Below, piece after piece: positions 1 through 64,000 of a stretch of DNA of 64,000 nt; positions within the stretch are counted from its first letter, which is position 1, and each line of letters begins with the position of its first letter. Position numbers and translations under genes: made by a program. The DNA is from a virus, in the IMG/VR virus record IMGVR_UViG_3300047562_003246, positions 1-64,000 of that record; one strand, given 5' to 3'. The notes below the pieces were generated by a model. It saw only the letters and a program-made list of their open reading frames with translations. It was not told where the DNA came from and ran no database searches.

Positions 1-136
1 GAAACAAAATTGCCTGAAAACATTTTCAGATCTTTGACAGCAAGTTACTATAGCATGTTCGACAAGACAAAGAAATCTCCGTAGTTTGAAATCGTCATGA
101 AGTTATTTTAGTCCTGCTTTTTTTTTGGAGTTATTT

Positions 137-361
137 ATGTACGTGATTGGTTTTATCGGTAACGACAGTACGCTTGGAAGAACCCTTGGCGCAGAGACCG
201 AGGAAGAAGTTCAAGAAGCTCTCAAGATTCTCTTAGAAGAGCACAGAGATGAAGACAAGTTTGAGAAAATTCTTACCGATCTCGAAAATAACTGCGTAGC
301 GGTCGTAGACAGCGGTACATATTTCTGCGGCATTATTGAAGATATCGCTGAACTTGAGTAG
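137..361 (+). CDS. hypothetical acidic protein
   Basis: ORF track 125..361; ATG at 137 follows GGAG at 127-130. Confidence 0.7.
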   Translation: MYVIGFIGNDSTLGRTLGAETEEEVQEALKILLEEHRDEDKFEKILTDLENNCVAVVDSGTYFCGIIEDIAELE

Positions 362-395
362 TTAGTTATTCACACATAGAAAGTAGTAATCAACC

Positions 396-782
396 ATGCA
401 AACACTTTATTTAATTCGAGGCTTACCAGGATCCGGCAAGACTACACTGGCCAAGAAACTCTGCCCTACTTACAACTTTTGTAGTGACGAGTTTTTCATG
501 AAAGATGGCAAATATAATTACGACGTTAGTCTTCAGCAGGAGGCTCACGATGACTGTTACATGAGACTAAAGCAAGTGCTTTCTATGCCGAGTTTCATCG
601 AAGACGTGGCTGTACACAACACGTTTAGTCAGCCTTGGGAAGCAAGAAGATATTTTGAGCTTGCTGAAGAATACGGATACACAGTCGTTGTTATTGAGTG
701 TCAGAGCAAGTTCAAAAACGTTCATGGAGTGAGCGAAAGAATTATTAACAACATGCAATCTCGTTGGTTGCCGTTGGTTTGA
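396..782 (+). CDS. AAA_33-family P-loop kinase/ATPase
   Basis: N-terminal LYLIRGLPGSGKTT Walker A, SDEFF, HNTF; typical small phage kinase layout. Confidence 0.8.
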   Translation: MQTLYLIRGLPGSGKTTLAKKLCPTYNFCSDEFFMKDGKYNYDVSLQQEAHDDCYMRLKQVLSMPSFIEDVAVHNTFSQPWEARRYFELAEEYGYTVVVIECQSKFKNVHGVSERIINNMQSRWLPLV

Positions 783-817
783 TTTAACTTACTTGTCTCT
801 ATTAAATAGAGAGTTTC

Positions 818-1519
818 ATGCGTATCTACAAAAACGGTAGTGACCAGGTCGAAATCGGCTACGCTGATGCAGACACAGCGGATCGGTCGACCGCTTTCTT
901 GATTGAAGTCAGTAATTCGCAGTATCGCTACTCATACGTGGTACCGTACGCGGAGAACGAAGATGACGCTGTCGCTAAGTTCATGTTGAACGTGCAGCGA
1001 CTTATCGAATTTCAAGACATGGTTTTGGATGAAAAAGCTAGGCAGGAGGAAGAATTTGAAGTTCCTAGAGATGTGTTGGAAGTGCAACAACACAAACACA
1101 GACTTAGGACGCTTGAAAAGGAGGCTGTACGGGTTTCGAAACATATTGCAAGAGTCAACAAAAAGCTATCTCACGCGATGATGAAAAAAGATGAACAGAT
1201 GACAAAGCAATGTGTCTTTAAAAGATCAAAGCTGATTCGTCGTGAGGAGGAATTATTTGAAGCTATTCGTGAGGCGAGGAAGTCACTACCGCCAAAGACA
1301 ATTAAGCAGTCCGTACGAGATCTTTCTTTGGGTAAGCAATTTGAAATTCAGCAGGCGTATGCAGAAGGCGGAGTTTCGGCAACGCGTCTACCAGCTCACC
1401 GGATGATACCTGTGGCTTATTTCGATGATAGTCGCGGGGAGATTGGACATATTACATCTTGTTATTTATTACCAGTAACAGGAGAATTACCGAGCTGGGC
1501 TAAAGACGTTCCTAGGTAG
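818..1519 (+). CDS. hypothetical protein with coiled coil
   Basis: 233-aa ORF in the + strand gene chain. Confidence 0.7.
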   Translation: MRIYKNGSDQVEIGYADADTADRSTAFLIEVSNSQYRYSYVVPYAENEDDAVAKFMLNVQRLIEFQDMVLDEKARQEEEFEVPRDVLEVQQHKHRLRTLEKEAVRVSKHIARVNKKLSHAMMKKDEQMTKQCVFKRSKLIRREEELFEAIREARKSLPPKTIKQSVRDLSLGKQFEIQQAYAEGGVSATRLPAHRMIPVAYFDDSRGEIGHITSCYLLPVTGELPSWAKDVPR

Positions 1520-1577
1520 TTAATCAGCTGCGTTTTCCATGTGTTGTTTTGTTATTTGTTTGTTTGTTTGTTAATTA

Positions 1578-2084
1578 TTGAGTTTCAAAATGAAATATCT
1601 TGGAATCAGGTACGCTATCGCAGACACAGATGTCAAAATAATTCCTTGGGTGATTAGTGACAGGGCAAAAGAAGATCTACTGAAACTAGCTGATTACTTG
1701 TACAGTCTTCCAGACGACTACGAACATTTCAGCATGTTTATGTATTTGTTTGACGGTGATTGTCACTACTTTCACGACGCACCAGTAGTTGGGAACCTGT
1801 CTAGCGTAATTACTTCTTGCGGCACAGTGGCTTGTGCTGTTGGTCATGCGCCGCTGGCAGGCGTAGATTGTGAAAGGTTTGAACAGTATCAAGATATCGC
1901 AAATTGGTTGACCAATCACAACATATTTGCTTACGACTGGATGTTTTCGGGTGAATGGGCGGCAGTAGACGATACGCCTAAAGGTGCCGCTGCGCGGATT
2001 TATTTTGCGATAGAGCAGGGTATTCCGTTTAATCCTAGGTCATTTGCTTTAGGCGATAACTACCTACCGTACGTAGTGTTGTAG
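1578..2084 (+). CDS. hypothetical phage protein (CGTVACAVGH motif)
   Basis: 168-aa ORF followed by a terminator. Confidence 0.7.
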   Translation: MSFKMKYLGIRYAIADTDVKIIPWVISDRAKEDLLKLADYLYSLPDDYEHFSMFMYLFDGDCHYFHDAPVVGNLSSVITSCGTVACAVGHAPLAGVDCERFEQYQDIANWLTNHNIFAYDWMFSGEWAAVDDTPKGAAARIYFAIEQGIPFNPRSFALGDNYLPYVVL

Positions 2085-2099
2085 TTAGCTAATTATTGT

Positions 2100-2132
2100 A
2101 AGCGCAGGGTTTGTAGGATCCTGCGCTTTTTT
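2100..2132 (+). terminator. intrinsic terminator whose 3' arm is the 14-bp motif
   Basis: AAGCGCAGG (2100-2108) pairs with CCTGCGCTT (2120-2128), then T run. Confidence 0.75.
2113..2126 (-). repeat. dispersed 14-bp motif GCGCAGGATCCTAC, copy 1 (intergenic)
   Basis: GTAGGATCCTGCGC on + strand. Confidence 0.95.
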
Positions 2133-2164
2133 GTTTACATGTGTTTTCTCTAGAGGAATATTTC

Positions 2165-2410
2165 ATGACTGTAAAATTTCGCTTCAACGTCACTGGTGTC
2201 TGTGAGCAAGAAATTGAGTTAGTAAAAGATTGTCCGCTGACTGTTGAGCAAATTACTGCTGGCTTAAACGGCGATGGAGACACAGTCGTTACGACCGTAC
2301 AAGAGGGCGGCGACTTGGTGATGTATCAGCCCGATGGAAAAGAAGTGATACTCGGAAAAGTAATCGATAGTACTATGGACGCCGAATACACGGAGTTCGA
2401 ACTGCAATGA
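2165..2410 (+). CDS. hypothetical protein
   Basis: ORF track 2141..2410; ATG 2165 after GAGGA. Confidence 0.7.
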   Translation: MTVKFRFNVTGVCEQEIELVKDCPLTVEQITAGLNGDGDTVVTTVQEGGDLVMYQPDGKEVILGKVIDSTMDAEYTEFELQ

Positions 2411-2652
2411 GCGCACGAAAGCAATTAGTGAAACAAGCCATTGAAACACTGACCAATTGTTGTCACAGCAATCAGTTAACAAGCAATGAAGTTCCAGAAG
2501 TAGAGTTGCTACTAGAAGAACTTGAAAGACTTCGAGATCAAGTAAGTCTTTTAGAGACCAAGAACTTTTTAAGAAAACCAGTCGTCAACGCAAAGACACT
2601 TAAGCCTGGTTTTTATGAACTAGGCGACGGCATTAAACTGGTGATCAAGTAA
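2407..2652 (+). CDS. hypothetical protein
   Basis: ATGA overlap with upstream gene. Confidence 0.7.
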   Translation: MSARKQLVKQAIETLTNCCHSNQLTSNEVPEVELLLEELERLRDQVSLLETKNFLRKPVVNAKTLKPGFYELGDGIKLVIK

Positions 2653-2978
2653 TGGCGAAGAAAGGTCAACTAACTACAAAGCAAATGGTTGCCGAGATAA
2701 GTCGTTATCTCGATACTTGTTCTAAAGAACAGTTAATTCGTTTTGTAGTTGACATGATGGAAAACACGGATGTAGAAAAAAGCATCAGGATCGTGTGTAA
2801 GATCATCATAGAGAATTCCGGTATTAAGCTAGCTGAGGTAGTCAAAAATGAAAAGCAAAAAACAAGCCGAGCAAAGAAAGCTGCACCTGCAAAACATCAG
2901 AAAGCACCTAACAAAAATGCAGGAATTAGCAAACGGGTACGAAAACCTGTATCGCATGGCGGAAAGAAGCGAAAATGA
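2652..2978 (+). CDS. hypothetical protein with Lys-rich C-terminus
   Basis: TAATG coupling to upstream gene. Confidence 0.65.
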   Translation: MAKKGQLTTKQMVAEISRYLDTCSKEQLIRFVVDMMENTDVEKSIRIVCKIIIENSGIKLAEVVKNEKQKTSRAKKAAPAKHQKAPNKNAGISKRVRKPVSHGGKKRK

Positions 2979-3219
2979 CTTGTTTGCTCCGCTACTGGAT
3001 ACAGCAGGGTCAATCGTCATAGACGGGTTATCTCGTAGCGGCACGTTACTTGAAGTTCTGACAGAGGGACTCAAAGCAGATTGTGATCATGCGTGGGAAG
3101 TCGTAGATGATTCTTATGATCATGAGTTCGGCACAGAAAATATTGTTTTTGAGCGTTGCATCCACTGCGACGAAGAGCGTGAGCATGAACCTCGTCAGTT
3201 TGACGATAACGTAATCTGA
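2848..3219 (+). CDS. hypothetical protein with C-terminal CxHxW...CxxC Zn-ribbon-like motif
   Basis: CDHAW...RCIHC; overlaps previous ORF by 131 nt, start uncertain. Confidence 0.55.
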   Translation: MKSKKQAEQRKLHLQNIRKHLTKMQELANGYENLYRMAERSENDLFAPLLDTAGSIVIDGLSRSGTLLEVLTEGLKADCDHAWEVVDDSYDHEFGTENIVFERCIHCDEEREHEPRQFDDNVI

Positions 3220-3243
3220 TTAGTAACCCGCGAGCAAGTAATT

Positions 3244-3786
3244 ATGATCGAGTATAGATGTTATCATTGCAACCAAGTTTTCTATGAAGAAGACGGATCA
3301 GCTTCTGAACATTTTGGTTGCAGTATGGTACAGGAACCTATTTGTACTATTAACGCGAAAAGACTTCGAGAGCTAGAACAAGAAGTTGATAGTCTACGAC
3401 GACAAATTCAGGAAGAGAGTACGCCGCTTGAAAGAGAAATAGCGTCTTTGCGATCAGAGATAGCTACTAAAGAACGTCGAGCTGAAGAAGCGGGATATGC
3501 TCGTGGACTTGAGGATGCAAAAAAGTATCCAGAAACACTGGGACTAATACAGCTTGCTAAATCAAATGTGGCTATGCGAGTCATTGGTAATGACGGCAAG
3601 CTTCTTGGGTATACACGCGGAGGTGAACTACTCTTTGACAGGGATCAATTTAAAGATTGGCCCAGTTTCGTTCAAAGTGTAAGTGACGCTATTTTTGATC
3701 TTGTGCCTATCGATAAAGAATCCGAGCCAGCGAAAGAACTTATTGCTAAAGACAATAAGCGAATAGCAGAGTTAAATAAGAGTTAG
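3244..3786 (+). CDS. hypothetical Zn-finger/coiled-coil protein
   Basis: N-terminal CxxC...HxxC, then heptad-like segment. Confidence 0.65.
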   Translation: MIEYRCYHCNQVFYEEDGSASEHFGCSMVQEPICTINAKRLRELEQEVDSLRRQIQEESTPLEREIASLRSEIATKERRAEEAGYARGLEDAKKYPETLGLIQLAKSNVAMRVIGNDGKLLGYTRGGELLFDRDQFKDWPSFVQSVSDAIFDLVPIDKESEPAKELIAKDNKRIAELNKS

Positions 3787-3821
3787 TTTTTGTTTCAGTC
3801 TCACACAGGATCAACAGTATT

Positions 3822-4103
3822 ATGTCTCAAAAAATAAAGAAAACACTAAGCATTAAAGAACACAGCGGATCAAAGTATCTACGAGAAATAATCACATCAG
3901 CAGATGGTCTGGTTGACGTTTACGCAGTTCTTGATGCATTCGAAGTGAAATGTCCTGGCAGTCAGCACGCCATTAAGAAACTTCTTTGCGCCGGTATTCG
4001 AGGCAAAGGCAGCGAGCTACAGGATCTTCGCGAAGCTAGAGATGCAATTGACAGAGCTATTGAGTTACGCGAGTTTAAGGAACAAAAAGTTCGTGACAAA
4101 TAG
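3822..4103 (+). CDS. DUF3310-like phage protein
   Basis: DVYAVLDAF...QHAIKKLLCAGIRG...DLREA pattern. Confidence 0.55.
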   Translation: MSQKIKKTLSIKEHSGSKYLREIITSADGLVDVYAVLDAFEVKCPGSQHAIKKLLCAGIRGKGSELQDLREARDAIDRAIELREFKEQKVRDK

Positions 4104-4347
4104 AAAACAAGAAATCGACCAAAACGAGCTGCATAACTATTTTGCAGGTGTACTTACTACAGTTCCACTGGACTGTAATTCGGGACTACCAAAACATATA
4201 AAACTAGTCGAACTTAAAGCAATGTTCGATCAGCTAGCTGCTTCTGCTCAAGCTAACTGTCGATCTTCGCAGTTAGCTTTAGAGCTTATCATTCGTCATG
4301 CAAAAATTACAGACAGCATTCAGCGACAATACGAAAATTTCATGTAG
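4093..4347 (+). CDS. hypothetical protein
   Basis: ORF track 4042..4347; GTG 4093 overlapping upstream stop region is the likelier start. Confidence 0.6.
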   Translation: MTNRKQEIDQNELHNYFAGVLTTVPLDCNSGLPKHIKLVELKAMFDQLAASAQANCRSSQLALELIIRHAKITDSIQRQYENFM

Positions 4348-4395
4348 TGTTGTTTGCTGGGTAGCTACGCATATACCAATTTGGATACGTAAGTT

Positions 4396-4785
4396 ATGAG
4401 TTCAGAAAATCCAAACAAAACAATCACAGCTCTATCGCAAAGTCATACAGAGTTATCTCGATCGACACACTCTTTGATTCAGAGTGTTCAAGAAGTTATT
4501 CAAGCTAACGAAGAGCTTATACAAGTAAATGAAAAGTTGCAAGCTGATAAGCAGTATCTAGTCGAGGCTATTGCTGAGTTTTTGAAGGCAACTAGCTGGG
4601 TTAATCACAGGGATTGCGATTCGGTTCGCATTGTTCCAAAAAATTCAGAATCCAGAGAGGTACACTGCGGAACTATTAATTTCAAAGTTCTCGAATCAAA
4701 GGTAGCCAAAGTTTTTCCTGATTGGGAAGAACTAAACAAAGACGACTGGGCCAAGGTTAATAATCGATCTCATGAGTGCACCTAA
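4396..4785 (+). CDS. hypothetical coiled-coil protein
   Basis: 129-aa ORF in gene chain. Confidence 0.65.
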   Translation: MSSENPNKTITALSQSHTELSRSTHSLIQSVQEVIQANEELIQVNEKLQADKQYLVEAIAEFLKATSWVNHRDCDSVRIVPKNSESREVHCGTINFKVLESKVAKVFPDWEELNKDDWAKVNNRSHECT

Positions 4786-4966
4786 AAAATCTAGTAACCG
4801 TACGAAGTTACACGATGATTCTTTGATGCCGTTTGGTGTTCACAAGAACAAACGTTTAGGCGACGTACCTGACAGTTATTTCAAGTGGTTTTTGCAGCAA
4901 AGCTGGGCAAAAGATTGGCCTGACTTGTATGCCTACGCAAAATTAGTCGAGGACTCTGAAAGTTAA
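4772..4966 (+). CDS. DUF3820-like small protein
   Basis: MPFGVHKNKRLGDVPDSYFKW matches MPFGKxKG...VPxxYLxW pattern. Confidence 0.65.
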   Translation: MSAPKKSSNRTKLHDDSLMPFGVHKNKRLGDVPDSYFKWFLQQSWAKDWPDLYAYAKLVEDSES

Positions 4967-5197
4967 ATGTCCATAACTCGTGATGAGCATCTTAAATGGT
5001 GCAAAGAACGTGCACTTGAGTTTGTAGCTAATAACGATTGCGATCAAGCGTTAGCATCGTTTATCTCCGATCTGAATAAGCACGACGAAACAAGAAATCT
5101 CTTAGAAATAGTCAAGCAGTTGACTCTTCCGCTTAAACGTATGGGTTTGCTTCAAACGCAGCAACAGCTGCGAGAGCACATTGAAGGCTTTATCTAG
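4967..5197 (+). CDS. hypothetical phage protein
   Basis: starts immediately after upstream TAA. Confidence 0.7.
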   Translation: MSITRDEHLKWCKERALEFVANNDCDQALASFISDLNKHDETRNLLEIVKQLTLPLKRMGLLQTQQQLREHIEGFI

Positions 5198-5218
5198 TTA
5201 TTTACTTAAGGAAAAACA

Positions 5219-5704
5219 ATGGTAACAACCCCTAGTAATCCAGAGGTGAAGATATCACTATACCAATGGCTTTTAACTAATATGCCTGACGAAAGGTATA
5301 GATATGCTGGATCAGCAGTGAGGCAAATCAACTGGGTACAAGGTGAACTGGCACAGATGGTTTGGCATAGTTTGCTTCCAAGCGGTAAGGGAGAATTAAG
5401 CTACGAACAAAGACGCGATACGTTGACAGTAGATGGTACGCACTTTTCTAAATCTGTGCTTCTGCCAGTTTATCGCTTTGATGTGGCTGGCGTGACAACT
5501 AAGATTCGTGGTAATTTTCATGATTGGTGCGTGAGATGCTGGACGCCTTTGAAGAAACCTTTTCCAGAATACATGAATCTTGGTTTTGATCGAGGGTATT
5601 TCGAAGGCATGTCTCACGAAGAATCGCCAGTTGCTTTTTGTGCGAATAACAAAGAACAACTTTACGCAGCGCTTTGGTGGATGTACAACGAAGGTATTAA
5701 GTAA
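5219..5704 (+). CDS. hypothetical phage protein
   Basis: AAGGA RBS; 161 aa. Confidence 0.75.
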   Translation: MVTTPSNPEVKISLYQWLLTNMPDERYRYAGSAVRQINWVQGELAQMVWHSLLPSGKGELSYEQRRDTLTVDGTHFSKSVLLPVYRFDVAGVTTKIRGNFHDWCVRCWTPLKKPFPEYMNLGFDRGYFEGMSHEESPVAFCANNKEQLYAALWWMYNEGIK

Positions 5705-5727
5705 TTTGTGCTTGGTTTGTAAGTTGC

Positions 5728-5847
5728 GGATCGGTGGCTGAAATAATAAAGCAGGCGAGCCTCTACGCTTTCGAGCGCGGCAGCTGTCTTGACGCTGGTG
5801 ATGTTAATCACTCGACCCAAGTGCAGGTGTAAATCTTGCCCGATCCA
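5728..5847 (+). ncRNA. tRNA-like RNA with expanded, branched insert replacing the anticodon arm
   Basis: Acceptor GGATCGG/CCGATCC+A, D stem GCT/AGC, T arm GCAGG-TGTAAAT-CTTGC; ~70-nt insert with UUCG hairpin. Confidence 0.6.
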
Positions 5848-5993
5848 TTTTGAAGTGAACAGCGGGTGAAAACGTTGTGACTACCAGTGGTGAACCCAAT
5901 AGTTGGGGAACTTCTCGTATTAAGCCGATTATCTCGGCCCAATCGTGATGGGAAACACAAAGCATAATCAACGTGACAGCCGGAGAGACGGCA

Positions 5994-6007
5994 TTTAACG
6001 GTCACTT
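5994..6007 (+). repeat. gene-boundary direct repeat TTTAACGGTCACTT, copy 1
   Basis: identical to 6312-6325. Confidence 0.8.
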
Positions 6008-6025
6008 AACACTTGAGGTTTGGAA

Positions 6026-6316
6026 ATGGATATTCATGAGCGTTGGGAAGCTGTCACGAAAGGTGGTGACGAGTTTTTGAAGTTCAACAAGGTCGCAAAC
6101 AAGCGAAGCCAGCGACCAGACTTGCACGCATTTTTGCTGCTGGATGAGTTGTTCCCAGGCACTGGCGATATGGTGGCGGCTGCGAGCCACGACGAGATTT
6201 GGTTGGACGTGGAAGACAATCAGGTCGAGACTTTGACCGATGAACAGATTTTAGAGTTGTCTTGGTGCGGCGTGCGTCACGATAGGGACGTAGGCGGTCT
6301 CTGCATGTTCGTTTAA
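6026..6316 (+). CDS. hypothetical phage protein
   Basis: GAGG RBS; stop TAA lies inside the boundary repeat. Confidence 0.75.
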   Translation: MDIHERWEAVTKGGDEFLKFNKVANKRSQRPDLHAFLLLDELFPGTGDMVAAASHDEIWLDVEDNQVETLTDEQILELSWCGVRHDRDVGGLCMFV

Positions 6317-6325
6317 CGGTCACTT
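6312..6325 (+). repeat. gene-boundary direct repeat TTTAACGGTCACTT, copy 2
   Basis: identical to 5994-6007. Confidence 0.8.
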
Positions 6326-6342
6326 GGTATTTGAGAGGAAAT

Positions 6343-6504
6343 ATGAATACTGGATTTTGTGCGGCTATGTGGCGAAGGTGGCGGGGCGAACCCGAAACTG
6401 AGCCACTAAATAGATTCGATGATCCGGTCGTCCGGTTTTATTTGTCACGACCTATGGCTAGCGATAGGGAGTCGCAGCGGCATCACATGTGGATGATGGA
6501 GTGA
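6343..6504 (+). CDS. small hypothetical protein (53 aa, not in ORF track)
   Basis: GAGAGG RBS, MNTGFCAAMWRR...; TGA followed by CGGTCAC. Confidence 0.5.
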   Translation: MNTGFCAAMWRRWRGEPETEPLNRFDDPVVRFYLSRPMASDRESQRHHMWMME

Positions 6505-6531
6505 CGGTCACTGAGATATAGGGGACTAGAA

Positions 6532-6774
6532 GTGATGGCACCAGAAGTAAACGTCGAGAGCTTCCGAAACGATCCAGACAACGGGCCGTTTTATGGCGAG
6601 TGGTGTATCCTTTGGTCAGCTGAAGGTTCGTCTCGACTCAGGCTTGCCAGCGGATTTTTAGACGAAACAGAAGCGACGGAGGAAGCCGAGAGAAGGCAGA
6701 AAGACCATCAAGTTATATGGCGAATTTGCGAGTGTGCGGAACTAATCGAGGACGACGAAGATGATAATAATTGA
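6532..6774 (+). CDS. hypothetical acidic protein
   Basis: AGGGG RBS; 80 aa. Confidence 0.65.
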   Translation: MMAPEVNVESFRNDPDNGPFYGEWCILWSAEGSSRLRLASGFLDETEATEEAERRQKDHQVIWRICECAELIEDDEDDNN

Positions 6775-6883
6775 CAACGAAATTGGCTGGATCATGGCGT
6801 GCTGCATTACCAATTTCACAGCGTTTGCTTGTGGTTTTGGTTGCGGGCTGGCGGTGAAACATTTCCAAGGCCCGAAACAGTGA
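6761..6883 (+). CDS. small hydrophobic protein (40 aa, not in ORF track)
   Basis: GAGGA upstream; MIIIDNEIGWIMACCITNF...; TGA followed by CGGTCA. Confidence 0.45.
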   Translation: MIIIDNEIGWIMACCITNFTAFACGFGCGLAVKHFQGPKQ

Positions 6884-6909
6884 CGGTCAAATTTACAAAG
6901 AGAGTAGTG

Positions 6910-7215
6910 ATGAGCGAATCAGACAAGGTCATAATGTTTCGCGCCCGCGACAGCAGTTGGCAAAAGCCATTGGTGCGACTAGAGGTGGAAAGAGTAAGCG
7001 ATAGCAGCGTGTGGCTTCGTGGATCAAGAGTAGCGAGATCCTCTGAGGGTACGCGAATCTGTCACGACTTCCAAACAGCCAAGCAATGGCTCGAAGGCGC
7101 ATTGCGAACGCAAATTGAACAGCACCAGCGAGCGATTGACGCTCTGGAAAAGAGGCTAGAGGCGATTGTCGCGACTACGGAGGATGCTATCCCAGACGAC
7201 GACAGCCGTTATTAG
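6910..7215 (+). CDS. hypothetical protein
   Basis: ORF track 6799..7215; ATG 6910 after GAGAG is the likelier start. Confidence 0.65.
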   Translation: MSESDKVIMFRARDSSWQKPLVRLEVERVSDSSVWLRGSRVARSSEGTRICHDFQTAKQWLEGALRTQIEQHQRAIDALEKRLEAIVATTEDAIPDDDSRY

Positions 7216-7242
7216 GTCGTAACACTATTGAAAGGAGTGCAA

Positions 7243-7437
7243 ATGAATACATCAGCTTTTGGTGAGCATCCACAGCCAATGCGTTACATGTGTGAGCGCA
7301 AAGGCTGTGCCCGTCCAGCAGATTTTAACTGCGAGCCTATACCTGGGACGACAGAACCGGGTTGGGAAAAGGAGCCAACTGCACGCTGTGAGGAGCATGC
7401 GAGAGGTCTAATTGTGCTGCATGACCTGCGGCGATAA
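7243..7437 (+). CDS. small Cys/His protein
   Basis: AAGGAG RBS before ATG 7243; CxxxxC...C...CxxH. Confidence 0.65.
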   Translation: MNTSAFGEHPQPMRYMCERKGCARPADFNCEPIPGTTEPGWEKEPTARCEEHARGLIVLHDLRR

Positions 7438-7449
7438 GTCGAACACTAA

Positions 7450-8478
7450 TTGAGAGTAGTTGATCGCTCGCAATCAGCGGGCGAGAAGAGAAAAATGATG
7501 AGTTCAAAGAACAGTCGATCGTATGAATACACCAATTATTTAATCAATGAAATCAATATGGAATTAAAAAAGAACAGTGAAACAAGTGTTGACAAGCACG
7601 GATATAAGCTTTGTTCCTGCGGTTGTAATCTGCCGTTAGCAGACTCATCACATCCAAATTGGCCTAAAGGATGGAAAAACAATATAGGACCAGATGGGGT
7701 TCCAGAAGGATTTAGTAATGGTCTTCATGGTCCAGCGGGTCCAGAACAGATAACAGATACGCAAGTTAGCTTAGCCAAAGTTATCGAACTTATCGATACT
7801 GAAGAAGAATTCGACGGCGAGATGCCTGATCATATCTTTGATAAGGCGTCAGTTTCTCCTGAAGCAACAGCGCTTGCGTTGCGTATAGCTTGTCGCTCGA
7901 CTAAACAAAGCATCAAGCGACGGTTGCGTCAATTACAAGTTGCGGTTGACTATAACTTGGACTCAGACGCAGGTGGCGAAGAAGCAAGAGCGTTACACCG
8001 TGTTGTAAGAGCTATGCACGATGGTCATTGTCCTAGCTGTGGATACCTTGCTCCATCGGATCAGTTCTATCAAACGGCAATTACTAACCCTCAACATCCA
8101 AAAGGCGTTAGACCAAAACAGCACTGTTGTCCTAGGTGTAGTTTTACAGTTACTGAAGAAGAAGCAGAGTTGGCATTAGCTAGATTTCGACCATACCTAG
8201 AAAAGTCTGTAAAGCTATTTTTGAAATGGCGAAATGAAATACGACCGGCTAAGCAGTCAAAACAACCACAACAAGTTAATCTTGCAGGCGGTAAAGGTGG
8301 TTGTAATCTTACTATCGTTCGTGAAGAGCATAGTCGGTTGTGTCAAGCGTGCAGTCAAGTTTCGGCCACTCTGTATGCAATCAGTATAGGCCAAGCAAAT
8401 TTTCAGATATGTCCTTTTTGTAAGGCAAACATACGCCAAAGCATTGAGCGAGTAGATGGCCCTGAGGATTGCTATTAA
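7450..8478 (+). CDS. multi-Zn-ribbon hypothetical protein
   Basis: CSCGC, CPSCG, CPRC, CQAC...CPFC; start uncertain. Confidence 0.65.
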   Translation: MRVVDRSQSAGEKRKMMSSKNSRSYEYTNYLINEINMELKKNSETSVDKHGYKLCSCGCNLPLADSSHPNWPKGWKNNIGPDGVPEGFSNGLHGPAGPEQITDTQVSLAKVIELIDTEEEFDGEMPDHIFDKASVSPEATALALRIACRSTKQSIKRRLRQLQVAVDYNLDSDAGGEEARALHRVVRAMHDGHCPSCGYLAPSDQFYQTAITNPQHPKGVRPKQHCCPRCSFTVTEEEAELALARFRPYLEKSVKLFLKWRNEIRPAKQSKQPQQVNLAGGKGGCNLTIVREEHSRLCQACSQVSATLYAISIGQANFQICPFCKANIRQSIERVDGPEDCY

Positions 8479-8483
8479 CAAAA

Positions 8484-8497
8484 GCGCAGGATCCTAC
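8484..8497 (+). repeat. dispersed 14-bp motif, copy 2 (intergenic, 5 bp after stop)
   Basis: exact GCGCAGGATCCTAC. Confidence 0.95.
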
Positions 8498-8742
8498 AGA
8501 ACTGGATTAGTTGCAAATCGACAGTCCAGGCGAACCTAGATCTGTTCCTTCTTGGTGCGAGGAATATGATAGCAGATTAAACCAAAAGGATCAAAAAGGC
8601 AATTAACTTAATGAGCGACTTTATGAAGTACATGTTAGTTGCGGGTCTTTGCTTTTAGGGTTAATTGGGTTAACATGTTGCTTTCTCGCAGCTAATCATA
8701 TTTCTGACTAGCCAAAACCACTTGTTTACCAGGAAATAACAC

Positions 8743-9219
8743 ATGATAGAAATCAGGAAGTCACCCACAGCCGATACTCGGACTTGCGACGTGACAAAGG
8801 TAGATAAGCAGCAATTGCTTAATTCGAGTCGACAACACATAGCTGACGTAGCGAAAGCAATGGCATTTTTCAGCACGAAGCTTTTTGAGGCAGCTGCGTG
8901 TCACGACTACGACAAGCTAACAGAGATTGATCACTTCTATTCGGACTTTAAAACAAAGTTCGAGAAGACAGGTTGGTGGGACAATCACAGAAAGATTCAC
9001 AGACATCATTTGCTGCAAGCTGACGGCGTACCAGAGGATGTGAACCTGCTGGATGTGCTCGAATTTATCGCCGACTGCGTGATGGCTGGTATGGCGCGTA
9101 GCGGCAGCGTTTATCCGCTAGACATATCTGATGAGTTGCTAAGAAAAGCGTTCAATAACACGGTTGAATGCCTCAAAGAACAAGTTATGATCTTGGAAGA
9201 ACCAGAGTCGATTACTTAA
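8743..9219 (+). CDS. DUF5662-like HD-fold protein
   Basis: HDYDK, HRKIHRHH, DVLEFIADC motifs; AGGA RBS. Confidence 0.6.
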   Translation: MIEIRKSPTADTRTCDVTKVDKQQLLNSSRQHIADVAKAMAFFSTKLFEAAACHDYDKLTEIDHFYSDFKTKFEKTGWWDNHRKIHRHHLLQADGVPEDVNLLDVLEFIADCVMAGMARSGSVYPLDISDELLRKAFNNTVECLKEQVMILEEPESIT

Positions 9220-9246
9220 ATCTGATTAACTGGTATTTTTTGTCTA

Positions 9247-9284
9247 AAGCTGGCCTGGGTAGTTGAAGCTATTCAGGCCAGCTT
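9247..9284. terminator. intergenic hairpin, probable terminator
   Basis: AAGCTGGCCTG/CAGGCCAGCTT 11-bp stem; weak T tract. Confidence 0.45.
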
Positions 9285-9324
9285 CGTTATGTATTAAGTT
9301 TACTACTGTAAAGCCACAAATAAC

Positions 9325-9600
9325 ATGAACAAGTTCGAACAAAACAATCAAAAATTTTACGACTGCGTCAAAGATCTCGACTCGTCGATTCATTTAGGTG
9401 GTTTCCCTGCTAGAGCAGTCGTCATCGAACGATCAGAAGGCGAATTCGAATTGTATAAAGCTAATCTAGACCCAACCAAAGCGATCAATTTGGTTAAGGC
9501 ACTAGCTAAGAATGAGACTGGAAATTGGATTCGCATTCACAGCGTGAATCAGAAAACAAAAACCAGAGTAGACACTACCCATAACAAAGTGTCACAATGA
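9325..9600 (+). CDS. hypothetical protein
   Basis: 91-aa ORF coupled to next gene. Confidence 0.65.
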   Translation: MNKFEQNNQKFYDCVKDLDSSIHLGGFPARAVVIERSEGEFELYKANLDPTKAINLVKALAKNETGNWIRIHSVNQKTKTRVDTTHNKVSQ

Positions 9601-9875
9601 CAATAGTCGTATTGATCGGTAATTCCGACAATAAACTTTCGCAGCAAGACTGGGCAAAGTATATCTGCGAAGTCAAAAAACTTGTTTCGATATACAGTCA
9701 AACGATATTTTTCAGCGGCGGATCGAGCTACGATGAACCGCGTCAAAATGCTTGTTTCGTATTTGATTGCGACGAGAGCACTGTCGAGGTTTTAAAAGAG
9801 CAGTTAGCAGTTGTCAGGGTTCAGTTCAACCAAGAAGCTGCGGCTGTTGTTACTGGCGTAACTAAATTTGTTTAA
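9597..9875 (+). CDS. hypothetical phage protein (IGNSDNKLSQ motif)
   Basis: ATGA overlap; stop inside GTTTAACGGT. Confidence 0.7.
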   Translation: MTIVVLIGNSDNKLSQQDWAKYICEVKKLVSIYSQTIFFSGGSSYDEPRQNACFVFDCDESTVEVLKEQLAVVRVQFNQEAAAVVTGVTKFV

Positions 9876-9887
9876 CGGTGTCTTCTC

Positions 9888-10142
9888 ATGACAAAAGAAA
9901 GAGTTTGGCTTAAAGACCATCAACAAAATGGCATCGGAAAGTCTGTGCATATTGTCGGTTGGGGCGATGGGCCGTTTTTTACTGTACGAGAGATAAAAGA
10001 TAATCAAGTTCATTTGTCGCGTAGAGATTCTAAAAAAGTAGTTAGGATCGTCGAGCTGAATAGGTGTTACTTCACTAAAAGACATGCTGCTTTTATTATT
10101 GCTGAGCAGCAATTTCAACAAAAGTCAAGGAAAAGTAAATAA
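9888..10142 (+). CDS. hypothetical protein
   Basis: 84-aa ORF in chain. Confidence 0.6.
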   Translation: MTKERVWLKDHQQNGIGKSVHIVGWGDGPFFTVREIKDNQVHLSRRDSKKVVRIVELNRCYFTKRHAAFIIAEQQFQQKSRKSK

Positions 10143-10144
10143 TC

Positions 10145-10711
10145 ATGCCACTGGAGTATATGAATCACTTAGCCAGGATTAAAGCTACCGAAGTAGACAC
10201 GGAGCAAGCAAAACAACTGGCCGAGAAAGCTCTGAGAATTTACAGCAATTATCCTGCCCATGTTGCTGTTAGAGCGCAGTCTCAACTACTGCGTAGCCTC
10301 GCAATACATGTTATCGAGCTTTCGAGTCAAATAAACGAGACTAAGCAGTCATTTACTACAAGCGATAAAGAACTCGAACTATCTGATTGGTTAAACAGTA
10401 TTGCTGCCGATATTATTTCCGGTCACTGTCAGGATAATGTTATTGCGCATTTGCAGAAGCATGTACATGAACCTCTCGGTGAGGGCGAGCCCTGTAAGAA
10501 TCTCAAAGAGTGGATGGCATCGCTAGTTAATTTAGTGGAGATCGCTAAACGGGTTTTTGGAATCTATCCAGACGTAGAAGACCAACTAGAAAGATTACAG
10601 CGTAAGTTTGAGAAGGAAGGTGTTGAAAACGGTTACACGCCAAATCCAAGGAGTGCGATTAAAACTGATGAGCAAGAAAACAAACAAAACCGAAAACAAA
10701 CAGACCACTGA
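10145..10711 (+). CDS. hypothetical protein
   Basis: 188-aa ORF in chain. Confidence 0.65.
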   Translation: MPLEYMNHLARIKATEVDTEQAKQLAEKALRIYSNYPAHVAVRAQSQLLRSLAIHVIELSSQINETKQSFTTSDKELELSDWLNSIAADIISGHCQDNVIAHLQKHVHEPLGEGEPCKNLKEWMASLVNLVEIAKRVFGIYPDVEDQLERLQRKFEKEGVENGYTPNPRSAIKTDEQENKQNRKQTDH

Positions 10712-11216
10712 AATAAACCAGCAAGCGTTGCACGCTGCTTGTGAAGCAATGCAGTCTGTGCAGTTAAAGATTGCTGCGTTACAAGACAGAAAAACAATTA
10801 CTTTTGCTCAAGACGTAGATGAGCTAGAAACTATTCGGCATCAAGTTGCGCAAGTAGCCGCTCAGTTTATTATTGCAGCTAAACCACCAGTTGAACCTAA
10901 ACCGCCCCGTAGTATCACTAAAGCTGTAGCCAGACATCATGAAAACCAGTTTGGCCGATTAGGTTGGATGCGGCTTGTAGCTAAACTCACAGAAGAAATT
11001 GGTGAGTTTGCAGGCGCAGTTAATCGAGACATTGAACGTCGAGACGGTAGGTCTTGGCGCGAGGAAGCGTTTCAAGAGCTGCAAGATGTGCTGACTATTC
11101 TGCACGTAGTGGCTAATCGTATGGGCGATGACTTGAATGTTATCTCTTCTCAAGCCGGTGAACGTTTCTTGGAACGGCAGTTTCCAAACGTCACCAAAGC
11201 GGATCACTTATTTTAG
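10668..11216 (+). CDS. mazG: MazG-like NTP pyrophosphohydrolase
   Basis: KLTEEIGEFA...EELQDV-type ExxE...ExxD helical motif; ATG 10668 likelier than track start 10608. Confidence 0.75.
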   Translation: MSKKTNKTENKQTTEINQQALHAACEAMQSVQLKIAALQDRKTITFAQDVDELETIRHQVAQVAAQFIIAAKPPVEPKPPRSITKAVARHHENQFGRLGWMRLVAKLTEEIGEFAGAVNRDIERRDGRSWREEAFQELQDVLTILHVVANRMGDDLNVISSQAGERFLERQFPNVTKADHLF

Positions 11217-11230
11217 GCACAAAATCAGCG

Positions 11231-11437
11231 ATGAAAGACAGCGAAATCAGAGCTAGGCTCATCGAGCAAGGCGTCAAGAACTTGAAGGAATTTGGTTACC
11301 CAAACTGTACTTCAAGCAATATCTTGACTGACGGTATTTACAAAGAGTTCTTTTTGTCGATGCTCAAGGACAACAAGGGACACAACTCGCAGATTGACAA
11401 AGTGATCGATCAGCTTATCGCTGATATCGAGAAATAG
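11231..11437 (+). CDS. hypothetical phage protein
   Basis: 68 aa; last base of TAG is first base of the 14-bp motif. Confidence 0.7.
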   Translation: MKDSEIRARLIEQGVKNLKEFGYPNCTSSNILTDGIYKEFFLSMLKDNKGHNSQIDKVIDQLIADIEK

Positions 11438-11450
11438 CGCAGGATCCTAC
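11437..11450 (+). repeat. dispersed 14-bp motif, copy 3 (overlaps stop codon)
   Basis: exact match. Confidence 0.95.
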
Positions 11451-11470
11451 GATCGCTGCTTTGAGGCTAC

Positions 11471-11506
11471 AACCTGTGTCGCGTAAAAGTGACACAGGTT
11501 TTTTAT
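11471..11506 (+). terminator. intrinsic terminator
   Basis: AACCTGTGTC/GACACAGGTT stem plus T tract. Confidence 0.8.
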
Positions 11507-11537
11507 TTGTAAACTACTAACCAATGGAAAAAATCAA

Positions 11538-12257
11538 ATGAAAACCTTATTCTTACTCGGAGCAGGCATCAGCACGGCTGCAGGTATTCCGGACTATACA
11601 AACGTCGAAGTACGTCTAGATATTCAAGACTTGTTGAGATTACGAGTCAAGCGGGTTTGTAAGTGGGCAGTGCAGCATCAATCGATACTTAACGCGGTTG
11701 GTAACGCAAAGCCTACCGAAGCTCACAAAGCTGTTCATAGTTATGTACGACAACAGAGACATCGCGGTATTCCAGCTATGGTTATTACGCAGAATGTCGA
11801 CGGTTTAGATGCGGAGCTATTTGTTGAAAAGGATCAACATGACGAAAAGATTCCCATGATTGCGCAAGCTCACGGTAGTCTTCTTCGAACGCAGACTGGC
11901 TTTTTTGGTTGTCAAACAGTTCGCAGGAACCAGCTTCGTGCTTTTGGCGATAGTCTTGTACCAGCCTATTTACAGACTTATGGGTTTGGGTATCCGGATG
12001 TTGTACTGCTCGGGATGTCTGTGCGATTGCCTGGACAGATCGAACAGCTTGCAAGCATTTTTGATGAATGTTTGTGCGTGGGTACGACGCTGACTATTCA
12101 GTGGACAAACCAATTGGTTGCTGCTTTTAATCAAGCGCAGAAGCCGGTCTACCTGTTCAGTCGTACAATCGACGATATACGGTACCCCACCGATAAACTA
12201 GAATGGGTCGAAGGTGATATTCAATCTACGATCCCAGACTGGCTAGGTGTCAAGTGA
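11538..12257 (+). CDS. Sir2/sirtuin-family NAD-dependent deacylase
   Basis: GAGISTAAGIPDY, TQNVDG, HGSL (catalytic His), PDVVLLG, VGTTL; Zn-binding Cys largely absent. Confidence 0.88.
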   Translation: MKTLFLLGAGISTAAGIPDYTNVEVRLDIQDLLRLRVKRVCKWAVQHQSILNAVGNAKPTEAHKAVHSYVRQQRHRGIPAMVITQNVDGLDAELFVEKDQHDEKIPMIAQAHGSLLRTQTGFFGCQTVRRNQLRAFGDSLVPAYLQTYGFGYPDVVLLGMSVRLPGQIEQLASIFDECLCVGTTLTIQWTNQLVAAFNQAQKPVYLFSRTIDDIRYPTDKLEWVEGDIQSTIPDWLGVK

Positions 12258-14356
12258 TCTTCCTCGAAAAGCAGGCTATTGGTGCCGGTACTCGCTATTT
12301 TGCAAGACTGCTGGAGCAAAACGTTGGTAGGAGGTTAGATCCTCGCGAACTACGAACGCTTCAGCGGTTTTTGGGTAATAGACAACTGGACCAAGGTAAT
12401 GATTTTTTGCGATTGCGTACGTTACGACGCATGATGCAAAATGGCCTGCTTCCAGGTAATCCAGATACACTGCCGTCGAATCTTTTTGAAAGAGTTCTTG
12501 GCGGCAGACAACGATCTCAACCTGTACAGCGATTGCTTGGACGGGAAAGTGATTTTGATGTACTGCGGCAAACTGGTTTGGATCAGCGACAACAAGCGAT
12601 AGATAATTTGCAGCAAAGACTTGCTGCACAGCGAGCAGCGGTTACACCGATTACACCTTCAAGTAGCGTAGATATTCCTGTCGAGCCGCGAGGAAGGAGT
12701 ACGCAAAGAGGTGCTGTCTTAGAACCTCCCAGTATTCAAGGTCAACCGTTGTCTCCAGACGAGACGTTGTTTGGCTCGGAAGCGAAACCAACTGGCCCAT
12801 ACGGTTCCGATCAAGATATTTTAGACAACTATCAACCGCCGCAAGTGAAACCATCGTTGTTTTCACTTAAAGATATACTTGGGTCGATCAAACGTAATCC
12901 AAAATCAACGGCTGCTATTGTGGGTTCCGGCGCTACCGGAGCTGGTATAGGGTTTTTCAACGACGGTAACACTATACCGCCAATTACAGAAGATTCTCCG
13001 TTCAGATCTATTATGGAGAAACTTAGGTCAAGTCCTTTAGCTGACATTGGCACAAATATTCACAACAAGTTTCAGCAGCTTACGCCGAATCAAAGAATGC
13101 TTCTTGGGGCCGTGAGCAGTAGCGTCGGTACTGCTGCTTTGATGTCAATGCTAAATAAAAACTCAGCAAGTGCAGATGATATTACAGTAGATGATGTGCG
13201 AGACGCTGCTTTGACCGGTTCTGGTACCGCACTAGGTTTAGCTTCTGGATTATCTGCGGGTGCGCCGATTTCGGATTTGCGAAAGACCTATCTTGATTAC
13301 AAAGAAGCTAAAAATCTAAAAGGATTTGGCTTTGATGATTACTCTCCCAGAGTCGGTGATATTTTTTTGACAGACGATGTGAGTGTTATTGATGGAATAG
13401 CTGATGCGAAACTGAAGGGCATAAAAAACAGCATGCCGTGGTTGTCTTTTTTACAAGGCTCACCAGGACAAACGCATGCTTCAATGATTGTCGAAGGATT
13501 AGATGGTAAGCCTGCTGAGTTTGTGCCTGGTTTTGCAGCCACAAGCGAATTGAGTTACCGACCAATAAATAGTCGCGTTATTTCTCCAGTAACATTCGCA
13601 GCACTTAAATCCGGATTAGGGCTGGATCAATTCAAAGTAACCAGAAGTTTAATGCAAAGGCGTAACAAAGGTCTAAACTTAGATGTTTTACGTCAGGCTT
13701 TGTCTAATCCCAGAAACAGCATTCAGCTATTACGAGAAGCTATAAATCAAGATATTGAGACTTACGGAAAGGTTAAAGAATTTGTTGATCGTATTGAAGG
13801 TCCAAATCATCGTCCTACGGCGGGCGCTTTACGTCACGGAATAAATAAGGCCCTACAAGGCGATGTAGACTATACGGTCAAACAGCTCAAAAATCCTGCC
13901 TACACGTCGTTTGTGTATAGACCTATTGAAGAATTATCTGATCAAGATCTTGCGCAAATGAGAAAGAACATGTCGAACGCTGTAGGTACTTCTATTAGTA
14001 CGTTACGCATGCCGGTTACGTTCTTGAGAAATATACTTGGGTTGTCGTCGGATAAAAACAATCCAGCAGTTTGTGCAGGTGGTATATGTCGCGTAATGGA
14101 CGGTGTGCGGGATATGCCAGCTTCAGATAATGCATTGCCGAAAGATCTTAGACATCTTCCTGGATACGAGTTAATTGCTCGTTCCGATTTGCCTGCCAAC
14201 TACAGAAAAGCACTGTTACGTAGTGGTCTAACTATGGCCGCAATGCGATCTGCTAAACCGCTAGCGTTAGCTGGCTCTGCTGCTGGTCTTATTGGTCTTG
14301 GTATGAGAAGCGATAAGCCTGACGTTAAAGAAATTGTCAGAAAGCTGCGAGAGTAA
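12254..14356 (+). CDS. large probable virion protein with KQA leader and possible permuted papain-like (NlpC/P60) domain
   Basis: MIFLEKQA N-terminus; hydrophobic Gly/Ala segments; VGDIFLT...THASMI...VCAGGI. Confidence 0.55.
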   Translation: MIFLEKQAIGAGTRYFARLLEQNVGRRLDPRELRTLQRFLGNRQLDQGNDFLRLRTLRRMMQNGLLPGNPDTLPSNLFERVLGGRQRSQPVQRLLGRESDFDVLRQTGLDQRQQAIDNLQQRLAAQRAAVTPITPSSSVDIPVEPRGRSTQRGAVLEPPSIQGQPLSPDETLFGSEAKPTGPYGSDQDILDNYQPPQVKPSLFSLKDILGSIKRNPKSTAAIVGSGATGAGIGFFNDGNTIPPITEDSPFRSIMEKLRSSPLADIGTNIHNKFQQLTPNQRMLLGAVSSSVGTAALMSMLNKNSASADDITVDDVRDAALTGSGTALGLASGLSAGAPISDLRKTYLDYKEAKNLKGFGFDDYSPRVGDIFLTDDVSVIDGIADAKLKGIKNSMPWLSFLQGSPGQTHASMIVEGLDGKPAEFVPGFAATSELSYRPINSRVISPVTFAALKSGLGLDQFKVTRSLMQRRNKGLNLDVLRQALSNPRNSIQLLREAINQDIETYGKVKEFVDRIEGPNHRPTAGALRHGINKALQGDVDYTVKQLKNPAYTSFVYRPIEELSDQDLAQMRKNMSNAVGTSISTLRMPVTFLRNILGLSSDKNNPAVCAGGICRVMDGVRDMPASDNALPKDLRHLPGYELIARSDLPANYRKALLRSGLTMAAMRSAKPLALAGSAAGLIGLGMRSDKPDVKEIVRKLRE

Positions 14357-14375
14357 TCCTTATTTGTAGCTGCCA

Positions 14376-17087
14376 ATGATGTCTATCGATTACCAATCTA
14401 TCGCACACCGTTTGTCGAAGCAAGCTGGTTCTCTGCTTAGAACCATTCTTGTTAGCGGACATAGTGGTTCAGGTAAGTCAACGCTAGCCGAGCGACTGGC
14501 GACTAGGCTACAGCAGCCGCTTGTTTCGCTTGATAAACACCCTGCTTGGCACGATCTGTTCCGTTCAGACCCAGAAAGCTTGCACCTTATCAAAGGAACT
14601 CCTGAGCGTAAAAACTTCTTAGCTATTCGAAAAATGATAGCTAATGACGCACTAAGTGGACTTAAAGAACCTACGATTGTTGAAGGCACTCAGTTAGTTG
14701 GTTTGCCTTTCAAAGACCTTGCTCGTTTTGCAAGGGTTTATGTTTCTACGCCTTTACGTCAGTTACTTGATCAAAGGATAGCTAGGGTTGAGGCAAAAGC
14801 TTTAGCAAAACAAAAACCATGGGACGAAAGTATCCGTCAGCGTCGTTACGACATGGGAAGACGTATATACAACGACAATTACAGGAGCATGCTTAAGTTC
14901 AAAAACATGCCCGGTACTTTACATTATCGTACTCGCGAAGACTCGCCGGAGGATGTTATTAACTTGCTGCAAAAACAAAGCAGTGAGTATGTGTTTAGTC
15001 GAGTAGATGACCCAGGTGATGGAACTAAGCAGGACTTACGCAAGCGGTTTGACGTTCATCTAGATAACAAGAACGTAGCGTACCTTGTTTATCGCCCAGA
15101 GTCATTCGAGAAAGACGGACCATTCTTATCCGGGCTGTACGTGTCACCAGAACATAGACGGCAAGGATTAGCTAAAAAACTTGTGACTATGCTTGAACGA
15201 GAGCATAAAGGCGAGACTATTAGGTTACTTGCTAATCCGTACAAAGACAAAAATCTGTCGACTCAGGATTTAGTTGCGATGTACAAACATCTTGGTTTTG
15301 ATTCAGACAACAAACGTCAGCCTGCTCGAATGAGTAAAAAAGCTGATGTTGATTTACTGACTGCATTAAAATCAAGAGGTATTGACCTTACTGACCCTGC
15401 GCAGGATCCTACAAAAAAAGGAATCTTTGGACAGCTCAGGCGATCGTTTGCTGAGCGATTCAAGCCTATCTCTAATCCGGCCAACATTTCGACAGTATTA
15501 CCAGAACTTGGAAAACCAGCGAGACATTTTATGAGCAATCCACGTTACAGCACTGACTTGGGCCTACATAACAAGCCGAGCTTGTTTACACAGTTTAAGC
15601 AAGCGAACGATCCGTTTGTTCTTGCCAACAGGAGAGAAATACTACCAACACTGGCAGGCCCCAGATACTCTTTTCCTGTAACTAACGATCCAGCTGAGCA
15701 AGAGTTTATGGGTATAGATACTAACCAACCCGTAGACCGCTATGACTATAGGCAATGGGGTAAAACTAACATACCTACAAGACCTGAGCCGTTTGATTCA
15801 TTTATTGACCCTCTAGGAACCGGCCTGCAACGATCTAAGCGAAATGGACGATATGTCGGTAGGCTCCACGATAATGCAAGATTGTTTTGGGAGAAAGATC
15901 TTAATGAGCTGGCAGCTAATATCAACAATTCTCCAGCATCTGTAAACAGCAATTTAGCCGGAATGCCTGTTTATTCTCCACTATCACCAGCTGACTTATC
16001 TCGTAACAATCAAGCAGCCCAACAAGAATTCGGTTCTGGAGTTAATTACCAGAATCAAACAGGAGTTGACAATTTTGATATTACTGACGCAGATGTGTGG
16101 GCTACCAAGCAGCGTCGTTTTTTCGATCCTGATAACCTATTACGTAGTAATCCTGCTCAAGAAGATCGAAATTATTTTTTTGGTCGCGCATTTTCCCAGG
16201 AAGATATAGACAAGGAAACAAGAAGTCGAATTGTTCACAGCATGCCTAGTGTGTATTCACCGCAAAGACCTACGCAAGCTGCTCCCAGTCGTTCCTTGAC
16301 AGAAAACACCCCAGCAACTACGACACCTGTTAGATCAACGACAACCGCAACCCGGCCAACTGTAACTCGATCGACTGCGTCAACGCAATCGTCATCGCCG
16401 CAAGTAAATACAACTACTACTTCTAGTTCTTTGCCGAAATTTACTCCACCATCCAGAACAAATACACCGGTATCGGCTTCAAGTTCACGTAATTTAGCTG
16501 GACCTGCTGTAGCTACAGCGAACTCAGTATCACCAAAAACAACCAGACAAAACGCCATTATTAATACCGTCAGAAATCCTACGACTTACAACGGCATCAG
16601 AGTTAATAATCAAGCCGCTGCGAGAAACAAATCACTCGGACAAACTGATCGGCAAGAACTAGCCAACGCCGGTTTTGGTGTAACTCCAGGCGGAGTAATT
16701 CAACGTACAAATACAAGACGTAGCGTCGGAGGTGGAACGTTCGGCGTAGGTGCAACACCATCACCAGGACAGTCTGGCGAACAAGCATTAAGAACAACAA
16801 CCGGCATACCAACAAGCTCTGTGATTAATCCGCAGAATGTTGTTGCTGGTCGGTCAAGATATGGTCTTGCCGCAGATGGTACATCAAGAATGCCAGCAGG
16901 TCGTCGTGGAATGATCATGGCTAGGACTGATATAAGCGACGAGCAAAAGCAAATGTATTTAAACAAACTAGACGCTTACGAGGCTAGCAAAGGTAGAAAC
17001 AGGTTTATACAAAAACAGTCAGCCGTAATAACACAATATACTTCTGATTTGCTGTATGCTTGGAAAAAGTTAATTGCGCGTAGATAA
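14376..17087 (+). CDS. multidomain protein: P-loop kinase + GNAT acetyltransferase + unknown domain + Ser/Thr-rich region
   Basis: GHSGSGKST Walker A; LSGLYVSPEHRRQGLAKKL (GNAT motif A) and MYKHLGF; KQA/KQS/KKA at domain junctions. Confidence 0.75.
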   Translation: MMSIDYQSIAHRLSKQAGSLLRTILVSGHSGSGKSTLAERLATRLQQPLVSLDKHPAWHDLFRSDPESLHLIKGTPERKNFLAIRKMIANDALSGLKEPTIVEGTQLVGLPFKDLARFARVYVSTPLRQLLDQRIARVEAKALAKQKPWDESIRQRRYDMGRRIYNDNYRSMLKFKNMPGTLHYRTREDSPEDVINLLQKQSSEYVFSRVDDPGDGTKQDLRKRFDVHLDNKNVAYLVYRPESFEKDGPFLSGLYVSPEHRRQGLAKKLVTMLEREHKGETIRLLANPYKDKNLSTQDLVAMYKHLGFDSDNKRQPARMSKKADVDLLTALKSRGIDLTDPAQDPTKKGIFGQLRRSFAERFKPISNPANISTVLPELGKPARHFMSNPRYSTDLGLHNKPSLFTQFKQANDPFVLANRREILPTLAGPRYSFPVTNDPAEQEFMGIDTNQPVDRYDYRQWGKTNIPTRPEPFDSFIDPLGTGLQRSKRNGRYVGRLHDNARLFWEKDLNELAANINNSPASVNSNLAGMPVYSPLSPADLSRNNQAAQQEFGSGVNYQNQTGVDNFDITDADVWATKQRRFFDPDNLLRSNPAQEDRNYFFGRAFSQEDIDKETRSRIVHSMPSVYSPQRPTQAAPSRSLTENTPATTTPVRSTTTATRPTVTRSTASTQSSSPQVNTTTTSSSLPKFTPPSRTNTPVSASSSRNLAGPAVATANSVSPKTTRQNAIINTVRNPTTYNGIRVNNQAAARNKSLGQTDRQELANAGFGVTPGGVIQRTNTRRSVGGGTFGVGATPSPGQSGEQALRTTTGIPTSSVINPQNVVAGRSRYGLAADGTSRMPAGRRGMIMARTDISDEQKQMYLNKLDAYEASKGRNRFIQKQSAVITQYTSDLLYAWKKLIARR
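15399..15412 (+). repeat. dispersed 14-bp motif, copy 4 (coding, reads AQDPT)
   Basis: exact match. Confidence 0.95.
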
Positions 17088-17101
17088 ATTACGGTATTTG
17101 T

Positions 17102-18109
17102 ATGTTTGATCATCGACGGTTTTCATTATGGCTGCAAAAACAAGCTATCGGCGCTAGATCTTTACGCGCCGCTAAAAGTTTGGCAAGACTTAATGAGAAC
17201 GTGTCGGGTAACACTGCAGCCGTTAAAGAGTTAGCCAGACGTATAGGCAAAGCTAAGTCAGACACTGGTTATCTTCGACAGATATCTCAAAGACGTTTAC
17301 CACATATTGACGCTATTTTGCCTGAAAGTGGAAAATCCACTTACCTGTCTACTCCATCAAGTACGGCTAGATCCCGATCTTTGACACTGAAATACAGGTA
17401 TCAACAGTACTTGGGTAGTTTAGCTAAAAGAAACCCAGGAATATTTTCGCAGCAAGATTGGGATAAATTCAATATAGAAGATAACTTGCCCAGGGTACAA
17501 ACCCCTGAATTTACACAAAGGATAGCTCGTTATGCAGATAGAAAAGAGAAGCGTATATGGGATCGAGTGAAACAGGATCCTGCGCTTATGGAACTTTATA
17601 GACGAAAAAAGTTAGTTGATACCGCTAAAAAAGACATGTACGTTGGGGCTTACGTAGATAGGTCAAGAAGTAATATCAAACCAGTAGATCTTCCTACTGG
17701 GGATAATATGAGATATAAGGGTTTGTTAGAGTTTCCAGCAACACCGCAAAATGAACCGATCTGGTATTCACCTCGACCTGACGTAGCTGAAGGATATAGT
17801 CGTGGCACAGGTGTTGTTGCTGCGACAGATGAAAACACATTGAGAAAATTTGGACCACTTGGCCCTGTAACATCGCATATTAGTACCGATAATAGACTTT
17901 TGCCCGTTAAAAAGACAGGATTTATGGCTAGATTTTTATCAAGGTTCAAAAAACCAAAACCAACTTCACCTGGATTTGAGCAGGTAGCTACTATGCCTCC
18001 GTTGCAACAATGGGCGGATAATCATACGTTCTTTGCAAAAATGCCAGATAATAAATTTAGACAAATGTCGGGTCGCGGTCTGCTTGGGAAAGAAGTAAGC
18101 GATGGTTAG
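17102..18109 (+). CDS. KQA-leader protein with possible ADP-ribosyltransferase-like domain
   Basis: LWLQKQAIGA leader; RYKG...WYSPRPDVAEGY...FEQV resembles R-S-E ART motifs. Confidence 0.4.
   Translation: MFDHRRFSLWLQKQAIGARSLRAAKSLARLNENVSGNTAAVKELARRIGKAKSDTGYLRQISQRRLPHIDAILPESGKSTYLSTPSSTARSRSLTLKYRYQQYLGSLAKRNPGIFSQQDWDKFNIEDNLPRVQTPEFTQRIARYADRKEKRIWDRVKQDPALMELYRRKKLVDTAKKDMYVGAYVDRSRSNIKPVDLPTGDNMRYKGLLEFPATPQNEPIWYSPRPDVAEGYSRGTGVVAATDENTLRKFGPLGPVTSHISTDNRLLPVKKTGFMARFLSRFKKPKPTSPGFEQVATMPPLQQWADNHTFFAKMPDNKFRQMSGRGLLGKEVSDG
17572..17585 (-). repeat. variant of 14-bp motif (12/14)
   Basis: ACAGGATCCTGCGC on + strand, coding (KQDPAL). Confidence 0.6.
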
Positions 18110-18114
18110 TAGTT

Positions 18115-18143
18115 TTGACACATAACTCGAAACACACTAAGCT
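18115..18143 (+). promoter_or_regulatory. sigma70-like promoter candidate
   Basis: TTGACA-17 nt-TAAGCT; overlaps 5' arm of terminator. Confidence 0.45.
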
Positions 18144-18171
18144 ACCTAACTCTAGGTAGCTTTTTTTTTTT
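18139..18171 (+). terminator. intrinsic terminator
   Basis: AGCTACCTA/TAGGTAGCT stem plus T11. Confidence 0.8.
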
Positions 18172-18190
18172 GAATCAGGAGAATGGAAAG

Positions 18191-18613
18191 ATGGAGACGA
18201 TATCAAGTTTCGAAGCAGTCCTGCTAGGCATCTGCGGAACGTTAGCAGCTAAATGGGTTTGTGAGCGTTTGTTTTGTGGTCACTCGTTTGTTTACTTGCT
18301 AATAAATATCGGTACCAAGAAACGTCGAATGCAGTATTCGTTACTGCGGTTGTGGGAAAAAATTATTTGGGACAGCCAAATGATGGATACCACAATGACG
18401 TTTAACTGCGATAACGATAAAAAAGGTTTCATCAAGTTAAAGGTCAGCTACTGGACAAAGTATGGTGACCAAGCTCAGGTTGAGCATCAATTCACTATTC
18501 ATGAATGGATTTACGATATTGACTCTTGTGTACAACAACTACAGCGTTCAATCGATTCGATCGCGGATAAAGACAGCAGTAACTGTCGTAGATCAAAAAG
18601 TTCAGCTCGCTAA
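18191..18613 (+). CDS. hypothetical protein, hydrophobic N-terminus
   Basis: track start 18170 is a TTG inside the T tract; ATG 18191 follows GGAG. Confidence 0.55.
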   Translation: METISSFEAVLLGICGTLAAKWVCERLFCGHSFVYLLINIGTKKRRMQYSLLRLWEKIIWDSQMMDTTMTFNCDNDKKGFIKLKVSYWTKYGDQAQVEHQFTIHEWIYDIDSCVQQLQRSIDSIADKDSSNCRRSKSSAR

Positions 18614-18643
18614 TCCCTATTTGTTATTTAGAGAGAACACGAC

Positions 18644-19000
18644 ATGTTTAGCTCAGTCAGTTTGATTTTGTTGATAGTTGTTTCTTTGTCGGTGGTGCTT
18701 GATCTGATTAAGGCGATAAAGTTAACAAGACTCATGACTAATAAGAGGTTTGCACATACGATACTTGGTGAATTCGATAATAGCTTTGACGAACTTGATA
18801 TTACGTATTCGTATTGCGGCGCTTCTAGACAAATCAAGCTCAGCATAACTACAGCAGGCGTCAAGAAATCCGACAGTTTCTTGAAAGCGGAAAAAACAGA
18901 GAGTCATGTAGTTATCGGCTCTTTTGCTGCTTTCGCTGATGAGAAGTATCACTTGAATAAGTTTAAAAACTGTTCGAGCAACTTGGAAAAAATAAAATAG
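18644..19000 (+). CDS. membrane-anchored hypothetical protein
   Basis: N-terminal hydrophobic helix. Confidence 0.6.
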   Translation: MFSSVSLILLIVVSLSVVLDLIKAIKLTRLMTNKRFAHTILGEFDNSFDELDITYSYCGASRQIKLSITTAGVKKSDSFLKAEKTESHVVIGSFAAFADEKYHLNKFKNCSSNLEKIK

Positions 19001-19020
19001 TCGTTGCTTACTGGCAAGGA

Positions 19021-19221
19021 GTGCACAGATTGAACCCGTACGAACCGCCTAAAGAGATAACAGATAATCAAAGTTCTTTAGAACATGACAAGATCGGCGA
19101 TACAGTGATTGAAGTTCTTGTTTTGTTGATTATCGTAGCAGCAGCTATTGTTATGCTGTCTCAAATTATGTTTTTCTTGGTCAATACGCTATTTCAGCTA
19201 GTAGTTAGTAAAACACTCTAG
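19021..19221 (+). CDS. small membrane protein
   Basis: AAGGA RBS; NPYEPP then TM helix. Confidence 0.65.
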   Translation: MHRLNPYEPPKEITDNQSSLEHDKIGDTVIEVLVLLIIVAAAIVMLSQIMFFLVNTLFQLVVSKTL

Positions 19222-19257
19222 CGGATATAGTAACTTATTTTCGAAAAGGCTTGAGTT

Positions 19258-19626
19258 ATGCAAATGCGAGTAACCGTGGTTGTCGATCTTGATACAACAG
19301 ATATCGATATCGAAGATGTTCGCGACGAAATTTTATCGGAAGCATGCAAGATACTCATCGCAAATGCTGACGGTATACAGATAGAGCCGGTGGATCCAAA
19401 CGAGACTGCAATCGACTATAAGTCGTTGTTAATTGAGTTGTACAAAGAAACAGACATCCTTGTAACTAATCTGATCGACGCAGGGGAGTTTGGACCTCAA
19501 GAAGATCCAGCGGATGACGACAACAGATATGTTGTAGATGAGGAAGGCGATTATTGGTATACCGACGTTTATAGCGTCAGAGAAAAGTTGCTTGATATTG
19601 AAGCTTTACATATTATTCCAGAGTGA
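19258..19626 (+). CDS. hypothetical acidic protein
   Basis: 122-aa ORF in chain. Confidence 0.65.
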   Translation: MQMRVTVVVDLDTTDIDIEDVRDEILSEACKILIANADGIQIEPVDPNETAIDYKSLLIELYKETDILVTNLIDAGEFGPQEDPADDDNRYVVDEEGDYWYTDVYSVREKLLDIEALHIIPE

Positions 19627-19629
19627 AAG

Positions 19630-20043
19630 ATGCAGCTTAAGCATACAAAACCTTGCAACCAGTGCCCATGGCGTAAGGATAGTCCACAGGGTTGGCTTGG
19701 TGGTTATCCTCCAGAGATGTACGCAGATGCGGTAGACAATAACGAAGTACCTGCTTGTCACTTACAAGATAAAGGTCCTGACGATCCGAGAACCGCAATG
19801 TGTGCTGGTGCGCTAGCTACGATGTATATGCAGTGTAAAAGCGCATATAACACGCCTGGAGGTGATGACGCAAGAAAAGCAGTCGGACTGAACATCGATT
19901 GCTTTGCTAATGTTCACGAATTCTATAAGTATCACGCTGGCAAAGACTACAAACCAGCGATATTCAGATTACTTTCTGATATGAACAAGCAACAAAGTAA
20001 GCGATCAACTAGGCGACGAAAGAACTTTAAAAAACAAGGCTGA
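19630..20043 (+). CDS. Cys-rich DUF6283-like protein (paralog 1)
   Basis: KPCNQCPW...PACH...CAGA. Confidence 0.6.
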   Translation: MQLKHTKPCNQCPWRKDSPQGWLGGYPPEMYADAVDNNEVPACHLQDKGPDDPRTAMCAGALATMYMQCKSAYNTPGGDDARKAVGLNIDCFANVHEFYKYHAGKDYKPAIFRLLSDMNKQQSKRSTRRRKNFKKQG

Positions 20044-20046
20044 GTT

Positions 20047-20523
20047 ATGCCGGTTAATCTAGTCTCTTATAAACGAGAAATCGGTGGATTGTTGTTTGGA
20101 AATTATTTCTCTAGAGCTGTTTGGCAGAAAGAGGTTAGTGTGATTACCAAAGCAAATTTTCATTTCAGGGTAGTTATCCCTAAAGAAGAAACTGGCCTTG
20201 ATTCGCTGTGTTTTGTGTTCTATCCAGGGTTAGAGTTGGTCAATCACAAAAAGGCTGTACTTAAAGAAGAGTGGATGTACAGCGAGCTTAGCGAAATAGA
20301 CTTCAGGACAGAATTAGATTTACCGGCTGCAGCCTCTTGGCAGATCGTAGGCACTGCGGAAATAGAGGCTGAGTACGACAAAGAAGAACAAACTTTTGAT
20401 AGCGTCATCAAGTTTTTGGACTATGAAATCAGCCAGATTAATGATCTGACGCTCAATCGATATTTACCAGATAGTAATCGTGAAATAAGCGTTAACAATG
20501 ATGAGCGACCAGAAAAAGCTTGA
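20047..20523 (+). CDS. hypothetical protein
   Basis: 158-aa ORF in chain. Confidence 0.65.
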   Translation: MPVNLVSYKREIGGLLFGNYFSRAVWQKEVSVITKANFHFRVVIPKEETGLDSLCFVFYPGLELVNHKKAVLKEEWMYSELSEIDFRTELDLPAAASWQIVGTAEIEAEYDKEEQTFDSVIKFLDYEISQINDLTLNRYLPDSNREISVNNDERPEKA

Positions 20524-20869
20524 AGACTTGTACAACGAAATGTACGAGTTAACAAAACCAGAATGCGCAAGTTGCAGAGTGCCATATTCTTGCTGTCACA
20601 ATGCGTACTGCGACATGGCTGAGCAAATAGCTGAGCTGAAAAATATCGACGTGACGCAGTACAAAACAGATCATCCGACGTTACCGTTTATGAGTGACTC
20701 AGGGTGTACGCTTCCTCCTTATTTAAGGCCGTTGTGTACACTGCATACATGTGAAGTCAACGCGTTTGGGTGCAAAAGGGCTGATACAAAATGGACTGAG
20801 AAATATTTTGATCTTCGAGAACAAATCGAAATAACTGAGTTCGAAATAGCAGAGAATAGCGAAAGATAA
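20498..20869 (+). CDS. Cys-rich metal-binding protein (YkgJ/FliB-like)
   Basis: CxxCxxxxxCC...C...GC...RPLC...C. Confidence 0.55.
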   Translation: MMSDQKKLEDLYNEMYELTKPECASCRVPYSCCHNAYCDMAEQIAELKNIDVTQYKTDHPTLPFMSDSGCTLPPYLRPLCTLHTCEVNAFGCKRADTKWTEKYFDLREQIEITEFEIAENSER

Positions 20870-20899
20870 ATTTAGCAGTCGGTTAGACGGGGTAAAGCT

Positions 20900-21151
20900 A
20901 TGAAATGGTACAACAATTTTGTGATCAATGCGTTTGTAGGCTGTTTATTGTTAGCCGCCAGTCCGTTCATTGTGGTATTTACTTACGCGATCTGGGGGCC
21001 GTTATTTGGTGATCCTTATGATGATCAATCTTTAGCGGCAATACCTTGGTTTGTGTTGTTCACGGTACCTGCAGCTGTTGTACTGTTTTTAGTGTTAGTA
21101 GTCATAAGAGTGTCTGTGTGGATGTACAACGGCAAAGATAAATTGCTGTAA
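20900..21151 (+). CDS. two-TM membrane protein
   Basis: two long hydrophobic segments. Confidence 0.7.
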   Translation: MKWYNNFVINAFVGCLLLAASPFIVVFTYAIWGPLFGDPYDDQSLAAIPWFVLFTVPAAVVLFLVLVVIRVSVWMYNGKDKLL

Positions 21152-21180
21152 GCATTTAGCATTTAAGTATTAATCACTGA

Positions 21181-21214
21181 GCGTCGAGCTAGGTTGGCTT
21201 GACGTTTTTTTTTT
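21181..21214 (+). terminator. intrinsic terminator
   Basis: GCGTCGAGC/GCTTGACGT stem plus T10. Confidence 0.75.
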
Positions 21215-21225
21215 GAAAGGACATC

Positions 21226-21507
21226 ATGAACGAAAACGTTTTGTTTGCTTTGGCGACGTATGCAAAAATCAATATCGTAGAAGCTTACACTGGTAAGCAG
21301 TTAGGTATGGCTGCTTTGAGTGTCAATGGCTCGCTGGATACGCCTACAGCCGGTTTAATTAAACTTCGTGCCGACAGGATTGAAGAAGTTCGATTCCGGA
21401 TGGATGAGATGCCGGAGGTGTTTTATCGAACGGATGCATCGATCGCTTTTATGAAGCGGAAGAGAGAATCAACAGCTAGACAACTTTCGTTGGTTAGTAC
21501 AAACTAA
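21226..21507 (+). CDS. hypothetical protein
   Basis: AAAGGA RBS. Confidence 0.7.
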   Translation: MNENVLFALATYAKINIVEAYTGKQLGMAALSVNGSLDTPTAGLIKLRADRIEEVRFRMDEMPEVFYRTDASIAFMKRKRESTARQLSLVSTN

Positions 21508-21541
21508 CAAACACTGCTCGTTCATTAACAAGGACAGGAAA

Positions 21542-21685
21542 ATGAAGCAATCGAGTCTTGAGTCACGTACGCAGATATGGGTTCTGCTTTGGACGGCGAT
21601 AGTAGTCAGTATGTTGCTTTTCAAGCCTGGGCTTTGGTTGGAAGATGCCAGCTTGTTTCAATGGCTTTGTAGCATCTATCGTTAA
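21542..21685 (+). CDS. small membrane protein (47 aa, not in ORF track)
   Basis: AGGA RBS; MKQSSLESRTQIWVLLWTAIVVSMLLF... Confidence 0.55.
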   Translation: MKQSSLESRTQIWVLLWTAIVVSMLLFKPGLWLEDASLFQWLCSIYR

Positions 21686-21758
21686 CCCATATTGACACAG
21701 ATTTATTGTTTGCCTAGTTTATTGGTCAGTCCTACGAGTGATCGTAGCGATTTCCTGG

Positions 21759-21796
21759 GAGCTGTCGTGATCAAACCACGACGGCTCTTTTTTTTT
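21759..21796 (+). terminator. intrinsic terminator directly abutting the 14-bp motif
   Basis: GAGCTGTCGTG/CACGACGGCTC stem plus T9. Confidence 0.8.
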
Positions 21797-21810
21797 GTAG
21801 GATCCTGCGC
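21797..21810 (-). repeat. dispersed 14-bp motif, copy 5 (between terminator and RBS)
   Basis: GTAGGATCCTGCGC followed by TTAAGAGGAG. Confidence 0.95.
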
Positions 21811-21824
21811 TTAAGAGGAGCATT

Positions 21825-22121
21825 ATGTATAAGAACTTTTTAGTGACGGATATTGAGTGGGATACGGAAGCAGAGCCGCAGGAAGATTGCGGATTGCCTA
21901 GTCAAGTACTCGTCGTAAACATCCCACAGGAAGTTTGGTCAAATGAAGACGAGTTGGACAACCAACTGTCAGAACTAACTTCGGATTGTTTTGGGTTTTG
22001 TCATCGTGGTTTTGATTCTTGTGATTTCAATACATTGGAATTAAAACCAAACGGTACGTTGCACGACATGAAGTCATGTATAGCCATAGTTAATTTCACC
22101 ATATACGCCGGATTGTCATGA
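21825..22121 (+). CDS. hypothetical phage protein
   Basis: GAGGAG RBS. Confidence 0.75.
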   Translation: MYKNFLVTDIEWDTEAEPQEDCGLPSQVLVVNIPQEVWSNEDELDNQLSELTSDCFGFCHRGFDSCDFNTLELKPNGTLHDMKSCIAIVNFTIYAGLS

Positions 22122-22720
22122 CAAAAAGTAACAAGAAGAAGAATCACAAAAGTTCTGCTGTAAAAAAAGAATCACAAGCAATTTGGACTAAGTTTCAGCT
22201 TGTACCATCGATGACGTTTCAAGAAGCTGTCACGCACGTTAAAGAAGCCAATATTCTTGAGACTTACAGAAAGCAGACGGGTAGAGAAATAGACGAGACA
22301 GACGAAGAGATTATTCGACAGTTGGCTAAGAACTTGGTACAGGCAAAGACTTACGTCAACAATCTTTATCAAGTCGCAAGAAGAGATCCGTTGCCAGAAG
22401 AAACATATGATCAAGTTGGGTTTATCCACTTGAGTATTAAGCGGCACGATAAGAAACCGATCGTTAACTGGAATCATCTACAGAGGATCAAAAACGAATT
22501 AGTTGGTCCTGAGTATGAAGCCGTTGAGTTGTTTCCGGCGGAATCGCGTTTGGTTAATATGGCTAACCAGTATCATCTATGGGTGATCAACGATTCGAGG
22601 CAGAGATTTCCTTTCGGTTTTGATTCTGGTAGGCACGCAGGTCCTGGTGTAGAAAATAGCGTTACGACGCAACATTACGAAGACAACGTTCAAGAGCAAA
22701 CAGAGACGGCAAATGAGTAA
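22118..22720 (+). CDS. conserved phage protein (DUF7694-like)
   Basis: HLSIKRHDK...WNHLQRIKNELVGPEYEAVELFPAESRLVNMANQYHLW. Confidence 0.6.
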   Translation: MTKSNKKKNHKSSAVKKESQAIWTKFQLVPSMTFQEAVTHVKEANILETYRKQTGREIDETDEEIIRQLAKNLVQAKTYVNNLYQVARRDPLPEETYDQVGFIHLSIKRHDKKPIVNWNHLQRIKNELVGPEYEAVELFPAESRLVNMANQYHLWVINDSRQRFPFGFDSGRHAGPGVENSVTTQHYEDNVQEQTETANE

Positions 22721-22973
22721 TACAGTTCCGCACAAAACATTAAGAATGCTTTGTGGCATGTTGGAAACCGGCTGGACACTGCACGTACCCAGCGATACAA
22801 AATTGCGTCCATTTGTTCGTGTAACAGTGAGAGTAGGCGACACAGAAGAACAAAAGGTTATCGAGATCGACTCAGACGATGTGATCGATCTGTTTACGTA
22901 TCGAAAGTTAATCAAAAAAGGATCGTACGCGACCGAAGATAAGGTTACAGTAGTAGCTTACGCACTGGGGTAG
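22713..22973 (+). CDS. hypothetical protein
   Basis: 8-nt overlap with upstream gene. Confidence 0.6.
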   Translation: MSNTVPHKTLRMLCGMLETGWTLHVPSDTKLRPFVRVTVRVGDTEEQKVIEIDSDDVIDLFTYRKLIKKGSYATEDKVTVVAYALG

Positions 22974-23008
22974 CTTTTGCTATTTACGTAAGCCGCAAAG
23001 GACTAGGC

Positions 23009-23227
23009 ATGAAAAAGTTGAAAGACGTTGAATTCAACGCTTTACAAGGATTTTGTTTAGGTATAGGTCTTGGCTCGGTAATAGCTCTAATTACCATCGA
23101 CGTATGTAAGTGCTACGACTTGGTGTTTCCATCAGAACACTTACTGAAGATTGTTTGCTGCATTGGTGTTTACTTTGGAATATTTACAGCCTCAGAGGTC
23201 TTTTTTGATGACGAAGATGTCTACTAG
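23009..23227 (+). CDS. two-TM membrane protein
   Basis: two hydrophobic segments; AAGGGA RBS. Confidence 0.65.
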   Translation: MKKLKDVEFNALQGFCLGIGLGSVIALITIDVCKCYDLVFPSEHLLKIVCCIGVYFGIFTASEVFFDDEDVY

Positions 23228-23450
23228 ATCGATAGTGCAGCAGAACTTACTCACTAGACCACATTATGCACCTTATTGCGGCAACAGTAATTGTTTTACT
23301 TTGTCTCGCGTGTTATGGTGCCGAAATAAAAAACAGTTTGTTTGCCCTCGCTGTGAGTGGGTGTCGTGTTTTCCTCAGAGTTTTATTGATGAATACGAAA
23401 GATATCGAGAAACCTGGGATAACCGGGTGAGACTAGTTTGGGAATGTTGA
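23208..23450 (+). CDS. small Zn-ribbon protein
   Basis: PYCGNSNC...FVCPRCEW; ATG 23208 likelier than track start. Confidence 0.6.
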   Translation: MTKMSTRSIVQQNLLTRPHYAPYCGNSNCFTLSRVLWCRNKKQFVCPRCEWVSCFPQSFIDEYERYRETWDNRVRLVWEC

Positions 23451-23476
23451 AATCTTTTACCGAACCGTTTTCATTG

Positions 23477-23509
23477 AAGCGATAAGCCCAGCTTATCGCT
23501 TTTTTTTTT
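23477..23509 (+). terminator. intrinsic terminator
   Basis: AAGCGATAAGC/GCTTATCGCTT stem plus T10. Confidence 0.85.
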
Positions 23510-23519
23510 GGAGTAAATC

Positions 23520-24140
23520 ATGGCAAAGAAAGCAACTTTACGTACGACTAAAGCAGCAACCGTTAAGGCATCACAACCAACAAAGCTGCAAGAAATTTTG
23601 AAGCTCATGGGCATTACGGAGAACGAAGCCAAGAACTTGATTATTAAGCAAGCTACGTCGGAGTTACTGTCTGGTCTACTTTCACAGTCGACCGACGGCG
23701 GTAGCTCAACAGTTACACAGAAGTTCGATTTCACGACCGAAGTATCGGAGGAAGTCAACAGGCAGGTTTCTAACAAAGTGACAGAGCTTATTCAAGGGCA
23801 TATCGCTAGTGCACTTGTTGAAGTATGCGTTCGAGAGACCAACAAGTTTGGCGAGCCTAATGATCCTAGTAAGCCGCCGATGACGTTAGCTGAGCTTATT
23901 GAATCGCGCACCGACAAGTACATGAGAAGAAAAGTTAACAAGACAACCGGCAAACCATCTGGTGCTGTTGGTATTTCTCGCGTTGAGTATCTGGTTAACG
24001 CTGTCATGAATCAAGTAGTGTCTGACTATGCTGAGAATATCGTATCTACTATTGAGCAGAAGCTTACTAACAAGTTGTCGAAAGATGTTGTTAATCACGT
24101 CCGTGGCGTGATTGAACAAAGCATGCTTAGCGACAAGTAA
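23520..24140 (+). CDS. hypothetical protein
   Basis: GGAG RBS; 206 aa. Confidence 0.75.
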   Translation: MAKKATLRTTKAATVKASQPTKLQEILKLMGITENEAKNLIIKQATSELLSGLLSQSTDGGSSTVTQKFDFTTEVSEEVNRQVSNKVTELIQGHIASALVEVCVRETNKFGEPNDPSKPPMTLAELIESRTDKYMRRKVNKTTGKPSGAVGISRVEYLVNAVMNQVVSDYAENIVSTIEQKLTNKLSKDVVNHVRGVIEQSMLSDK

Positions 24141-24158
24141 CCGCTAGGGTTTGTTTCT

Positions 24159-24509
24159 ATGCGACTAAGTGACTTGATCGACTATTACGTCGTAACTCCG
24201 CATGGCACAGTTATAGAGCTGGGCGTTATAGATCGAAAAATTGATTCGCAGCAGGTGATGTGTATTCACACAAAGTTATTGAGCGAAGCGTCTGACGAAG
24301 ACAAGCGTTTCTTCGAGCAAAATTGTGCTGTTGTCCAGGTGGCAAGGATTAAGTCACTAAATATGTTCAAAGAAAAAGCAGATGCTTATGCTCTGCTTTT
24401 AAAAAGACTAAATGACGATATGTTTCGTATGAAAGACGAAATGAGTTGTTTGAGTCAAAAGATCAAGCAGGTTAATCGGATACTTCGAGAAGAGAGTATG
24501 GGAGGTTGA
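24159..24509 (+). CDS. hypothetical protein
   Basis: 116-aa ORF in chain. Confidence 0.65.
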   Translation: MRLSDLIDYYVVTPHGTVIELGVIDRKIDSQQVMCIHTKLLSEASDEDKRFFEQNCAVVQVARIKSLNMFKEKADAYALLLKRLNDDMFRMKDEMSCLSQKIKQVNRILREESMGG

Positions 24510-24570
24510 TTCGGAAGTATCTATCGTGTAGGTTTGTTCCGTTTCGTTTATTTCCATCAGAGGATTTGAA

Positions 24571-25101
24571 GTGGCAAAAAAGAAAGTGAAGCAAAAGACT
24601 GACAAGAAGGTCGAAAAGAAAGTCGTAAAAGGGAAGAAAGAGAAGAAGGTCAAAGAAAAGAAACCAGTACTCTACCGATGGGGTAAAGTTCCTCCTGGAC
24701 CTTGGGTTTGGAAGCGATACAAGGTCGAAAGCAACCTGACTCCCGCAGAAGAACAACCATGGCTGTGTGGATTGTTTGCAGCTACTGACGAGAAAAATCC
24801 AGCGGCGGACACAATGATTCTGTATTTACGTGAGGATCTAGCTGCGTTTCCGTATGCTGGAAAGCTACCTGCACATTCACTAATACGTACAGCACCAGAG
24901 TTAGCTGTTGGTTGTGAGGAGTCAGTGAAGCTTTTCAAGAAGATTGCAAAGCAAACTAAAGACAAAAAGCTGCAAGCCGCGATCAATAAGTTGGTCAGTA
25001 AGCTAGATGGGTTTCTCAAGAAAGCGGCTACATTTGACGACACCGTCGAGACTCTAGAAAGAGTAAAGGAAGAATTGCAAGTCCAACAAACCGGGCAATA
25101 A
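24571..25101 (+). CDS. protein with very Lys-rich N-terminus (possible DNA-binding)
   Basis: AKKKVKQKTDKKVEKKVVKGKKEKKVKEKK. Confidence 0.7.
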   Translation: MAKKKVKQKTDKKVEKKVVKGKKEKKVKEKKPVLYRWGKVPPGPWVWKRYKVESNLTPAEEQPWLCGLFAATDEKNPAADTMILYLREDLAAFPYAGKLPAHSLIRTAPELAVGCEESVKLFKKIAKQTKDKKLQAAINKLVSKLDGFLKKAATFDDTVETLERVKEELQVQQTGQ

Positions 25102-25139
25102 ACTAGTCTAGTTTTTTGTTTTGTGCTATAAATAATCAC

Positions 25140-25172
25140 CAGATGTGGGCGACAACACGTTGCCCACATCTG
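25140..25172. repeat. 11-bp perfect inverted repeat
   Basis: CAGATGTGGGC/GCCCACATCTG, 8 bp before the palindromic motif variant. Confidence 0.7.
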
Positions 25173-25681
25173 TCTGTTTTGTAGGATCCTACGATCGAGC
25201 GCTTATGTTGAAGATAGCATGCGAGGTTATTGGTGATGATCCCGAATTTGTAGGGAAAAAATTCACTGCGGTATTACGAATGGTTCCTAAGAAGCCTGGA
25301 CAAGCTGAGCTGTACGAAAGGCTTGAAGAGTCAGCGACTTTATCTGGCGAGCCTATTTTCGTGCGAAGTGATAAAGTCAAGTACGATTTTAATAAGGTAG
25401 AGCTGCCAGTAGCTTCTGAAAATTTGCAAGGTTTTTACAACGAGTACGACGTTAAGCGAAAAGACGGTAAGCATGAGATGGACGCTACCTATGTCGTTCT
25501 TCGTATTGATAGTAACATGGAAAACAAGCAAAGATTAATCGCTAATCGATTTGCAATCAGTGAAGCGGCTAGATACATGTTTACTGTCTGTGCCGTATGT
25601 CCTGATGATATTACTTACGCGTCAGATATGTTCAACTTGGTTCAGCTACTACATTGGGTCGATATAGCTGGTGACACTTAA
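25145..25681 (+). CDS. hypothetical protein
   Basis: 178-aa ORF; start uncertain (GTG inside hairpin). Confidence 0.6.
   Translation: MGDNTLPTSVCFVGSYDRALMLKIACEVIGDDPEFVGKKFTAVLRMVPKKPGQAELYERLEESATLSGEPIFVRSDKVKYDFNKVELPVASENLQGFYNEYDVKRKDGKHEMDATYVVLRIDSNMENKQRLIANRFAISEAARYMFTVCAVCPDDITYASDMFNLVQLLHWVDIAGDT
25181..25192. repeat. perfect-palindrome variant of motif, GTAGGATCCTAC
   Basis: 12-bp palindrome built from the CCTAC half-site. Confidence 0.75.
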
Positions 25682-25739
25682 AAAGTATCGATAAGTCGTT
25701 GATATTTGTTGTTTCGTGGTTTTTCTTGAGGATTTAAAG

Positions 25740-26012
25740 ATGACAGATAGTTTAGATAACTTGGCACACATGTCCGATGATTATTTTGCTGAAGTTGAAT
25801 GCATACCTATGTGCCCAGGTTCTGCCAGTGACGATACATGGATGGAGGACATAGATGATGTTGACGACGACTTCGACGATGACGACGATGATGACGACTA
25901 CGATGATTGGGAGGACGACGATCTCGACGATGCTGATGAGGAGGACGAGGAGTGGGATGACGATGACGACGATGATGACGATGACGATTGGGATGACGAA
26001 TTTGAGGATTAA
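25740..26012 (+). CDS. extremely acidic (Asp-rich) protein
   Basis: C-terminal ~55 aa almost all D/E with spaced W/F/Y; GAGGA RBS. Confidence 0.7.
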   Translation: MTDSLDNLAHMSDDYFAEVECIPMCPGSASDDTWMEDIDDVDDDFDDDDDDDDYDDWEDDDLDDADEEDEEWDDDDDDDDDDDWDDEFED

Positions 26013-26020
26013 CAACAAAT

Positions 26021-26467
26021 ATGGCTATTAGATCAAAAATAGTCACTAACACAGATTTTGATTTACAATTCGCCGAGTACTTAGAAGTACTAAGAGGAGA
26101 GTCCAGTAATGGACGAGTCGGTACAAGCAAGCTGAACAGCTTCTACGTGCTGGCTGAACGTGTGTATAAGTTGACTACGGTCAACCCAGGAAAATTCGAA
26201 GCCAGATATTCTGCACACGCTAGACATACGTTGTCGGGGCCTTTTAGTACTAAGGCAAAAGCGGAGATGGCAGCACTGGCGTCACTGAAGAGTCAAACTT
26301 GCTTAGACATTCGAGTGATTAAGACAGCTGATTTCAGAACATATTTGCGATCATGTGCTTCACCTAGCGACACTGAGCACATTAGAACTTTGTTCCACGG
26401 CGCAATAGCGATGGAACTTGCTGAGATCAAGCAGTCGTCGCAAGAGATAGAAGAATTCGAAGATTAA
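26021..26467 (+). CDS. hypothetical protein
   Basis: 148-aa ORF in chain. Confidence 0.65.
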   Translation: MAIRSKIVTNTDFDLQFAEYLEVLRGESSNGRVGTSKLNSFYVLAERVYKLTTVNPGKFEARYSAHARHTLSGPFSTKAKAEMAALASLKSQTCLDIRVIKTADFRTYLRSCASPSDTEHIRTLFHGAIAMELAEIKQSSQEIEEFED

Positions 26468-26468
26468 A

Positions 26469-26951
26469 ATGCGATCGAAGCGTAAAAAGAAAAATTGGAT
26501 TCCCCGGTTAAAGCTTTCTCCAGATAAGCGGCATTTGTTTTTAGAAGACACGCCGCTGTGTTGGAAAGATGATCTTCTAAACCTTGGCGGTTCTTGGTTG
26601 GCGTCGAGATATACCTGGAAGTTCGAGCTAGACGCGAGGAACAAAGTTGAATCTTTCTTGGCCCTGAAGCGAACAGCTAAAAACCCAACTACGCAGGTCA
26701 ATACAGATCTAGAGTTAATGCCGTGTTTGGGTGTAGTTGTCTATAAGGATAGGGCTTATTACTGTATTCAGGTAAAAAAGGACCGAAATTTGCTGGCAAG
26801 TTTAGTCAGCAAGTTCTACTTTTTTGCAAACGCAGATGAATGTCGCTGGGTTGATAGGTTTGAGCGAACTAAACGCGTTTACTCAAATCACATGGCGTAT
26901 TTGACGCTGCATGAGATTCGTCAAAATAACTTCTTACACGAGGATGCATAA
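26469..26951 (+). CDS. hypothetical protein (N-terminal KDxLxxLGGxW motif)
   Basis: 160 aa. Confidence 0.6.
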   Translation: MRSKRKKKNWIPRLKLSPDKRHLFLEDTPLCWKDDLLNLGGSWLASRYTWKFELDARNKVESFLALKRTAKNPTTQVNTDLELMPCLGVVVYKDRAYYCIQVKKDRNLLASLVSKFYFFANADECRWVDRFERTKRVYSNHMAYLTLHEIRQNNFLHEDA

Positions 26952-26952
26952 A

Positions 26953-27168
26953 ATGACAGAAGAAAACAAGCCTGTAGATCTTGCTAGAGAAGAACTAGAA
27001 AAGATGGTTGGGAAAGTTTGGAACACACAAGAGCTACAAGAAGAATTTACAGTTCACAGTTTCTCGGCTCCTTTTGTAACCGTCACCAGAAAGGCTGACG
27101 GTGTCAAAGGTATTTTAGAGTTTCGACATAGTCCGAGGTTTTATTACTCGTTTGTGCCGTCTAATTAA
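26953..27168 (+). CDS. hypothetical phage protein
   Basis: GAGGA before ATG 26953. Confidence 0.7.
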   Translation: MTEENKPVDLAREELEKMVGKVWNTQELQEEFTVHSFSAPFVTVTRKADGVKGILEFRHSPRFYYSFVPSN

Positions 27169-27213
27169 CTAGCACAAACTGAATAGGTTTCAGGGAAAGG
27201 ATTAATTTAGGAA

Positions 27214-27708
27214 ATGGTCTCGTCGGATGAATTGGTCAGATATCTTCGAAGAATCGATTACAAGATATTCGTTGATAAGTTTTCAGGTCAAATAAGATCT
27301 CTAGCAGACAAGACGGGCCATATTCAGTATCATCCTCCGAAAAACGATCACCGGTTCTACTACCGTAAAGGTAGATGGATGCGAGGTGACCAGTTACTCA
27401 CTCCCTCGGGAACTCTGGTAGGTACAGCGTTGAGCAACAGTTTTCCAGAATGGAAGGTGTTGCTCGACGTGCTAGATAAAGAGTATCCGATAGAATTCAA
27501 AGAACTTTGCTCTCAGGTGTTACCGATAGACGTACCTGATGTAAAAGAGTCTAGAAGAGAATTTAGAAGGTTCCTGGAATGGGGTAGCGCTATAGAGTTG
27601 TATTCAATGGAGTACACTTTTAAAAGAGCAGTCAGAGAAGCTGACAAATACGTTGATGAGCTGCGACGAGAACAGAAAAAACTAAGGAAGCGGAAGCGTG
27701 AAAAGTAG
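27214..27708 (+). CDS. hypothetical protein
   Basis: AGGA RBS; 164 aa. Confidence 0.65.
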   Translation: MVSSDELVRYLRRIDYKIFVDKFSGQIRSLADKTGHIQYHPPKNDHRFYYRKGRWMRGDQLLTPSGTLVGTALSNSFPEWKVLLDVLDKEYPIEFKELCSQVLPIDVPDVKESRREFRRFLEWGSAIELYSMEYTFKRAVREADKYVDELRREQKKLRKRKREK

Positions 27709-28069
27709 TCGGCTAGATAGGCTGATATTGGCAATCAAGCTACTAATAAAAAAATGCTTACCGTCTGCGGTCGAGGATCGCTTTGACTGGTTCTATATGC
27801 AGTACGGGCTCTCTGATGCTCAGATACTTGAGCTAAAAAGTAAGTTTGGCGAGGAAATGATCCCCGAGGAAAAGCTAGGGAGATATCTCGCCATCAAGAC
27901 TGACAAGCAAGTCGTTATGCGATTTATTAAGCCCACCTCTTCGCTGGTTGTGAGCGTCGGCGACAACGTCAGAGTAGGTAGTTCGACGTACTTAAACGTA
28001 GCTAATCAGTCGTTTACTTGGTTGTTTCGTAGGACCGAATGCGGTTTAGTGCTGCTCGAAGTTGCCTGA
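27698..28069 (+). CDS. hypothetical protein
   Basis: 11-nt overlap with upstream gene. Confidence 0.6.
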   Translation: MKSSRLDRLILAIKLLIKKCLPSAVEDRFDWFYMQYGLSDAQILELKSKFGEEMIPEEKLGRYLAIKTDKQVVMRFIKPTSSLVVSVGDNVRVGSSTYLNVANQSFTWLFRRTECGLVLLEVA

Positions 28070-28084
28070 ATAAACACACTAATC

Positions 28085-28098
28085 GCGCAGGATCCTAC
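28085..28098 (+). repeat. dispersed 14-bp motif, copy 6 (intergenic)
   Basis: exact match 15 bp after stop. Confidence 0.95.
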
Positions 28099-28229
28099 AC
28101 TTTTTGACGAACTTTTCTGCAAAAAGTTTGTCTATCGATAAGTTTTCAGTTGCTTTGCAGGCGATTTGGCTTAATAATTGCCAACAACTCGCAACCGGTC
28201 TGTTTATTTCGAGTTAAAGGAGCTAATCC

Positions 28230-28553
28230 ATGAGTGCACGGACATATAAGCTGATTGAACAATATCGCAATGCTTTGGACATTTTGTGTCTCTACACAGA
28301 ACACGGCTCACTTGAGTCGTCTGAATTGACATTGAGCAGCGCGGAAGCTGAGATGACAGAGGCGGCGAGTGAACTGGTCGATTCAAAATCAGAGGTGCTA
28401 GCCTGTGTCGCCTACGGTGATCTCAAGGGCATGCAGGTTTACGGGCATGTCCATGAGTTCCGCGACGACCTAGTGATTCTGTCCGTTCAAGGCGAGCTGA
28501 TCGAGTGTACAGTCGCATCGCTAACGTCAGTAGATTTGCTTGTGGCTTGCTAG
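28230..28553 (+). CDS. hypothetical protein
   Basis: AAGGAG RBS. Confidence 0.75.
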   Translation: MSARTYKLIEQYRNALDILCLYTEHGSLESSELTLSSAEAEMTEAASELVDSKSEVLACVAYGDLKGMQVYGHVHEFRDDLVILSVQGELIECTVASLTSVDLLVAC

Positions 28554-28581
28554 TGCGAAGTCGCACACACTGTCCTCTAAG

Positions 28582-28615
28582 AAAAGCGAAGGGTAACACC
28601 TTCGCTTTTTTTTTT
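28582..28615 (+). terminator. intrinsic terminator
   Basis: AAAAGCGAAGG/CCTTCGCTTTT stem plus T10. Confidence 0.85.
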
Positions 28616-28696
28616 GATATCACTTGTATCTTGACTTTGTGACAAAATGGTAATCTAGCTGAGTTACGGCTAAACTCTTACCTTCAAGGTCTTATT

Positions 28697-29023
28697 ATGG
28701 CGGATGCACTTCCGAGCAGTTTTGTGTTTGCAAAAAATCAAGTCAAGGAAGACGAGAAAAATAAGCAGCAATCAAGTTGCAGTGTTATTTCAACCGCTAG
28801 ACAGGAGCTTCGTAACGAAGTCAATCGCATATCTACAGAGATTGAACACGTTCAGGATCAGATTACCCACTGTAATCAAGTGATAGATACGATAGACGAA
28901 CAGGTTCACATGACAATGCACAGGAGGAACAAGACTTTTAGTCGTAGATTATCTCGTTTTTTCGTTGATCTAGGTTTTTTATTAGGTTTGAGTAACTCGA
29001 AATATGGCCAAGAAGAAAAATAA
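28697..29023 (+). CDS. coiled-coil hypothetical protein
   Basis: 108 aa. Confidence 0.65.
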   Translation: MADALPSSFVFAKNQVKEDEKNKQQSSCSVISTARQELRNEVNRISTEIEHVQDQITHCNQVIDTIDEQVHMTMHRRNKTFSRRLSRFFVDLGFLLGLSNSKYGQEEK

Positions 29024-29363
29024 GTTTGGAGCGACCGAAGAAGTGGTCACTACTAAAAAAACAAGAAGTAAGAGCGGTGACAAAAAACTAGCGTTAAAAG
29101 AGGATTGGAAAACAGTTATCAATGAAGCGCTCGGGATGAACTTCAAAGGTTCTTCAAGATGTTGCCGTAGTGTATTCTTTGTAAGAGAAGACTCTACGAA
29201 GAAAATAAAAACAGCGGTCAGCGAGATGGTTAAGGTTGGTTTACTCGTCGAGTCGCACGTTAATGAAGAGATGCAATACTCGCAGTATAGAATTACCGTT
29301 AAAGCCTGCGATGCGATAGGCTTACCTACGAATCTAAGAGTAAGGGCTGGTGTTTGTCGCTAA
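29004..29363 (+). CDS. basic hypothetical protein
   Basis: 119 aa, overlaps both neighbours. Confidence 0.65.
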   Translation: MAKKKNKFGATEEVVTTKKTRSKSGDKKLALKEDWKTVINEALGMNFKGSSRCCRSVFFVREDSTKKIKTAVSEMVKVGLLVESHVNEEMQYSQYRITVKACDAIGLPTNLRVRAGVCR

Positions 29364-30049
29364 CACACAGACAAAAACGTCAGATTATCTTCGATAGCAA
29401 ATTGTTAGTTGTTGTCGGAGACTTGCTGACGGACGAATATTTCCATACATACAACAATGATTCGTTTTTCAGGAACTTCTTTCCTAACAGTAAAAAGCTG
29501 TTTAAGTATTTATCTCACAGACGAAACAACTGGGTTACCAAGGCTGTAAACAAGTTACCTACACTGCGAACAAATAAGACAACGATTTGGTCGCAGAATG
29601 TCGACGGGATGTACGCTCCGGACGGCGATGCTATCTTTAGCGAAGTTTATGGTAATTTCCGCAGGTACAAGTTTTGGTTATCTTCTAGACTTAATTATCT
29701 GGGTTCAAACCAGTTTAAAAAAGGTTGTCTCAGCATTTCTAGGGCTACGAATATATCGCAGCTCTTTTACCGACTGGGTACTATGTATCGCTGGAGGCTT
29801 CCAGATATAGCACTACCGTCGCAGTCTATTAAACTCGACCAGTTTGATCTGACTTTTGCTTGTCAAGAATACGACGCTGTGATGCTGGTTGGCGCTAACG
29901 TAAACGAGAAATGGCTCGATGAACTGCTGTGGAGCTTCACCATCGCACGCAAGCCAATATTGATGTTTATGGACTATGCGTTTGATCTGGACGATGTTAT
30001 ATACTGGAAAAGTAGTGTTTCGACACTTTCTAGATTCATAACAGCTTAG
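29354..30049 (+). CDS. degenerate Sir2-like protein
   Basis: SQNVDG, EVYGNF (His replaced), MLVGAN; GAGxS NAD loop replaced by VGDLL. Confidence 0.55.
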   Translation: MSLTHRQKRQIIFDSKLLVVVGDLLTDEYFHTYNNDSFFRNFFPNSKKLFKYLSHRRNNWVTKAVNKLPTLRTNKTTIWSQNVDGMYAPDGDAIFSEVYGNFRRYKFWLSSRLNYLGSNQFKKGCLSISRATNISQLFYRLGTMYRWRLPDIALPSQSIKLDQFDLTFACQEYDAVMLVGANVNEKWLDELLWSFTIARKPILMFMDYAFDLDDVIYWKSSVSTLSRFITA

Positions 30050-30059
30050 CGGTTCTACG

Positions 30060-30494
30060 ATGAAAAAAGGTACATGTGTCCATTTTTGCGGCAATAAGTC
30101 TACGCAGTGCAAGATCGGAATTAGTTACGAGAAAGCAAAACAGAAATCAGACGGAAAGTTGCCGTGTATTCGCAAAAAGCTTCGGATTATCCATACGGGC
30201 GATAACTCGATTGAGAGATGGGTTACGGTCGATCACGGTAGCTGTGAACATTACCAAGAGCCAGCGGTTGAGCAAATAGATAACCAAGCTCGAACCGACA
30301 AACTTAAAATAGAAATGACAAAACGCTTACAGGCGTTCATGCGGGAACTTCGAAAAGAAGTTGTTGAAGGAGGATGCCACCGGATACAACCGTGTGATGT
30401 CTGTAAGAATAAAATAGACGTGATCATGGATAGATTTACCGGGAAAATTCAGGCTAAGTGCCGAACGAAGAATTGCGTATTAACCGTGCTTTAG
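30060..30494 (+). CDS. Cys-rich Zn-binding phage protein
   Basis: CVHFCG...C...LPC...CEHY...CDVC...CRTKNC. Confidence 0.65.
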   Translation: MKKGTCVHFCGNKSTQCKIGISYEKAKQKSDGKLPCIRKKLRIIHTGDNSIERWVTVDHGSCEHYQEPAVEQIDNQARTDKLKIEMTKRLQAFMRELRKEVVEGGCHRIQPCDVCKNKIDVIMDRFTGKIQAKCRTKNCVLTVL

Positions 30495-30503
30495 GGTTTT
30501 GTT

Positions 30504-30824
30504 ATGTCTACCGATACAGACAAACCATATTGTGATTGTAAATACACTGCGAATGTGTCTTCTAGATTTGTGCAGCGAATACTGACAGCTGTCTACGCTG
30601 TCCTTACTTGGTTAGCGATAAGACCATGCCAGGTAGGCTTGGCTAGGTGGCGAAAAGTTTCCGTTGTACATGAGCACGTAAAACCAACAATCGTTGATAA
30701 TTCTTTGCAGCGATTCAATGAATCGAACAAAGAAACAGAAGTGACTTTTGAGCAGATATTTTGCAGCCGCTGCGGTATTGTCGAATGTCGCAACATGCAG
30801 ATTGGTCAAAAAACACCAACTTGA
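30504..30824 (+). CDS. hypothetical protein
   Basis: CxC...CSRCG; 106 aa. Confidence 0.55.
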   Translation: MSTDTDKPYCDCKYTANVSSRFVQRILTAVYAVLTWLAIRPCQVGLARWRKVSVVHEHVKPTIVDNSLQRFNESNKETEVTFEQIFCSRCGIVECRNMQIGQKTPT

Positions 30825-30848
30825 CGTGTGCTACTTTGTCGCTAGCAT
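30821..30848 (+). promoter_or_regulatory. weak sigma70-like promoter candidate
   Basis: TTGACG-16 nt-TAGCAT. Confidence 0.3.
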
Positions 30849-30856
30849 ATGGTTTG

Positions 30857-30885
30857 AACCTGACTTTTTAGTCAGGTTTTTTTTT
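30857..30885 (+). terminator. intrinsic terminator
   Basis: AACCTGACT/AGTCAGGTT stem plus T9. Confidence 0.8.
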
Positions 30886-30909
30886 ACTAGTTACTTGAGA
30901 TGAATTGAG

Positions 30910-31665
30910 ATGAATCAACCTATCGAACCTACCGCAAAACAAACACTCAATGTTGAGCAAAAGCATTTTGAGCTATTTGAGCGATCTATTGCGAAAGTAA
31001 TTCAGGGAGCTGAGTCTTTCGACAAGTACGTCAGCTCGAAAAAAGGCGGCTCCAGCTTTCCAATGGGCGACGACGACGATGAAGAAGGCTACGAGCAAGG
31101 TTACGAAAGCTGGGAGGCAGTCAAGCAAGATGGGAACTTCAACAAGCTTGCGTTCTGCTTACATAACAGCATGCGATTGTTTATCGCGACCAGAGAACTT
31201 GTGCGGCAGGAAGGGTTAGCTGACTTTTCTATCAATCAGCCACAGGTACAAGAAGGGCCTCGCATGATGCCTATGCTTGTTGGGTCGATGCGAGTACCTG
31301 GACAACCTGCAGAAGGACCCGAGCAAGCCGCTGAGCAGTGTAACTGCCCGGTATGCGTAGTTAATCGCCATCGCGCAGCACAACACGGAATGACTCCGTT
31401 TGAAGCGATACCCGAAGCATCTGCGTTTATGGACGATAAAGACCAACCGCCTCAAGTGCACGCAGCTACAAATATGCTGTTTTCTACGGCGAGTTACGCT
31501 TTATCTTTGGTTTCGCAGGAACAACTCGACAAGATTTGGGGTAGGGTTAAAGAGCTGATTTTTGAGCATTCACAGTTGCAGCGAGCACAACTGGAGCCAG
31601 TCGAGCAAACTGCGCAGGATCCTACGCAGATAAAAGCTACGAAGATTTTCACAAAGCTTGCTTAA
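30910..31665 (+). CDS. hypothetical protein
   Basis: 251 aa. Confidence 0.7.
   Translation: MNQPIEPTAKQTLNVEQKHFELFERSIAKVIQGAESFDKYVSSKKGGSSFPMGDDDDEEGYEQGYESWEAVKQDGNFNKLAFCLHNSMRLFIATRELVRQEGLADFSINQPQVQEGPRMMPMLVGSMRVPGQPAEGPEQAAEQCNCPVCVVNRHRAAQHGMTPFEAIPEASAFMDDKDQPPQVHAATNMLFSTASYALSLVSQEQLDKIWGRVKELIFEHSQLQRAQLEPVEQTAQDPTQIKATKIFTKLA
31612..31625 (+). repeat. dispersed 14-bp motif, copy 7 (coding, reads AQDPT)
   Basis: exact match. Confidence 0.95.
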
Positions 31666-32056
31666 TACGATGACATCTAAAAAAATTCGTGTGAGGTATT
31701 CGCCTTGCAGTAGTTGTCCTTTTGTAAAGGACAGGCCGACTGCCGTTAGGTATCTGTCTGCAGATCGCACAGAAGAGATATCTGAAACTTTGCTTAGCGG
31801 CAATGGTTTTACTTGTCATAAAGACAACGATATTGATCTTGGTCGACGTGCTCAGTGTGCTGGAGCGATGCTTATTTTGCGCAAGTTACAGAGACCAAAT
31901 ATCGCGATGCTGCTGCTCAGATTTTTAGGGTTACTAGATTTCGATAAACTAAGAGGTGCCGAATCTGTTTTCGATAATTTCGAACAATGGAAGGAAGCAC
32001 AACAGAAATCTATTGAGAGCTTAAAGCATGATACTAGTGGGCCTGAACGGATTTGA
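31658..32056 (+). CDS. Cys-rich DUF6283-like protein (paralog 2)
   Basis: SPCSSCPF...FTCH...QCAGA. Confidence 0.6.
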   Translation: MLNTMTSKKIRVRYSPCSSCPFVKDRPTAVRYLSADRTEEISETLLSGNGFTCHKDNDIDLGRRAQCAGAMLILRKLQRPNIAMLLLRFLGLLDFDKLRGAESVFDNFEQWKEAQQKSIESLKHDTSGPERI

Positions 32057-32573
32057 TTGGTTCCCGTTTTTAATTTCCGGCGATATCAGTCGGTATTTTT
32101 CTAAAGAGAATACTGCGTTTCCATATCGCCGGAACTGGAAAAGAAAACACATTGGCTGGGTAATATCTCGGATACCGGCCAAGGAGACTTATTTGCTCGC
32201 TGGGTTTTCAGATGGAGGCACTTTAGCTCATGAAGTTGCCAGCATCGATCTTCGCTGCAAAGGTCTGATAGTGCACAGTGGTATGTTCCGCGAGCAGACA
32301 ATGCAGTGGCCGAGGAACATACCTATCTTGCTTTTGACAACGAAGGGCGACAAAACACCAACAGTGAGAGAAACGAAAAAGGCACACGATTGGTATGCTA
32401 AGCGGGTACAGGATAGCCTGTATTTTCCTGACGGGCCACTAGAATTGCCCGTTAAGGAAAATAACTTTTTGAAACACGAATTCGGTAATGGCTTAGAGGT
32501 CATGACTAAGTTCGCCAAAGATACCCTGAATTTTGATTTGCCGATAAAACAACATGCCGAACGAACGAGATAA
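32028..32573 (+). CDS. alpha/beta-hydrolase (esterase-like)
   Basis: LAGFSDGG nucleophile elbow, GDKT, KHEF. Confidence 0.7.
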   Translation: MILVGLNGFDWFPFLISGDISRYFSKENTAFPYRRNWKRKHIGWVISRIPAKETYLLAGFSDGGTLAHEVASIDLRCKGLIVHSGMFREQTMQWPRNIPILLLTTKGDKTPTVRETKKAHDWYAKRVQDSLYFPDGPLELPVKENNFLKHEFGNGLEVMTKFAKDTLNFDLPIKQHAERTR

Positions 32574-32751
32574 TCAGGACGCCTTACTCGATAGGCTTTG
32601 CGAGATTTCAGTCGATAGTACTGCCCATATGTCCGACGATGAACGATGGGATTTCTACAAGAAGATGCTTAATCGACTCGACGAAGACGGTTCATCTGTT
32701 GATGGCGATTACTATCAAGCTGCTGTAGAGTTGATTCGAGAAATCGGTTAG
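32554..32751 (+). CDS. small acidic protein
   Basis: 65 aa, overlaps upstream gene. Confidence 0.55.
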   Translation: MPNERDNQDALLDRLCEISVDSTAHMSDDERWDFYKKMLNRLDEDGSSVDGDYYQAAVELIREIG

Positions 32752-32835
32752 TTTTGGCTATCTTAAAAAGAAGTCAGTAAACCGCAAATAATATTTGCGG
32801 CGTTTTCTTCTTATTACCATCGGGAGAATAAGCCG

Positions 32836-33162
32836 ATGAGTGAGTGTGACGAGCGATGGCTAGAAAATCTTCCAGAGGGAAGCTTAGTCATAACGTTTCC
32901 GGCCCGTCTACCTACGTTGAACTCGATCTTACACATGAGCAGATCGAGATACTCAAAGGTAAAAAGATTAACAACAAGGTTAATGTTGTTATCGTTAGTT
33001 ACCGACACGAACGAGCCGACGCAGACGGACCTTGCGCAAAAGCATTACTCGATAGTCTCGTACGTCTCGGAGTACTGCCAGATGATAGCCAGGATTGGAT
33101 CGAAGAAATCATCCACGTATCCAAAGAAGTCGAAAAGAAAAAGCCGGAAAAAACGATACTAG
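32836..33162 (+). CDS. overlapping ORF carrying an LPxLN RusA-like N-terminal motif
   Basis: GGAG RBS; VITFPARLPTLNSILHMSRSRYSKVKR; basic tail. Confidence 0.45.
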   Translation: MSECDERWLENLPEGSLVITFPARLPTLNSILHMSRSRYSKVKRLTTRLMLLSLVTDTNEPTQTDLAQKHYSIVSYVSEYCQMIARIGSKKSSTYPKKSKRKSRKKRY

Positions 33163-33242
33163 TTTTTTTACCTGCAGATTCGTTTAGTGTCAAAAGGCAA
33201 CTAGGTATTTCGCCTTCAGAAGAAAACGAGCCGCTTGATTAA
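32856..33242 (+). CDS. rusA: RusA-like Holliday junction resolvase catalytic region
   Basis: DADGPCAKALLDSLVRLGVLPDDS matches DxD..K...D.L...G.L.DD. Confidence 0.7.
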   Translation: MARKSSRGKLSHNVSGPSTYVELDLTHEQIEILKGKKINNKVNVVIVSYRHERADADGPCAKALLDSLVRLGVLPDDSQDWIEEIIHVSKEVEKKKPEKTILVFLPADSFSVKRQLGISPSEENEPLD

Positions 33243-33276
33243 ACCAAGCTAGTTTGTTACAAGTGAATTTAATGAC

Positions 33277-33310
33277 AAGAAGCTGGGACGCTCCTGGCTT
33301 CTTTTTTTTT
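33277..33310 (+). terminator. intrinsic terminator
   Basis: AAGAAGCTGGGA/TCCTGGCTTCTT stem plus T9. Confidence 0.75.
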
Positions 33311-33327
33311 ACCCAAGATGATGAGTT

Positions 33328-33789
33328 ATGGCAGAAAAACAACACAAGAAACCGTGTCACGATTGTCCATTTACGACTAAAGCTGCACCAGGAGAGACCG
33401 GAGGATCTCATCCAGCTGTATACGTGATGCAAACAATTTTGCCTTACAGAATTCCGTGTCACTGTCGTATTGATTATTCGGATCCAAATTGGAAAAAGAA
33501 CGACAGTACGCCAGAATGCGTCGGGCACGCAATTATGCGAGTAAAGCAGGGCGTAGCCGATAAGATGCCAGAGGCGCTATTACGTATTGAGCCTTACGAA
33601 GGCGATCAAGTGTTTAATAACTTGATTGAAATGTTTTGTTATCACACAGGGAGTACTGAAGACGAGGCTAAGGCTTATCTAGAATTAGCCTTACCTCAAA
33701 TGATTATCGAGCAAACATCATCCGAGTCGTTTCGGATCATTGACCAGAACCTTTTAAATAAACTAGACGAAACAAATGACGAACTCTAA
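33328..33789 (+). CDS. Cys-rich DUF6283-like protein (paralog 3)
   Basis: KPCHDCPF...IPCH...ECVGH. Confidence 0.6.
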   Translation: MAEKQHKKPCHDCPFTTKAAPGETGGSHPAVYVMQTILPYRIPCHCRIDYSDPNWKKNDSTPECVGHAIMRVKQGVADKMPEALLRIEPYEGDQVFNNLIEMFCYHTGSTEDEAKAYLELALPQMIIEQTSSESFRIIDQNLLNKLDETNDEL

Positions 33790-34051
33790 TTCAAACAATG
33801 ATATTAAAAATATCACCATCGGCATCCTGATAGTCTGTGCTGTACTACTTGGCTTCAAAGTGTTTGAGCTTAGTACAGCTAGAGACGGTATGCATCATGT
33901 GATTGATCGGCAGCAGCAGGATCTGGAACGAGCCAACATGATGCTTGACATGGACGAGAACGAGAGATTGATTTTCGATCCAAGAGCTGACAATTGGTCG
34001 AACTTGCCAGTCAATCCTGAACTTGATCCAAGGTACATCAATAATAGATAA
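33776..34051 (+). CDS. membrane-anchored coiled-coil protein
   Basis: N-terminal TM helix. Confidence 0.65.
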   Translation: MTNSNSNNDIKNITIGILIVCAVLLGFKVFELSTARDGMHHVIDRQQQDLERANMMLDMDENERLIFDPRADNWSNLPVNPELDPRYINNR

Positions 34052-34077
34052 GTGAAAGCTTATTTGACTTGAAATTT

Positions 34078-34120
34078 AAAGCTTCCTGAATGATTTCAGG
34101 AAGCTTTTTTTTTTAGCTAT
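34078..34120 (+). terminator. intrinsic terminator followed by AGCTAT
   Basis: AAAGCTTCCTGAA/TTCAGGAAGCTTT 13-bp stem plus T10. Confidence 0.9.
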
Positions 34121-34255
34121 CAGTACCTAAATTTTTGCGTTTTTTGTGCCATATAAGTATAGATTGCAGTTAGCTATCTTTATTTAAGCGAAAATTAGTA
34201 ACTTTTTTTAAGGAGATGTTATGAAGAAGTAACAAACGATTCGCGCAGAGGACTT

Positions 34256-34316
34256 GAACCAGGAGTGTCGTAATTCACTTGTATGTTTGGCCACGTACAA
34301 ACGACACTCCTGGTTC
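34256..34316 (+). repeat. 16-bp perfect inverted repeat (long hairpin)
   Basis: GAACCAGGAGTGTCGT/ACGACACTCCTGGTTC with inner TGTATGT/ACGTACA stem. Confidence 0.8.
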
Positions 34317-34397
34317 TTTTATTAACTTTCAGCATGACTAAATCACTGTGATTTGGTGTGCTTTTTTTTTTACTAATTGAAGAAAAGAGAGTTGAAA

Positions 34398-34748
34398 ATG
34401 CAAAAGTTTAGATTACCGATTTTGCTGAGTATTTACTCAGTGCTATTGGTGTTGACAACCCAGCATAGCTGGGTTCATTACCTGTTAATCCTCGACATCG
34501 GCAGCATGTGGCTGCTGGTCAATGTTGTGCGAAAGTCAGTCGTATATCGTCCTGGGAATTTATTTCCCGTTGCACTGGCGTTAGGGACTAACGCGACAGT
34601 GTGCATGTTACCGGATACATGGATGTCGCTGATTTCGGTGGTACTAATTATCCACAGAATAATAACTCAAGTGTCATTGTGGTTATTATTATCTAACAAA
34701 CAGATATTAGAATTTACTGAGTTCGTAGTATCTCAGGAAGATAAGTAG
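34398..34748 (+). CDS. multi-TM membrane protein
   Basis: about four hydrophobic segments. Confidence 0.65.
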   Translation: MQKFRLPILLSIYSVLLVLTTQHSWVHYLLILDIGSMWLLVNVVRKSVVYRPGNLFPVALALGTNATVCMLPDTWMSLISVVLIIHRIITQVSLWLLLSNKQILEFTEFVVSQEDK

Positions 34749-34775
34749 GTTTTTTTTTTACCTCGAAAAAGGAGG

Positions 34776-35309
34776 GTGTTTATGTTTAAAGTTGACGACA
34801 TCCTCGCTGAGTACGAGGACAGCTACACAGTCGCCGGAGCGTATGGCGACTACGAAAAGCCTGGGTTCGATATGCAATCGGACCTAGAGCTTGTACAGCT
34901 AGCCAAAGAATGGCTAGCTATGGATGGTTATGCTGACGGACTTGTTGGCATTGATAACACAGCCAAATTAGTTTGGTTGTGTGAAGCGGTGAACTGGGCG
35001 GCAAAAGTCATACGCCCAGAATACTATCTATTGAAACCGCGAATTATCGACGCGGTTGCTAAGTTGCCTGGAGTGCAGTGTGGTTGGGGATATGACGCCT
35101 ATGACAATGGCGTCTTTTACTTGTACCACGTCGAAGCAGGCGTGGCAAGTTTCCATGATCCCGATCGCCAGCTATTTAGCAGTGGCGAATGGCCATACGA
35201 ATGGAGCGGTGTTCTTAGACAAGAACACGCTCTTGATGTCTGGGTAGGAAATGTAGATCTGGCTAAAGATCTGGCAAGAAGATCTCAACCAGGAATGATG
35301 GAATATTAG
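34776..35309 (+). CDS. hypothetical phage protein
   Basis: AAGGAGG RBS. Confidence 0.75.
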   Translation: MFMFKVDDILAEYEDSYTVAGAYGDYEKPGFDMQSDLELVQLAKEWLAMDGYADGLVGIDNTAKLVWLCEAVNWAAKVIRPEYYLLKPRIIDAVAKLPGVQCGWGYDAYDNGVFYLYHVEAGVASFHDPDRQLFSSGEWPYEWSGVLRQEHALDVWVGNVDLAKDLARRSQPGMMEY

Positions 35310-35358
35310 ATTTTTTTTTACTCTGCTGTCACACGTAGACGCGGGGTGTTTTTTTTTA

Positions 35359-35480
35359 GACACCGCTCGCCTGTTGGTTGGCGTGTGGTTTGTTGAGTCT
35401 ATGCAGCCCGACTATTAAAGGGTTCTGTGTATAGGCTTGCAGCAAACCTATCCACGTAGGTTCGATTCCTACCGGTGTCT
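35359..35480 (+). ncRNA. tRNA-like RNA with a long extended hairpin replacing the anticodon arm
   Basis: Acceptor GACACCG/CGGTGTC, D arm CGCC-TGTTGGTT-GGCG, canonical T arm GTAGG-TTCGATT-CCTAC; ~70-nt insert. Confidence 0.7.
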
Positions 35481-35586
35481 TTTTTAGGTTGCGTGACAGA
35501 CTTAATTTTCAAATTAAAACCGCGTACTTCAGGTTTCATAGTCCTGGGTGTCACTACGCATTCTTCGAGTTGGAGAACAAACTACT

Positions 35587-36429
35587 ATGAGTACACAAGT
35601 ACAAGTTTTGTTGGCTATTAACGTCGATTTGGCTAGCACTGTAAACGCTCAAATCACAATCGAAGCGGAGTATGGGTCGACCACGATTAATGGCAGTCGA
35701 TACACTGCCGCCCACCATGGGGCTAACTGTGAAAATCCAGCTCCATGTTTAGATGCAGGGCTGGATGATATTGCTGAAGACGGTGACACCGTTTTGGTAA
35801 GTCATCTCGACTTAGACACGATCGGAGGGATTGCCCGAGCAATTGGTCATCCAATCGCGGATCATCAAGGTTTTTGGAAATTGTCAGCCTATGTGGATGT
35901 GAATGGTCCGCATAAGTTGGGTCAGTCCGGTGCTGAACAGGAGGATGTTGATCGATTGTATGCTTACTGGGCTTGGGCTCAGAGCAATCGTGGACCACGT
36001 CGTGAAAATGACCAGATCCACGATGTAACTTCGGAGGTGGCGACCCACCTCAATGTTATCCATGAAATTCTGCGTGGGGACGCAGGATTACTCAAGGCAG
36101 GTCAAGAGTTCAAGGAGGCGGGAGAGCGACTCAACGAAGAGTCGTTCGTAGAGGTGCACGCTGGAACGATTGTGCGGGTAGGACCCGCATTCGTGAATCA
36201 TATCTACACGACGCCTCAGGGTGAAGTGTGTAAAGCAGTCGTCAGCTTCAACACGAAAACAGGGAGTATTACCCTGTCTTTTGCGGACAAGGAAGATGGC
36301 AGAAACGCTGCGAAAATTATGCAAGAAGCATTCGGACCAGATGCCGGTGGGCACGCTGGAATCGCTGGTAGCCCTAGAGGTACCAGGATGAAATTGGCAG
36401 ATCTAGCAACGTTGCTAGCTTTGCTGTAA
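35587..36429 (+). CDS. DHH/DHHA1-like phosphoesterase
   Basis: VLVSHLDLDTIGG and C-terminal GGHAGIAG; ATG 35587 likelier than track start. Confidence 0.6.
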   Translation: MSTQVQVLLAINVDLASTVNAQITIEAEYGSTTINGSRYTAAHHGANCENPAPCLDAGLDDIAEDGDTVLVSHLDLDTIGGIARAIGHPIADHQGFWKLSAYVDVNGPHKLGQSGAEQEDVDRLYAYWAWAQSNRGPRRENDQIHDVTSEVATHLNVIHEILRGDAGLLKAGQEFKEAGERLNEESFVEVHAGTIVRVGPAFVNHIYTTPQGEVCKAVVSFNTKTGSITLSFADKEDGRNAAKIMQEAFGPDAGGHAGIAGSPRGTRMKLADLATLLALL

Positions 36430-36441
36430 TTTTTTTTTTGT

Positions 36442-36490
36442 CGGTTACTTGACTTTCAGGTCACATCGAGTTCGCGACTCGAAGTAACCG
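36442..36490 (+). ncRNA. 49-nt three-way-junction element (mini tRNA-like)
   Basis: CGGTTACT/AGTAACCG stem contiguous with TCGAG-TTCGCGA-CTCGA arm, plus one small hairpin. Confidence 0.35.
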
Positions 36491-36532
36491 TTTGTGTAAA
36501 GGTTAACTTAATTTCTTTTTGTTGAGGTTGAG

Positions 36533-36805
36533 ATGTTAGATAGAAATACTTGCGTGTTGAACAGAGGAATCTTGGCGATCAAATAATGGGATGACGCCGT
36601 ATTTAACGTAACACTTAGTTACGTTAGCAACTATATGGTTGTTATTCGGTACGAAGATAACGATGAGATTCGCGTAGTCCTATAAAAATGGGTGAGAGAT
36701 AGCCTTATTGGTATTACGAAAGATACCGAAGACTGTCTCATTGTAGGCAGTAACGGCATCACTGTTGCGATGCCGTGTACTCTGCGAACATACTTAGTTA
36801 AATAA
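36533..36805 (+). pseudogene. decayed small gene with two in-frame TAA
   Basis: GAGG RBS, ATG 36533; frame continues through TAA 36584 and a second TAA to a stop at 36805, followed by terminator. Confidence 0.35.
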
Positions 36806-36827
36806 ATTAACAAGTACGTTAATTCAT

Positions 36828-36861
36828 ATCGCACTTCAAATTTGAGGTGCGATTTTTTTTT
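36828..36861 (+). terminator. intrinsic terminator
   Basis: ATCGCACTTCAA/TTGAGGTGCGAT stem plus T9. Confidence 0.8.
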
Positions 36862-36890
36862 AACTATTACTTTTTTTTTTGAGTCGAAAA

Positions 36891-37379
36891 ATGATTTGCA
36901 GAAACACTTTAAATGATGTTGTCGGAAAATGGGCGGCTAAGAGCGTCGTATTAGCAGTATTAGCTGAGAGTGGAAAGTACGATCACACTATTAGTCTGAT
37001 CGTAAGAAGGTTCGTTCAAAAATTCGATTTGGACGGATACCAAATAACTAGTCTATCTGATGCAATCGATAAGTTATTTGAAAGACTTCAAGTTTGCTCA
37101 GATGAGCTATTAGACATCGATGTCGGACTGCGTCATCGTGTCAGACAAGACTTGCTCGAACAAGAGACTATCAACTTGTTGTTGGACGAGCCAAAATTTT
37201 TGTTGTCAGAAAATTTTGATGAATTCACGTTAAAAATCTACCAGCGATATGAATTTATACGTTGGAAGATTTACTGTTACCATCAAAGAAGGAACCCCGA
37301 TTCCAGTGAAGGGATCAAAGAACTTGTTGTAAAACTACGTCGCATAAATGAAAATATTACTCAAGTCTACGGCGGCTAA
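36891..37379 (+). CDS. hypothetical protein
   Basis: track TTG start lies in T tract; ATG 36891 likelier. Confidence 0.6.
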   Translation: MICRNTLNDVVGKWAAKSVVLAVLAESGKYDHTISLIVRRFVQKFDLDGYQITSLSDAIDKLFERLQVCSDELLDIDVGLRHRVRQDLLEQETINLLLDEPKFLLSENFDEFTLKIYQRYEFIRWKIYCYHQRRNPDSSEGIKELVVKLRRINENITQVYGG

Positions 37380-37656
37380 TTTCGAGCCGTTGTACGAAGG
37401 TCAGCTTATACCTGTGCCAGACAGTTATAAGCATTGCGTGGAAGAGTCAGAGCATGGATTCTTTATGCGGATCCAGCATGACCACTTTCTTGATAGTTCT
37501 ACGCATGGAAAGCTGCTAGTTAGGGACTTACGATATCGCGGCGCGATGTCGGCGAAAGTTAATAACTACGATAAAAACAACCCTCCAAAATTTTTGAGGG
37601 TGTTGAGGCTATCTAGATCAGGCAAGTCTGTGATTACGGAAGCTGTTACGGAGTAG
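37348..37656 (+). CDS. hypothetical protein
   Basis: 102 aa, overlaps upstream gene. Confidence 0.6.
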   Translation: MKILLKSTAANFEPLYEGQLIPVPDSYKHCVEESEHGFFMRIQHDHFLDSSTHGKLLVRDLRYRGAMSAKVNNYDKNNPPKFLRVLRLSRSGKSVITEAVTE

Positions 37657-37691
37657 TAGCTTTTTTTTTAGTATTTAATCTAGTTTGTTGA

Positions 37692-38702
37692 GTGAAAAAA
37701 AAAATGACGTACGAAAATATCATTGAAAAGTTTTTTTACGCTGAAGCTCCAAATAGAAATGTTTCGAAAAGTGTGCAGTTTGAAGCAATTTCTGACGCTA
37801 TCATTGGAACGAAACAATTACGGTACGGACCTAGGCCGTCACCTGAAGATCAGGTCGAGATTCGTAAAGTTATCCAACATGCATTGGATAAAGAGGTACC
37901 ACTGGTAATCTTTTTACCGTGGGCCTGCAGGAAACAGGACTCTAGCGACTTAGATGTGTTGGAGTTTATGGCAATTAAACAATTGCGTAATCTGCAGGAA
38001 ACGCTAAGTAGCTTCGACCTGCAAGTCACGTATCAGTTTAGGGTCGAAGATGCTAGCGATAGTGTTTTGTTTGATGACTATGATCATGAACGATCCATGA
38101 TTAGTTCGCAGACTGCAAGGTATCGCGAGACGTTCAGGCAACTAGTAAGTTGTTTGCTTCGAGCAAGCATCGTACGAACAGAGCTTCAGAAAACGACACT
38201 GAAGACTTTCGTAGAAGCAGTAGAGGATAACAAACCACTAGTCAGAGATATGCTAAGTGGTGTCTCTACTCGACAAGACTTGATTGCTTTTGCTCCAGAG
38301 CAGAAGCAATATTTCGATGATCTCTACGAAAAACTGTATCCGTCTGAGTCTTCTTCTGAGAGGCGAGAAAGGTTAGTTACTTATTTTTCTTGCGTCTTTG
38401 CAAGGAGACAACTCAACGCGGTCTGTAGGCCAGACTATCCTCACCTCTTTGCGACTTTCAGTCACCCAGTACCGGGTGACCCTGTCAGAGATAGTCGGCT
38501 TTATTACAGAACCATGCCCGAGCGAGTCACAAACACGCATCGAGCACCGTGGTTGAGTCGCGGCTATTTCTTGATCGATGATCGAGAGAATACGGCAACG
38601 CCAAGATTTAGAGATGAACTGCAGCATGATACAGAATTGCACAGAGGTGCAATTACTTATCAGAACATCGAGTTTTGTGCTGACTATTTGATCAAAGATT
38701 AG
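37692..38702 (+). CDS. Dit1/PvcA (isonitrile synthase)-like protein
   Basis: PLVIFLPWACRK, DVLEFMAIKQL, FRVEDA, TFSHP, APWL echo PvcA LPAFPCKS, DxGExLSL, ICSDG, LSIHP, TPWH in the same order. Confidence 0.5.
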   Translation: MKKKMTYENIIEKFFYAEAPNRNVSKSVQFEAISDAIIGTKQLRYGPRPSPEDQVEIRKVIQHALDKEVPLVIFLPWACRKQDSSDLDVLEFMAIKQLRNLQETLSSFDLQVTYQFRVEDASDSVLFDDYDHERSMISSQTARYRETFRQLVSCLLRASIVRTELQKTTLKTFVEAVEDNKPLVRDMLSGVSTRQDLIAFAPEQKQYFDDLYEKLYPSESSSERRERLVTYFSCVFARRQLNAVCRPDYPHLFATFSHPVPGDPVRDSRLYYRTMPERVTNTHRAPWLSRGYFLIDDRENTATPRFRDELQHDTELHRGAITYQNIEFCADYLIKD

Positions 38703-38730
38703 TTATTAGTAACTAGTCTTTGCTTTTCCT

Positions 38731-38764
38731 AAAAGCTGCGTAGATTTCTACCCAGCTTTTTTTT
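38731..38764 (+). terminator. intrinsic terminator
   Basis: AAAAGCTG.GTAGA/TCTAC.CAGCTTTT plus T tract. Confidence 0.75.
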
Positions 38765-38784
38765 AAGTATTCAAGGAGAACATT

Positions 38785-39162
38785 ATGGGTTTCACGACAT
38801 GTAACGGTTATTCTCGCAGAGACTTAATCATACACTTGATGTCTGATAGTCCGCAGGATAAGTACATCGCTATCAACAAGTACACAAGTGGTAACGACTT
38901 ATGGGTCGTCATGCAAAGGCGTGATGCGCAGGATCCTACAAACGCCGATAGATACATCAGGCTGTATAGATTACAGCGAACTAAGGATGGCTGGGGCTAC
39001 AGCGACTATGCAGAAGCAGATTGTCCTTACGTATTTAGCTGTCCGTTGATTTTTCTGGACATTACTTTTCACCAAAACACCGATTGGCGAAAAGGGGTAA
39101 GAGAGTATTGGAAAGCCCGTAAGGAAGCGATGACTACTCGTAGAAAAAGTTCGCCTAGTTGA
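38785..39162 (+). CDS. hypothetical phage/plasmid protein
   Basis: AAGGAG RBS; WGY...E...PY...CPL...L...WR pattern. Confidence 0.7.
   Translation: MGFTTCNGYSRRDLIIHLMSDSPQDKYIAINKYTSGNDLWVVMQRRDAQDPTNADRYIRLYRLQRTKDGWGYSDYAEADCPYVFSCPLIFLDITFHQNTDWRKGVREYWKARKEAMTTRRKSSPS
38926..38939 (+). repeat. dispersed 14-bp motif, copy 8 (coding, reads AQDPT)
   Basis: exact match. Confidence 0.95.
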
Positions 39163-39216
39163 CTGGCTGAGCTTGTCGTGCTTTGATGGTAGCTGTGTGT
39201 TGTTTCTTCTTGGCTT

Positions 39217-39432
39217 TTGGAGTTTGAAATGATTGCAGTACCAGTTAGCATTTCCGAAATTGTTGGTTTGACATTTGAGCAGGCTAAACAGTGGGCGACT
39301 GAGCACAGTTACAGGGTAGTTCCGTCAAGCATTGACGGAGAAGCGACTGTTCTTACGCAGGAATTCGATCCGACGCGGATACAGGTTGCTTTGGTCGATG
39401 GTAAAATCAAGGAAGTAACCAATATCGGTTAG
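39217..39432 (+). CDS. peptidase inhibitor I78/potato inhibitor I-like protein
   Basis: IVGLTFEQA...DGEATVLTQEFDPTRIQVALVDGKIKEV.IG. Confidence 0.55.
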   Translation: MEFEMIAVPVSISEIVGLTFEQAKQWATEHSYRVVPSSIDGEATVLTQEFDPTRIQVALVDGKIKEVTNIG

Positions 39433-39473
39433 TGCCTATAAAAGTTAGGCATTCCTACGGCGCTGGTGGGCCG

Positions 39474-39521
39474 AAAGAAGGACGAGTTAAGAAATACTTG
39501 TCCTTCTTTTTTTTTAGCTAT
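39474..39521 (+). terminator. intrinsic terminator followed by AGCTAT
   Basis: AAAGAAGGACGAGT/ACTTGTCCTTCTTT stem plus T9. Confidence 0.85.
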
Positions 39522-39586
39522 TAGAGCTTTTGCGTGATTTTGGTAAATTGAGTTAGGGTTTGCTTACAACACAGAAGGACTGAACA

Positions 39587-40036
39587 ATGCCAGATCCAAT
39601 CGCCATATCTGCTGACGGTACCACCGCTTCGCTTTCGCTTGATCTAATTACGCCTTACAAATTGAGCCTTCGAGGCACAACACTGGACGCAGGTATCGAA
39701 GTTGTCTTTGAATACGCAGACATTGGACAGACGAACTGGAGACCGCTTTTTGTTGGTCCTGAGGCAGATGATCCGAGAGTTAAGTTAAACAGCAAATTTC
39801 AGGATATCTTGATCAGCGGTGATTGCCTGCTCAGGGCAGTGATTACTGGTTACGGAACAAGTAACACGGTAACGTTGACTGCCAAAGCACTGCAAGAAGT
39901 TACCAATGAGCGAATTGAAACAGCGGTGCAGGAAGTGCTTGACATGCTTGGTGTACTTCGAGAGGGTGTTGAGTATGAATGGACGAACTCAGACAACAAC
40001 GCGTCGGACTTGGTGACTATTACGCGTCCTATTTAG
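39587..40036 (+). CDS. probable virion structural protein
   Basis: AAGGA RBS; beta-rich; first gene of tail/adhesin block. Confidence 0.6.
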   Translation: MPDPIAISADGTTASLSLDLITPYKLSLRGTTLDAGIEVVFEYADIGQTNWRPLFVGPEADDPRVKLNSKFQDILISGDCLLRAVITGYGTSNTVTLTAKALQEVTNERIETAVQEVLDMLGVLREGVEYEWTNSDNNASDLVTITRPI

Positions 40037-40044
40037 GATGATTT

Positions 40045-40500
40045 ATGTCGGCAGTATTTTTGTTAGCGTTCCCTGAGCAGGATAACGTCGGAGTCTTCTC
40101 CGATGCGTTTCCTGTCTCTGCGCCGCCTCCTGTGTTATTGGCTGCTGCGCTGAATATTCTGCGAGATAGGCTTGTACTGAGTTTCAGCGAAGTAGTTACA
40201 GGAAACACAGTTCCAGTGCTGACATTCTCAGGCGGCGCAGTTACGGCGACATTTGCAAACATTGTCGGAGATACGGTCAGGTTTACCTTAAGTCGCACGA
40301 TTGCCGAAAACGAAACAGGTAGTTTGACGCTCAGCGCAGGATCCTACACTTCGGCTTCTTCAGGGGAGACTAACTCGGCAGCTGCGCTTAGCATCGCAGT
40401 ACCTACGGCGAGAATGAATGCAGACAGGGGTCTGGTGAATTCTCTGTTTCGTAGCCGCATTGTTGAGAGTATTACGGGCGATATTGTAGAGCTAAACTGA
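40045..40500 (+). CDS. probable virion protein with Ig-like (SwmB-like) domain
   Basis: LVLSFSEVV...VRFTLSRTI...GSLTL. Confidence 0.5.
   Translation: MSAVFLLAFPEQDNVGVFSDAFPVSAPPPVLLAAALNILRDRLVLSFSEVVTGNTVPVLTFSGGAVTATFANIVGDTVRFTLSRTIAENETGSLTLSAGSYTSASSGETNSAAALSIAVPTARMNADRGLVNSLFRSRIVESITGDIVELN
40334..40347 (+). repeat. dispersed 14-bp motif, copy 9 (coding, reads SAGSY)
   Basis: exact match in a different frame. Confidence 0.95.
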
Positions 40501-40528
40501 AGCTACAGGCTATATTAAATGCTCTTCG

Positions 40529-40557
40529 AGGCGGCTGGTAACCTAGCCGCCTTTTTT
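40529..40557 (+). terminator. intrinsic terminator
   Basis: AGGCGGCTGG/CTAGCCGCCT stem plus T6. Confidence 0.8.
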
Positions 40558-40637
40558 GTTTGTATTCGAGTCTATCTTACGGCTTGTAGAATAGCTATAG
40601 AAGTTTGCGAACGTTAAGCCCTGAATAACAAGCATTT

Positions 40638-41267
40638 ATGAACTATACCGAGATAGCCGTAGCTTTAATAGCGATCGTAGGCAACATTATCGTTGGTTTC
40701 TTTGTTTGGATGACCCGAAGCGGCGCATCAAGAGATAGACAACTTACGAATTTTTACAATCAGCTATTGGTTGAGTGCCAGTCACTAAGAACCTGCAACA
40801 TGGAGCTGCAGAACAAGCTTGCTTCCGTATCTGTTCGCATGAATGATCTGCAAGCTCAGTTGCAATTTTACGAAGACAATACGTTACTTACAGAGTCCAG
40901 GGATATGCTTGCGAACATCTTCGAGAAGTTCGTTGACGCAGCAGCTTGGATTCATGACGTGTCGTCAAACAAGTGGTATCTCAATGAAAAATACTGCGTA
41001 ACGTTTCATGTCAAACGGGTGTCATTTTGGACTCCTGTGAACATTCTCGGTCAGTATGATGCAGCCGACGTAATCGACTACATGAAGAACGATCTGGCAG
41101 TCATCGAAACCGGCACCATGATGGAGTGTGTCGAACGAGTGCGTGTACGTATCATGGATCCGCACTGCGACGACTATATGCACTACAAGATTCGTAAGAC
41201 GCCGTTTTTCATCAACAATCGACCTTACATTGTCGGTTCAGTAGTTGCTCAGGTTCATTCACCTTAA
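40638..41267 (+). CDS. TM-coiled coil-PAS-like domain protein
   Basis: N-terminal TM, heptads, then AAWIHD...YLNEKY...NDLAVIETG...E...KTP PAS_4-like pattern. Confidence 0.5.
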   Translation: MNYTEIAVALIAIVGNIIVGFFVWMTRSGASRDRQLTNFYNQLLVECQSLRTCNMELQNKLASVSVRMNDLQAQLQFYEDNTLLTESRDMLANIFEKFVDAAAWIHDVSSNKWYLNEKYCVTFHVKRVSFWTPVNILGQYDAADVIDYMKNDLAVIETGTMMECVERVRVRIMDPHCDDYMHYKIRKTPFFINNRPYIVGSVVAQVHSP

Positions 41268-41282
41268 TTGTAAATACGAAAA

Positions 41283-43787
41283 ATGCTTACTGGTACTAAA
41301 CACTGTTCGTTGTGTACGACGATTAATTACGCGAGTTTGAAGCGTAAAATGGGAGTTGTCGTTCCTTCTAACCTTAAGCAACTCCTCTTCCACGACAACA
41401 ACGTAGCCCAACCCGCCTACTACACTCCCCAGGAACTAACAGGCAGCGGACTACCTCACGATGCGTTCCTGAAAGACTACAGCCTTGGTAAAGGCTCTCT
41501 ACGTCCTAAGCGTCAAGGGTACTGCTACAACTTCGATGGGGTGAATGACTATGTAAATCTTGGAGATGTGACTTTTCTAGACGGTTTGGCCAAGTTTTCA
41601 ATTTCTGCTTGGTTTTACTACGATGGGCAAAGCAACCAGAAAGCTATACTTTCAAAAGGTAGTTACTTTATACTAAATCAATGGTTTTTTGGTTTCACGC
41701 ATTCAGGGCAAAATAGATTTGGATATTCGGTAGGTCAAAGATACAAATATCAAAACATTACCGGTATGTCGCATGGCTGGAAACACGTTGTACTTACCTA
41801 TGACTCAGTAAATAGCTTAGATGGAATTTACATTAACAATGCAATATTATCGGGTGAAGGTATAATACAAGGAGGTAACTATCTACCAACCGTAAATAAT
41901 GGTGAAATACTATGTATCGGATCAGTAACTCAGTCCAACGGTGCTACTGTAACATCTTATTTCGACGGCAAACTCTCTGACGTTCGCATCTACAACGACG
42001 CCCTCACCCCCGACGAAGTGACTTACCTATACACTGGCGGACAATCGGGGATTAATCCTGGTAGAGCCAACCTCGTAGCTCACTATCCACTTCAAGAAGA
42101 ATCCGGCCCCAGAGCCTACGATACCAGCGGCAACGGACACCACGGCACCATCATGAACGCTACCACTTCAGGTGTTGGTAGTATCCATGTTGTCGATGAG
42201 GGTGTACCCAAGAGTTATCTGAATGATGAAGGGTACAGTGTAGCATTTACCAAAGACGATACGTTTATTACTAATGTATCTGGGATAGATAACACAATTA
42301 GTTTTAATATAAAAATCGCTGATACAGACACTGTTGGTATAGCTTTAACTAATTCAAGTATTAACGCTTTTCTATTTTGTTGGCAGCAAAATGGTACAGG
42401 GGTTGTTAATGTATCTTCAGGCTCGCCAACGGTCTTAGTTGATGGTGTTAATTTCACAGGAAATCGAGGAGATTTATTCAACATACTTGCAGATCAAGAG
42501 TTTCATGTCGTAGAAATAATGGGTGCGGATTTTACAGCAAATTGGGTTTCTGGATTGTACTTTGGAGGTTATCCATCATCGCCGTATGAGTTACTTGCTG
42601 GAACCGTAATGACCAACCTCTTAATCAACGGAGTTGCTTATTCAGGTCCAACTATCATCCCCGCAGCTTCTACTACCCAGGACGCTCTCGGTGGCACGCT
42701 CACCTACACCGGAGAAGCACCACTACCAGGACTTGCTAAAGGTTACGCTTGGCAGGGTGACGGGACTAGTATCGAGGTGGACTTGGGATCACCGATTATT
42801 CCGACAACTGCTGATTTTGAACTTGAGTTTTGGTATCAACACAAAGATACAGGAACGACAAAAAAAGGAGTTTTTCAACAGTTAAATAACCCTGACAATT
42901 GTGCAGTAATAGCTAACAACGGAATCGCTAATGCACTACAATTATATATTGACTTTGCAGATGCTACTTCTGCTGTCAATATAACCACTGCTGCCGCTGG
43001 AGCATTAGTAGAGAATGTTTGGTATCGTATAAATATTCAAAGGGAAGGTTCCGCGTTTGTACTTAGTGTGTACGAAGTTAGTGGTAGTTTGTGGTTTACC
43101 GGAACTCAAACAAGATCCATAAGTTCTGCTATATCTATTGTTTCTAACACTCGATTATTGCGGTATTTATCTGATTATGGGCCGTTTGCAGTCGGTCCAG
43201 TCTCCATAACCACCGGCGGAGTCACCACAACCTATAGTCCAGTACCAGGAACTCGCAACGTAGCAGTCACCAAGTCCGATGGAACCTACTCGGTAATCAA
43301 TAATGCAGTCGTCAACGGTACTCTAGCCAATCTCTACACACTCGGTAACGGATCATGGAGACTACCAGAGATTGAGAATGGTGCTCATTGGGATGGAACG
43401 GCTTTGTATCCTGCCTCCCCAGGAGCCGAGGTAGCGGCAAACGGTGAAGCAATCAACGTACCAGCTAACAAGCATCCTCGAAGCGTACTGGTAGATCGTA
43501 CTGGTGCTGTCATCATTCCACTTGATACAGCAATGGGTACGGATGAACTCACAGCGGAAGCGTTTGACACTAACTCACTTGTAATTACAGATATGCAAGC
43601 ATCTAAACGGTTTGCTGGGGACTATTACTCGGATCGTTACGGTGCTGCATTAGTAACAATTGATGATTTAGAATTTTTTGGTGAAAACCCAATACTTCAA
43701 TTCGCACTCGTCGATAGAGACGGAGCCTACATTTTAGACCGCGATGGTGCCTATATCATTGCCGACCCAACACCAAGGACTAGCTAA
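41283..43787 (+). CDS. LamG/concanavalin A-like domain virion protein
   Basis: FDGVNDYV, FSISAWF, WKHVVLTYD, FDGKLSDVRIYNDALTPDEV; start may be ATG 41349. Confidence 0.8.
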   Translation: MLTGTKHCSLCTTINYASLKRKMGVVVPSNLKQLLFHDNNVAQPAYYTPQELTGSGLPHDAFLKDYSLGKGSLRPKRQGYCYNFDGVNDYVNLGDVTFLDGLAKFSISAWFYYDGQSNQKAILSKGSYFILNQWFFGFTHSGQNRFGYSVGQRYKYQNITGMSHGWKHVVLTYDSVNSLDGIYINNAILSGEGIIQGGNYLPTVNNGEILCIGSVTQSNGATVTSYFDGKLSDVRIYNDALTPDEVTYLYTGGQSGINPGRANLVAHYPLQEESGPRAYDTSGNGHHGTIMNATTSGVGSIHVVDEGVPKSYLNDEGYSVAFTKDDTFITNVSGIDNTISFNIKIADTDTVGIALTNSSINAFLFCWQQNGTGVVNVSSGSPTVLVDGVNFTGNRGDLFNILADQEFHVVEIMGADFTANWVSGLYFGGYPSSPYELLAGTVMTNLLINGVAYSGPTIIPAASTTQDALGGTLTYTGEAPLPGLAKGYAWQGDGTSIEVDLGSPIIPTTADFELEFWYQHKDTGTTKKGVFQQLNNPDNCAVIANNGIANALQLYIDFADATSAVNITTAAAGALVENVWYRINIQREGSAFVLSVYEVSGSLWFTGTQTRSISSAISIVSNTRLLRYLSDYGPFAVGPVSITTGGVTTTYSPVPGTRNVAVTKSDGTYSVINNAVVNGTLANLYTLGNGSWRLPEIENGAHWDGTALYPASPGAEVAANGEAINVPANKHPRSVLVDRTGAVIIPLDTAMGTDELTAEAFDTNSLVITDMQASKRFAGDYYSDRYGAALVTIDDLEFFGENPILQFALVDRDGAYILDRDGAYIIADPTPRTS

Positions 43788-44945
43788 ATGACGACTCGAA
43801 ATATCTACGAATTGGCTCAGACGTGGAACAACGGTGCTGTTGATTTCACGGCTATCAAGATGAACGTGACCGACACGGCAAGTGCGGCAACAAGCAAGTT
43901 GTTGGATTTGCAGGTTGGTGGGAGTAGCAAGGAGTCCACGGATAAAAACGGAAACAAGACACTGGCTGGTGCTATCATATTGAAATCTGGTGCTTCAATT
44001 CCTATCACTGGTGCCAATGTTTCAATTACCGCTACTGATGCTAGAGAGTTGACATTTGGTAGGGACAGTAGTACAGCTAGAATGCTTTTTGATCTCGATG
44101 GCACAGGGGGGATCAAAATTGGGAACACGAGCTCTTATGCTTGGTCTAGCACCACGCTTTCTACTAGTGTATCCGATTTGTTTCTTGTGCGAGACGCCGC
44201 TAATATTCTTGCTCTTCGCAACTCCACAAACCCCCAAGCCTTCAACATCTACAACACGTTCACCGACGCATCGAATTATGAGCGTGGGTGCATTAAGTGG
44301 TCTAGTAATCGGTTTGAAATCAAGAGTGAAGTGTTAGGGACGGGAACAGCTCGCCCGCATAGATTTTATTTGCATTCAAATCAGGAATCTTGGATAGAGG
44401 ACACAAATGCAAGCGGTGGTGGCTACAGAATTGCTATTCGTAATAGGTATGGGCATTCATTTAATTTTGGACCTATTCTATCTTCGCCTGTACCGATTTC
44501 ACTAGGTGATGTTGCGTATGTACCTCTTATTCATTTTGGGATACGTGGTTCAAGACCAACAGGAGCATTGAACGCGAATGTTGTTGCTGGCGACCTTCAT
44601 TTGTGTGGTAAATATGGTGGAAATTATGCTATCTCTACAAGCTATCATAGAGGTACAGGTATAACAGCTTGGTGTGGATACGGAGCAACACCTACAGATA
44701 CGGATGGCGATGGAGGCGATGCTGGGAACTTTGATATTTGGTTGAATGCCGGTGGTGCAGGTAATGGTAGCGGAGACGCAGGTGCAGATGGTCGATTTCG
44801 TATCATTAACGATGATACTGACTCAGAAGTATTTGCTATAGATAAATCTGGCAACGTATATGCCGCTAATTTACCCACATCTGACCCAGCGGTGGTCGGC
44901 CAAATATGGAATGATTTAGGGACTCTCAAAATTTCAGCAGGTTAA
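43788..44945 (+). CDS. tail fibre-like protein A
   Basis: Gly/Ser/Thr-rich beta repeats; C-terminus NLPTSDPAVVGQIWNDLGTLKISAG. Confidence 0.7.
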   Translation: MTTRNIYELAQTWNNGAVDFTAIKMNVTDTASAATSKLLDLQVGGSSKESTDKNGNKTLAGAIILKSGASIPITGANVSITATDARELTFGRDSSTARMLFDLDGTGGIKIGNTSSYAWSSTTLSTSVSDLFLVRDAANILALRNSTNPQAFNIYNTFTDASNYERGCIKWSSNRFEIKSEVLGTGTARPHRFYLHSNQESWIEDTNASGGGYRIAIRNRYGHSFNFGPILSSPVPISLGDVAYVPLIHFGIRGSRPTGALNANVVAGDLHLCGKYGGNYAISTSYHRGTGITAWCGYGATPTDTDGDGGDAGNFDIWLNAGGAGNGSGDAGADGRFRIINDDTDSEVFAIDKSGNVYAANLPTSDPAVVGQIWNDLGTLKISAG

Positions 44946-44948
44946 CAA

Positions 44949-45326
44949 ATGAGCATTTTCAACATCCAAGACAACGGACCCACAGCACAACAACTTGCTG
45001 ATGGGTTTCTCAAAGAAGCCGATCTCAAAGCTGACCAAAACGTCCAAGAGATATACGACGGAATCCAACGGTTCTGGTACAGAAACAAGGACGCCGACGG
45101 CAATGGAGTGCTGGAAGGTGACGAGCCAACAGGCATCGAAACCTTGCAAGCAATGGGCACTCGGGCAGAGGCATTCCTAACAGTTGCTTATGCCAGAGTG
45201 CAGATGATCGTGACTATTCAAACCGCTTTGGGTGTGGAGCTTATCGACTTGTCGAAAGCCTCGGCACCTTACGATTTCACATTTAATCCAGACGGAAGTT
45301 TGAACACATGGACTCTCAAGAACTAA
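44949..45326 (+). CDS. probable tail fibre assembly/chaperone protein
   Basis: small gene directly after fibre A; similar size and position to 48981..49346. Confidence 0.5.
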   Translation: MSIFNIQDNGPTAQQLADGFLKEADLKADQNVQEIYDGIQRFWYRNKDADGNGVLEGDEPTGIETLQAMGTRAEAFLTVAYARVQMIVTIQTALGVELIDLSKASAPYDFTFNPDGSLNTWTLKN

Positions 45327-45484
45327 CACTCAAGCTGACCAAAGAAGAAGGTCAGCAGCTTTACGAATTGATCGACTTGGCTGTAAAAGCTGGAGGTGTG
45401 CAAGTCTCTCGGGCTGCTTTGCCCATCGTCGATAAGTTAATGGCTGAAGCACAAAAGCTGAGTGAACCTAAGGAAACTCAATAA
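45308..45484 (+). CDS. small helical protein (58 aa, not in ORF track)
   Basis: MDSQELTLKLTKEEGQQLYELIDLAVKAGGVQV... Confidence 0.65.
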   Translation: MDSQELTLKLTKEEGQQLYELIDLAVKAGGVQVSRAALPIVDKLMAEAQKLSEPKETQ

Positions 45485-45485
45485 C

Positions 45486-46199
45486 ATGACACGCATATAC
45501 ACGATACCAACAGCTTTCACATCAGAACGAATATATCGAACCATTGATGCTAGTAGTCTCACACTACTCAATCAGTTGTTCGGTGCTGCTCTAGCAATGG
45601 AGCAAGCACAAGAGGCAACGCCACTCACGCAATGGACTGGAGACTACTGGGGCAACCCACGAATGACTCCAGCCGAAGCAATGGAGAAATGGGGAGTTAC
45701 TAACGAGGTCCCAGTAGCCAACATTGCTCCTGGTGACATTAACCCGTTCTTTCGATTTATTGACGACATTACAAAGACCGGCAACACAATTAGTCGTGGC
45801 CCCACCATCACCACAATGGAAATGGTCAACGATGATGATATGTTCTGGATCGGTTCAGGCGTTGGTCGAATCTTACTGCTTTGTGCTGTAGGAGGTGAAC
45901 TAGAAGGTTGGCAAGTCTTCTTCAAAGTAGCCGAAGCTGACTACGAAGACGAAGTACCAGTTGGGTTTCCTTTTGGCACAACCACGGACCTAACTGATCC
46001 CGAAAACCCTGTCGAAGTTCAACGTAAATGGAGCGAGTGGAAAGACGAGTTCCACGAACACCAGCTAGTTGATGGGTATTACTACATCGCTTCCAACAGC
46101 TTTGATCGGATGTTAAAAGCCAGCGAGTGGTTTATGTTTGCACTTGCTGGATTAGCTGTAGTCACAGAATTACCTGTACCGGATATTACTCCCGAATAA
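45486..46199 (+). CDS. hypothetical protein in tail module
   Basis: ATG 45486 directly after previous stop. Confidence 0.65.
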   Translation: MTRIYTIPTAFTSERIYRTIDASSLTLLNQLFGAALAMEQAQEATPLTQWTGDYWGNPRMTPAEAMEKWGVTNEVPVANIAPGDINPFFRFIDDITKTGNTISRGPTITTMEMVNDDDMFWIGSGVGRILLLCAVGGELEGWQVFFKVAEADYEDEVPVGFPFGTTTDLTDPENPVEVQRKWSEWKDEFHEHQLVDGYYYIASNSFDRMLKASEWFMFALAGLAVVTELPVPDITPE

Positions 46200-46233
46200 T
46201 CAGGTAAATATTCATTTAAAGGGCTAAGTAGTT

Positions 46234-46440
46234 ATGTTCTTGCTATATTCTTTTCTGATCTGCTTAGCTATCGCTATTTGTCCGTTCCTGTTTCTGATTC
46301 CAGGATTCGATCGGTTGATCGGACATGAGTCCTCCGGTGCAGAATGGGCTTTATTGTTTTTCACGGTACCTTTTGGTGTCGTGTTGTTCTTGGTGAGTCT
46401 CCTTGGCAGAGTTGTTTATCTTCTGCTGACTAGAAACTAA
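46234..46440 (+). CDS. two-TM membrane protein
   Basis: two hydrophobic segments. Confidence 0.65.
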   Translation: MFLLYSFLICLAIAICPFLFLIPGFDRLIGHESSGAEWALLFFTVPFGVVLFLVSLLGRVVYLLLTRN

Positions 46441-46478
46441 TTCACTTTCGCTTTGAAGTCCGCCCGAGTGAAATTTCT

Positions 46479-48905
46479 ATGAGTGCGACAACGTTCGTCC
46501 CCCAATCCATCTACGCAACGCAAGCGGGCCTGGTCGGTGCCAATGCTGCTGGGCTTTGTCGTTTGTTGACGGCGGAAGAAGTGAAAGCCCTAGCCGGTTT
46601 GTCCGCCGCCGATTCGCCGACGTTTGCGGGCATGACCCTAAGTGGAAATTTGCAAGCAAACGGAGAAGTACGTTCACTCAATGGTGTTTACTCTAATCGC
46701 CTGTATATGGCAGGCGGCGTAGCCTTACTGGGTAATCACTCTGGACATTCTTTACAGCATAGCCCACAAGGATTGTATCTGTATGGGTCAGAGCTAGTTT
46801 TTGCTGTCCAAACGCCTGATACCACTTTAGCACGCAACGCTGTTGGTCAACTTGATATAAGAGGCAACAGCGGACTTCGCGTACGTAATTTTGCTAACAC
46901 CGCGAACGCTCCCATCGTCGCAAGTCAGTTTAACTCAAACAATCTTACAGCCAGTAATTACAACCTGGGTCTAGGGCAAAACGTTTCTAATGTCGCCTTT
47001 ACGGCAACGGCATTGGGTTGGTCGGCAGCAGCACCTCATACCAATTCTATTGCTATCGGAACCAGCGCAGCAACAAGTCAAGCTGGTCAACTATCTATAG
47101 GCAGCGCGCAAAATGTCACGCAAATGCGGTTTGGAGATGGGACTGCGAATGTTTCAATCGTAAACCCGATTACGGCAAGCGGAACGCTGCAAGCGGACGG
47201 ACAAATTCTGTTTGGTCCAAGCGACACGTCTTTCATCGACTCTACCGGAACAAACCTACGATTAGGAGTTAATAACTCCGCGCGTCTAACTGTCGACACG
47301 TCAGCAATTACAATAAACGATGCTGGGTTGTTACTAAGATGGGGTACAACCTCTGCATTCCCGGCTCTCAAACGCAACGGAACGGCAATAAATTTTCGTC
47401 TGGCAGATGATAGTGCCGACGCTCCTATCACCGCGTCACAAATTCAACTTTCCGGGTTTGGCGTCGTTCCCGGCAATTCTACGCAAGGACTGCGATTCGG
47501 TGATGGTTTTGCTGCTGATATAGTGAGAATGTTATCACGCTTCACTGGAATTGCGGGTGGAATACGACAACTACGGATCGCAGAAAACGCACACTTAGCA
47601 TGGGCTGCTAATCAAGGTACATCGTCAACCGATGTCACTTTGTCCCGTGACGCGACTGGTCCTAGTCTTCTTGCTCGTGTTAATGGCGGGCTACTGGTTA
47701 GAAATTTTGCAAATGACGCGGACGCTCCGATATCATGCGGAGCGATTACGGCAAGTGGAAGCGTAACAGTGAATGGTATTCCGTTGATCGGTGGAAATAC
47801 CGGAGCGACTGCTAACGCGGTGCTGCGGGCGGATGGAGTGGGAGGTACAACACTAAAAAACAGTGGCGTGACTATAGATGATACCGGAAATGTAGAGCTT
47901 AATGCCTCATCATGTCTACGCTTACGGAGTTCGACAGGGTTCCACGGAGGAGGCTCCAGACGAGTACTTGAAGTGTTGCTGAGTGCTCCAAATGAGACTG
48001 TGGTGACCGCATCTCTAGGTGAAAATGGACATTTAGATGCGAGGACCATCCTAAGTCAGAACACTGTCACTTGTGGAACACACGCAGGATTCAAAATTGG
48101 GGGAGGTTGGGGAGAATTCAATTCAGCTAGTACTTATGGACAGCGTACATTCGTTTCTAGCGTCTACAATACCGAAATACAGCACGGTCCTTCCTATGTT
48201 GCAAGAATTCGTAATCAGAACGGATCGTTAGGAAATCTTGAATTAGGGCAGATTACAAACGTTGCACAATCGGCTTCAACCGTTGCAACTATCATTCGAG
48301 GAGCCGCTTCCCAAACCGCCAATCTTACAGAATGGCAAGACAGTGTTGGTACGGTTGTCGCAAGCATGAGTTTAGAATTCCTCACGATGCCTGACAACAT
48401 AAACAGAGGAATACGATTTGGAACATCCGTTCACGCTCCACGAATAGGAGGCCTAGGAAGTGGGCGTACAATCCGATACGCAGTAGGAAACAACGCTTCT
48501 AGCATTTATTACTTCGATCCGAACGGTCTTAAAAATGACAGTGTAAACGATGGAGGCGAAGCATGGCTTCTGTCGGGCGGTGCTAATCGTAACCAGATAA
48601 TGACCATCAGTGGAACACTGCCTACAGGTGATTTCGCATCGCATTCGATTCGCGTGAGAGCAGGTAGTGCTTTTGCAAACGCTACGACCAACATCACTGG
48701 TGGAGATATTGAAATCCTTGCTGGCGATGGATCTGCAAACTCGGCAGGCAACGCAGACGGTGGTGACATCACACTGACAGCAGGCACCGGACACGGTACT
48801 GGGCGAGACGGCTTGATACTTCTCCAGAATCTTCCAACGGCAGATCCAGTGGTCACAGGAGCGCTCTGGAACGACGGTGGAACATTAAAGATTTCAGCCG
48901 GATAG
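46479..48905 (+). CDS. tail fibre-like protein B
   Basis: three internal repeats (L.R...G...RNFAN.A.API.A); C-terminus NLPTADPVVTGALWNDGGTLKISAG. Confidence 0.75.
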   Translation: MSATTFVPQSIYATQAGLVGANAAGLCRLLTAEEVKALAGLSAADSPTFAGMTLSGNLQANGEVRSLNGVYSNRLYMAGGVALLGNHSGHSLQHSPQGLYLYGSELVFAVQTPDTTLARNAVGQLDIRGNSGLRVRNFANTANAPIVASQFNSNNLTASNYNLGLGQNVSNVAFTATALGWSAAAPHTNSIAIGTSAATSQAGQLSIGSAQNVTQMRFGDGTANVSIVNPITASGTLQADGQILFGPSDTSFIDSTGTNLRLGVNNSARLTVDTSAITINDAGLLLRWGTTSAFPALKRNGTAINFRLADDSADAPITASQIQLSGFGVVPGNSTQGLRFGDGFAADIVRMLSRFTGIAGGIRQLRIAENAHLAWAANQGTSSTDVTLSRDATGPSLLARVNGGLLVRNFANDADAPISCGAITASGSVTVNGIPLIGGNTGATANAVLRADGVGGTTLKNSGVTIDDTGNVELNASSCLRLRSSTGFHGGGSRRVLEVLLSAPNETVVTASLGENGHLDARTILSQNTVTCGTHAGFKIGGGWGEFNSASTYGQRTFVSSVYNTEIQHGPSYVARIRNQNGSLGNLELGQITNVAQSASTVATIIRGAASQTANLTEWQDSVGTVVASMSLEFLTMPDNINRGIRFGTSVHAPRIGGLGSGRTIRYAVGNNASSIYYFDPNGLKNDSVNDGGEAWLLSGGANRNQIMTISGTLPTGDFASHSIRVRAGSAFANATTNITGGDIEILAGDGSANSAGNADGGDITLTAGTGHGTGRDGLILLQNLPTADPVVTGALWNDGGTLKISAG

Positions 48906-48980
48906 CGTATAGTTTTGATTCCTTTTAGCCGCAGCCCGTAGCTACGGCTTAATTTCCTCTTAGTTTTGAAAGGTACAGAA

Positions 48981-49346
48981 ATGTCAGATTTTCTAAATGC
49001 AGAAATCGCCAAGCTCGCAAACCCACAACAGAACCAGCCAACCCGTGGACAACGCGCCAAGGAGTCAGCTGACGCGATCAAGCAGATTGCGGTTCAGAGT
49101 GTTGTGCAGTTCGTCAACAACATTAACCAGGGCTTCCAGTTGATTTGGCAGAACCAGATGGGCCTGTCGCCTCAAGAGGTCTGTGATGCCTTGGGAACTG
49201 ACGCACGCGGTGTGTTTGAACGACACGCAGCAACCGCCCAGTTCTTAGTTACGCAGGCCCCTGCCATCGCGGCTTTGTTGGCAACTGTTCCCGATGGATA
49301 TACGATTTCCTACAACGAAGACGGTACGGTCGTCATCAGCGAGTAA
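48981..49346 (+). CDS. probable tail fibre assembly/chaperone protein
   Basis: follows fibre B; C-terminal YTISYNEDGTV resembles YDFTFNPDGSL of 44949..45326. Confidence 0.55.
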   Translation: MSDFLNAEIAKLANPQQNQPTRGQRAKESADAIKQIAVQSVVQFVNNINQGFQLIWQNQMGLSPQEVCDALGTDARGVFERHAATAQFLVTQAPAIAALLATVPDGYTISYNEDGTVVISE

Positions 49347-49365
49347 CAGTTTCCAAAAGTGACCT

Positions 49366-50223
49366 ATGACCACGCAAACCCTCGAATTCAACGCTCCTAG
49401 TGGGCTCACTTTAAGCTGCAAATTGTTCGCGATTGGCAGCGATACAGTGATCGCTACACAGACGGCATCTGAAAAGACAAACGATAAAAATCGTTACGCA
49501 GTTGAGTTTGAAGATATTCCTGCCGGAGTCTATCGACTAAACGCCTTTGTCGAGACGGTTGGAGGGTTTGCGAATGAACTGTATGATCTTGAACCGGTTA
49601 CAAAGACATTTTTGCCTCGCGGAGAATACAGTCCTGAACCTGTCGGGATCTATCAAATCACCGTGAATGTTACCAGCGGCGGTGTCGGAGTGGCTGGCTG
49701 TGGCATCTCCATCGCAGGTTTAGGTACGATCCCTCGTACAAATCTTCAGGGCCAAGCGATAATTAGCGTTGACTCTGGTACGTATCAGTTGCGGGTGCTT
49801 CCGCCAACAGGGTTTCTTGGTGTCCCAAATATAAATGCAGTAGTATCTGATGAAGATATTACTGTTCCGGTAGTATTAACGAGCACAATGATGCCAGAGA
49901 ATTTACCTCCAGGAATCTGTCGATTGTTTACTTACGTAATTGACGGTGAAGGTAAACCTGTCGAAGGTGTCGTGCTTAAAGCTACGCTCATGGATCTTAA
50001 TGTCACAACGACTTCTGTGGCTGTCGCTATTGCGCCGGTACAGGCTGTCAGTGACGAGAATGGTTACGTAGGTGTGGACGTTATCCAGGGCGGACAAATC
50101 ATCACTGGAAACAAAAAGTACCGAATTGAACTGTTCGATACGAACAACAAGGTGAGGCTGCGAATCAATGCAGTTATTCCTGACCAAGACTCTTATAACA
50201 TTAAAGATTTAGTCGGCGTGTAA
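49366..50223 (+). CDS. virion protein with carboxypeptidase-regulatory-like (prealbumin-fold) domains
   Basis: ITVNV...GVAG..I...TNLQGQAII.V.SGTYQLRV; second PVEGVVL...SDENG unit. Confidence 0.55.
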   Translation: MTTQTLEFNAPSGLTLSCKLFAIGSDTVIATQTASEKTNDKNRYAVEFEDIPAGVYRLNAFVETVGGFANELYDLEPVTKTFLPRGEYSPEPVGIYQITVNVTSGGVGVAGCGISIAGLGTIPRTNLQGQAIISVDSGTYQLRVLPPTGFLGVPNINAVVSDEDITVPVVLTSTMMPENLPPGICRLFTYVIDGEGKPVEGVVLKATLMDLNVTTTSVAVAIAPVQAVSDENGYVGVDVIQGGQIITGNKKYRIELFDTNNKVRLRINAVIPDQDSYNIKDLVGV

Positions 50224-50447
50224 GCAGTTAGTTTGCTGTAAATTACCAAAGCTGGGTAAGTTGATCTTTTTAAACAACCTAGAGACTTTCAACTTATCCA
50301 CTTTTTGTACTTATCTATCGCATAAAGATTCTTGTTCTGTTTACTTAGCCGTTTGTTTTTGCTAAACACAGAACATCTGGCACTACTGGTTTTGGAAAGT
50401 GCTTTCCAGTGTAGTGCTGAATTTTTACATGACTCAAAGGTGGCGTC

Positions 50448-50948
50448 ATGATGCGGTTAGTTTTGACAGGAGTGCTGTTTGTTTGTTGCTCAAATGTTTT
50501 TGCTCAGCAAATTATCTTTAGCACAAAGAATGGGCTGATCGGTAGAATCGCCCAAAGGATCACTGGAGACTTCTATACTCACACGGCAATTGTGTTGCCC
50601 GATGCACAAGGTAGACAGTGGGTGTATGAACAGGACTGGCCGAGAGCCAAAAAAGTACCGCTCAGTCAGTATGGCAAGCGAAGAACGATCAACGACGTTT
50701 ACGCTCTACCACTATCTGGTTCACAGATAGCCGCAATGCGAAATCACGCTGAATCGCGACTTGGCGAACCTTACAGACTCCGTGCTTACTTTAGGCCGGG
50801 AGCCAGATCAAATGGGACTTGGTGTTCCAATTATGTAGGTCAGGTTCTTAATGCTGGCGGCTACAATATCAGCAGACAAGGAATGCATGAGCCGGAAAAT
50901 TTGCGACAACAAATTAGCCCTCAATTCCAGTACAGCTATTACAGATAG
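50448..50948 (+). CDS. permuted papain-like amidase (YiiX/YebB-like NlpC/P60) with signal peptide
   Basis: YTHTAIV (His), VYE, LGEPY, WCSNYV (Cys after His), PENL. Confidence 0.75.
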   Translation: MMRLVLTGVLFVCCSNVFAQQIIFSTKNGLIGRIAQRITGDFYTHTAIVLPDAQGRQWVYEQDWPRAKKVPLSQYGKRRTINDVYALPLSGSQIAAMRNHAESRLGEPYRLRAYFRPGARSNGTWCSNYVGQVLNAGGYNISRQGMHEPENLRQQISPQFQYSYYR

Positions 50949-50964
50949 TCGTCAGGAAAGTTAA

Positions 50965-51216
50965 ATGCCCGCTTCCAAGATTCGTGAACGTATCGGTTAT
51001 ATCAACGAATGGATCAGCCAGGGCATTAATGTTTTCACAGGCGGGTATCCTGACGAAATGTTTTCAGCCAGAGCGTTCAGAACAAAAAACTGGACGCTCT
51101 TTTTTATTGATGCAGTCTTTGGACGTGGCCACTGCGAAGAAATGTATAAGTACGAGTGGTCAAGAAAGTCACAGCATCCGCACTATAACCAGCAGAACAG
51201 ACCTAGCGATATCTAA
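50965..51216 (+). CDS. small conserved phage protein
   Basis: DEMFSARAFR...IDAVF...HC pattern. Confidence 0.65.
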   Translation: MPASKIRERIGYINEWISQGINVFTGGYPDEMFSARAFRTKNWTLFFIDAVFGRGHCEEMYKYEWSRKSQHPHYNQQNRPSDI

Positions 51217-51284
51217 ATTTTTCGCTTATTTGCACCATATATACATGGTGTACACTTTAGTCATGAAGACTCAAGGAGGTCAGG

Positions 51285-51392
51285 ATGGATCCTATATCTG
51301 TAGCCTTGTTCGCAGGGCTGTCTGTTCCAGTGGCAGTGTTAATCTCGATTCTCGTTGATCAAATACTTGATCGTATCGAGCCGCGAGAATAA
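51285..51392 (+). CDS. 35-aa single-TM peptide (not in ORF track)
   Basis: perfect AAGGAGG RBS; MDPISVALFAGLSVPVAVLISILVDQILDRIEPRE. Confidence 0.6.
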   Translation: MDPISVALFAGLSVPVAVLISILVDQILDRIEPRE

Positions 51393-51419
51393 CGCAGCCA
51401 AACTTGCTTAGAGGATAAT

Positions 51420-51788
51420 ATGCAAGTAGCAAAAGTTTTGGACGTATTTCTAGATGAAAACGTCCACTGCTGCTCACCGCAGCAATTGGCTCATACTGAT
51501 GAGCCTATTCTTTTCATCCCAGGAGCGTATGCCTGGGAGAACGATGGGCGAATTCTTGTGGCTGTTGTCAAGCCAAGCGGACCAGTAAGCCTCGAAGGCT
51601 TTGGGCTGTTGCTTGAAGACAGCCGACAAGAAGTAACAAAGCTAGATGGAATTAAGCTAATTCCACTAGCTGAAGGTCTTTTGAAGAAAGACCTGTCACG
51701 GCTTGATCAGCATTTTATGAAGCTGATCGAGATTTTCAAAGAAGTCGCTGGAATGTTTCCGGCGACAGAACTCAACGCCGAGGATTGA
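51420..51788 (+). CDS. hypothetical protein
   Basis: GAGGA RBS. Confidence 0.7.
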   Translation: MQVAKVLDVFLDENVHCCSPQQLAHTDEPILFIPGAYAWENDGRILVAVVKPSGPVSLEGFGLLLEDSRQEVTKLDGIKLIPLAEGLLKKDLSRLDQHFMKLIEIFKEVAGMFPATELNAED

Positions 51789-51967
51789 TAATGTACCTGT
51801 GCGTAATTTTGGGAGGCATCGCTGTGATTACAGCGATAGCCTCTCTGTTTCCACAGAAAGATGTGGAACTGGAAAAACGGTTAACTGACCAGCTAGTCAC
51901 AGCTGATCAGAGAACAAAATTCGAAGAGGTGCTTGATTTCAATCACCCCTCGAAATTCAAGTGGTAA
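51785..51967 (+). CDS. small membrane-anchored protein
   Basis: N-terminal TM helix. Confidence 0.55.
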   Translation: MIMYLCVILGGIAVITAIASLFPQKDVELEKRLTDQLVTADQRTKFEEVLDFNHPSKFKW

Positions 51968-51998
51968 TTAGCAGGTAAGCCTGCAAGTTACTACAATG

Positions 51999-52044
51999 GA
52001 GTCAACACGATATTTTTCTTGTTGGCTCTTTTTTTTTTAGCTAT
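51999..52044 (+). terminator. intrinsic terminator followed by AGCTAT
   Basis: GAGTCAACA/TGTTGGCTC stem plus T10. Confidence 0.75.
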
Positions 52045-52064
52045 CACAACTATTCGGCAAAAAC

Positions 52065-53261
52065 ATGGAACAAGGATTCACATCACTGTCTGCGGGTATC
52101 GCCGAAATCGATCAGGCGGTTACCGATAAAACAACAGCCGATTTGGTGACAAATACAGGTCTCGGTGCTGTTCTGCGTAGGATCCTGCGCACGGTTTACG
52201 AGATAAATCCCGATGTTTCTGGTACCTGTCAGAACTGTTTTTTCTACGGGCAAGGAGCACCTGCTGCTGAGTTAGGCAAAGAAGATGACTGGTATTTGCA
52301 GATCGACACCGGAGACATATGGGCGCATTCCGGTGCAAGTGCACAAAATACGCCTGCTCCCATACCAGTTGATATTGAAGTCATTACCGAAGAAGACTTG
52401 GAAAACTTTTTTGGTAGCTGGGCGAAAACTGGTATCACGCTTAAGGGTCCAACGGGTCCAACTGGATTAACCGGACCCGCAGGAACCAACGGTACTAACG
52501 GAGCTTCAGTCGATGTTCGTATGTCTGGAACAGAACTACAAACAAAATTGACTAATCAGCTGGATACAAGTTACGTAACTAGATTTGATTTTGCAGATAT
52601 TACGCCAGTTGTAACGGTTAGCCCTGATTTAGATCTAAATTACCGTTTAGCTGGCGATGCTCCAGAAGAAGCTGCAACGATATTTGATCTAGCGTCCTTG
52701 ACGCCAAGAATGCGTGTCGATTCTAACAAGCTCCAGTGGAAGCTCACAGTTCAGCCTGACACCGATTATGTAGACGTTCTAAATCTCAATACGATTACGC
52801 CAGTATTTCGTATTGTCAATCGTGATGTGCAGTACAAATATGCTAGCCAAGCCGACAGTAGCTACACGTCTATCGGGGAATTAGATAGCGCTTCACAGTT
52901 AGACGGTGATATTATCCCGGTCAGCGTTGCGCTCAGTAATATTACTCCGGACACAACCCCTGAACAAGTAACAGCAGCAGACCAGCTCGGTGCGATCATA
53001 AAAGGCATCGATAATGCACTGACGCAGGCCCCTTTAAAAATGCGGGCTGTGCAAGTTGACGCGGCTATGGTTACCGCTAGATCGGTGAATTTTTCTGTCG
53101 AGCTTCGTGACCCGGCGAATGCTGTGGTAGTATTAGATGGATCCTTCCGACCAGCTGGACAGGTCTCAGTCAACGCTAACGGCGTAATGACTTGGGCAGC
53201 TGGAGGTGCCTTTGCCAGTGCTATAACTAGCTCAAGCTATGTAATACTGTTCTCTAACTGA
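52065..53261 (+). CDS. collagen-repeat tail fibre/virion protein
   Basis: GQGAPAAELGKEDDWYLQIDTGDIW; GPTGPTGLTGPAGTNGTNG; three short internal repeats. Confidence 0.7.
   Translation: MEQGFTSLSAGIAEIDQAVTDKTTADLVTNTGLGAVLRRILRTVYEINPDVSGTCQNCFFYGQGAPAAELGKEDDWYLQIDTGDIWAHSGASAQNTPAPIPVDIEVITEEDLENFFGSWAKTGITLKGPTGPTGLTGPAGTNGTNGASVDVRMSGTELQTKLTNQLDTSYVTRFDFADITPVVTVSPDLDLNYRLAGDAPEEAATIFDLASLTPRMRVDSNKLQWKLTVQPDTDYVDVLNLNTITPVFRIVNRDVQYKYASQADSSYTSIGELDSASQLDGDIIPVSVALSNITPDTTPEQVTAADQLGAIIKGIDNALTQAPLKMRAVQVDAAMVTARSVNFSVELRDPANAVVVLDGSFRPAGQVSVNANGVMTWAAGGAFASAITSSSYVILFSN
52177..52190 (-). repeat. dispersed 14-bp motif, copy 10 (coding, reads RRILR)
   Basis: GTAGGATCCTGCGC on + strand. 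Confidence 0.95.
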
Positions 53262-53279
53262 GAACTCTATTACACAGGC

Positions 53280-56200
53280 TTGCAAATGCGTCCAGAACAG
53301 AAGCTTCATTTAGCCCAAGAAACGCCAAATTTAAATCAAAGACTATCTCGTTTAGGTGCTCAGTATTCAGGCACCTGCGTGATCTTTGATTCGACATTCG
53401 GACAGGAATTGGACTTATCGCTATCTTTTGTCGGCGAAGATCCGAATTATCTGTGGGTTAGGGCGGTTTTTAGCAAACCACCAGCAAACTTATCGACAGC
53501 GTCTTTTACAATCACTGGACCGATTACAGCACATAGTCTGTCGGGACAAGATCGCAGTTTTGTATTTGTGCTGCAAAAAACAGGGTTTGGACAAGCTTCG
53601 ATCAGCATTGCTACCAATACCGTTGCTGACGAAGCTGGTGAGTTTTTCCCTGCAACTGGACCTATCATCAGGGATATTAACGCAAGGCCGATACCTGTCA
53701 TCACCGGGCCAACTCAGGTATCTGTAGGCACAACCCAGTTGACGATCACCTTCAATGAAGATGTTACTGGTTTATCGATTGCAGACTTTGTTGTCACTGG
53801 AGGCTCGGTTAATTCGCTAGTAGGTTCCGGAGATAGTTACACGTTTAATTTGGAAGTCGCAAGTATCCAGACCGAAGTACAAGTCGTGTTGCCAGCCGGT
53901 GTGTGTCAAGCGGCTAACCTCAGTACGAATGTTGATTCCAATATTTATGCGCCCGTTACCAGTAAAGGGCCGCTAACGGCAACTGTTAAACCGACTAAAG
54001 CTATTTTCTCGACTTTCTTAACTACGTTTTTAATTGAGTGGAACGCGGACGTAGATGATTCGTTTTCGCAGCAAGATCTGAGTGTTAATACAGGAACTAT
54101 CACAGGATTTACAAAAATCACTCCAAGTAAATTCCTAGTCAATGTCACAGTGACAGAAGACACAACAGTGACTCTGACAGTTGTAGCCGAGACTGTTACT
54201 TTGCTTGGATACGATCCAAACCTCGCAGCCTCTGGTTCTTGTCAAGTATCTACGACTGCCCTTACTTTTACGTTAGTGCCTCCGACTGGTTGGCTTAATG
54301 GAGAAGCAGTTATCGAAGTCATAGCCAACGGACCTCACTCTGGTTTATTAGCAAGTGATTTTGTGGTGCAAAACGGTGTCGTACTTGACTGGTCTCCTGT
54401 TGGTAATGGAGGCAGCCTCACGGTGGCACCGACAAGCTACGGTCGAGAAGTTGTGCTTGCTGTCAGTATACCTGCAGGTGTAGCAGTTAATCCGGCAGGT
54501 TTAGAGAATAACGCTGCTGGTCCTGTTCAAGTTTTTCATGATTCGCTGCCTCCAGCAATTACGTTTGTAAGTTTCACTAGGATAGGCGACGAATATGAAT
54601 TTGCATTTCGTACCAGCGAGATTGTTGTCAGGGTATTAGATTACTCACATCCAGAGTCCAGTAGCACTGTATTTACAGGCGAAGGACTTAACTGGGTTGT
54701 CCGAGTAAATCCTATTGCCGATAAGGGTAATTTGCAGATTAACTTTCCTGCAGGATTGTTTGCAGACAAAGCTTATAACGTCTCAGCTGCTGTCAGCTCC
54801 CCGGTTTATCCGTTTGACACAGTTGGTCCGGTAGGTGACTGGCAACTTGTAGCCGATGGTCACGCAATTACTCGGGTAACAAATAAGAAAAATCGAGCGT
54901 TCATACTCACGTTCGATTCGCAACTATCTGCAGAGCTAACAATAGACAAACTAACAACAAGTACTGGACTGGTTGTTTCTGGGTTAGAAGTGATACAACC
55001 GAGAAGAGTTTATCGCGTATCGACCGTCAATTCTGGTTTAACTGGTATTGCACAGTTATCTCTACCCGTTGGGTCTGTTCGCGATATGTTTGACAACATT
55101 AATACGACTGCAAGTACGGTTAATTGGGATTTCGATTTTGTAAAGCCTGTTGTCAGTGATTGGTCGGCTACGGTAGACGAACGCAACGTATTGTTTGTTA
55201 TTGAATTTAACGAAAATGTTTCTCGAAATGTCGGTAACTTTCAGGTACTAACACAAAACCTGACAGTACTGGATGTGACTTTTAGTTCTAGGATTATTAC
55301 CGTCAGTACTACGGTCAATAGTTCAACACCATCTAACAATCTGCAGGTAGGAATTGCCCTGCCTCAAAATTTTGTACTAGACATAGCAGACAACGGTAAC
55401 GATCAGACGATTTACTTTACAACGATTGTCGATACTGCTGGACCTACTGTAACAATTACCAGTCCACAGCATCCACAAACAAGTTCGCAGTTAGTTACGT
55501 TCGGTATCGAATCTAGTGATCCACTATCTAGTGACTTAGTTCGTAGTCAGCTGCAGTTGGTCAACGCTACGCTAGATCCGTTAAGCGATCTTGATACAAG
55601 TTTTGTCATCAATACGCCCGGTAGAGTTTATACCGCAACAGTAAGAGCTGTTCAGGACGGCGAAGTCAGATTAACAGTACCCGCTAATATTCTTTTGGAC
55701 CTAGACGGGAATCCAAACTCGCAAGGAAGTTTGACGGTTCTTGTAGGTAGCAGGTTTAATCTTACACTAGCATTTTCTGCAGGATCAAAACCAGATACTA
55801 GGGTTCTTACAGTTAGCTCTTCGATTGCGATTGATCAAAGTTCGTTGACAGTCAGCGACATCAATCCATCTGAAGGTGCTCTAAGTGTAGAGGCAGGTGA
55901 TTCGTTTAATAGATTTGTTATTCAGCTCAACCCAGCACTGACAACAGCAAGAGCTACGATACCGTCAGGGGAAGTTTTATCAACAACGGGTCGAGTTAAT
56001 AATCAGGCGACTCAGCAGACTAGCTACGCTGCGATGCTTGCTTCAGCGATTATGACTTCGACGACTCAGCAAGTTAGACGCAACGTAGATATTCCAGTTG
56101 ATATCACTTGGAACATTAGAGTTCAGCGGTTTACCGTTGCTGATCTAAAGATCGGTATTAGAAACGTAGACTTGCAGATAATTACTGGCACAGGCTTTGT

Positions 56201-59200
56201 AGGGAATATCGTAGGACTCACTACTATCGAGCCTGGGTACAAGTTTAGAGCTATTTGCAGAGTCTCCGAGTTTCCAAGTAATCTTCAAGAAAGATTACAC
56301 ATATGGCATGATGCGACTGTCAACGGTACAGCCGACATGGCGAATCGTCGTGTCACAGATCAAGCTTTTATTTCCCTTCCATTTGTTGATCCGCTTGTCA
56401 GTACGTTCTCTTCTCCAGACTCACCGTCGACGACAAAAAGATTGATTACTTTTGTTGTGACTTTCAATAGTGATTTGGCTCAGAACTTAACGCAGCAAGA
56501 TTTTACAATCATCAATGGTGCCATAGGAGCTGCGTATCCAGGTAGTTCTTTTACTGTTTCGCCAAACGGTAGGCAGTACACTTTGGTTGTTTACGCTTTA
56601 GCTGTAGATGACGTGACGGTTATTCTCGCTAACGACGTAGCTCAAGGTGCTCAAGGTCAATTCGTTCAAGGCGGCGAACTTACCGTTGTCTGGTTAGGAC
56701 TAGAAAACTTCTTCATCGAGTGGGTTACGGCTGCGGGAGAATACAGAGATTCTTTTGACTTTCATTTAGTCGTCGAAGAAGGTATTGACCTTGATTATGA
56801 TCAAGTCACTGTAGATAGTTTGGTCTTCAATTCTAATTTGATGAAGATCACTAAACTGCCAGGACAAAACGCTGCCTTTACTGCTATCAGAATACCGAGC
56901 TTGACAGTTGCAGTTTTTGAAGCACCAGCCGGTGTTTATGAATCGGCAGATGGTAGACGTAATAACAAAGCTACTGGCGTCAGGTCGTTACTTGCGTTTC
57001 TTGGCGGCTTAACTATTACTACCGAGACTTCGTTTGTTGTTTACGATAGAGACCTTGTTTTTACTATCACCTCGAATACAAAGATCAACGGCACGATTGA
57101 TCCTAACGATTTGGAGTTTGGTCTTCGTGACAGTCTTTACAATCCTGTTCCAGGATTTAACCAAGACGGTGAGCTTGTAGAGTTTGTTGAAGTTGTTCCA
57201 GGTTACAGATGGACAGGTAGATATCGATTAGACGGACAAATAACTACCACGGCGTACCCGTTCTATATTTGGTATACCAATAATGGCAACGACACTGTTA
57301 ACTACTTCAATCAACCGATACCATCTGGTGCAAGAGCCCGTTTACAAGTTCTAGGAGTATTCGCTGCTGAAATTTGGAATTCAACTCCAGCGGCTTGGTA
57401 CCCGTATCCAGCTATCTTGACGTTCGATATCAGGTTTAATCAGGATTTAGCTGTAGAGCTGACAACTGCTGATTTTGATATCGTCAACGGTAATGTTCAC
57501 ACTAGTTCGCCGTCAAACGGATTTGTAACTGTTACTTCGAAGCGACATTACAAAGTTTATGTTCGACCGATTACTACTGGTAACGTAACAGTAAGCATTG
57601 CAGCGGGCGAAGTAGCTAGCGTCACTGGCGCAAGAAATACAGCAGCTGAAGCTACTGCTTCTTGGACATGGTATTTCCAGTTAACAGGTCAAATTACTCC
57701 GACAGCTAAAGCTGACCAGTTCATGGTAACGTTGAATGTACCGGAGGGCACAATATTACCTGACGCGATGGCTCAGCAAAATGCGTTATCAACAAACAGC
57801 TGGGTCGCGGAGAAGATCTATGTACCCAATACGTTCCAGTGGATTCTAAGGGTACATCCAGCAACAGGTCCCACGTTCAACACATCTGAACCTAGACAGA
57901 TTCAGATTTCGATTAATCGCAATGTTTTCGTGACTGACAATGGTTCTCGTAATGAGCCATATGTTTTTCCTGCGTACAGTTTTACGGTAGTTCCAAACAT
58001 TAATTTGACTGTTGAAACAGACCCACTTAGTACAGGCGAAAACTTTGTTGTAAGAGTTAAGTCAAATACTTACTTTGTTTTTGATCCTGATAGTAATCCG
58101 TCACAAAATATACTGGGCCTTGGCATTATTTGTTATTGCGGGTTTGTTGATGTGTCGGGATTTGATCCTGCTAACTACCTCGCGAGCATCCCTGGATTAA
58201 CGCTTTCCGGCGACAGAGGATATCTGCAATCGACCGAGGTTGACGAGAACTACGAATACACTTGGGCTTTTCAGTTGACAGCAATTAGCCCGCCTAAGCG
58301 AATTCAATATTCTAATCTGATTACTTATGGACATCGTGATCAAGTTAACGTACAGGTTCAAGTCGGCTTTGACGACAATAATCAACCGATTTATCGATTC
58401 AGTCAGGAAGCTTACTTGGCGATTGTTAATAGCGTTATCGGTGATTTTGGTGCACGTCCACTCACTGGCGGCTTATTGCTATCAAACGGTGCTATTTATT
58501 TGGTGCAAGGAGACAAGCTCCATAAGCCTGTCGTACTTGATATTACAAAGCATCTTGTCGAGTTTGATTGGCTTGGTGATGTTTACGCTACATTTAGGCA
58601 CGCATTTCACAACACGTTATTAAATGTGTTTCCTAGATATAAAACTAGATCGATTATTGTTCGTGTTCGTGTACGAGAAATGCCAGCGGGCACAGCTCAA
58701 GTTATTACAGTTGATTGGGGCGACGGTGAAATAGAAAACATCACAGCTTCGCAGGCTGTCAATACTGGAGTTACTGTTCCGAATGAACTTGAGTTTTGGC
58801 TCAGTCACGTTTATCCAGACGCTTCGCTCTATACAGCAAGCATCGAAGCTGTATCCAGCTACACGACGATTACAACATTATGCGAGGCAAGAGTACGAGC
58901 TAACGGCACGTTAACGCGAGTCAGACCCACAGAGATATCGCTTAATCAAATCGTTGCAATCCGAGAAAACCCAAATCGAGACAAACTTAAAGGTCTGGAA
59001 GAAGTCTGTGTTAGTCAAAACTTGACAGGCATGTTGTCGGTCGTAAGCACAGCCGAAGACAAAGTCGTGAAAAGTTTGAAGGCATACACAGGTTATTTAA
59101 AACTACCTGAAGATTATGGGATTTTCAATTTCGATACTAATCCCAATAATCCTTTTCAAGAACGTCTTACCGTGGGCGGTGTGACTTTTGCACCAGTTGA

Positions 59201-60008
59201 GTATCTAGATATCGCTACTACTCATAAGTTGCACGAAGCTTTAGGGTTATCTACTGCATCTTTAGGAGCAAATACAGACGGTGATCGTATTGTTAATTTG
59301 CACGACAGTAAATTCTTCAGTAATACGGATTCAGGTCACATAGGGACATTTAGATATACGACAAACACCCCTTCAGGTTCGCCGTTGTCGCACAGAAATG
59401 TACGATTTCAAAAAGCTGATTTGATCGAATTAAACGGACCTGTTTATTGGCGTATCGAGTTGCAGATACCGCCGCCCGCAGGTACAACACACTGGTTAAA
59501 GTCTGCTAAAGAAATCATAATTCAAAATTCGCCTAGCTTTATTCTCGACGAGCTATCGTTCGATCCTAGGTCTATAGGTACAAGGATTTACAGAATTACT
59601 AACACGCAAAACGTGTCTCTTCGTATCGATTGGCGCAAAAATTTAGCTCAAGCAAATACTTTGTTTTTCCCGAACGCTAACTGGCCTTCCAATACAGAAC
59701 TGGGCGTCCGACTAGTCCATATCATTAATCATCAGATGTCTTATCAAGAAGAACTAGCGTTTTTCACTAGGCTAGAGGGGATGTTGAACACACTAGTTAA
59801 CACATCCGGAGCTTATTCTCGTAGTGCAGGTTTTATACTCCCAGCGGCAACGATTTGCGAGATTTACCTGAAACGAGTTGGTGGGATTAACCCGCAAACT
59901 CCGGACGATATAATGCACAACAACGCGATTTTGCAGTCTATTACGAATATTGCTATATATTCGCAGCAAGCAAACGCACCGAATGTTTTCAGAATTACTA
60001 GAGAGTAA
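53280..60008 (+). CDS. giant (2242 aa) Ig-like repeat adhesin/virion protein with PKD-like domain
   Basis: ten or more units of type TITFNEDVTGL..ADF.V.NG...Y...V.P.G; VDWGDG...SHVY. Confidence 0.8.
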   Translation: MQMRPEQKLHLAQETPNLNQRLSRLGAQYSGTCVIFDSTFGQELDLSLSFVGEDPNYLWVRAVFSKPPANLSTASFTITGPITAHSLSGQDRSFVFVLQKTGFGQASISIATNTVADEAGEFFPATGPIIRDINARPIPVITGPTQVSVGTTQLTITFNEDVTGLSIADFVVTGGSVNSLVGSGDSYTFNLEVASIQTEVQVVLPAGVCQAANLSTNVDSNIYAPVTSKGPLTATVKPTKAIFSTFLTTFLIEWNADVDDSFSQQDLSVNTGTITGFTKITPSKFLVNVTVTEDTTVTLTVVAETVTLLGYDPNLAASGSCQVSTTALTFTLVPPTGWLNGEAVIEVIANGPHSGLLASDFVVQNGVVLDWSPVGNGGSLTVAPTSYGREVVLAVSIPAGVAVNPAGLENNAAGPVQVFHDSLPPAITFVSFTRIGDEYEFAFRTSEIVVRVLDYSHPESSSTVFTGEGLNWVVRVNPIADKGNLQINFPAGLFADKAYNVSAAVSSPVYPFDTVGPVGDWQLVADGHAITRVTNKKNRAFILTFDSQLSAELTIDKLTTSTGLVVSGLEVIQPRRVYRVSTVNSGLTGIAQLSLPVGSVRDMFDNINTTASTVNWDFDFVKPVVSDWSATVDERNVLFVIEFNENVSRNVGNFQVLTQNLTVLDVTFSSRIITVSTTVNSSTPSNNLQVGIALPQNFVLDIADNGNDQTIYFTTIVDTAGPTVTITSPQHPQTSSQLVTFGIESSDPLSSDLVRSQLQLVNATLDPLSDLDTSFVINTPGRVYTATVRAVQDGEVRLTVPANILLDLDGNPNSQGSLTVLVGSRFNLTLAFSAGSKPDTRVLTVSSSIAIDQSSLTVSDINPSEGALSVEAGDSFNRFVIQLNPALTTARATIPSGEVLSTTGRVNNQATQQTSYAAMLASAIMTSTTQQVRRNVDIPVDITWNIRVQRFTVADLKIGIRNVDLQIITGTGFVGNIVGLTTIEPGYKFRAICRVSEFPSNLQERLHIWHDATVNGTADMANRRVTDQAFISLPFVDPLVSTFSSPDSPSTTKRLITFVVTFNSDLAQNLTQQDFTIINGAIGAAYPGSSFTVSPNGRQYTLVVYALAVDDVTVILANDVAQGAQGQFVQGGELTVVWLGLENFFIEWVTAAGEYRDSFDFHLVVEEGIDLDYDQVTVDSLVFNSNLMKITKLPGQNAAFTAIRIPSLTVAVFEAPAGVYESADGRRNNKATGVRSLLAFLGGLTITTETSFVVYDRDLVFTITSNTKINGTIDPNDLEFGLRDSLYNPVPGFNQDGELVEFVEVVPGYRWTGRYRLDGQITTTAYPFYIWYTNNGNDTVNYFNQPIPSGARARLQVLGVFAAEIWNSTPAAWYPYPAILTFDIRFNQDLAVELTTADFDIVNGNVHTSSPSNGFVTVTSKRHYKVYVRPITTGNVTVSIAAGEVASVTGARNTAAEATASWTWYFQLTGQITPTAKADQFMVTLNVPEGTILPDAMAQQNALSTNSWVAEKIYVPNTFQWILRVHPATGPTFNTSEPRQIQISINRNVFVTDNGSRNEPYVFPAYSFTVVPNINLTVETDPLSTGENFVVRVKSNTYFVFDPDSNPSQNILGLGIICYCGFVDVSGFDPANYLASIPGLTLSGDRGYLQSTEVDENYEYTWAFQLTAISPPKRIQYSNLITYGHRDQVNVQVQVGFDDNNQPIYRFSQEAYLAIVNSVIGDFGARPLTGGLLLSNGAIYLVQGDKLHKPVVLDITKHLVEFDWLGDVYATFRHAFHNTLLNVFPRYKTRSIIVRVRVREMPAGTAQVITVDWGDGEIENITASQAVNTGVTVPNELEFWLSHVYPDASLYTASIEAVSSYTTITTLCEARVRANGTLTRVRPTEISLNQIVAIRENPNRDKLKGLEEVCVSQNLTGMLSVVSTAEDKVVKSLKAYTGYLKLPEDYGIFNFDTNPNNPFQERLTVGGVTFAPVEYLDIATTHKLHEALGLSTASLGANTDGDRIVNLHDSKFFSNTDSGHIGTFRYTTNTPSGSPLSHRNVRFQKADLIELNGPVYWRIELQIPPPAGTTHWLKSAKEIIIQNSPSFILDELSFDPRSIGTRIYRITNTQNVSLRIDWRKNLAQANTLFFPNANWPSNTELGVRLVHIINHQMSYQEELAFFTRLEGMLNTLVNTSGAYSRSAGFILPAATICEIYLKRVGGINPQTPDDIMHNNAILQSITNIAIYSQQANAPNVFRITRE

Positions 60009-60010
60009 CA

Positions 60011-60604
60011 ATGAGCGAACTAGATAAAACGATTGGAACACTTGACGGTTTGAACAGTATTTTGCTTGGTCAAATCGAGAACGGACAGCTGCCCAAGTTT
60101 GCGCAGGATCCTACAACTGCCGGTGCCTACGGTGAACCGATACCGGCGGAAATGGTTCAGCAAGGTGCAACGCAAATGGCACCAGAACCTGGAGCAGCAA
60201 GCGGTATGCCGCCAGAGCAACAAGATCCAATGATGCAGATTGCCGACATGGTCGCTCAGATCGGCCAGCTACTAGAGCAAGGCATGATGCAGATTCTCGA
60301 AGTCTTGACTCGTATGGACGAAACCAATCAGCGGGTCGAGAAACAGTTAGTGCTGATGTCCGGCGCAACACTAGGACAGCAAGCCACGATGGCGGCAAAT
60401 CCGATTGTTCCTCCACCGCCACAAGCAGCAGGACCTGGACCAGCTCAGCCGCAAAAGATGGCAAGCGATGAGATCGAACTTCCTGCTGCACAGCGAGACG
60501 GGCAAATGGCCAAACTCGACAGCGTTGACAGTCTGGGAGAGACGCTTAGAAAAACAAGTAATGTTTTCGAAGCGATCCGAGCGATCAGGGCAAGTGGTGA
60601 GTAA
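60011..60604 (+). CDS. Gln/Pro/Met-rich protein (scaffold-like)
   Basis: low-complexity Q/P/M composition; QKMAS motif. Confidence 0.55.
   Translation: MSELDKTIGTLDGLNSILLGQIENGQLPKFAQDPTTAGAYGEPIPAEMVQQGATQMAPEPGAASGMPPEQQDPMMQIADMVAQIGQLLEQGMMQILEVLTRMDETNQRVEKQLVLMSGATLGQQATMAANPIVPPPPQAAGPGPAQPQKMASDEIELPAAQRDGQMAKLDSVDSLGETLRKTSNVFEAIRAIRASGE
60101..60114 (+). repeat. dispersed 14-bp motif, copy 11 (coding, reads AQDPT)
   Basis: exact match. Confidence 0.95.
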
Positions 60605-60609
60605 TCAGC

Positions 60610-60819
60610 ATGCAGGTGCTAGTTAAAAAAGTCCGCGAACCTGTTGAGCTTGTCGCGGACGAAGCTAACGTCGTGATCTTAAGTAACGACGGACAACATG
60701 CTCATGTCATCATTGAGTCTGAGCTAAGAGTTGTACGTGTGTATGTGGCCGGTGAACCTGAGTTCGCAGAGAAAGCCAAAAGCTACGGCTTTGATTCGCC
60801 TAAAATAACCAAATTATGA
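60610..60819 (+). CDS. small hypothetical protein
   Basis: coupled by ATGA to next gene. Confidence 0.7.
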   Translation: MQVLVKKVREPVELVADEANVVILSNDGQHAHVIIESELRVVRVYVAGEPEFAEKAKSYGFDSPKITKL

Positions 60820-61028
60820 CAAGCCTTCGAATCGTTAAGCCAGTTCCGAAAAATTCAGCAAGAGAGAGTATTGGTCCGGCCAATACTCTTTCGGTTATTA
60901 CTGTCGATGGTAGTCCTGTTGCGTGTGTTGTAGAAAAACGAGCCGTCGCTTCTGTGCTGACTAAAATTAGTAACACATATAAGCTTGATCCGTCGCGAAT
61001 CAAAGTTACTGAGACTCCGATCATATGA
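60816..61028 (+). CDS. small hypothetical protein
   Basis: ATGA overlaps on both sides. Confidence 0.65.
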   Translation: MTSLRIVKPVPKNSARESIGPANTLSVITVDGSPVACVVEKRAVASVLTKISNTYKLDPSRIKVTETPII

Positions 61029-62950
61029 ACGATCCAACACTTGCGCAGCTACGTTTAGCGAGGATACTCCCAAAGGATTTATATCAACCGGGAGACCCGC
61101 TCAATAAAAAAGAGCAACAAAAGATTCTGACGCAAATTGCCAAGAATAATCCAGACAAGTACAAGCAGGTCGTTGAAGCTTTAAACGAAGTAGGTCTTGA
61201 GGTAGCAAGACTCGACGGTACTTCGTCTATTGGTATCGAAGATATCGCGATGCCAGCAAGAGCTAAAGTTCGTCGCACAAAGATGCGAGAACAAATTGAA
61301 AAGATGCTCGATAGTAGTCGAGACAAGCAACTGCCTAGGGCAGATATTCATCGCAAGATCATGGAAGTACTTGCAAAGAATGTAGCTGACGATGTAGAAG
61401 AGATCTATCAAGACTCTAAAGCAGAGAAAAATCCGCTGGCTATCCAAGTAGATAACGCCGGTCGCGGTAATAAGTCTTCGATTGCTGCAATTCGAGGTGG
61501 AGAGCTTGTTGCTAAAGATTCTTACGGAAAGCTTATTCCTATTTTGCTTGACAGGTCTTATTCGCAGGGCTTAACGCCTATGCAGTATATGGCCGGGCAA
61601 GAGGCTGCACGTATCGGCGTGGTCGATACAAAGCTATCTGTTGCCTCGTCTGGTTATGTTAACAAAACAATGTCACAAGCTGTTCACAGACTTGTTGTCA
61701 GCGCTCTTGATGATGAGTCTGCTGTTGGGCGAGGACTTGCTGTACCTACGGATGATCGTGATAACGACGGAGCGGCATTATCTTTCGATTACGGACCCTA
61801 TAAGCGTAATACGATTATCACACCTAAGATTCGTAAAAATCTTATTGAAATGGGTCATGACGAAATTGTCGTTAGAAGTCCCATCGCATCAGGAGCAAAA
61901 GACGGTGGTGTACTTGCCTGGGATTTAGGCGAAAGAAATTACGGGAGACTTCCTGAACTTGGCGAGTACGCAAATTTAGCTGCGTCAAACTCTATCGGTG
62001 AAGCCGTCACGCAGGCTACGCTAAATTCCAAGCACAATTCGAATGTTTCGATGCGAGATATCGAAGCCCTTGATGATGAAAATAGATTTACTCTAAAAGG
62101 CTTTGAGCTTATCGACAGAGTCATCAATCCGTCTGGTGAGCAAAGAGGTTTTGCAGTTCATGCTGAGTCCGATGGACGGGTTGGTTTAATTAGACCTGCT
62201 CCTCAGGGCGGGCATTATGTCATGATCGGGCTTAAACAGCATTACGTGTTACCAGGGTTTAAGATCAACGTAAAGCCTGGAGAAGAAGTTGAAGCCGGTC
62301 AGCAATTAACTGAAGGAATACCTAATCACGCTGCCGTCACAAAACTTCGAGGTATCGGTGAAGGTCGCCGCGCAGTTGTTGAAGCTATGACTAGGGCTCT
62401 TAAGGAAAACGGACAAAAAGGTTACCGCAGAAATCTGGAGATTCTCGCCAGAGGGTTAGTCGATCGTGTGCGTATGACCGACGAGTATGGCGATTTTATT
62501 CCAGATGATGTTGTTCCGTACCATAGACTTGAAGCGACCTGGAAACCGCGAGAAGACAGTTACGAGCTACAAACAGATCGTGCGATCGGAAAGTTCCTCG
62601 AAAAGCCTGTGCTACACTATAGCATCGGAACACCTATCAAACCTTCGATGGTGAAAACTTTACAAAAGCACGGGATTAAAAGCCTAGTAGTTAACGAAGC
62701 AGCTCCTCCGTTTGAACCCACCGTCGTTAGGGCTGTGGATTTAATGCAAACCGACCCCGACTGGATGACAAGGCAGTTGGGCGGTCACGGACGTAGAAGC
62801 TTCGAAGAAGCTGTCATGCGAGGTCGAGATAGCGATACTTCTGGGACTAGTTACGTTGGTTCTCGTGCAGAATTAGTTTCATTCAATCGTGGCAACTCGA
62901 CAGTAAAACTCGATGAACCAGCCCCAGGCACACCAATATTACCGAGATAG
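61025..62950 (+). CDS. rpoC: DNA-directed RNA polymerase beta-prime subunit, C-terminal half (split phage RNAP)
   Basis: AGRGNK, YSQGLTPMQY..G..AARIGVVDTKLSVASSGYV (bridge helix), AASNSIGEAVTQATLNSKH (trigger loop), RNLEILARGLV; no NADFDGD. Confidence 0.9.
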   Translation: MNDPTLAQLRLARILPKDLYQPGDPLNKKEQQKILTQIAKNNPDKYKQVVEALNEVGLEVARLDGTSSIGIEDIAMPARAKVRRTKMREQIEKMLDSSRDKQLPRADIHRKIMEVLAKNVADDVEEIYQDSKAEKNPLAIQVDNAGRGNKSSIAAIRGGELVAKDSYGKLIPILLDRSYSQGLTPMQYMAGQEAARIGVVDTKLSVASSGYVNKTMSQAVHRLVVSALDDESAVGRGLAVPTDDRDNDGAALSFDYGPYKRNTIITPKIRKNLIEMGHDEIVVRSPIASGAKDGGVLAWDLGERNYGRLPELGEYANLAASNSIGEAVTQATLNSKHNSNVSMRDIEALDDENRFTLKGFELIDRVINPSGEQRGFAVHAESDGRVGLIRPAPQGGHYVMIGLKQHYVLPGFKINVKPGEEVEAGQQLTEGIPNHAAVTKLRGIGEGRRAVVEAMTRALKENGQKGYRRNLEILARGLVDRVRMTDEYGDFIPDDVVPYHRLEATWKPREDSYELQTDRAIGKFLEKPVLHYSIGTPIKPSMVKTLQKHGIKSLVVNEAAPPFEPTVVRAVDLMQTDPDWMTRQLGGHGRRSFEEAVMRGRDSDTSGTSYVGSRAELVSFNRGNSTVKLDEPAPGTPILPR

Positions 62951-62957
62951 CACTTCG

Positions 62958-64000
62958 TTGCCTCCAAGTCGATCGGTAGCGCTTGCCAGATTTAATACTG
63001 ACAAGCATTACTTTACCGACCAGCAAATTCGCCGACAGCAAGCTATTGCTTTACAGCCTGCGATGCAGCAAGCAGCAATGCAGGCTCAGCAAAATTTAGC
63101 TGACCCTACGTCGCAGCAGCAAGGTAAATCTCAAAAGCCAAAACAGCAAACGGCTGAATCTCAATTCAAAAATGTTCCAAAGGTGCCGCAAGCTTTGAAG
63201 CCGCCCACGGTCCCAGGTCAAGGTTCTGTTCCTGGAGGCTCTTTAGGTTTACTACCTAAAAACGCTACTGGTAGTTTTTTAGGAGATTACGGGCACTACA
63301 TCAATAAGTTCTACAATCCATGGAGTGAGGCATGGAAAGAAGAGTCTAATGATGGAATTGAGACAGGGCTTAAATATACGGGCCGGGGTGCTATGGCAGT
63401 GGGTACAACTGCTGCGGCACTTGCTGGCGGTTTAGGTCTCGCAGGTATCGGAACAACAACTGCCATCGGTGGCACTGGTGGAGCAGCCGGAACAGGTACA
63501 GGTTTACTCGGAGGAACACTTGGTATGGGTCGCGGATTTTCAACTCTTGGCAATTTATTTAGTCGCGGCTCTAATTTCATAAGAGGATTTGGTGGCAACG
63601 CTACTAAAGCAGCCAAACCTCCAGGGGCTACCGGAGGTGCTTGGGATACAGCTGGTAAAGTTTGGAATTGGGCAGACCGAGCCATGACGGCTGACTATCT
63701 AGGCTCACTTGTTACTGGCAGTAGTCCGATCGAAAGCGGGCTTAGCATGTTTGGTTTTGGCTCGGGTTCTAATCAAGCAGGCGGTGTAGGTCCTTCCGGT
63801 CCTGCTGATCCTTACAGTCAGTACGATAACACTCCGAATCCTTCGAGTATGTGGAATCAAAGTGGTTACGGTCCACCACCTGCGTACGGAAGGTATAATC
63901 CCGATAACTGGTCAAACTTACCTTCTAACCGTTTTTCGTCTGCGTTACCAACAAAAACTGCGAGCGTTGTTATGCAAAATATTCCTGTAATTCTTCCTGT
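62958..64000 (+). CDS. partial Gly-rich probable virion protein (runs off the window; not in ORF track)
   Basis: open frame from TTG 62958 to the window end; Gly/Ala hydrophobic segment; PTKTAS motif. Confidence 0.7.
   Translation, partial: MPPSRSVALARFNTDKHYFTDQQIRRQQAIALQPAMQQAAMQAQQNLADPTSQQQGKSQKPKQQTAESQFKNVPKVPQALKPPTVPGQGSVPGGSLGLLPKNATGSFLGDYGHYINKFYNPWSEAWKEESNDGIETGLKYTGRGAMAVGTTAAALAGGLGLAGIGTTTAIGGTGGAAGTGTGLLGGTLGMGRGFSTLGNLFSRGSNFIRGFGGNATKAAKPPGATGGAWDTAGKVWNWADRAMTADYLGSLVTGSSPIESGLSMFGFGSGSNQAGGVGPSGPADPYSQYDNTPNPSSMWNQSGYGPPPAYGRYNPDNWSNLPSNRFSSALPTKTASVVMQNIPVILP

Follow-up and report, generated by a model that had tools for sequence, protein, structure and literature searches.

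Genome-wide arrays of one exact word have, to our knowledge, been published only once, in 2015 for the Cluster O mycobacteriophages, and without a function. Corndog and its relatives carry a 17-bp dyad repeat, TGTTCGG-NNN-CCGAACA, in more than 30 invariant copies per genome, located both in and between genes (Cresawn et al. 2015, PMC4351075). The repeat is not oriented with transcription, is not associated with promoters and has no assigned function; a dimeric binder was predicted, and the phages are not obviously temperate (PMC4351075). Sites of similar size are scattered on replicons in the ParB-parS, KorB-OB and Noc-NBS systems, where 14-16-bp palindromes or quasi-palindromes are read by a dimeric protein whose action extends to the scale of the chromosome. 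The stoperators of the Cluster A mycobacteriophages L5 and Bxb1 comprise some 30 dispersed, asymmetric sites of 13-14 bp, with a lineage-specific consensus that co-evolves with a phage protein; they run in the direction of transcription, lie mostly between genes and are a feature of temperate phages that have an immunity repressor. Chi, DUS/USS and the cyanobacterial HIP1 are over-represented words of 5-12 bp, found in and outside genes on host chromosomes of broad taxa and selected at the level of DNA.

The array described here has its closest published precedent in the Cluster O dyad repeat, which was missing from the comparators listed in the initial annotation of this DNA. In both cases tens of invariant copies are spread over the genome, in and between genes, neither oriented with transcription nor placed at promoters. 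The present site is, however, asymmetric (one half has degenerated, around a 4-bp centre), whereas that of Cluster O is a 7-bp dyad with a 3-bp spacer, and its density is about three times lower (one per 6.2 kb, as against about one per 2 kb). The 7-3-7 geometry of the Cluster O repeat is found unchanged in R312, a relative of our phage. Even spacing and lineage-wise retuning of the site go beyond the precedent; no protein with a ParB-like domain was found here. The sequence of parS is unrelated to the present site, and the array is spread evenly over the genome rather than clustered; a six-frame search of the whole contig for ParB_N (PF02195) gave no match at E <= 1, while control genomes matched.

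A 14-bp word repeated across a phage contig

The 185,237-bp contig, from an uncultured phage, carries 30 exact copies of GCGCAGGATCCTAC, 20 on the plus and 10 on the minus strand, a mean density of about one site per 6.2 kb; the reversed sequence, used as a control, has 0 copies. Variants are few (only two copies with one mismatch and four independent copies with two). The boundaries are sharp: 14 positions are invariant over the 30 copies, the base that follows is a purine in 29, and the base that precedes is A or T in 23, mostly T. The word is a quasi-palindrome, GCAGGATCCTAC, with one mismatched pair.

Within the window, by which we mean the whole 64-kb stretch of DNA that was analysed, the initial annotation had reported 11 exact copies flanked as W-GCGCAGGATCCTAC-R, five of them intergenic and six coding, in far excess of chance. 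All 11 lie at the coordinates and on the strands reported; A or G follows in 11 of 11, and A or T precedes in 10 of 11. Six lie inside ORFs and one overlaps a stop codon, which leaves four that are wholly intergenic. Allowing up to two mismatches there are 15 matches, compared to 0.19 expected from dinucleotide shuffles. The exact copies and two variants are as follows.

2113-2126, minus strand: exact copy between genes, 15 nt ahead of the ORF that begins at 2141; supplies the 3' arm of a terminator-like hairpin, after which comes T6 (-18.5 kcal/mol, z -4.7)
8484-8497, plus strand: exact copy, intergenic, 6 nt past the stop of ORF 7450-8478
11437-11450, plus strand: exact copy overlapping the TAG stop of ORF 11231-11437 by one base, the G that ends the stop and opens the copy
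15399-15412, plus strand: exact copy in the AAA+GNAT protein gene 14376-17087, reads AQDPT
17572-17585, minus strand: two-mismatch variant GCGCAGGATCCTGT, coding; a decayed or nascent site
21797-21810, minus strand: exact copy, intergenic, 15 nt before ORF 21825, directly after the T-run of an intrinsic-terminator-like hairpin
25181-25194, minus strand: two-mismatch variant TCGTAGGATCCTAC, coding
28085-28098, plus strand: exact copy, intergenic, 16 nt past ORF 27698-28069
31612-31625, plus strand: exact copy in ORF 30910-31665, reads AQDPT
38926-38939, plus strand: exact copy in ORF 38785-39162, reads AQDPT
40334-40347, plus strand: exact copy in ORF 40045-40500, other frame, reads SAGSY
52177-52190, minus strand: exact copy, antisense in ORF 52065-53261, reads RRILR
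60101-60114, plus strand: exact copy in ORF 60011-60604, reads AQDPT

Even spacing and selection at the level of DNA

The 30 sites of the contig are spaced more evenly than expected by chance: the coefficient of variation (CV) of the gaps is 0.487, and none of 100,000 random placements was as even. The largest site-free stretch measures 11.9 kb, compared to a random median of 22.9 kb (p ~1e-4). Eight copies are intergenic, four lie on stop codons and 18 are in ORFs, so that 12 of the 30 mark gene boundaries; non-coding DNA makes up 8.3% of the contig yet holds eight copies, a significant enrichment (p 0.002). Although 198 of 213 ORFs are on the plus strand, the unconstrained intergenic copies divide equally between strands (4+/4-): where coding does not constrain the site, it has no orientation bias.

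Copies stand in four reading contexts, and some supply stop codons. Shuffling synonymous codons gave a mean of 0.27 copies (maximum 3) in coding sequence, as against the 18 observed; protein sequences therefore cannot account for the coding copies, and selection acts on DNA, not on protein. A peptide motif, AQDPT, was entertained and rejected on the same grounds, since copies also occur between genes and in other frames, and since all 11 AQDPT pentapeptides are encoded by an identical 15-mer that uses minor codons. One exact word is kept even in essential genes, at the expense of codon choice, which implies that the whole chromosome is marked by the phage for use by some protein.

Among the findings that the initial annotation had named as undoing its claim were a linker or assembly artefact and absence of the motif from syntenic positions in close relatives. 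Both of these are contradicted: related versions stand at syntenic positions in three independent assemblies, and ORFs remain open through the copies even though 14 bp is no multiple of 3. A mobile, MITE-like mini-insert is likewise excluded, because flanks are unrelated right up to the motif boundary. In a 631-aa portal-like protein the site substitutes residues within a variable linker and brings no indel of its own; in R312 the same linker reads GGQDPAAM.

Retuned sites in relatives and in a distant lineage

Three related phages, from independent samples, each carry a retuned version of the site at about one per 5-7 kb (L310, four in 18.9 kb; L311, three in 21.5 kb; R312, eight in 47 kb). 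The versions are GCGCAGGATCCYTC, GCGCAGGATCCTRC and, in R312, a perfect 7-3-7 palindrome, GCGCAGA-NNN-TCTGCGC, with ATTAT or ATAAT at the centre of six of the eight sites, which mostly lack GATC. Even the spacing of half-sites is altered between close relatives. Syntenic positions are only partly kept. Shared sites occur within the RNA polymerase (RNAP) gene and upstream of 2H-SAK; the 2H-SAK site has opposite orientations in our phage and in L311. In the RNAP gene, synonymous positions are conserved inside the site and variable in its flanks, and position 12 is A, T or G, matching in each case the phage's own version: the site changes lineage by lineage.

The same jumbo-phage family includes a distant lineage, G004, with 19 sites of an unrelated quasi-palindrome, AGTGGAGACGTCTCYA, that are also evenly spaced (CV 0.50, p 0.0014) and are kept in two relatives at ~72% nucleotide identity. 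In G002 there is a palindrome, AAGATATCTT, but its 11 AGATATCT sites (CV 0.89) do not make up a genome-wide array, and most other genomes of the family that were examined have no array. It follows that the role of the array is dispensable for the family.

A candidate docking site and its competitors

The selection on DNA, the lineage-specific and co-changing sites, their even spread and the R312 dyad together fit genome-wide recognition by a phage-encoded protein, as the initial annotation had proposed; the binder itself did not emerge from the ~100 proteins scanned. We tentatively regard the 14-mer as the recognition or docking site of a phage-encoded and originally two-fold symmetric DNA-recognising protein, a candidate reading to which we assign a probability of roughly 0.45. 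A single putative protein would read the 14-mer in double-stranded DNA, and selection would retain an exact site in every ~12-kb stretch of chromosome. The ancestral site may have been a GCGCAG inverted repeat with two-fold symmetry, which R312 retains in perfect form, and a symmetric ancestral site implies a dimeric reader. In our phage one half-site would have drifted (GCGCAG-GATC-CTAC) before the whole 14-mer became fixed. New sites would emerge in situ by point mutation, in intergenic spacers, stop codons and tolerant protein linkers, and old ones would be lost over time; gain and loss in place would conserve density, not position. The reader would probably be a non-catalytic docking protein serving the organisation, compaction, packaging or protection of the whole chromosome, and a transcription-initiation factor appears the less apt candidate.

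Several observations count against this docking protein. Most sets of transcription-factor or ParB sites are less strict than 14 invariant positions over 30 copies, and complete invariance is more typical of nucleases or nickases. The site is asymmetric, so a simple homodimer needs an extra assumption. The lack of an array in most of the family weighs on the same side. Finally, a co-occurring DNA-binding gene, as suggested by the initial annotation, was not found: of ~100 proteins, about half the proteome, searched with Pfam (which is blind to most genes) or PHROGs, none carried a DNA-binding domain attributable to the site and none was a helix-turn-helix candidate. A DUF932 protein (contig 145828-146874) is a weak lead as reader. 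It is common only to our phage and G004, was not found in five fragmentary relatives, and its single-sequence structure model, with a pLDDT of 36, is too poor to use. A small basic clade-specific protein beside a conserved site (contig 165632-166045) gave no Atlas result, the subtilase whose gene is exclusive to array-bearing genomes was judged irrelevant to the array, and a literature search with the exact motif sequence returned only cloning primers.

The nicks of phage T5 have been known for 60 years and are still unexplained. If our sites were targets of phage-encoded site-specific nicking, as in T5, BF23, phiKMV-like and LUZ24-like (tf) phages, one would expect virion DNA to bear ligatable single-strand interruptions 5' of GCGC on the motif-bearing strand. 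In those phages, as here, a short exact consensus is repeated genome-wide: R/GCGCRGG for the major nicks of T5 and for BF23, TACT/RTGMC for tf (PMC3517423). The claim of the initial annotation that the motif matches no comparator must accordingly be corrected, for motif bases 1-7 (GCGCAGG) are identical to the commonest T5 site, beginning at the motif's 5' boundary. The minus strand of T5 matches the consensus at 8.0, 18.3, 32.6, 64.5 and 99.6% of the genome, with A/GCGCAGG in four of the five; the chance of a T5 consensus so placed is ~2e-3, judged after the fact. Near-absolute exactness with few variants is also seen in tf (11 exact, 3 tolerated and 3 inactive variants), and tf shares similar nick positions with LUZ24 and PaP3 apart from a one-base shift of the main site (PMC3517423), much as our relatives combine similar site positions with co-evolving one-base changes; nor do nick sites have an assigned function. 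Of the T5 proteins, the family A DNA polymerase alone has a detectable relative in our proteome. Nick sites of T5, phiKMV-like and tf phages all lie on one strand, however (PMC3517423), whereas ours are divided between the strands (20+/10- overall, 4/4 where the DNA is unconstrained). In R312, both strands of the perfect palindrome would be cut, at points 17 bp apart. In our phage the base before the motif is mostly T rather than R. Neither a T5 late-gene homologue nor a nickase homologue was found, the proteins scanned having no HNH, GIY-YIG or HUH domain, and an HUH-like ORF (contig 124189-125229) is an unsupported orphan with no Pfam, PHROG, PDB or database relative. We know of no nick sites that are evenly spaced. 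Nicking as in these phages is a live rival but on balance unlikely, and we are more doubtful still of a T5-related system with a GCGCAGG core that acts on both strands at evenly kept ~6-kb sites. Were nicking nevertheless correct, even spacing would hint at what nicks do, for example that they serve to load replication, clamp or repair machinery whose reach is limited, and the nickase could be traced through the site versions that co-evolve with it.

The number, asymmetry, near-invariance and lineage-specific variation of the sites also recall stoperators, at which a repressor bound genome-wide blocks elongating RNA polymerase; that 12 of 30 sites are at gene boundaries and nearly all genes are on one strand would suit such a role. 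Yet the absence of orientation bias among unconstrained sites, and the flipping of the site upstream of the 2H-SAK gene between sister phages, disfavour stoperator-like repression, as do the 18 sites inside genes and R312's perfectly palindromic version. Neither an integrase nor a repressor turned up among the ~100 proteins scanned, about half the proteome, and a cultured relative, Arash, packages its own RNA polymerase in the virion, suggesting a lytic lifestyle (PMC10585845). We consider repression of this kind very unlikely. Methylation and repair, with the array as an HIP1-like by-product or partner (a bias tied to a methyltransferase, or a signal for modification) centred on GGATCC or GATC, stand no better than a slim chance. 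A D12-class N6-adenine methyltransferase is indeed present in our phage and in 3/3 close relatives but in 0/9 other family genomes, GATC lies at the motif centre, and the contig has 943 GATC where base composition predicts ~708. Against this, R312 sites mostly lack GATC, G004 has an array without the methyltransferase, and of 63 GGATCC (~35 expected) 34 lie in motif-like contexts, leaving the remainder at the expected frequency; moreover, mutational bias yields neither even spacing nor 14-bp exactness. Least probable of all is a host factor that reads the motif as a Chi-like signal (for recombination or against degradation) or as an uptake-like or nucleoid-protein site, the phage mimicking its host's chromosome. 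One site per ~6 kb, dispersed in genes and spacers, does resemble Chi in E. coli, but the word is specific to a phage lineage, has no orientation skew and, at 14 bp, is far longer than any Chi known to us. Among the matches listed from exact-match scans of 185,579 species genomes, metagenomes and IMG/VR, all were single chance matches, with no bacterial genome carrying an iterated motif (the one double match, L106, is a duplicated contig end), and host-factor sites would not tolerate the differing versions of close relatives, altered half-site spacing included.

Relative to earlier descriptions, what is new is that even spacing is statistically proven, in two independent lineages of a single family, that there is evidence for selection conserving density rather than position, and that part of the motif is identical to the T5 nick consensus, so that two phage features which both lack an explanation are connected. 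The retuning series is also new. It has a perfect 7-3-7 dyad at one end and, at the other, an asymmetric 14-mer whose spacer has changed, and it provides raw material for finding the reader by co-variation. If found, the reader would add an orthogonal pair of protein and DNA site to those available, and would give access to the organisation, packaging or protection of large phage chromosomes.

With regard to secondary structure, the sense strand of the motif folds at 0.0 kcal/mol, which excludes an RNA hairpin, terminator or ssDNA hairpin for this phage; it likewise excludes an element of the REP/RAYT or IS200/IS605 type, for which there is also no supported Y1/HUH transposase. As a separate matter of placement, three minus-strand intergenic copies abut or form terminators.

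Abundance, exactness and spacing of the 14-mer

A pattern search recovered all 11 exact copies of the 14-bp word at the coordinates and on the strands reported by the initial annotation; allowing up to two mismatches, the window contains 15 matches, compared to 0.19 expected from dinucleotide-preserving shuffles. The full contig is 185,237 bp long (completeness 88% by CheckV), the window being its first 64 kb, and holds 30 exact copies, 20 on the plus and 10 on the minus strand. A control word (the motif read backwards) occurs 0 times in the whole contig. Alignment of the 30 copies shows 14 of 14 positions invariant and very sharp edges: save for a weakly A-rich 3' side, the flanks are unrelated beyond the adjoining bases. 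The purine said to follow each copy is present in 29 of the 30, while the A or T said to precede it holds for only 23. Near-matches are scarce (two with one mismatch, four independent ones with two mismatches), and the other high-count 14-mers in the contig belong to two tandem coding repeats:

Contig 64540-64660: tandem coding repeat, 21-bp unit encoding GGSQSTG-like repeats
Contig 128757-128940: tandem coding repeat, 15-bp-class units encoding an acidic DDDDS run

Neighbouring copies lie 684 to 11,858 bp apart, 6.2 kb on average; the coefficient of variation (CV) of the gaps is 0.487, and not one of 100,000 sets of 30 randomly placed points was equally even. The longest stretch without a site (11.9 kb) is half as long as the median for random placement (p ~1e-4). 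Given the evenness of the gaps and the shortness of this maximal stretch, long site-free stretches appear to be selected against.

Searches for the exact 14-mer across IMG/VR returned isolated single matches only, as did, among the matches listed, those of 185,579 prokaryote species (one genome each) and of JGI and ENA metagenomes. The sole two-match locus among the matches listed is a bacterial MAG contig (CAYJLF010000018.1, bases 1-8000) lacking similarity to the phage, in which the two matches, 7.1 kb from each other at the start of the contig, have 40 or more surrounding bases in common. We rejected it as an iterated host motif; its identical flanks and duplicated contig end mark a repeat or circular-overlap artefact. 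The phage motif is not an artefact: the array is real and strongly selected.

Placement within genes

A simple ORF map, in which 198 of the 213 ORFs are plus-strand, covers 91.7% of the contig. Fully intergenic copies number eight, compared to 2.5 expected (p 0.002), and four overlap a stop codon, the TAG being supplied by the motif itself in three. The 18 copies within ORFs encode AQDPT (11), (S/R)AGSY (3), LRRILQ (1) and, antisense, RRILR (3); all 11 AQDPT pentapeptides of the proteome are encoded by an identical 15-mer. The motif contains the minor codons GCG (0.18), CGC (0.11), AGG (0.13) and TCC (0.07). The codon-preserving shuffle proposed earlier bears out the excess: 300 within-gene synonymous shuffles averaged 0.27 copies, with never more than 3, compared to the 18 observed. 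Selection acts on the DNA. In a 631-residue portal-like protein the motif falls within a variable Gln/Pro/Gly linker, where a relative reads GGQDPAAM; the site adds no residues, which implies that the word arose through substitutions in situ and not by insertion.

Intrinsic-terminator-like hairpins are tied to three minus-orientation intergenic copies:

Window 2090-2140 (+): hairpin (-18.5 kcal/mol, z -4.7) whose stem consists of the motif at 2113 paired to a GCGCAGG upstream of it; T6 follows
Window 21750-21815 (+): strong hairpin, the motif at 21797 starting right after its T-run
Contig 73975-74045 (9975-10045 of the contig stretch L303): strong hairpin, the motif at 74024 starting right after its T-run

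The sense strand of the motif does not fold (0.0 kcal/mol), and mechanisms that depend on an RNA or ssDNA hairpin are therefore ruled out for this phage.

Retuning of the site among relatives

This phage is a member of a large family of uncultured phages with genomes of ~200 kb, whose bacterial-type RNA polymerase (RNAP) has beta and the N-terminal half of beta' fused. Cultured distant relatives are Salmonella phage Arash, whose virion contains the RNA polymerase (PMC10585845), and Vibrio phages D69, D148 and D181. The split polymerase is common to hundreds of uncultured relatives, the large chain carrying inteins or an inserted 2H-SAK domain in some; here the two genes lie 110 kb apart:

Contig 170093-174508 (L308:6093-10508, L308 being a stretch of this contig): 1471-aa chain, beta plus N-terminal half of beta' (Rpb2_6, Rpb1_1, Rpb1_2)
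Window 61025-62950 (+): 641-aa chain, Rpb1 domain 5

Three close relatives, all independent assemblies, have RNAP identities of 75, 74 and 66% to this phage. L310 (18.9 kb) carries GCGCAGGATCCTTC twice and GCGCAGGATCCCTC twice; L311 (21.5 kb) carries GCGCAGGATCCTGC twice and the exact 14-mer once; R312 (47 kb) carries eight copies of a perfect dyad, GCGCAGA-NNN-TCTGCGC, six of which read GCGCAGAT(T/A)ATCTGCGC. Across the clade there is one site per 5-7 kb, the word being retuned around a constant GCGCAG half-site: the spacer goes from 5 to 4 bp among versions and the second half has degenerated to CTAC in this phage. GGATCC, present 63 times in this phage, is absent from 27 kb of R312 (Logan SRR33155362_2967; ~6-7 expected), which suggests BamHI-type restriction pressure on the host of R312 and may explain its GGATCC-free version of the site.

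Absence from syntenic positions in relatives had been named as grounds for rejecting the proposal; two sites do lie at syntenic positions. One is in the RNAP gene, within the conserved PLRRILQ segment, where three phages agree at the synonymous positions that fall within the motif but not at those flanking it; the base at motif position 12 (A, T or G) follows each phage's own version. The other, 8-13 nt upstream of the 2H-SAK gene, is on the minus strand here, on the plus strand in L311, a dyad in R312 and degenerate in L310. All other sites are lineage-specific: density is conserved rather than position.

Whole-genome word counts were made on nine other family members (G002-G008, Arash and D69). 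G004 (181-kb contig, RNAP identity ~37%) has 19 sites of an unrelated quasi-palindrome, AGTGGAGACGTCTCYA, with a gap CV of 0.50 (p 0.0014); two relatives of G004 at ~72% nucleotide identity keep the word, with two of three sites syntenic. Comparable evenly spaced palindromes have been described in other large phages, such as AWAGATATCTWT in lake phages of ~200 kb. By the same counts G002, G003, G005, G006, G007, G008, Arash and D69 have no array. As only some members bear arrays, and of unrelated words, the trait is scattered over the family; on at least two occasions it has arisen, or been retuned until unrecognisable. Some array-free members have promoter-like TATAAGTA-type words or local palindromes; TATAAGTA occurs only three times in this phage. 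Recurrent short words adjoin ribosome-binding sites in G005 (IMGVR_UViG_3300024348_000001; TAAGYRCTTA, ~22 times), Arash (TGGTATAAGTAA, 10-16 times) and D69 (TTATAAGTAA), and look like phage-polymerase promoters.

Candidate readers and alternative explanations

The initial annotation proposed a phage-encoded protein bound regularly along the chromosome. DNA-level selection, even spacing, change with lineage and the R312 dyad favor this idea; the binder itself was not found. Our leading reading, to which we give a probability of about 0.45, is that the array consists of docking sites, at which a phage-encoded, originally dimeric protein would recognise duplex DNA chromosome-wide. Unconstrained copies show no orientation preference, which argues for such a reader, as do the flipping of a syntenic site between sister phages and the change of the site with phage lineage. 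The R312 dyad matches the Cluster O mycobacteriophage repeat in its 7-3-7 geometry; of that repeat, Cresawn et al. (PMC4351075) concluded that a dimeric protein must bind it, in some process that is not transcription initiation. With that repeat as published precedent, the kind of feature is not new; what this case adds is a 14-mer both asymmetric and exact, spacing shown to be even in two lineages of a single family, a series of retuned versions that includes a spacer change, and an overlap with the nick consensus of phage T5.

That overlap bears on the possibility, which we consider unlikely, that the motif marks nicking sites. The extreme exactness of the copies is itself more nuclease-like than regulator-like. 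The major-nick consensus of T5 is 5'-R/GCGCRGG-3' (PMC3517423). Minus-strand matches lie at 8.0, 18.3, 32.6, 64.5 and 99.6% of the T5 genome, four of the five reading A/GCGCAGG, that is, bases 1-7 of the motif and its clade-conserved part. Their positions agree with the major-nick map. Nick positions are similar among tf-like relatives, with the main site changed by one base (PMC3517423). Known nick systems are, however, all single-strand, whereas this phage has sites on both (20 plus, 10 minus); the R312 palindrome would suffer cuts on both strands, and T5 homologues here are limited to DNA polymerase. Stoperator-like silencing is very improbable. So is a methylation-linked or HIP-like origin: GATC is 1.3- to 2-fold over-represented in the clade, and this phage shares a methyltransferase gene with the three close relatives (0 of nine other family genomes), but methylation is not the common denominator, since R312 sites mostly lack GATC.

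Contig 179880-180899 (L308:15880-16899): D12-class N6-adenine DNA methyltransferase, motif copy in its last codons

The site changes with phage lineage, which points to a phage-encoded reader; a host-factor site is the least probable of these readings. The remaining probability falls to explanations outside those listed.

Pfam and PHROGs recognise few of the proteins, among them DNA polymerase A with a UDG-like domain, primase, a DnaB-like helicase, SbcCD-like proteins, a gpA-type terminase, an RIIA-like protein, SIR2, GNAT, subtilase and the D12 methyltransferase. The DNA-binding gene expected to accompany the motif did not emerge from these searches, and a six-frame search for ParB_N gave no match. 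ARAGORN detected no tRNA or tmRNA genes in the window. An HUH-like ORF (contig 124189-125229) has its stop codon inside a motif copy and an ordinary terminator as its upstream hairpin; it was rejected as a lead, being an orphan to which neither a family nor a PDB or database relative could be assigned. Three genes are shared by the array-bearing genomes (this phage and G004) alone, namely those for a subtilase, a 147-residue protein and a DUF932 protein.

Contig 145828-146874 (L307:1828-2874, L307 being a stretch of this contig): DUF932-like protein, Atlas score 0.96, TM 0.72-0.79 to DUF932 clusters

This last gene starts 25 nt after a motif copy, is by phmmer shared with G004 only, and was not found in the five relatives searched, all fragmentary; it is a weak lead.

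A SIR2-family gene and its neighbours in the early region could form a counter-defence or NAD-related module:

Window 11538-12257 (+): SIR2-family protein (E 3.5e-10), adjoining a 700-aa unknown protein and the protein below
Window 14376-17087 (+): 903-aa protein with both P-loop NTPase and GNAT acetyltransferase domains
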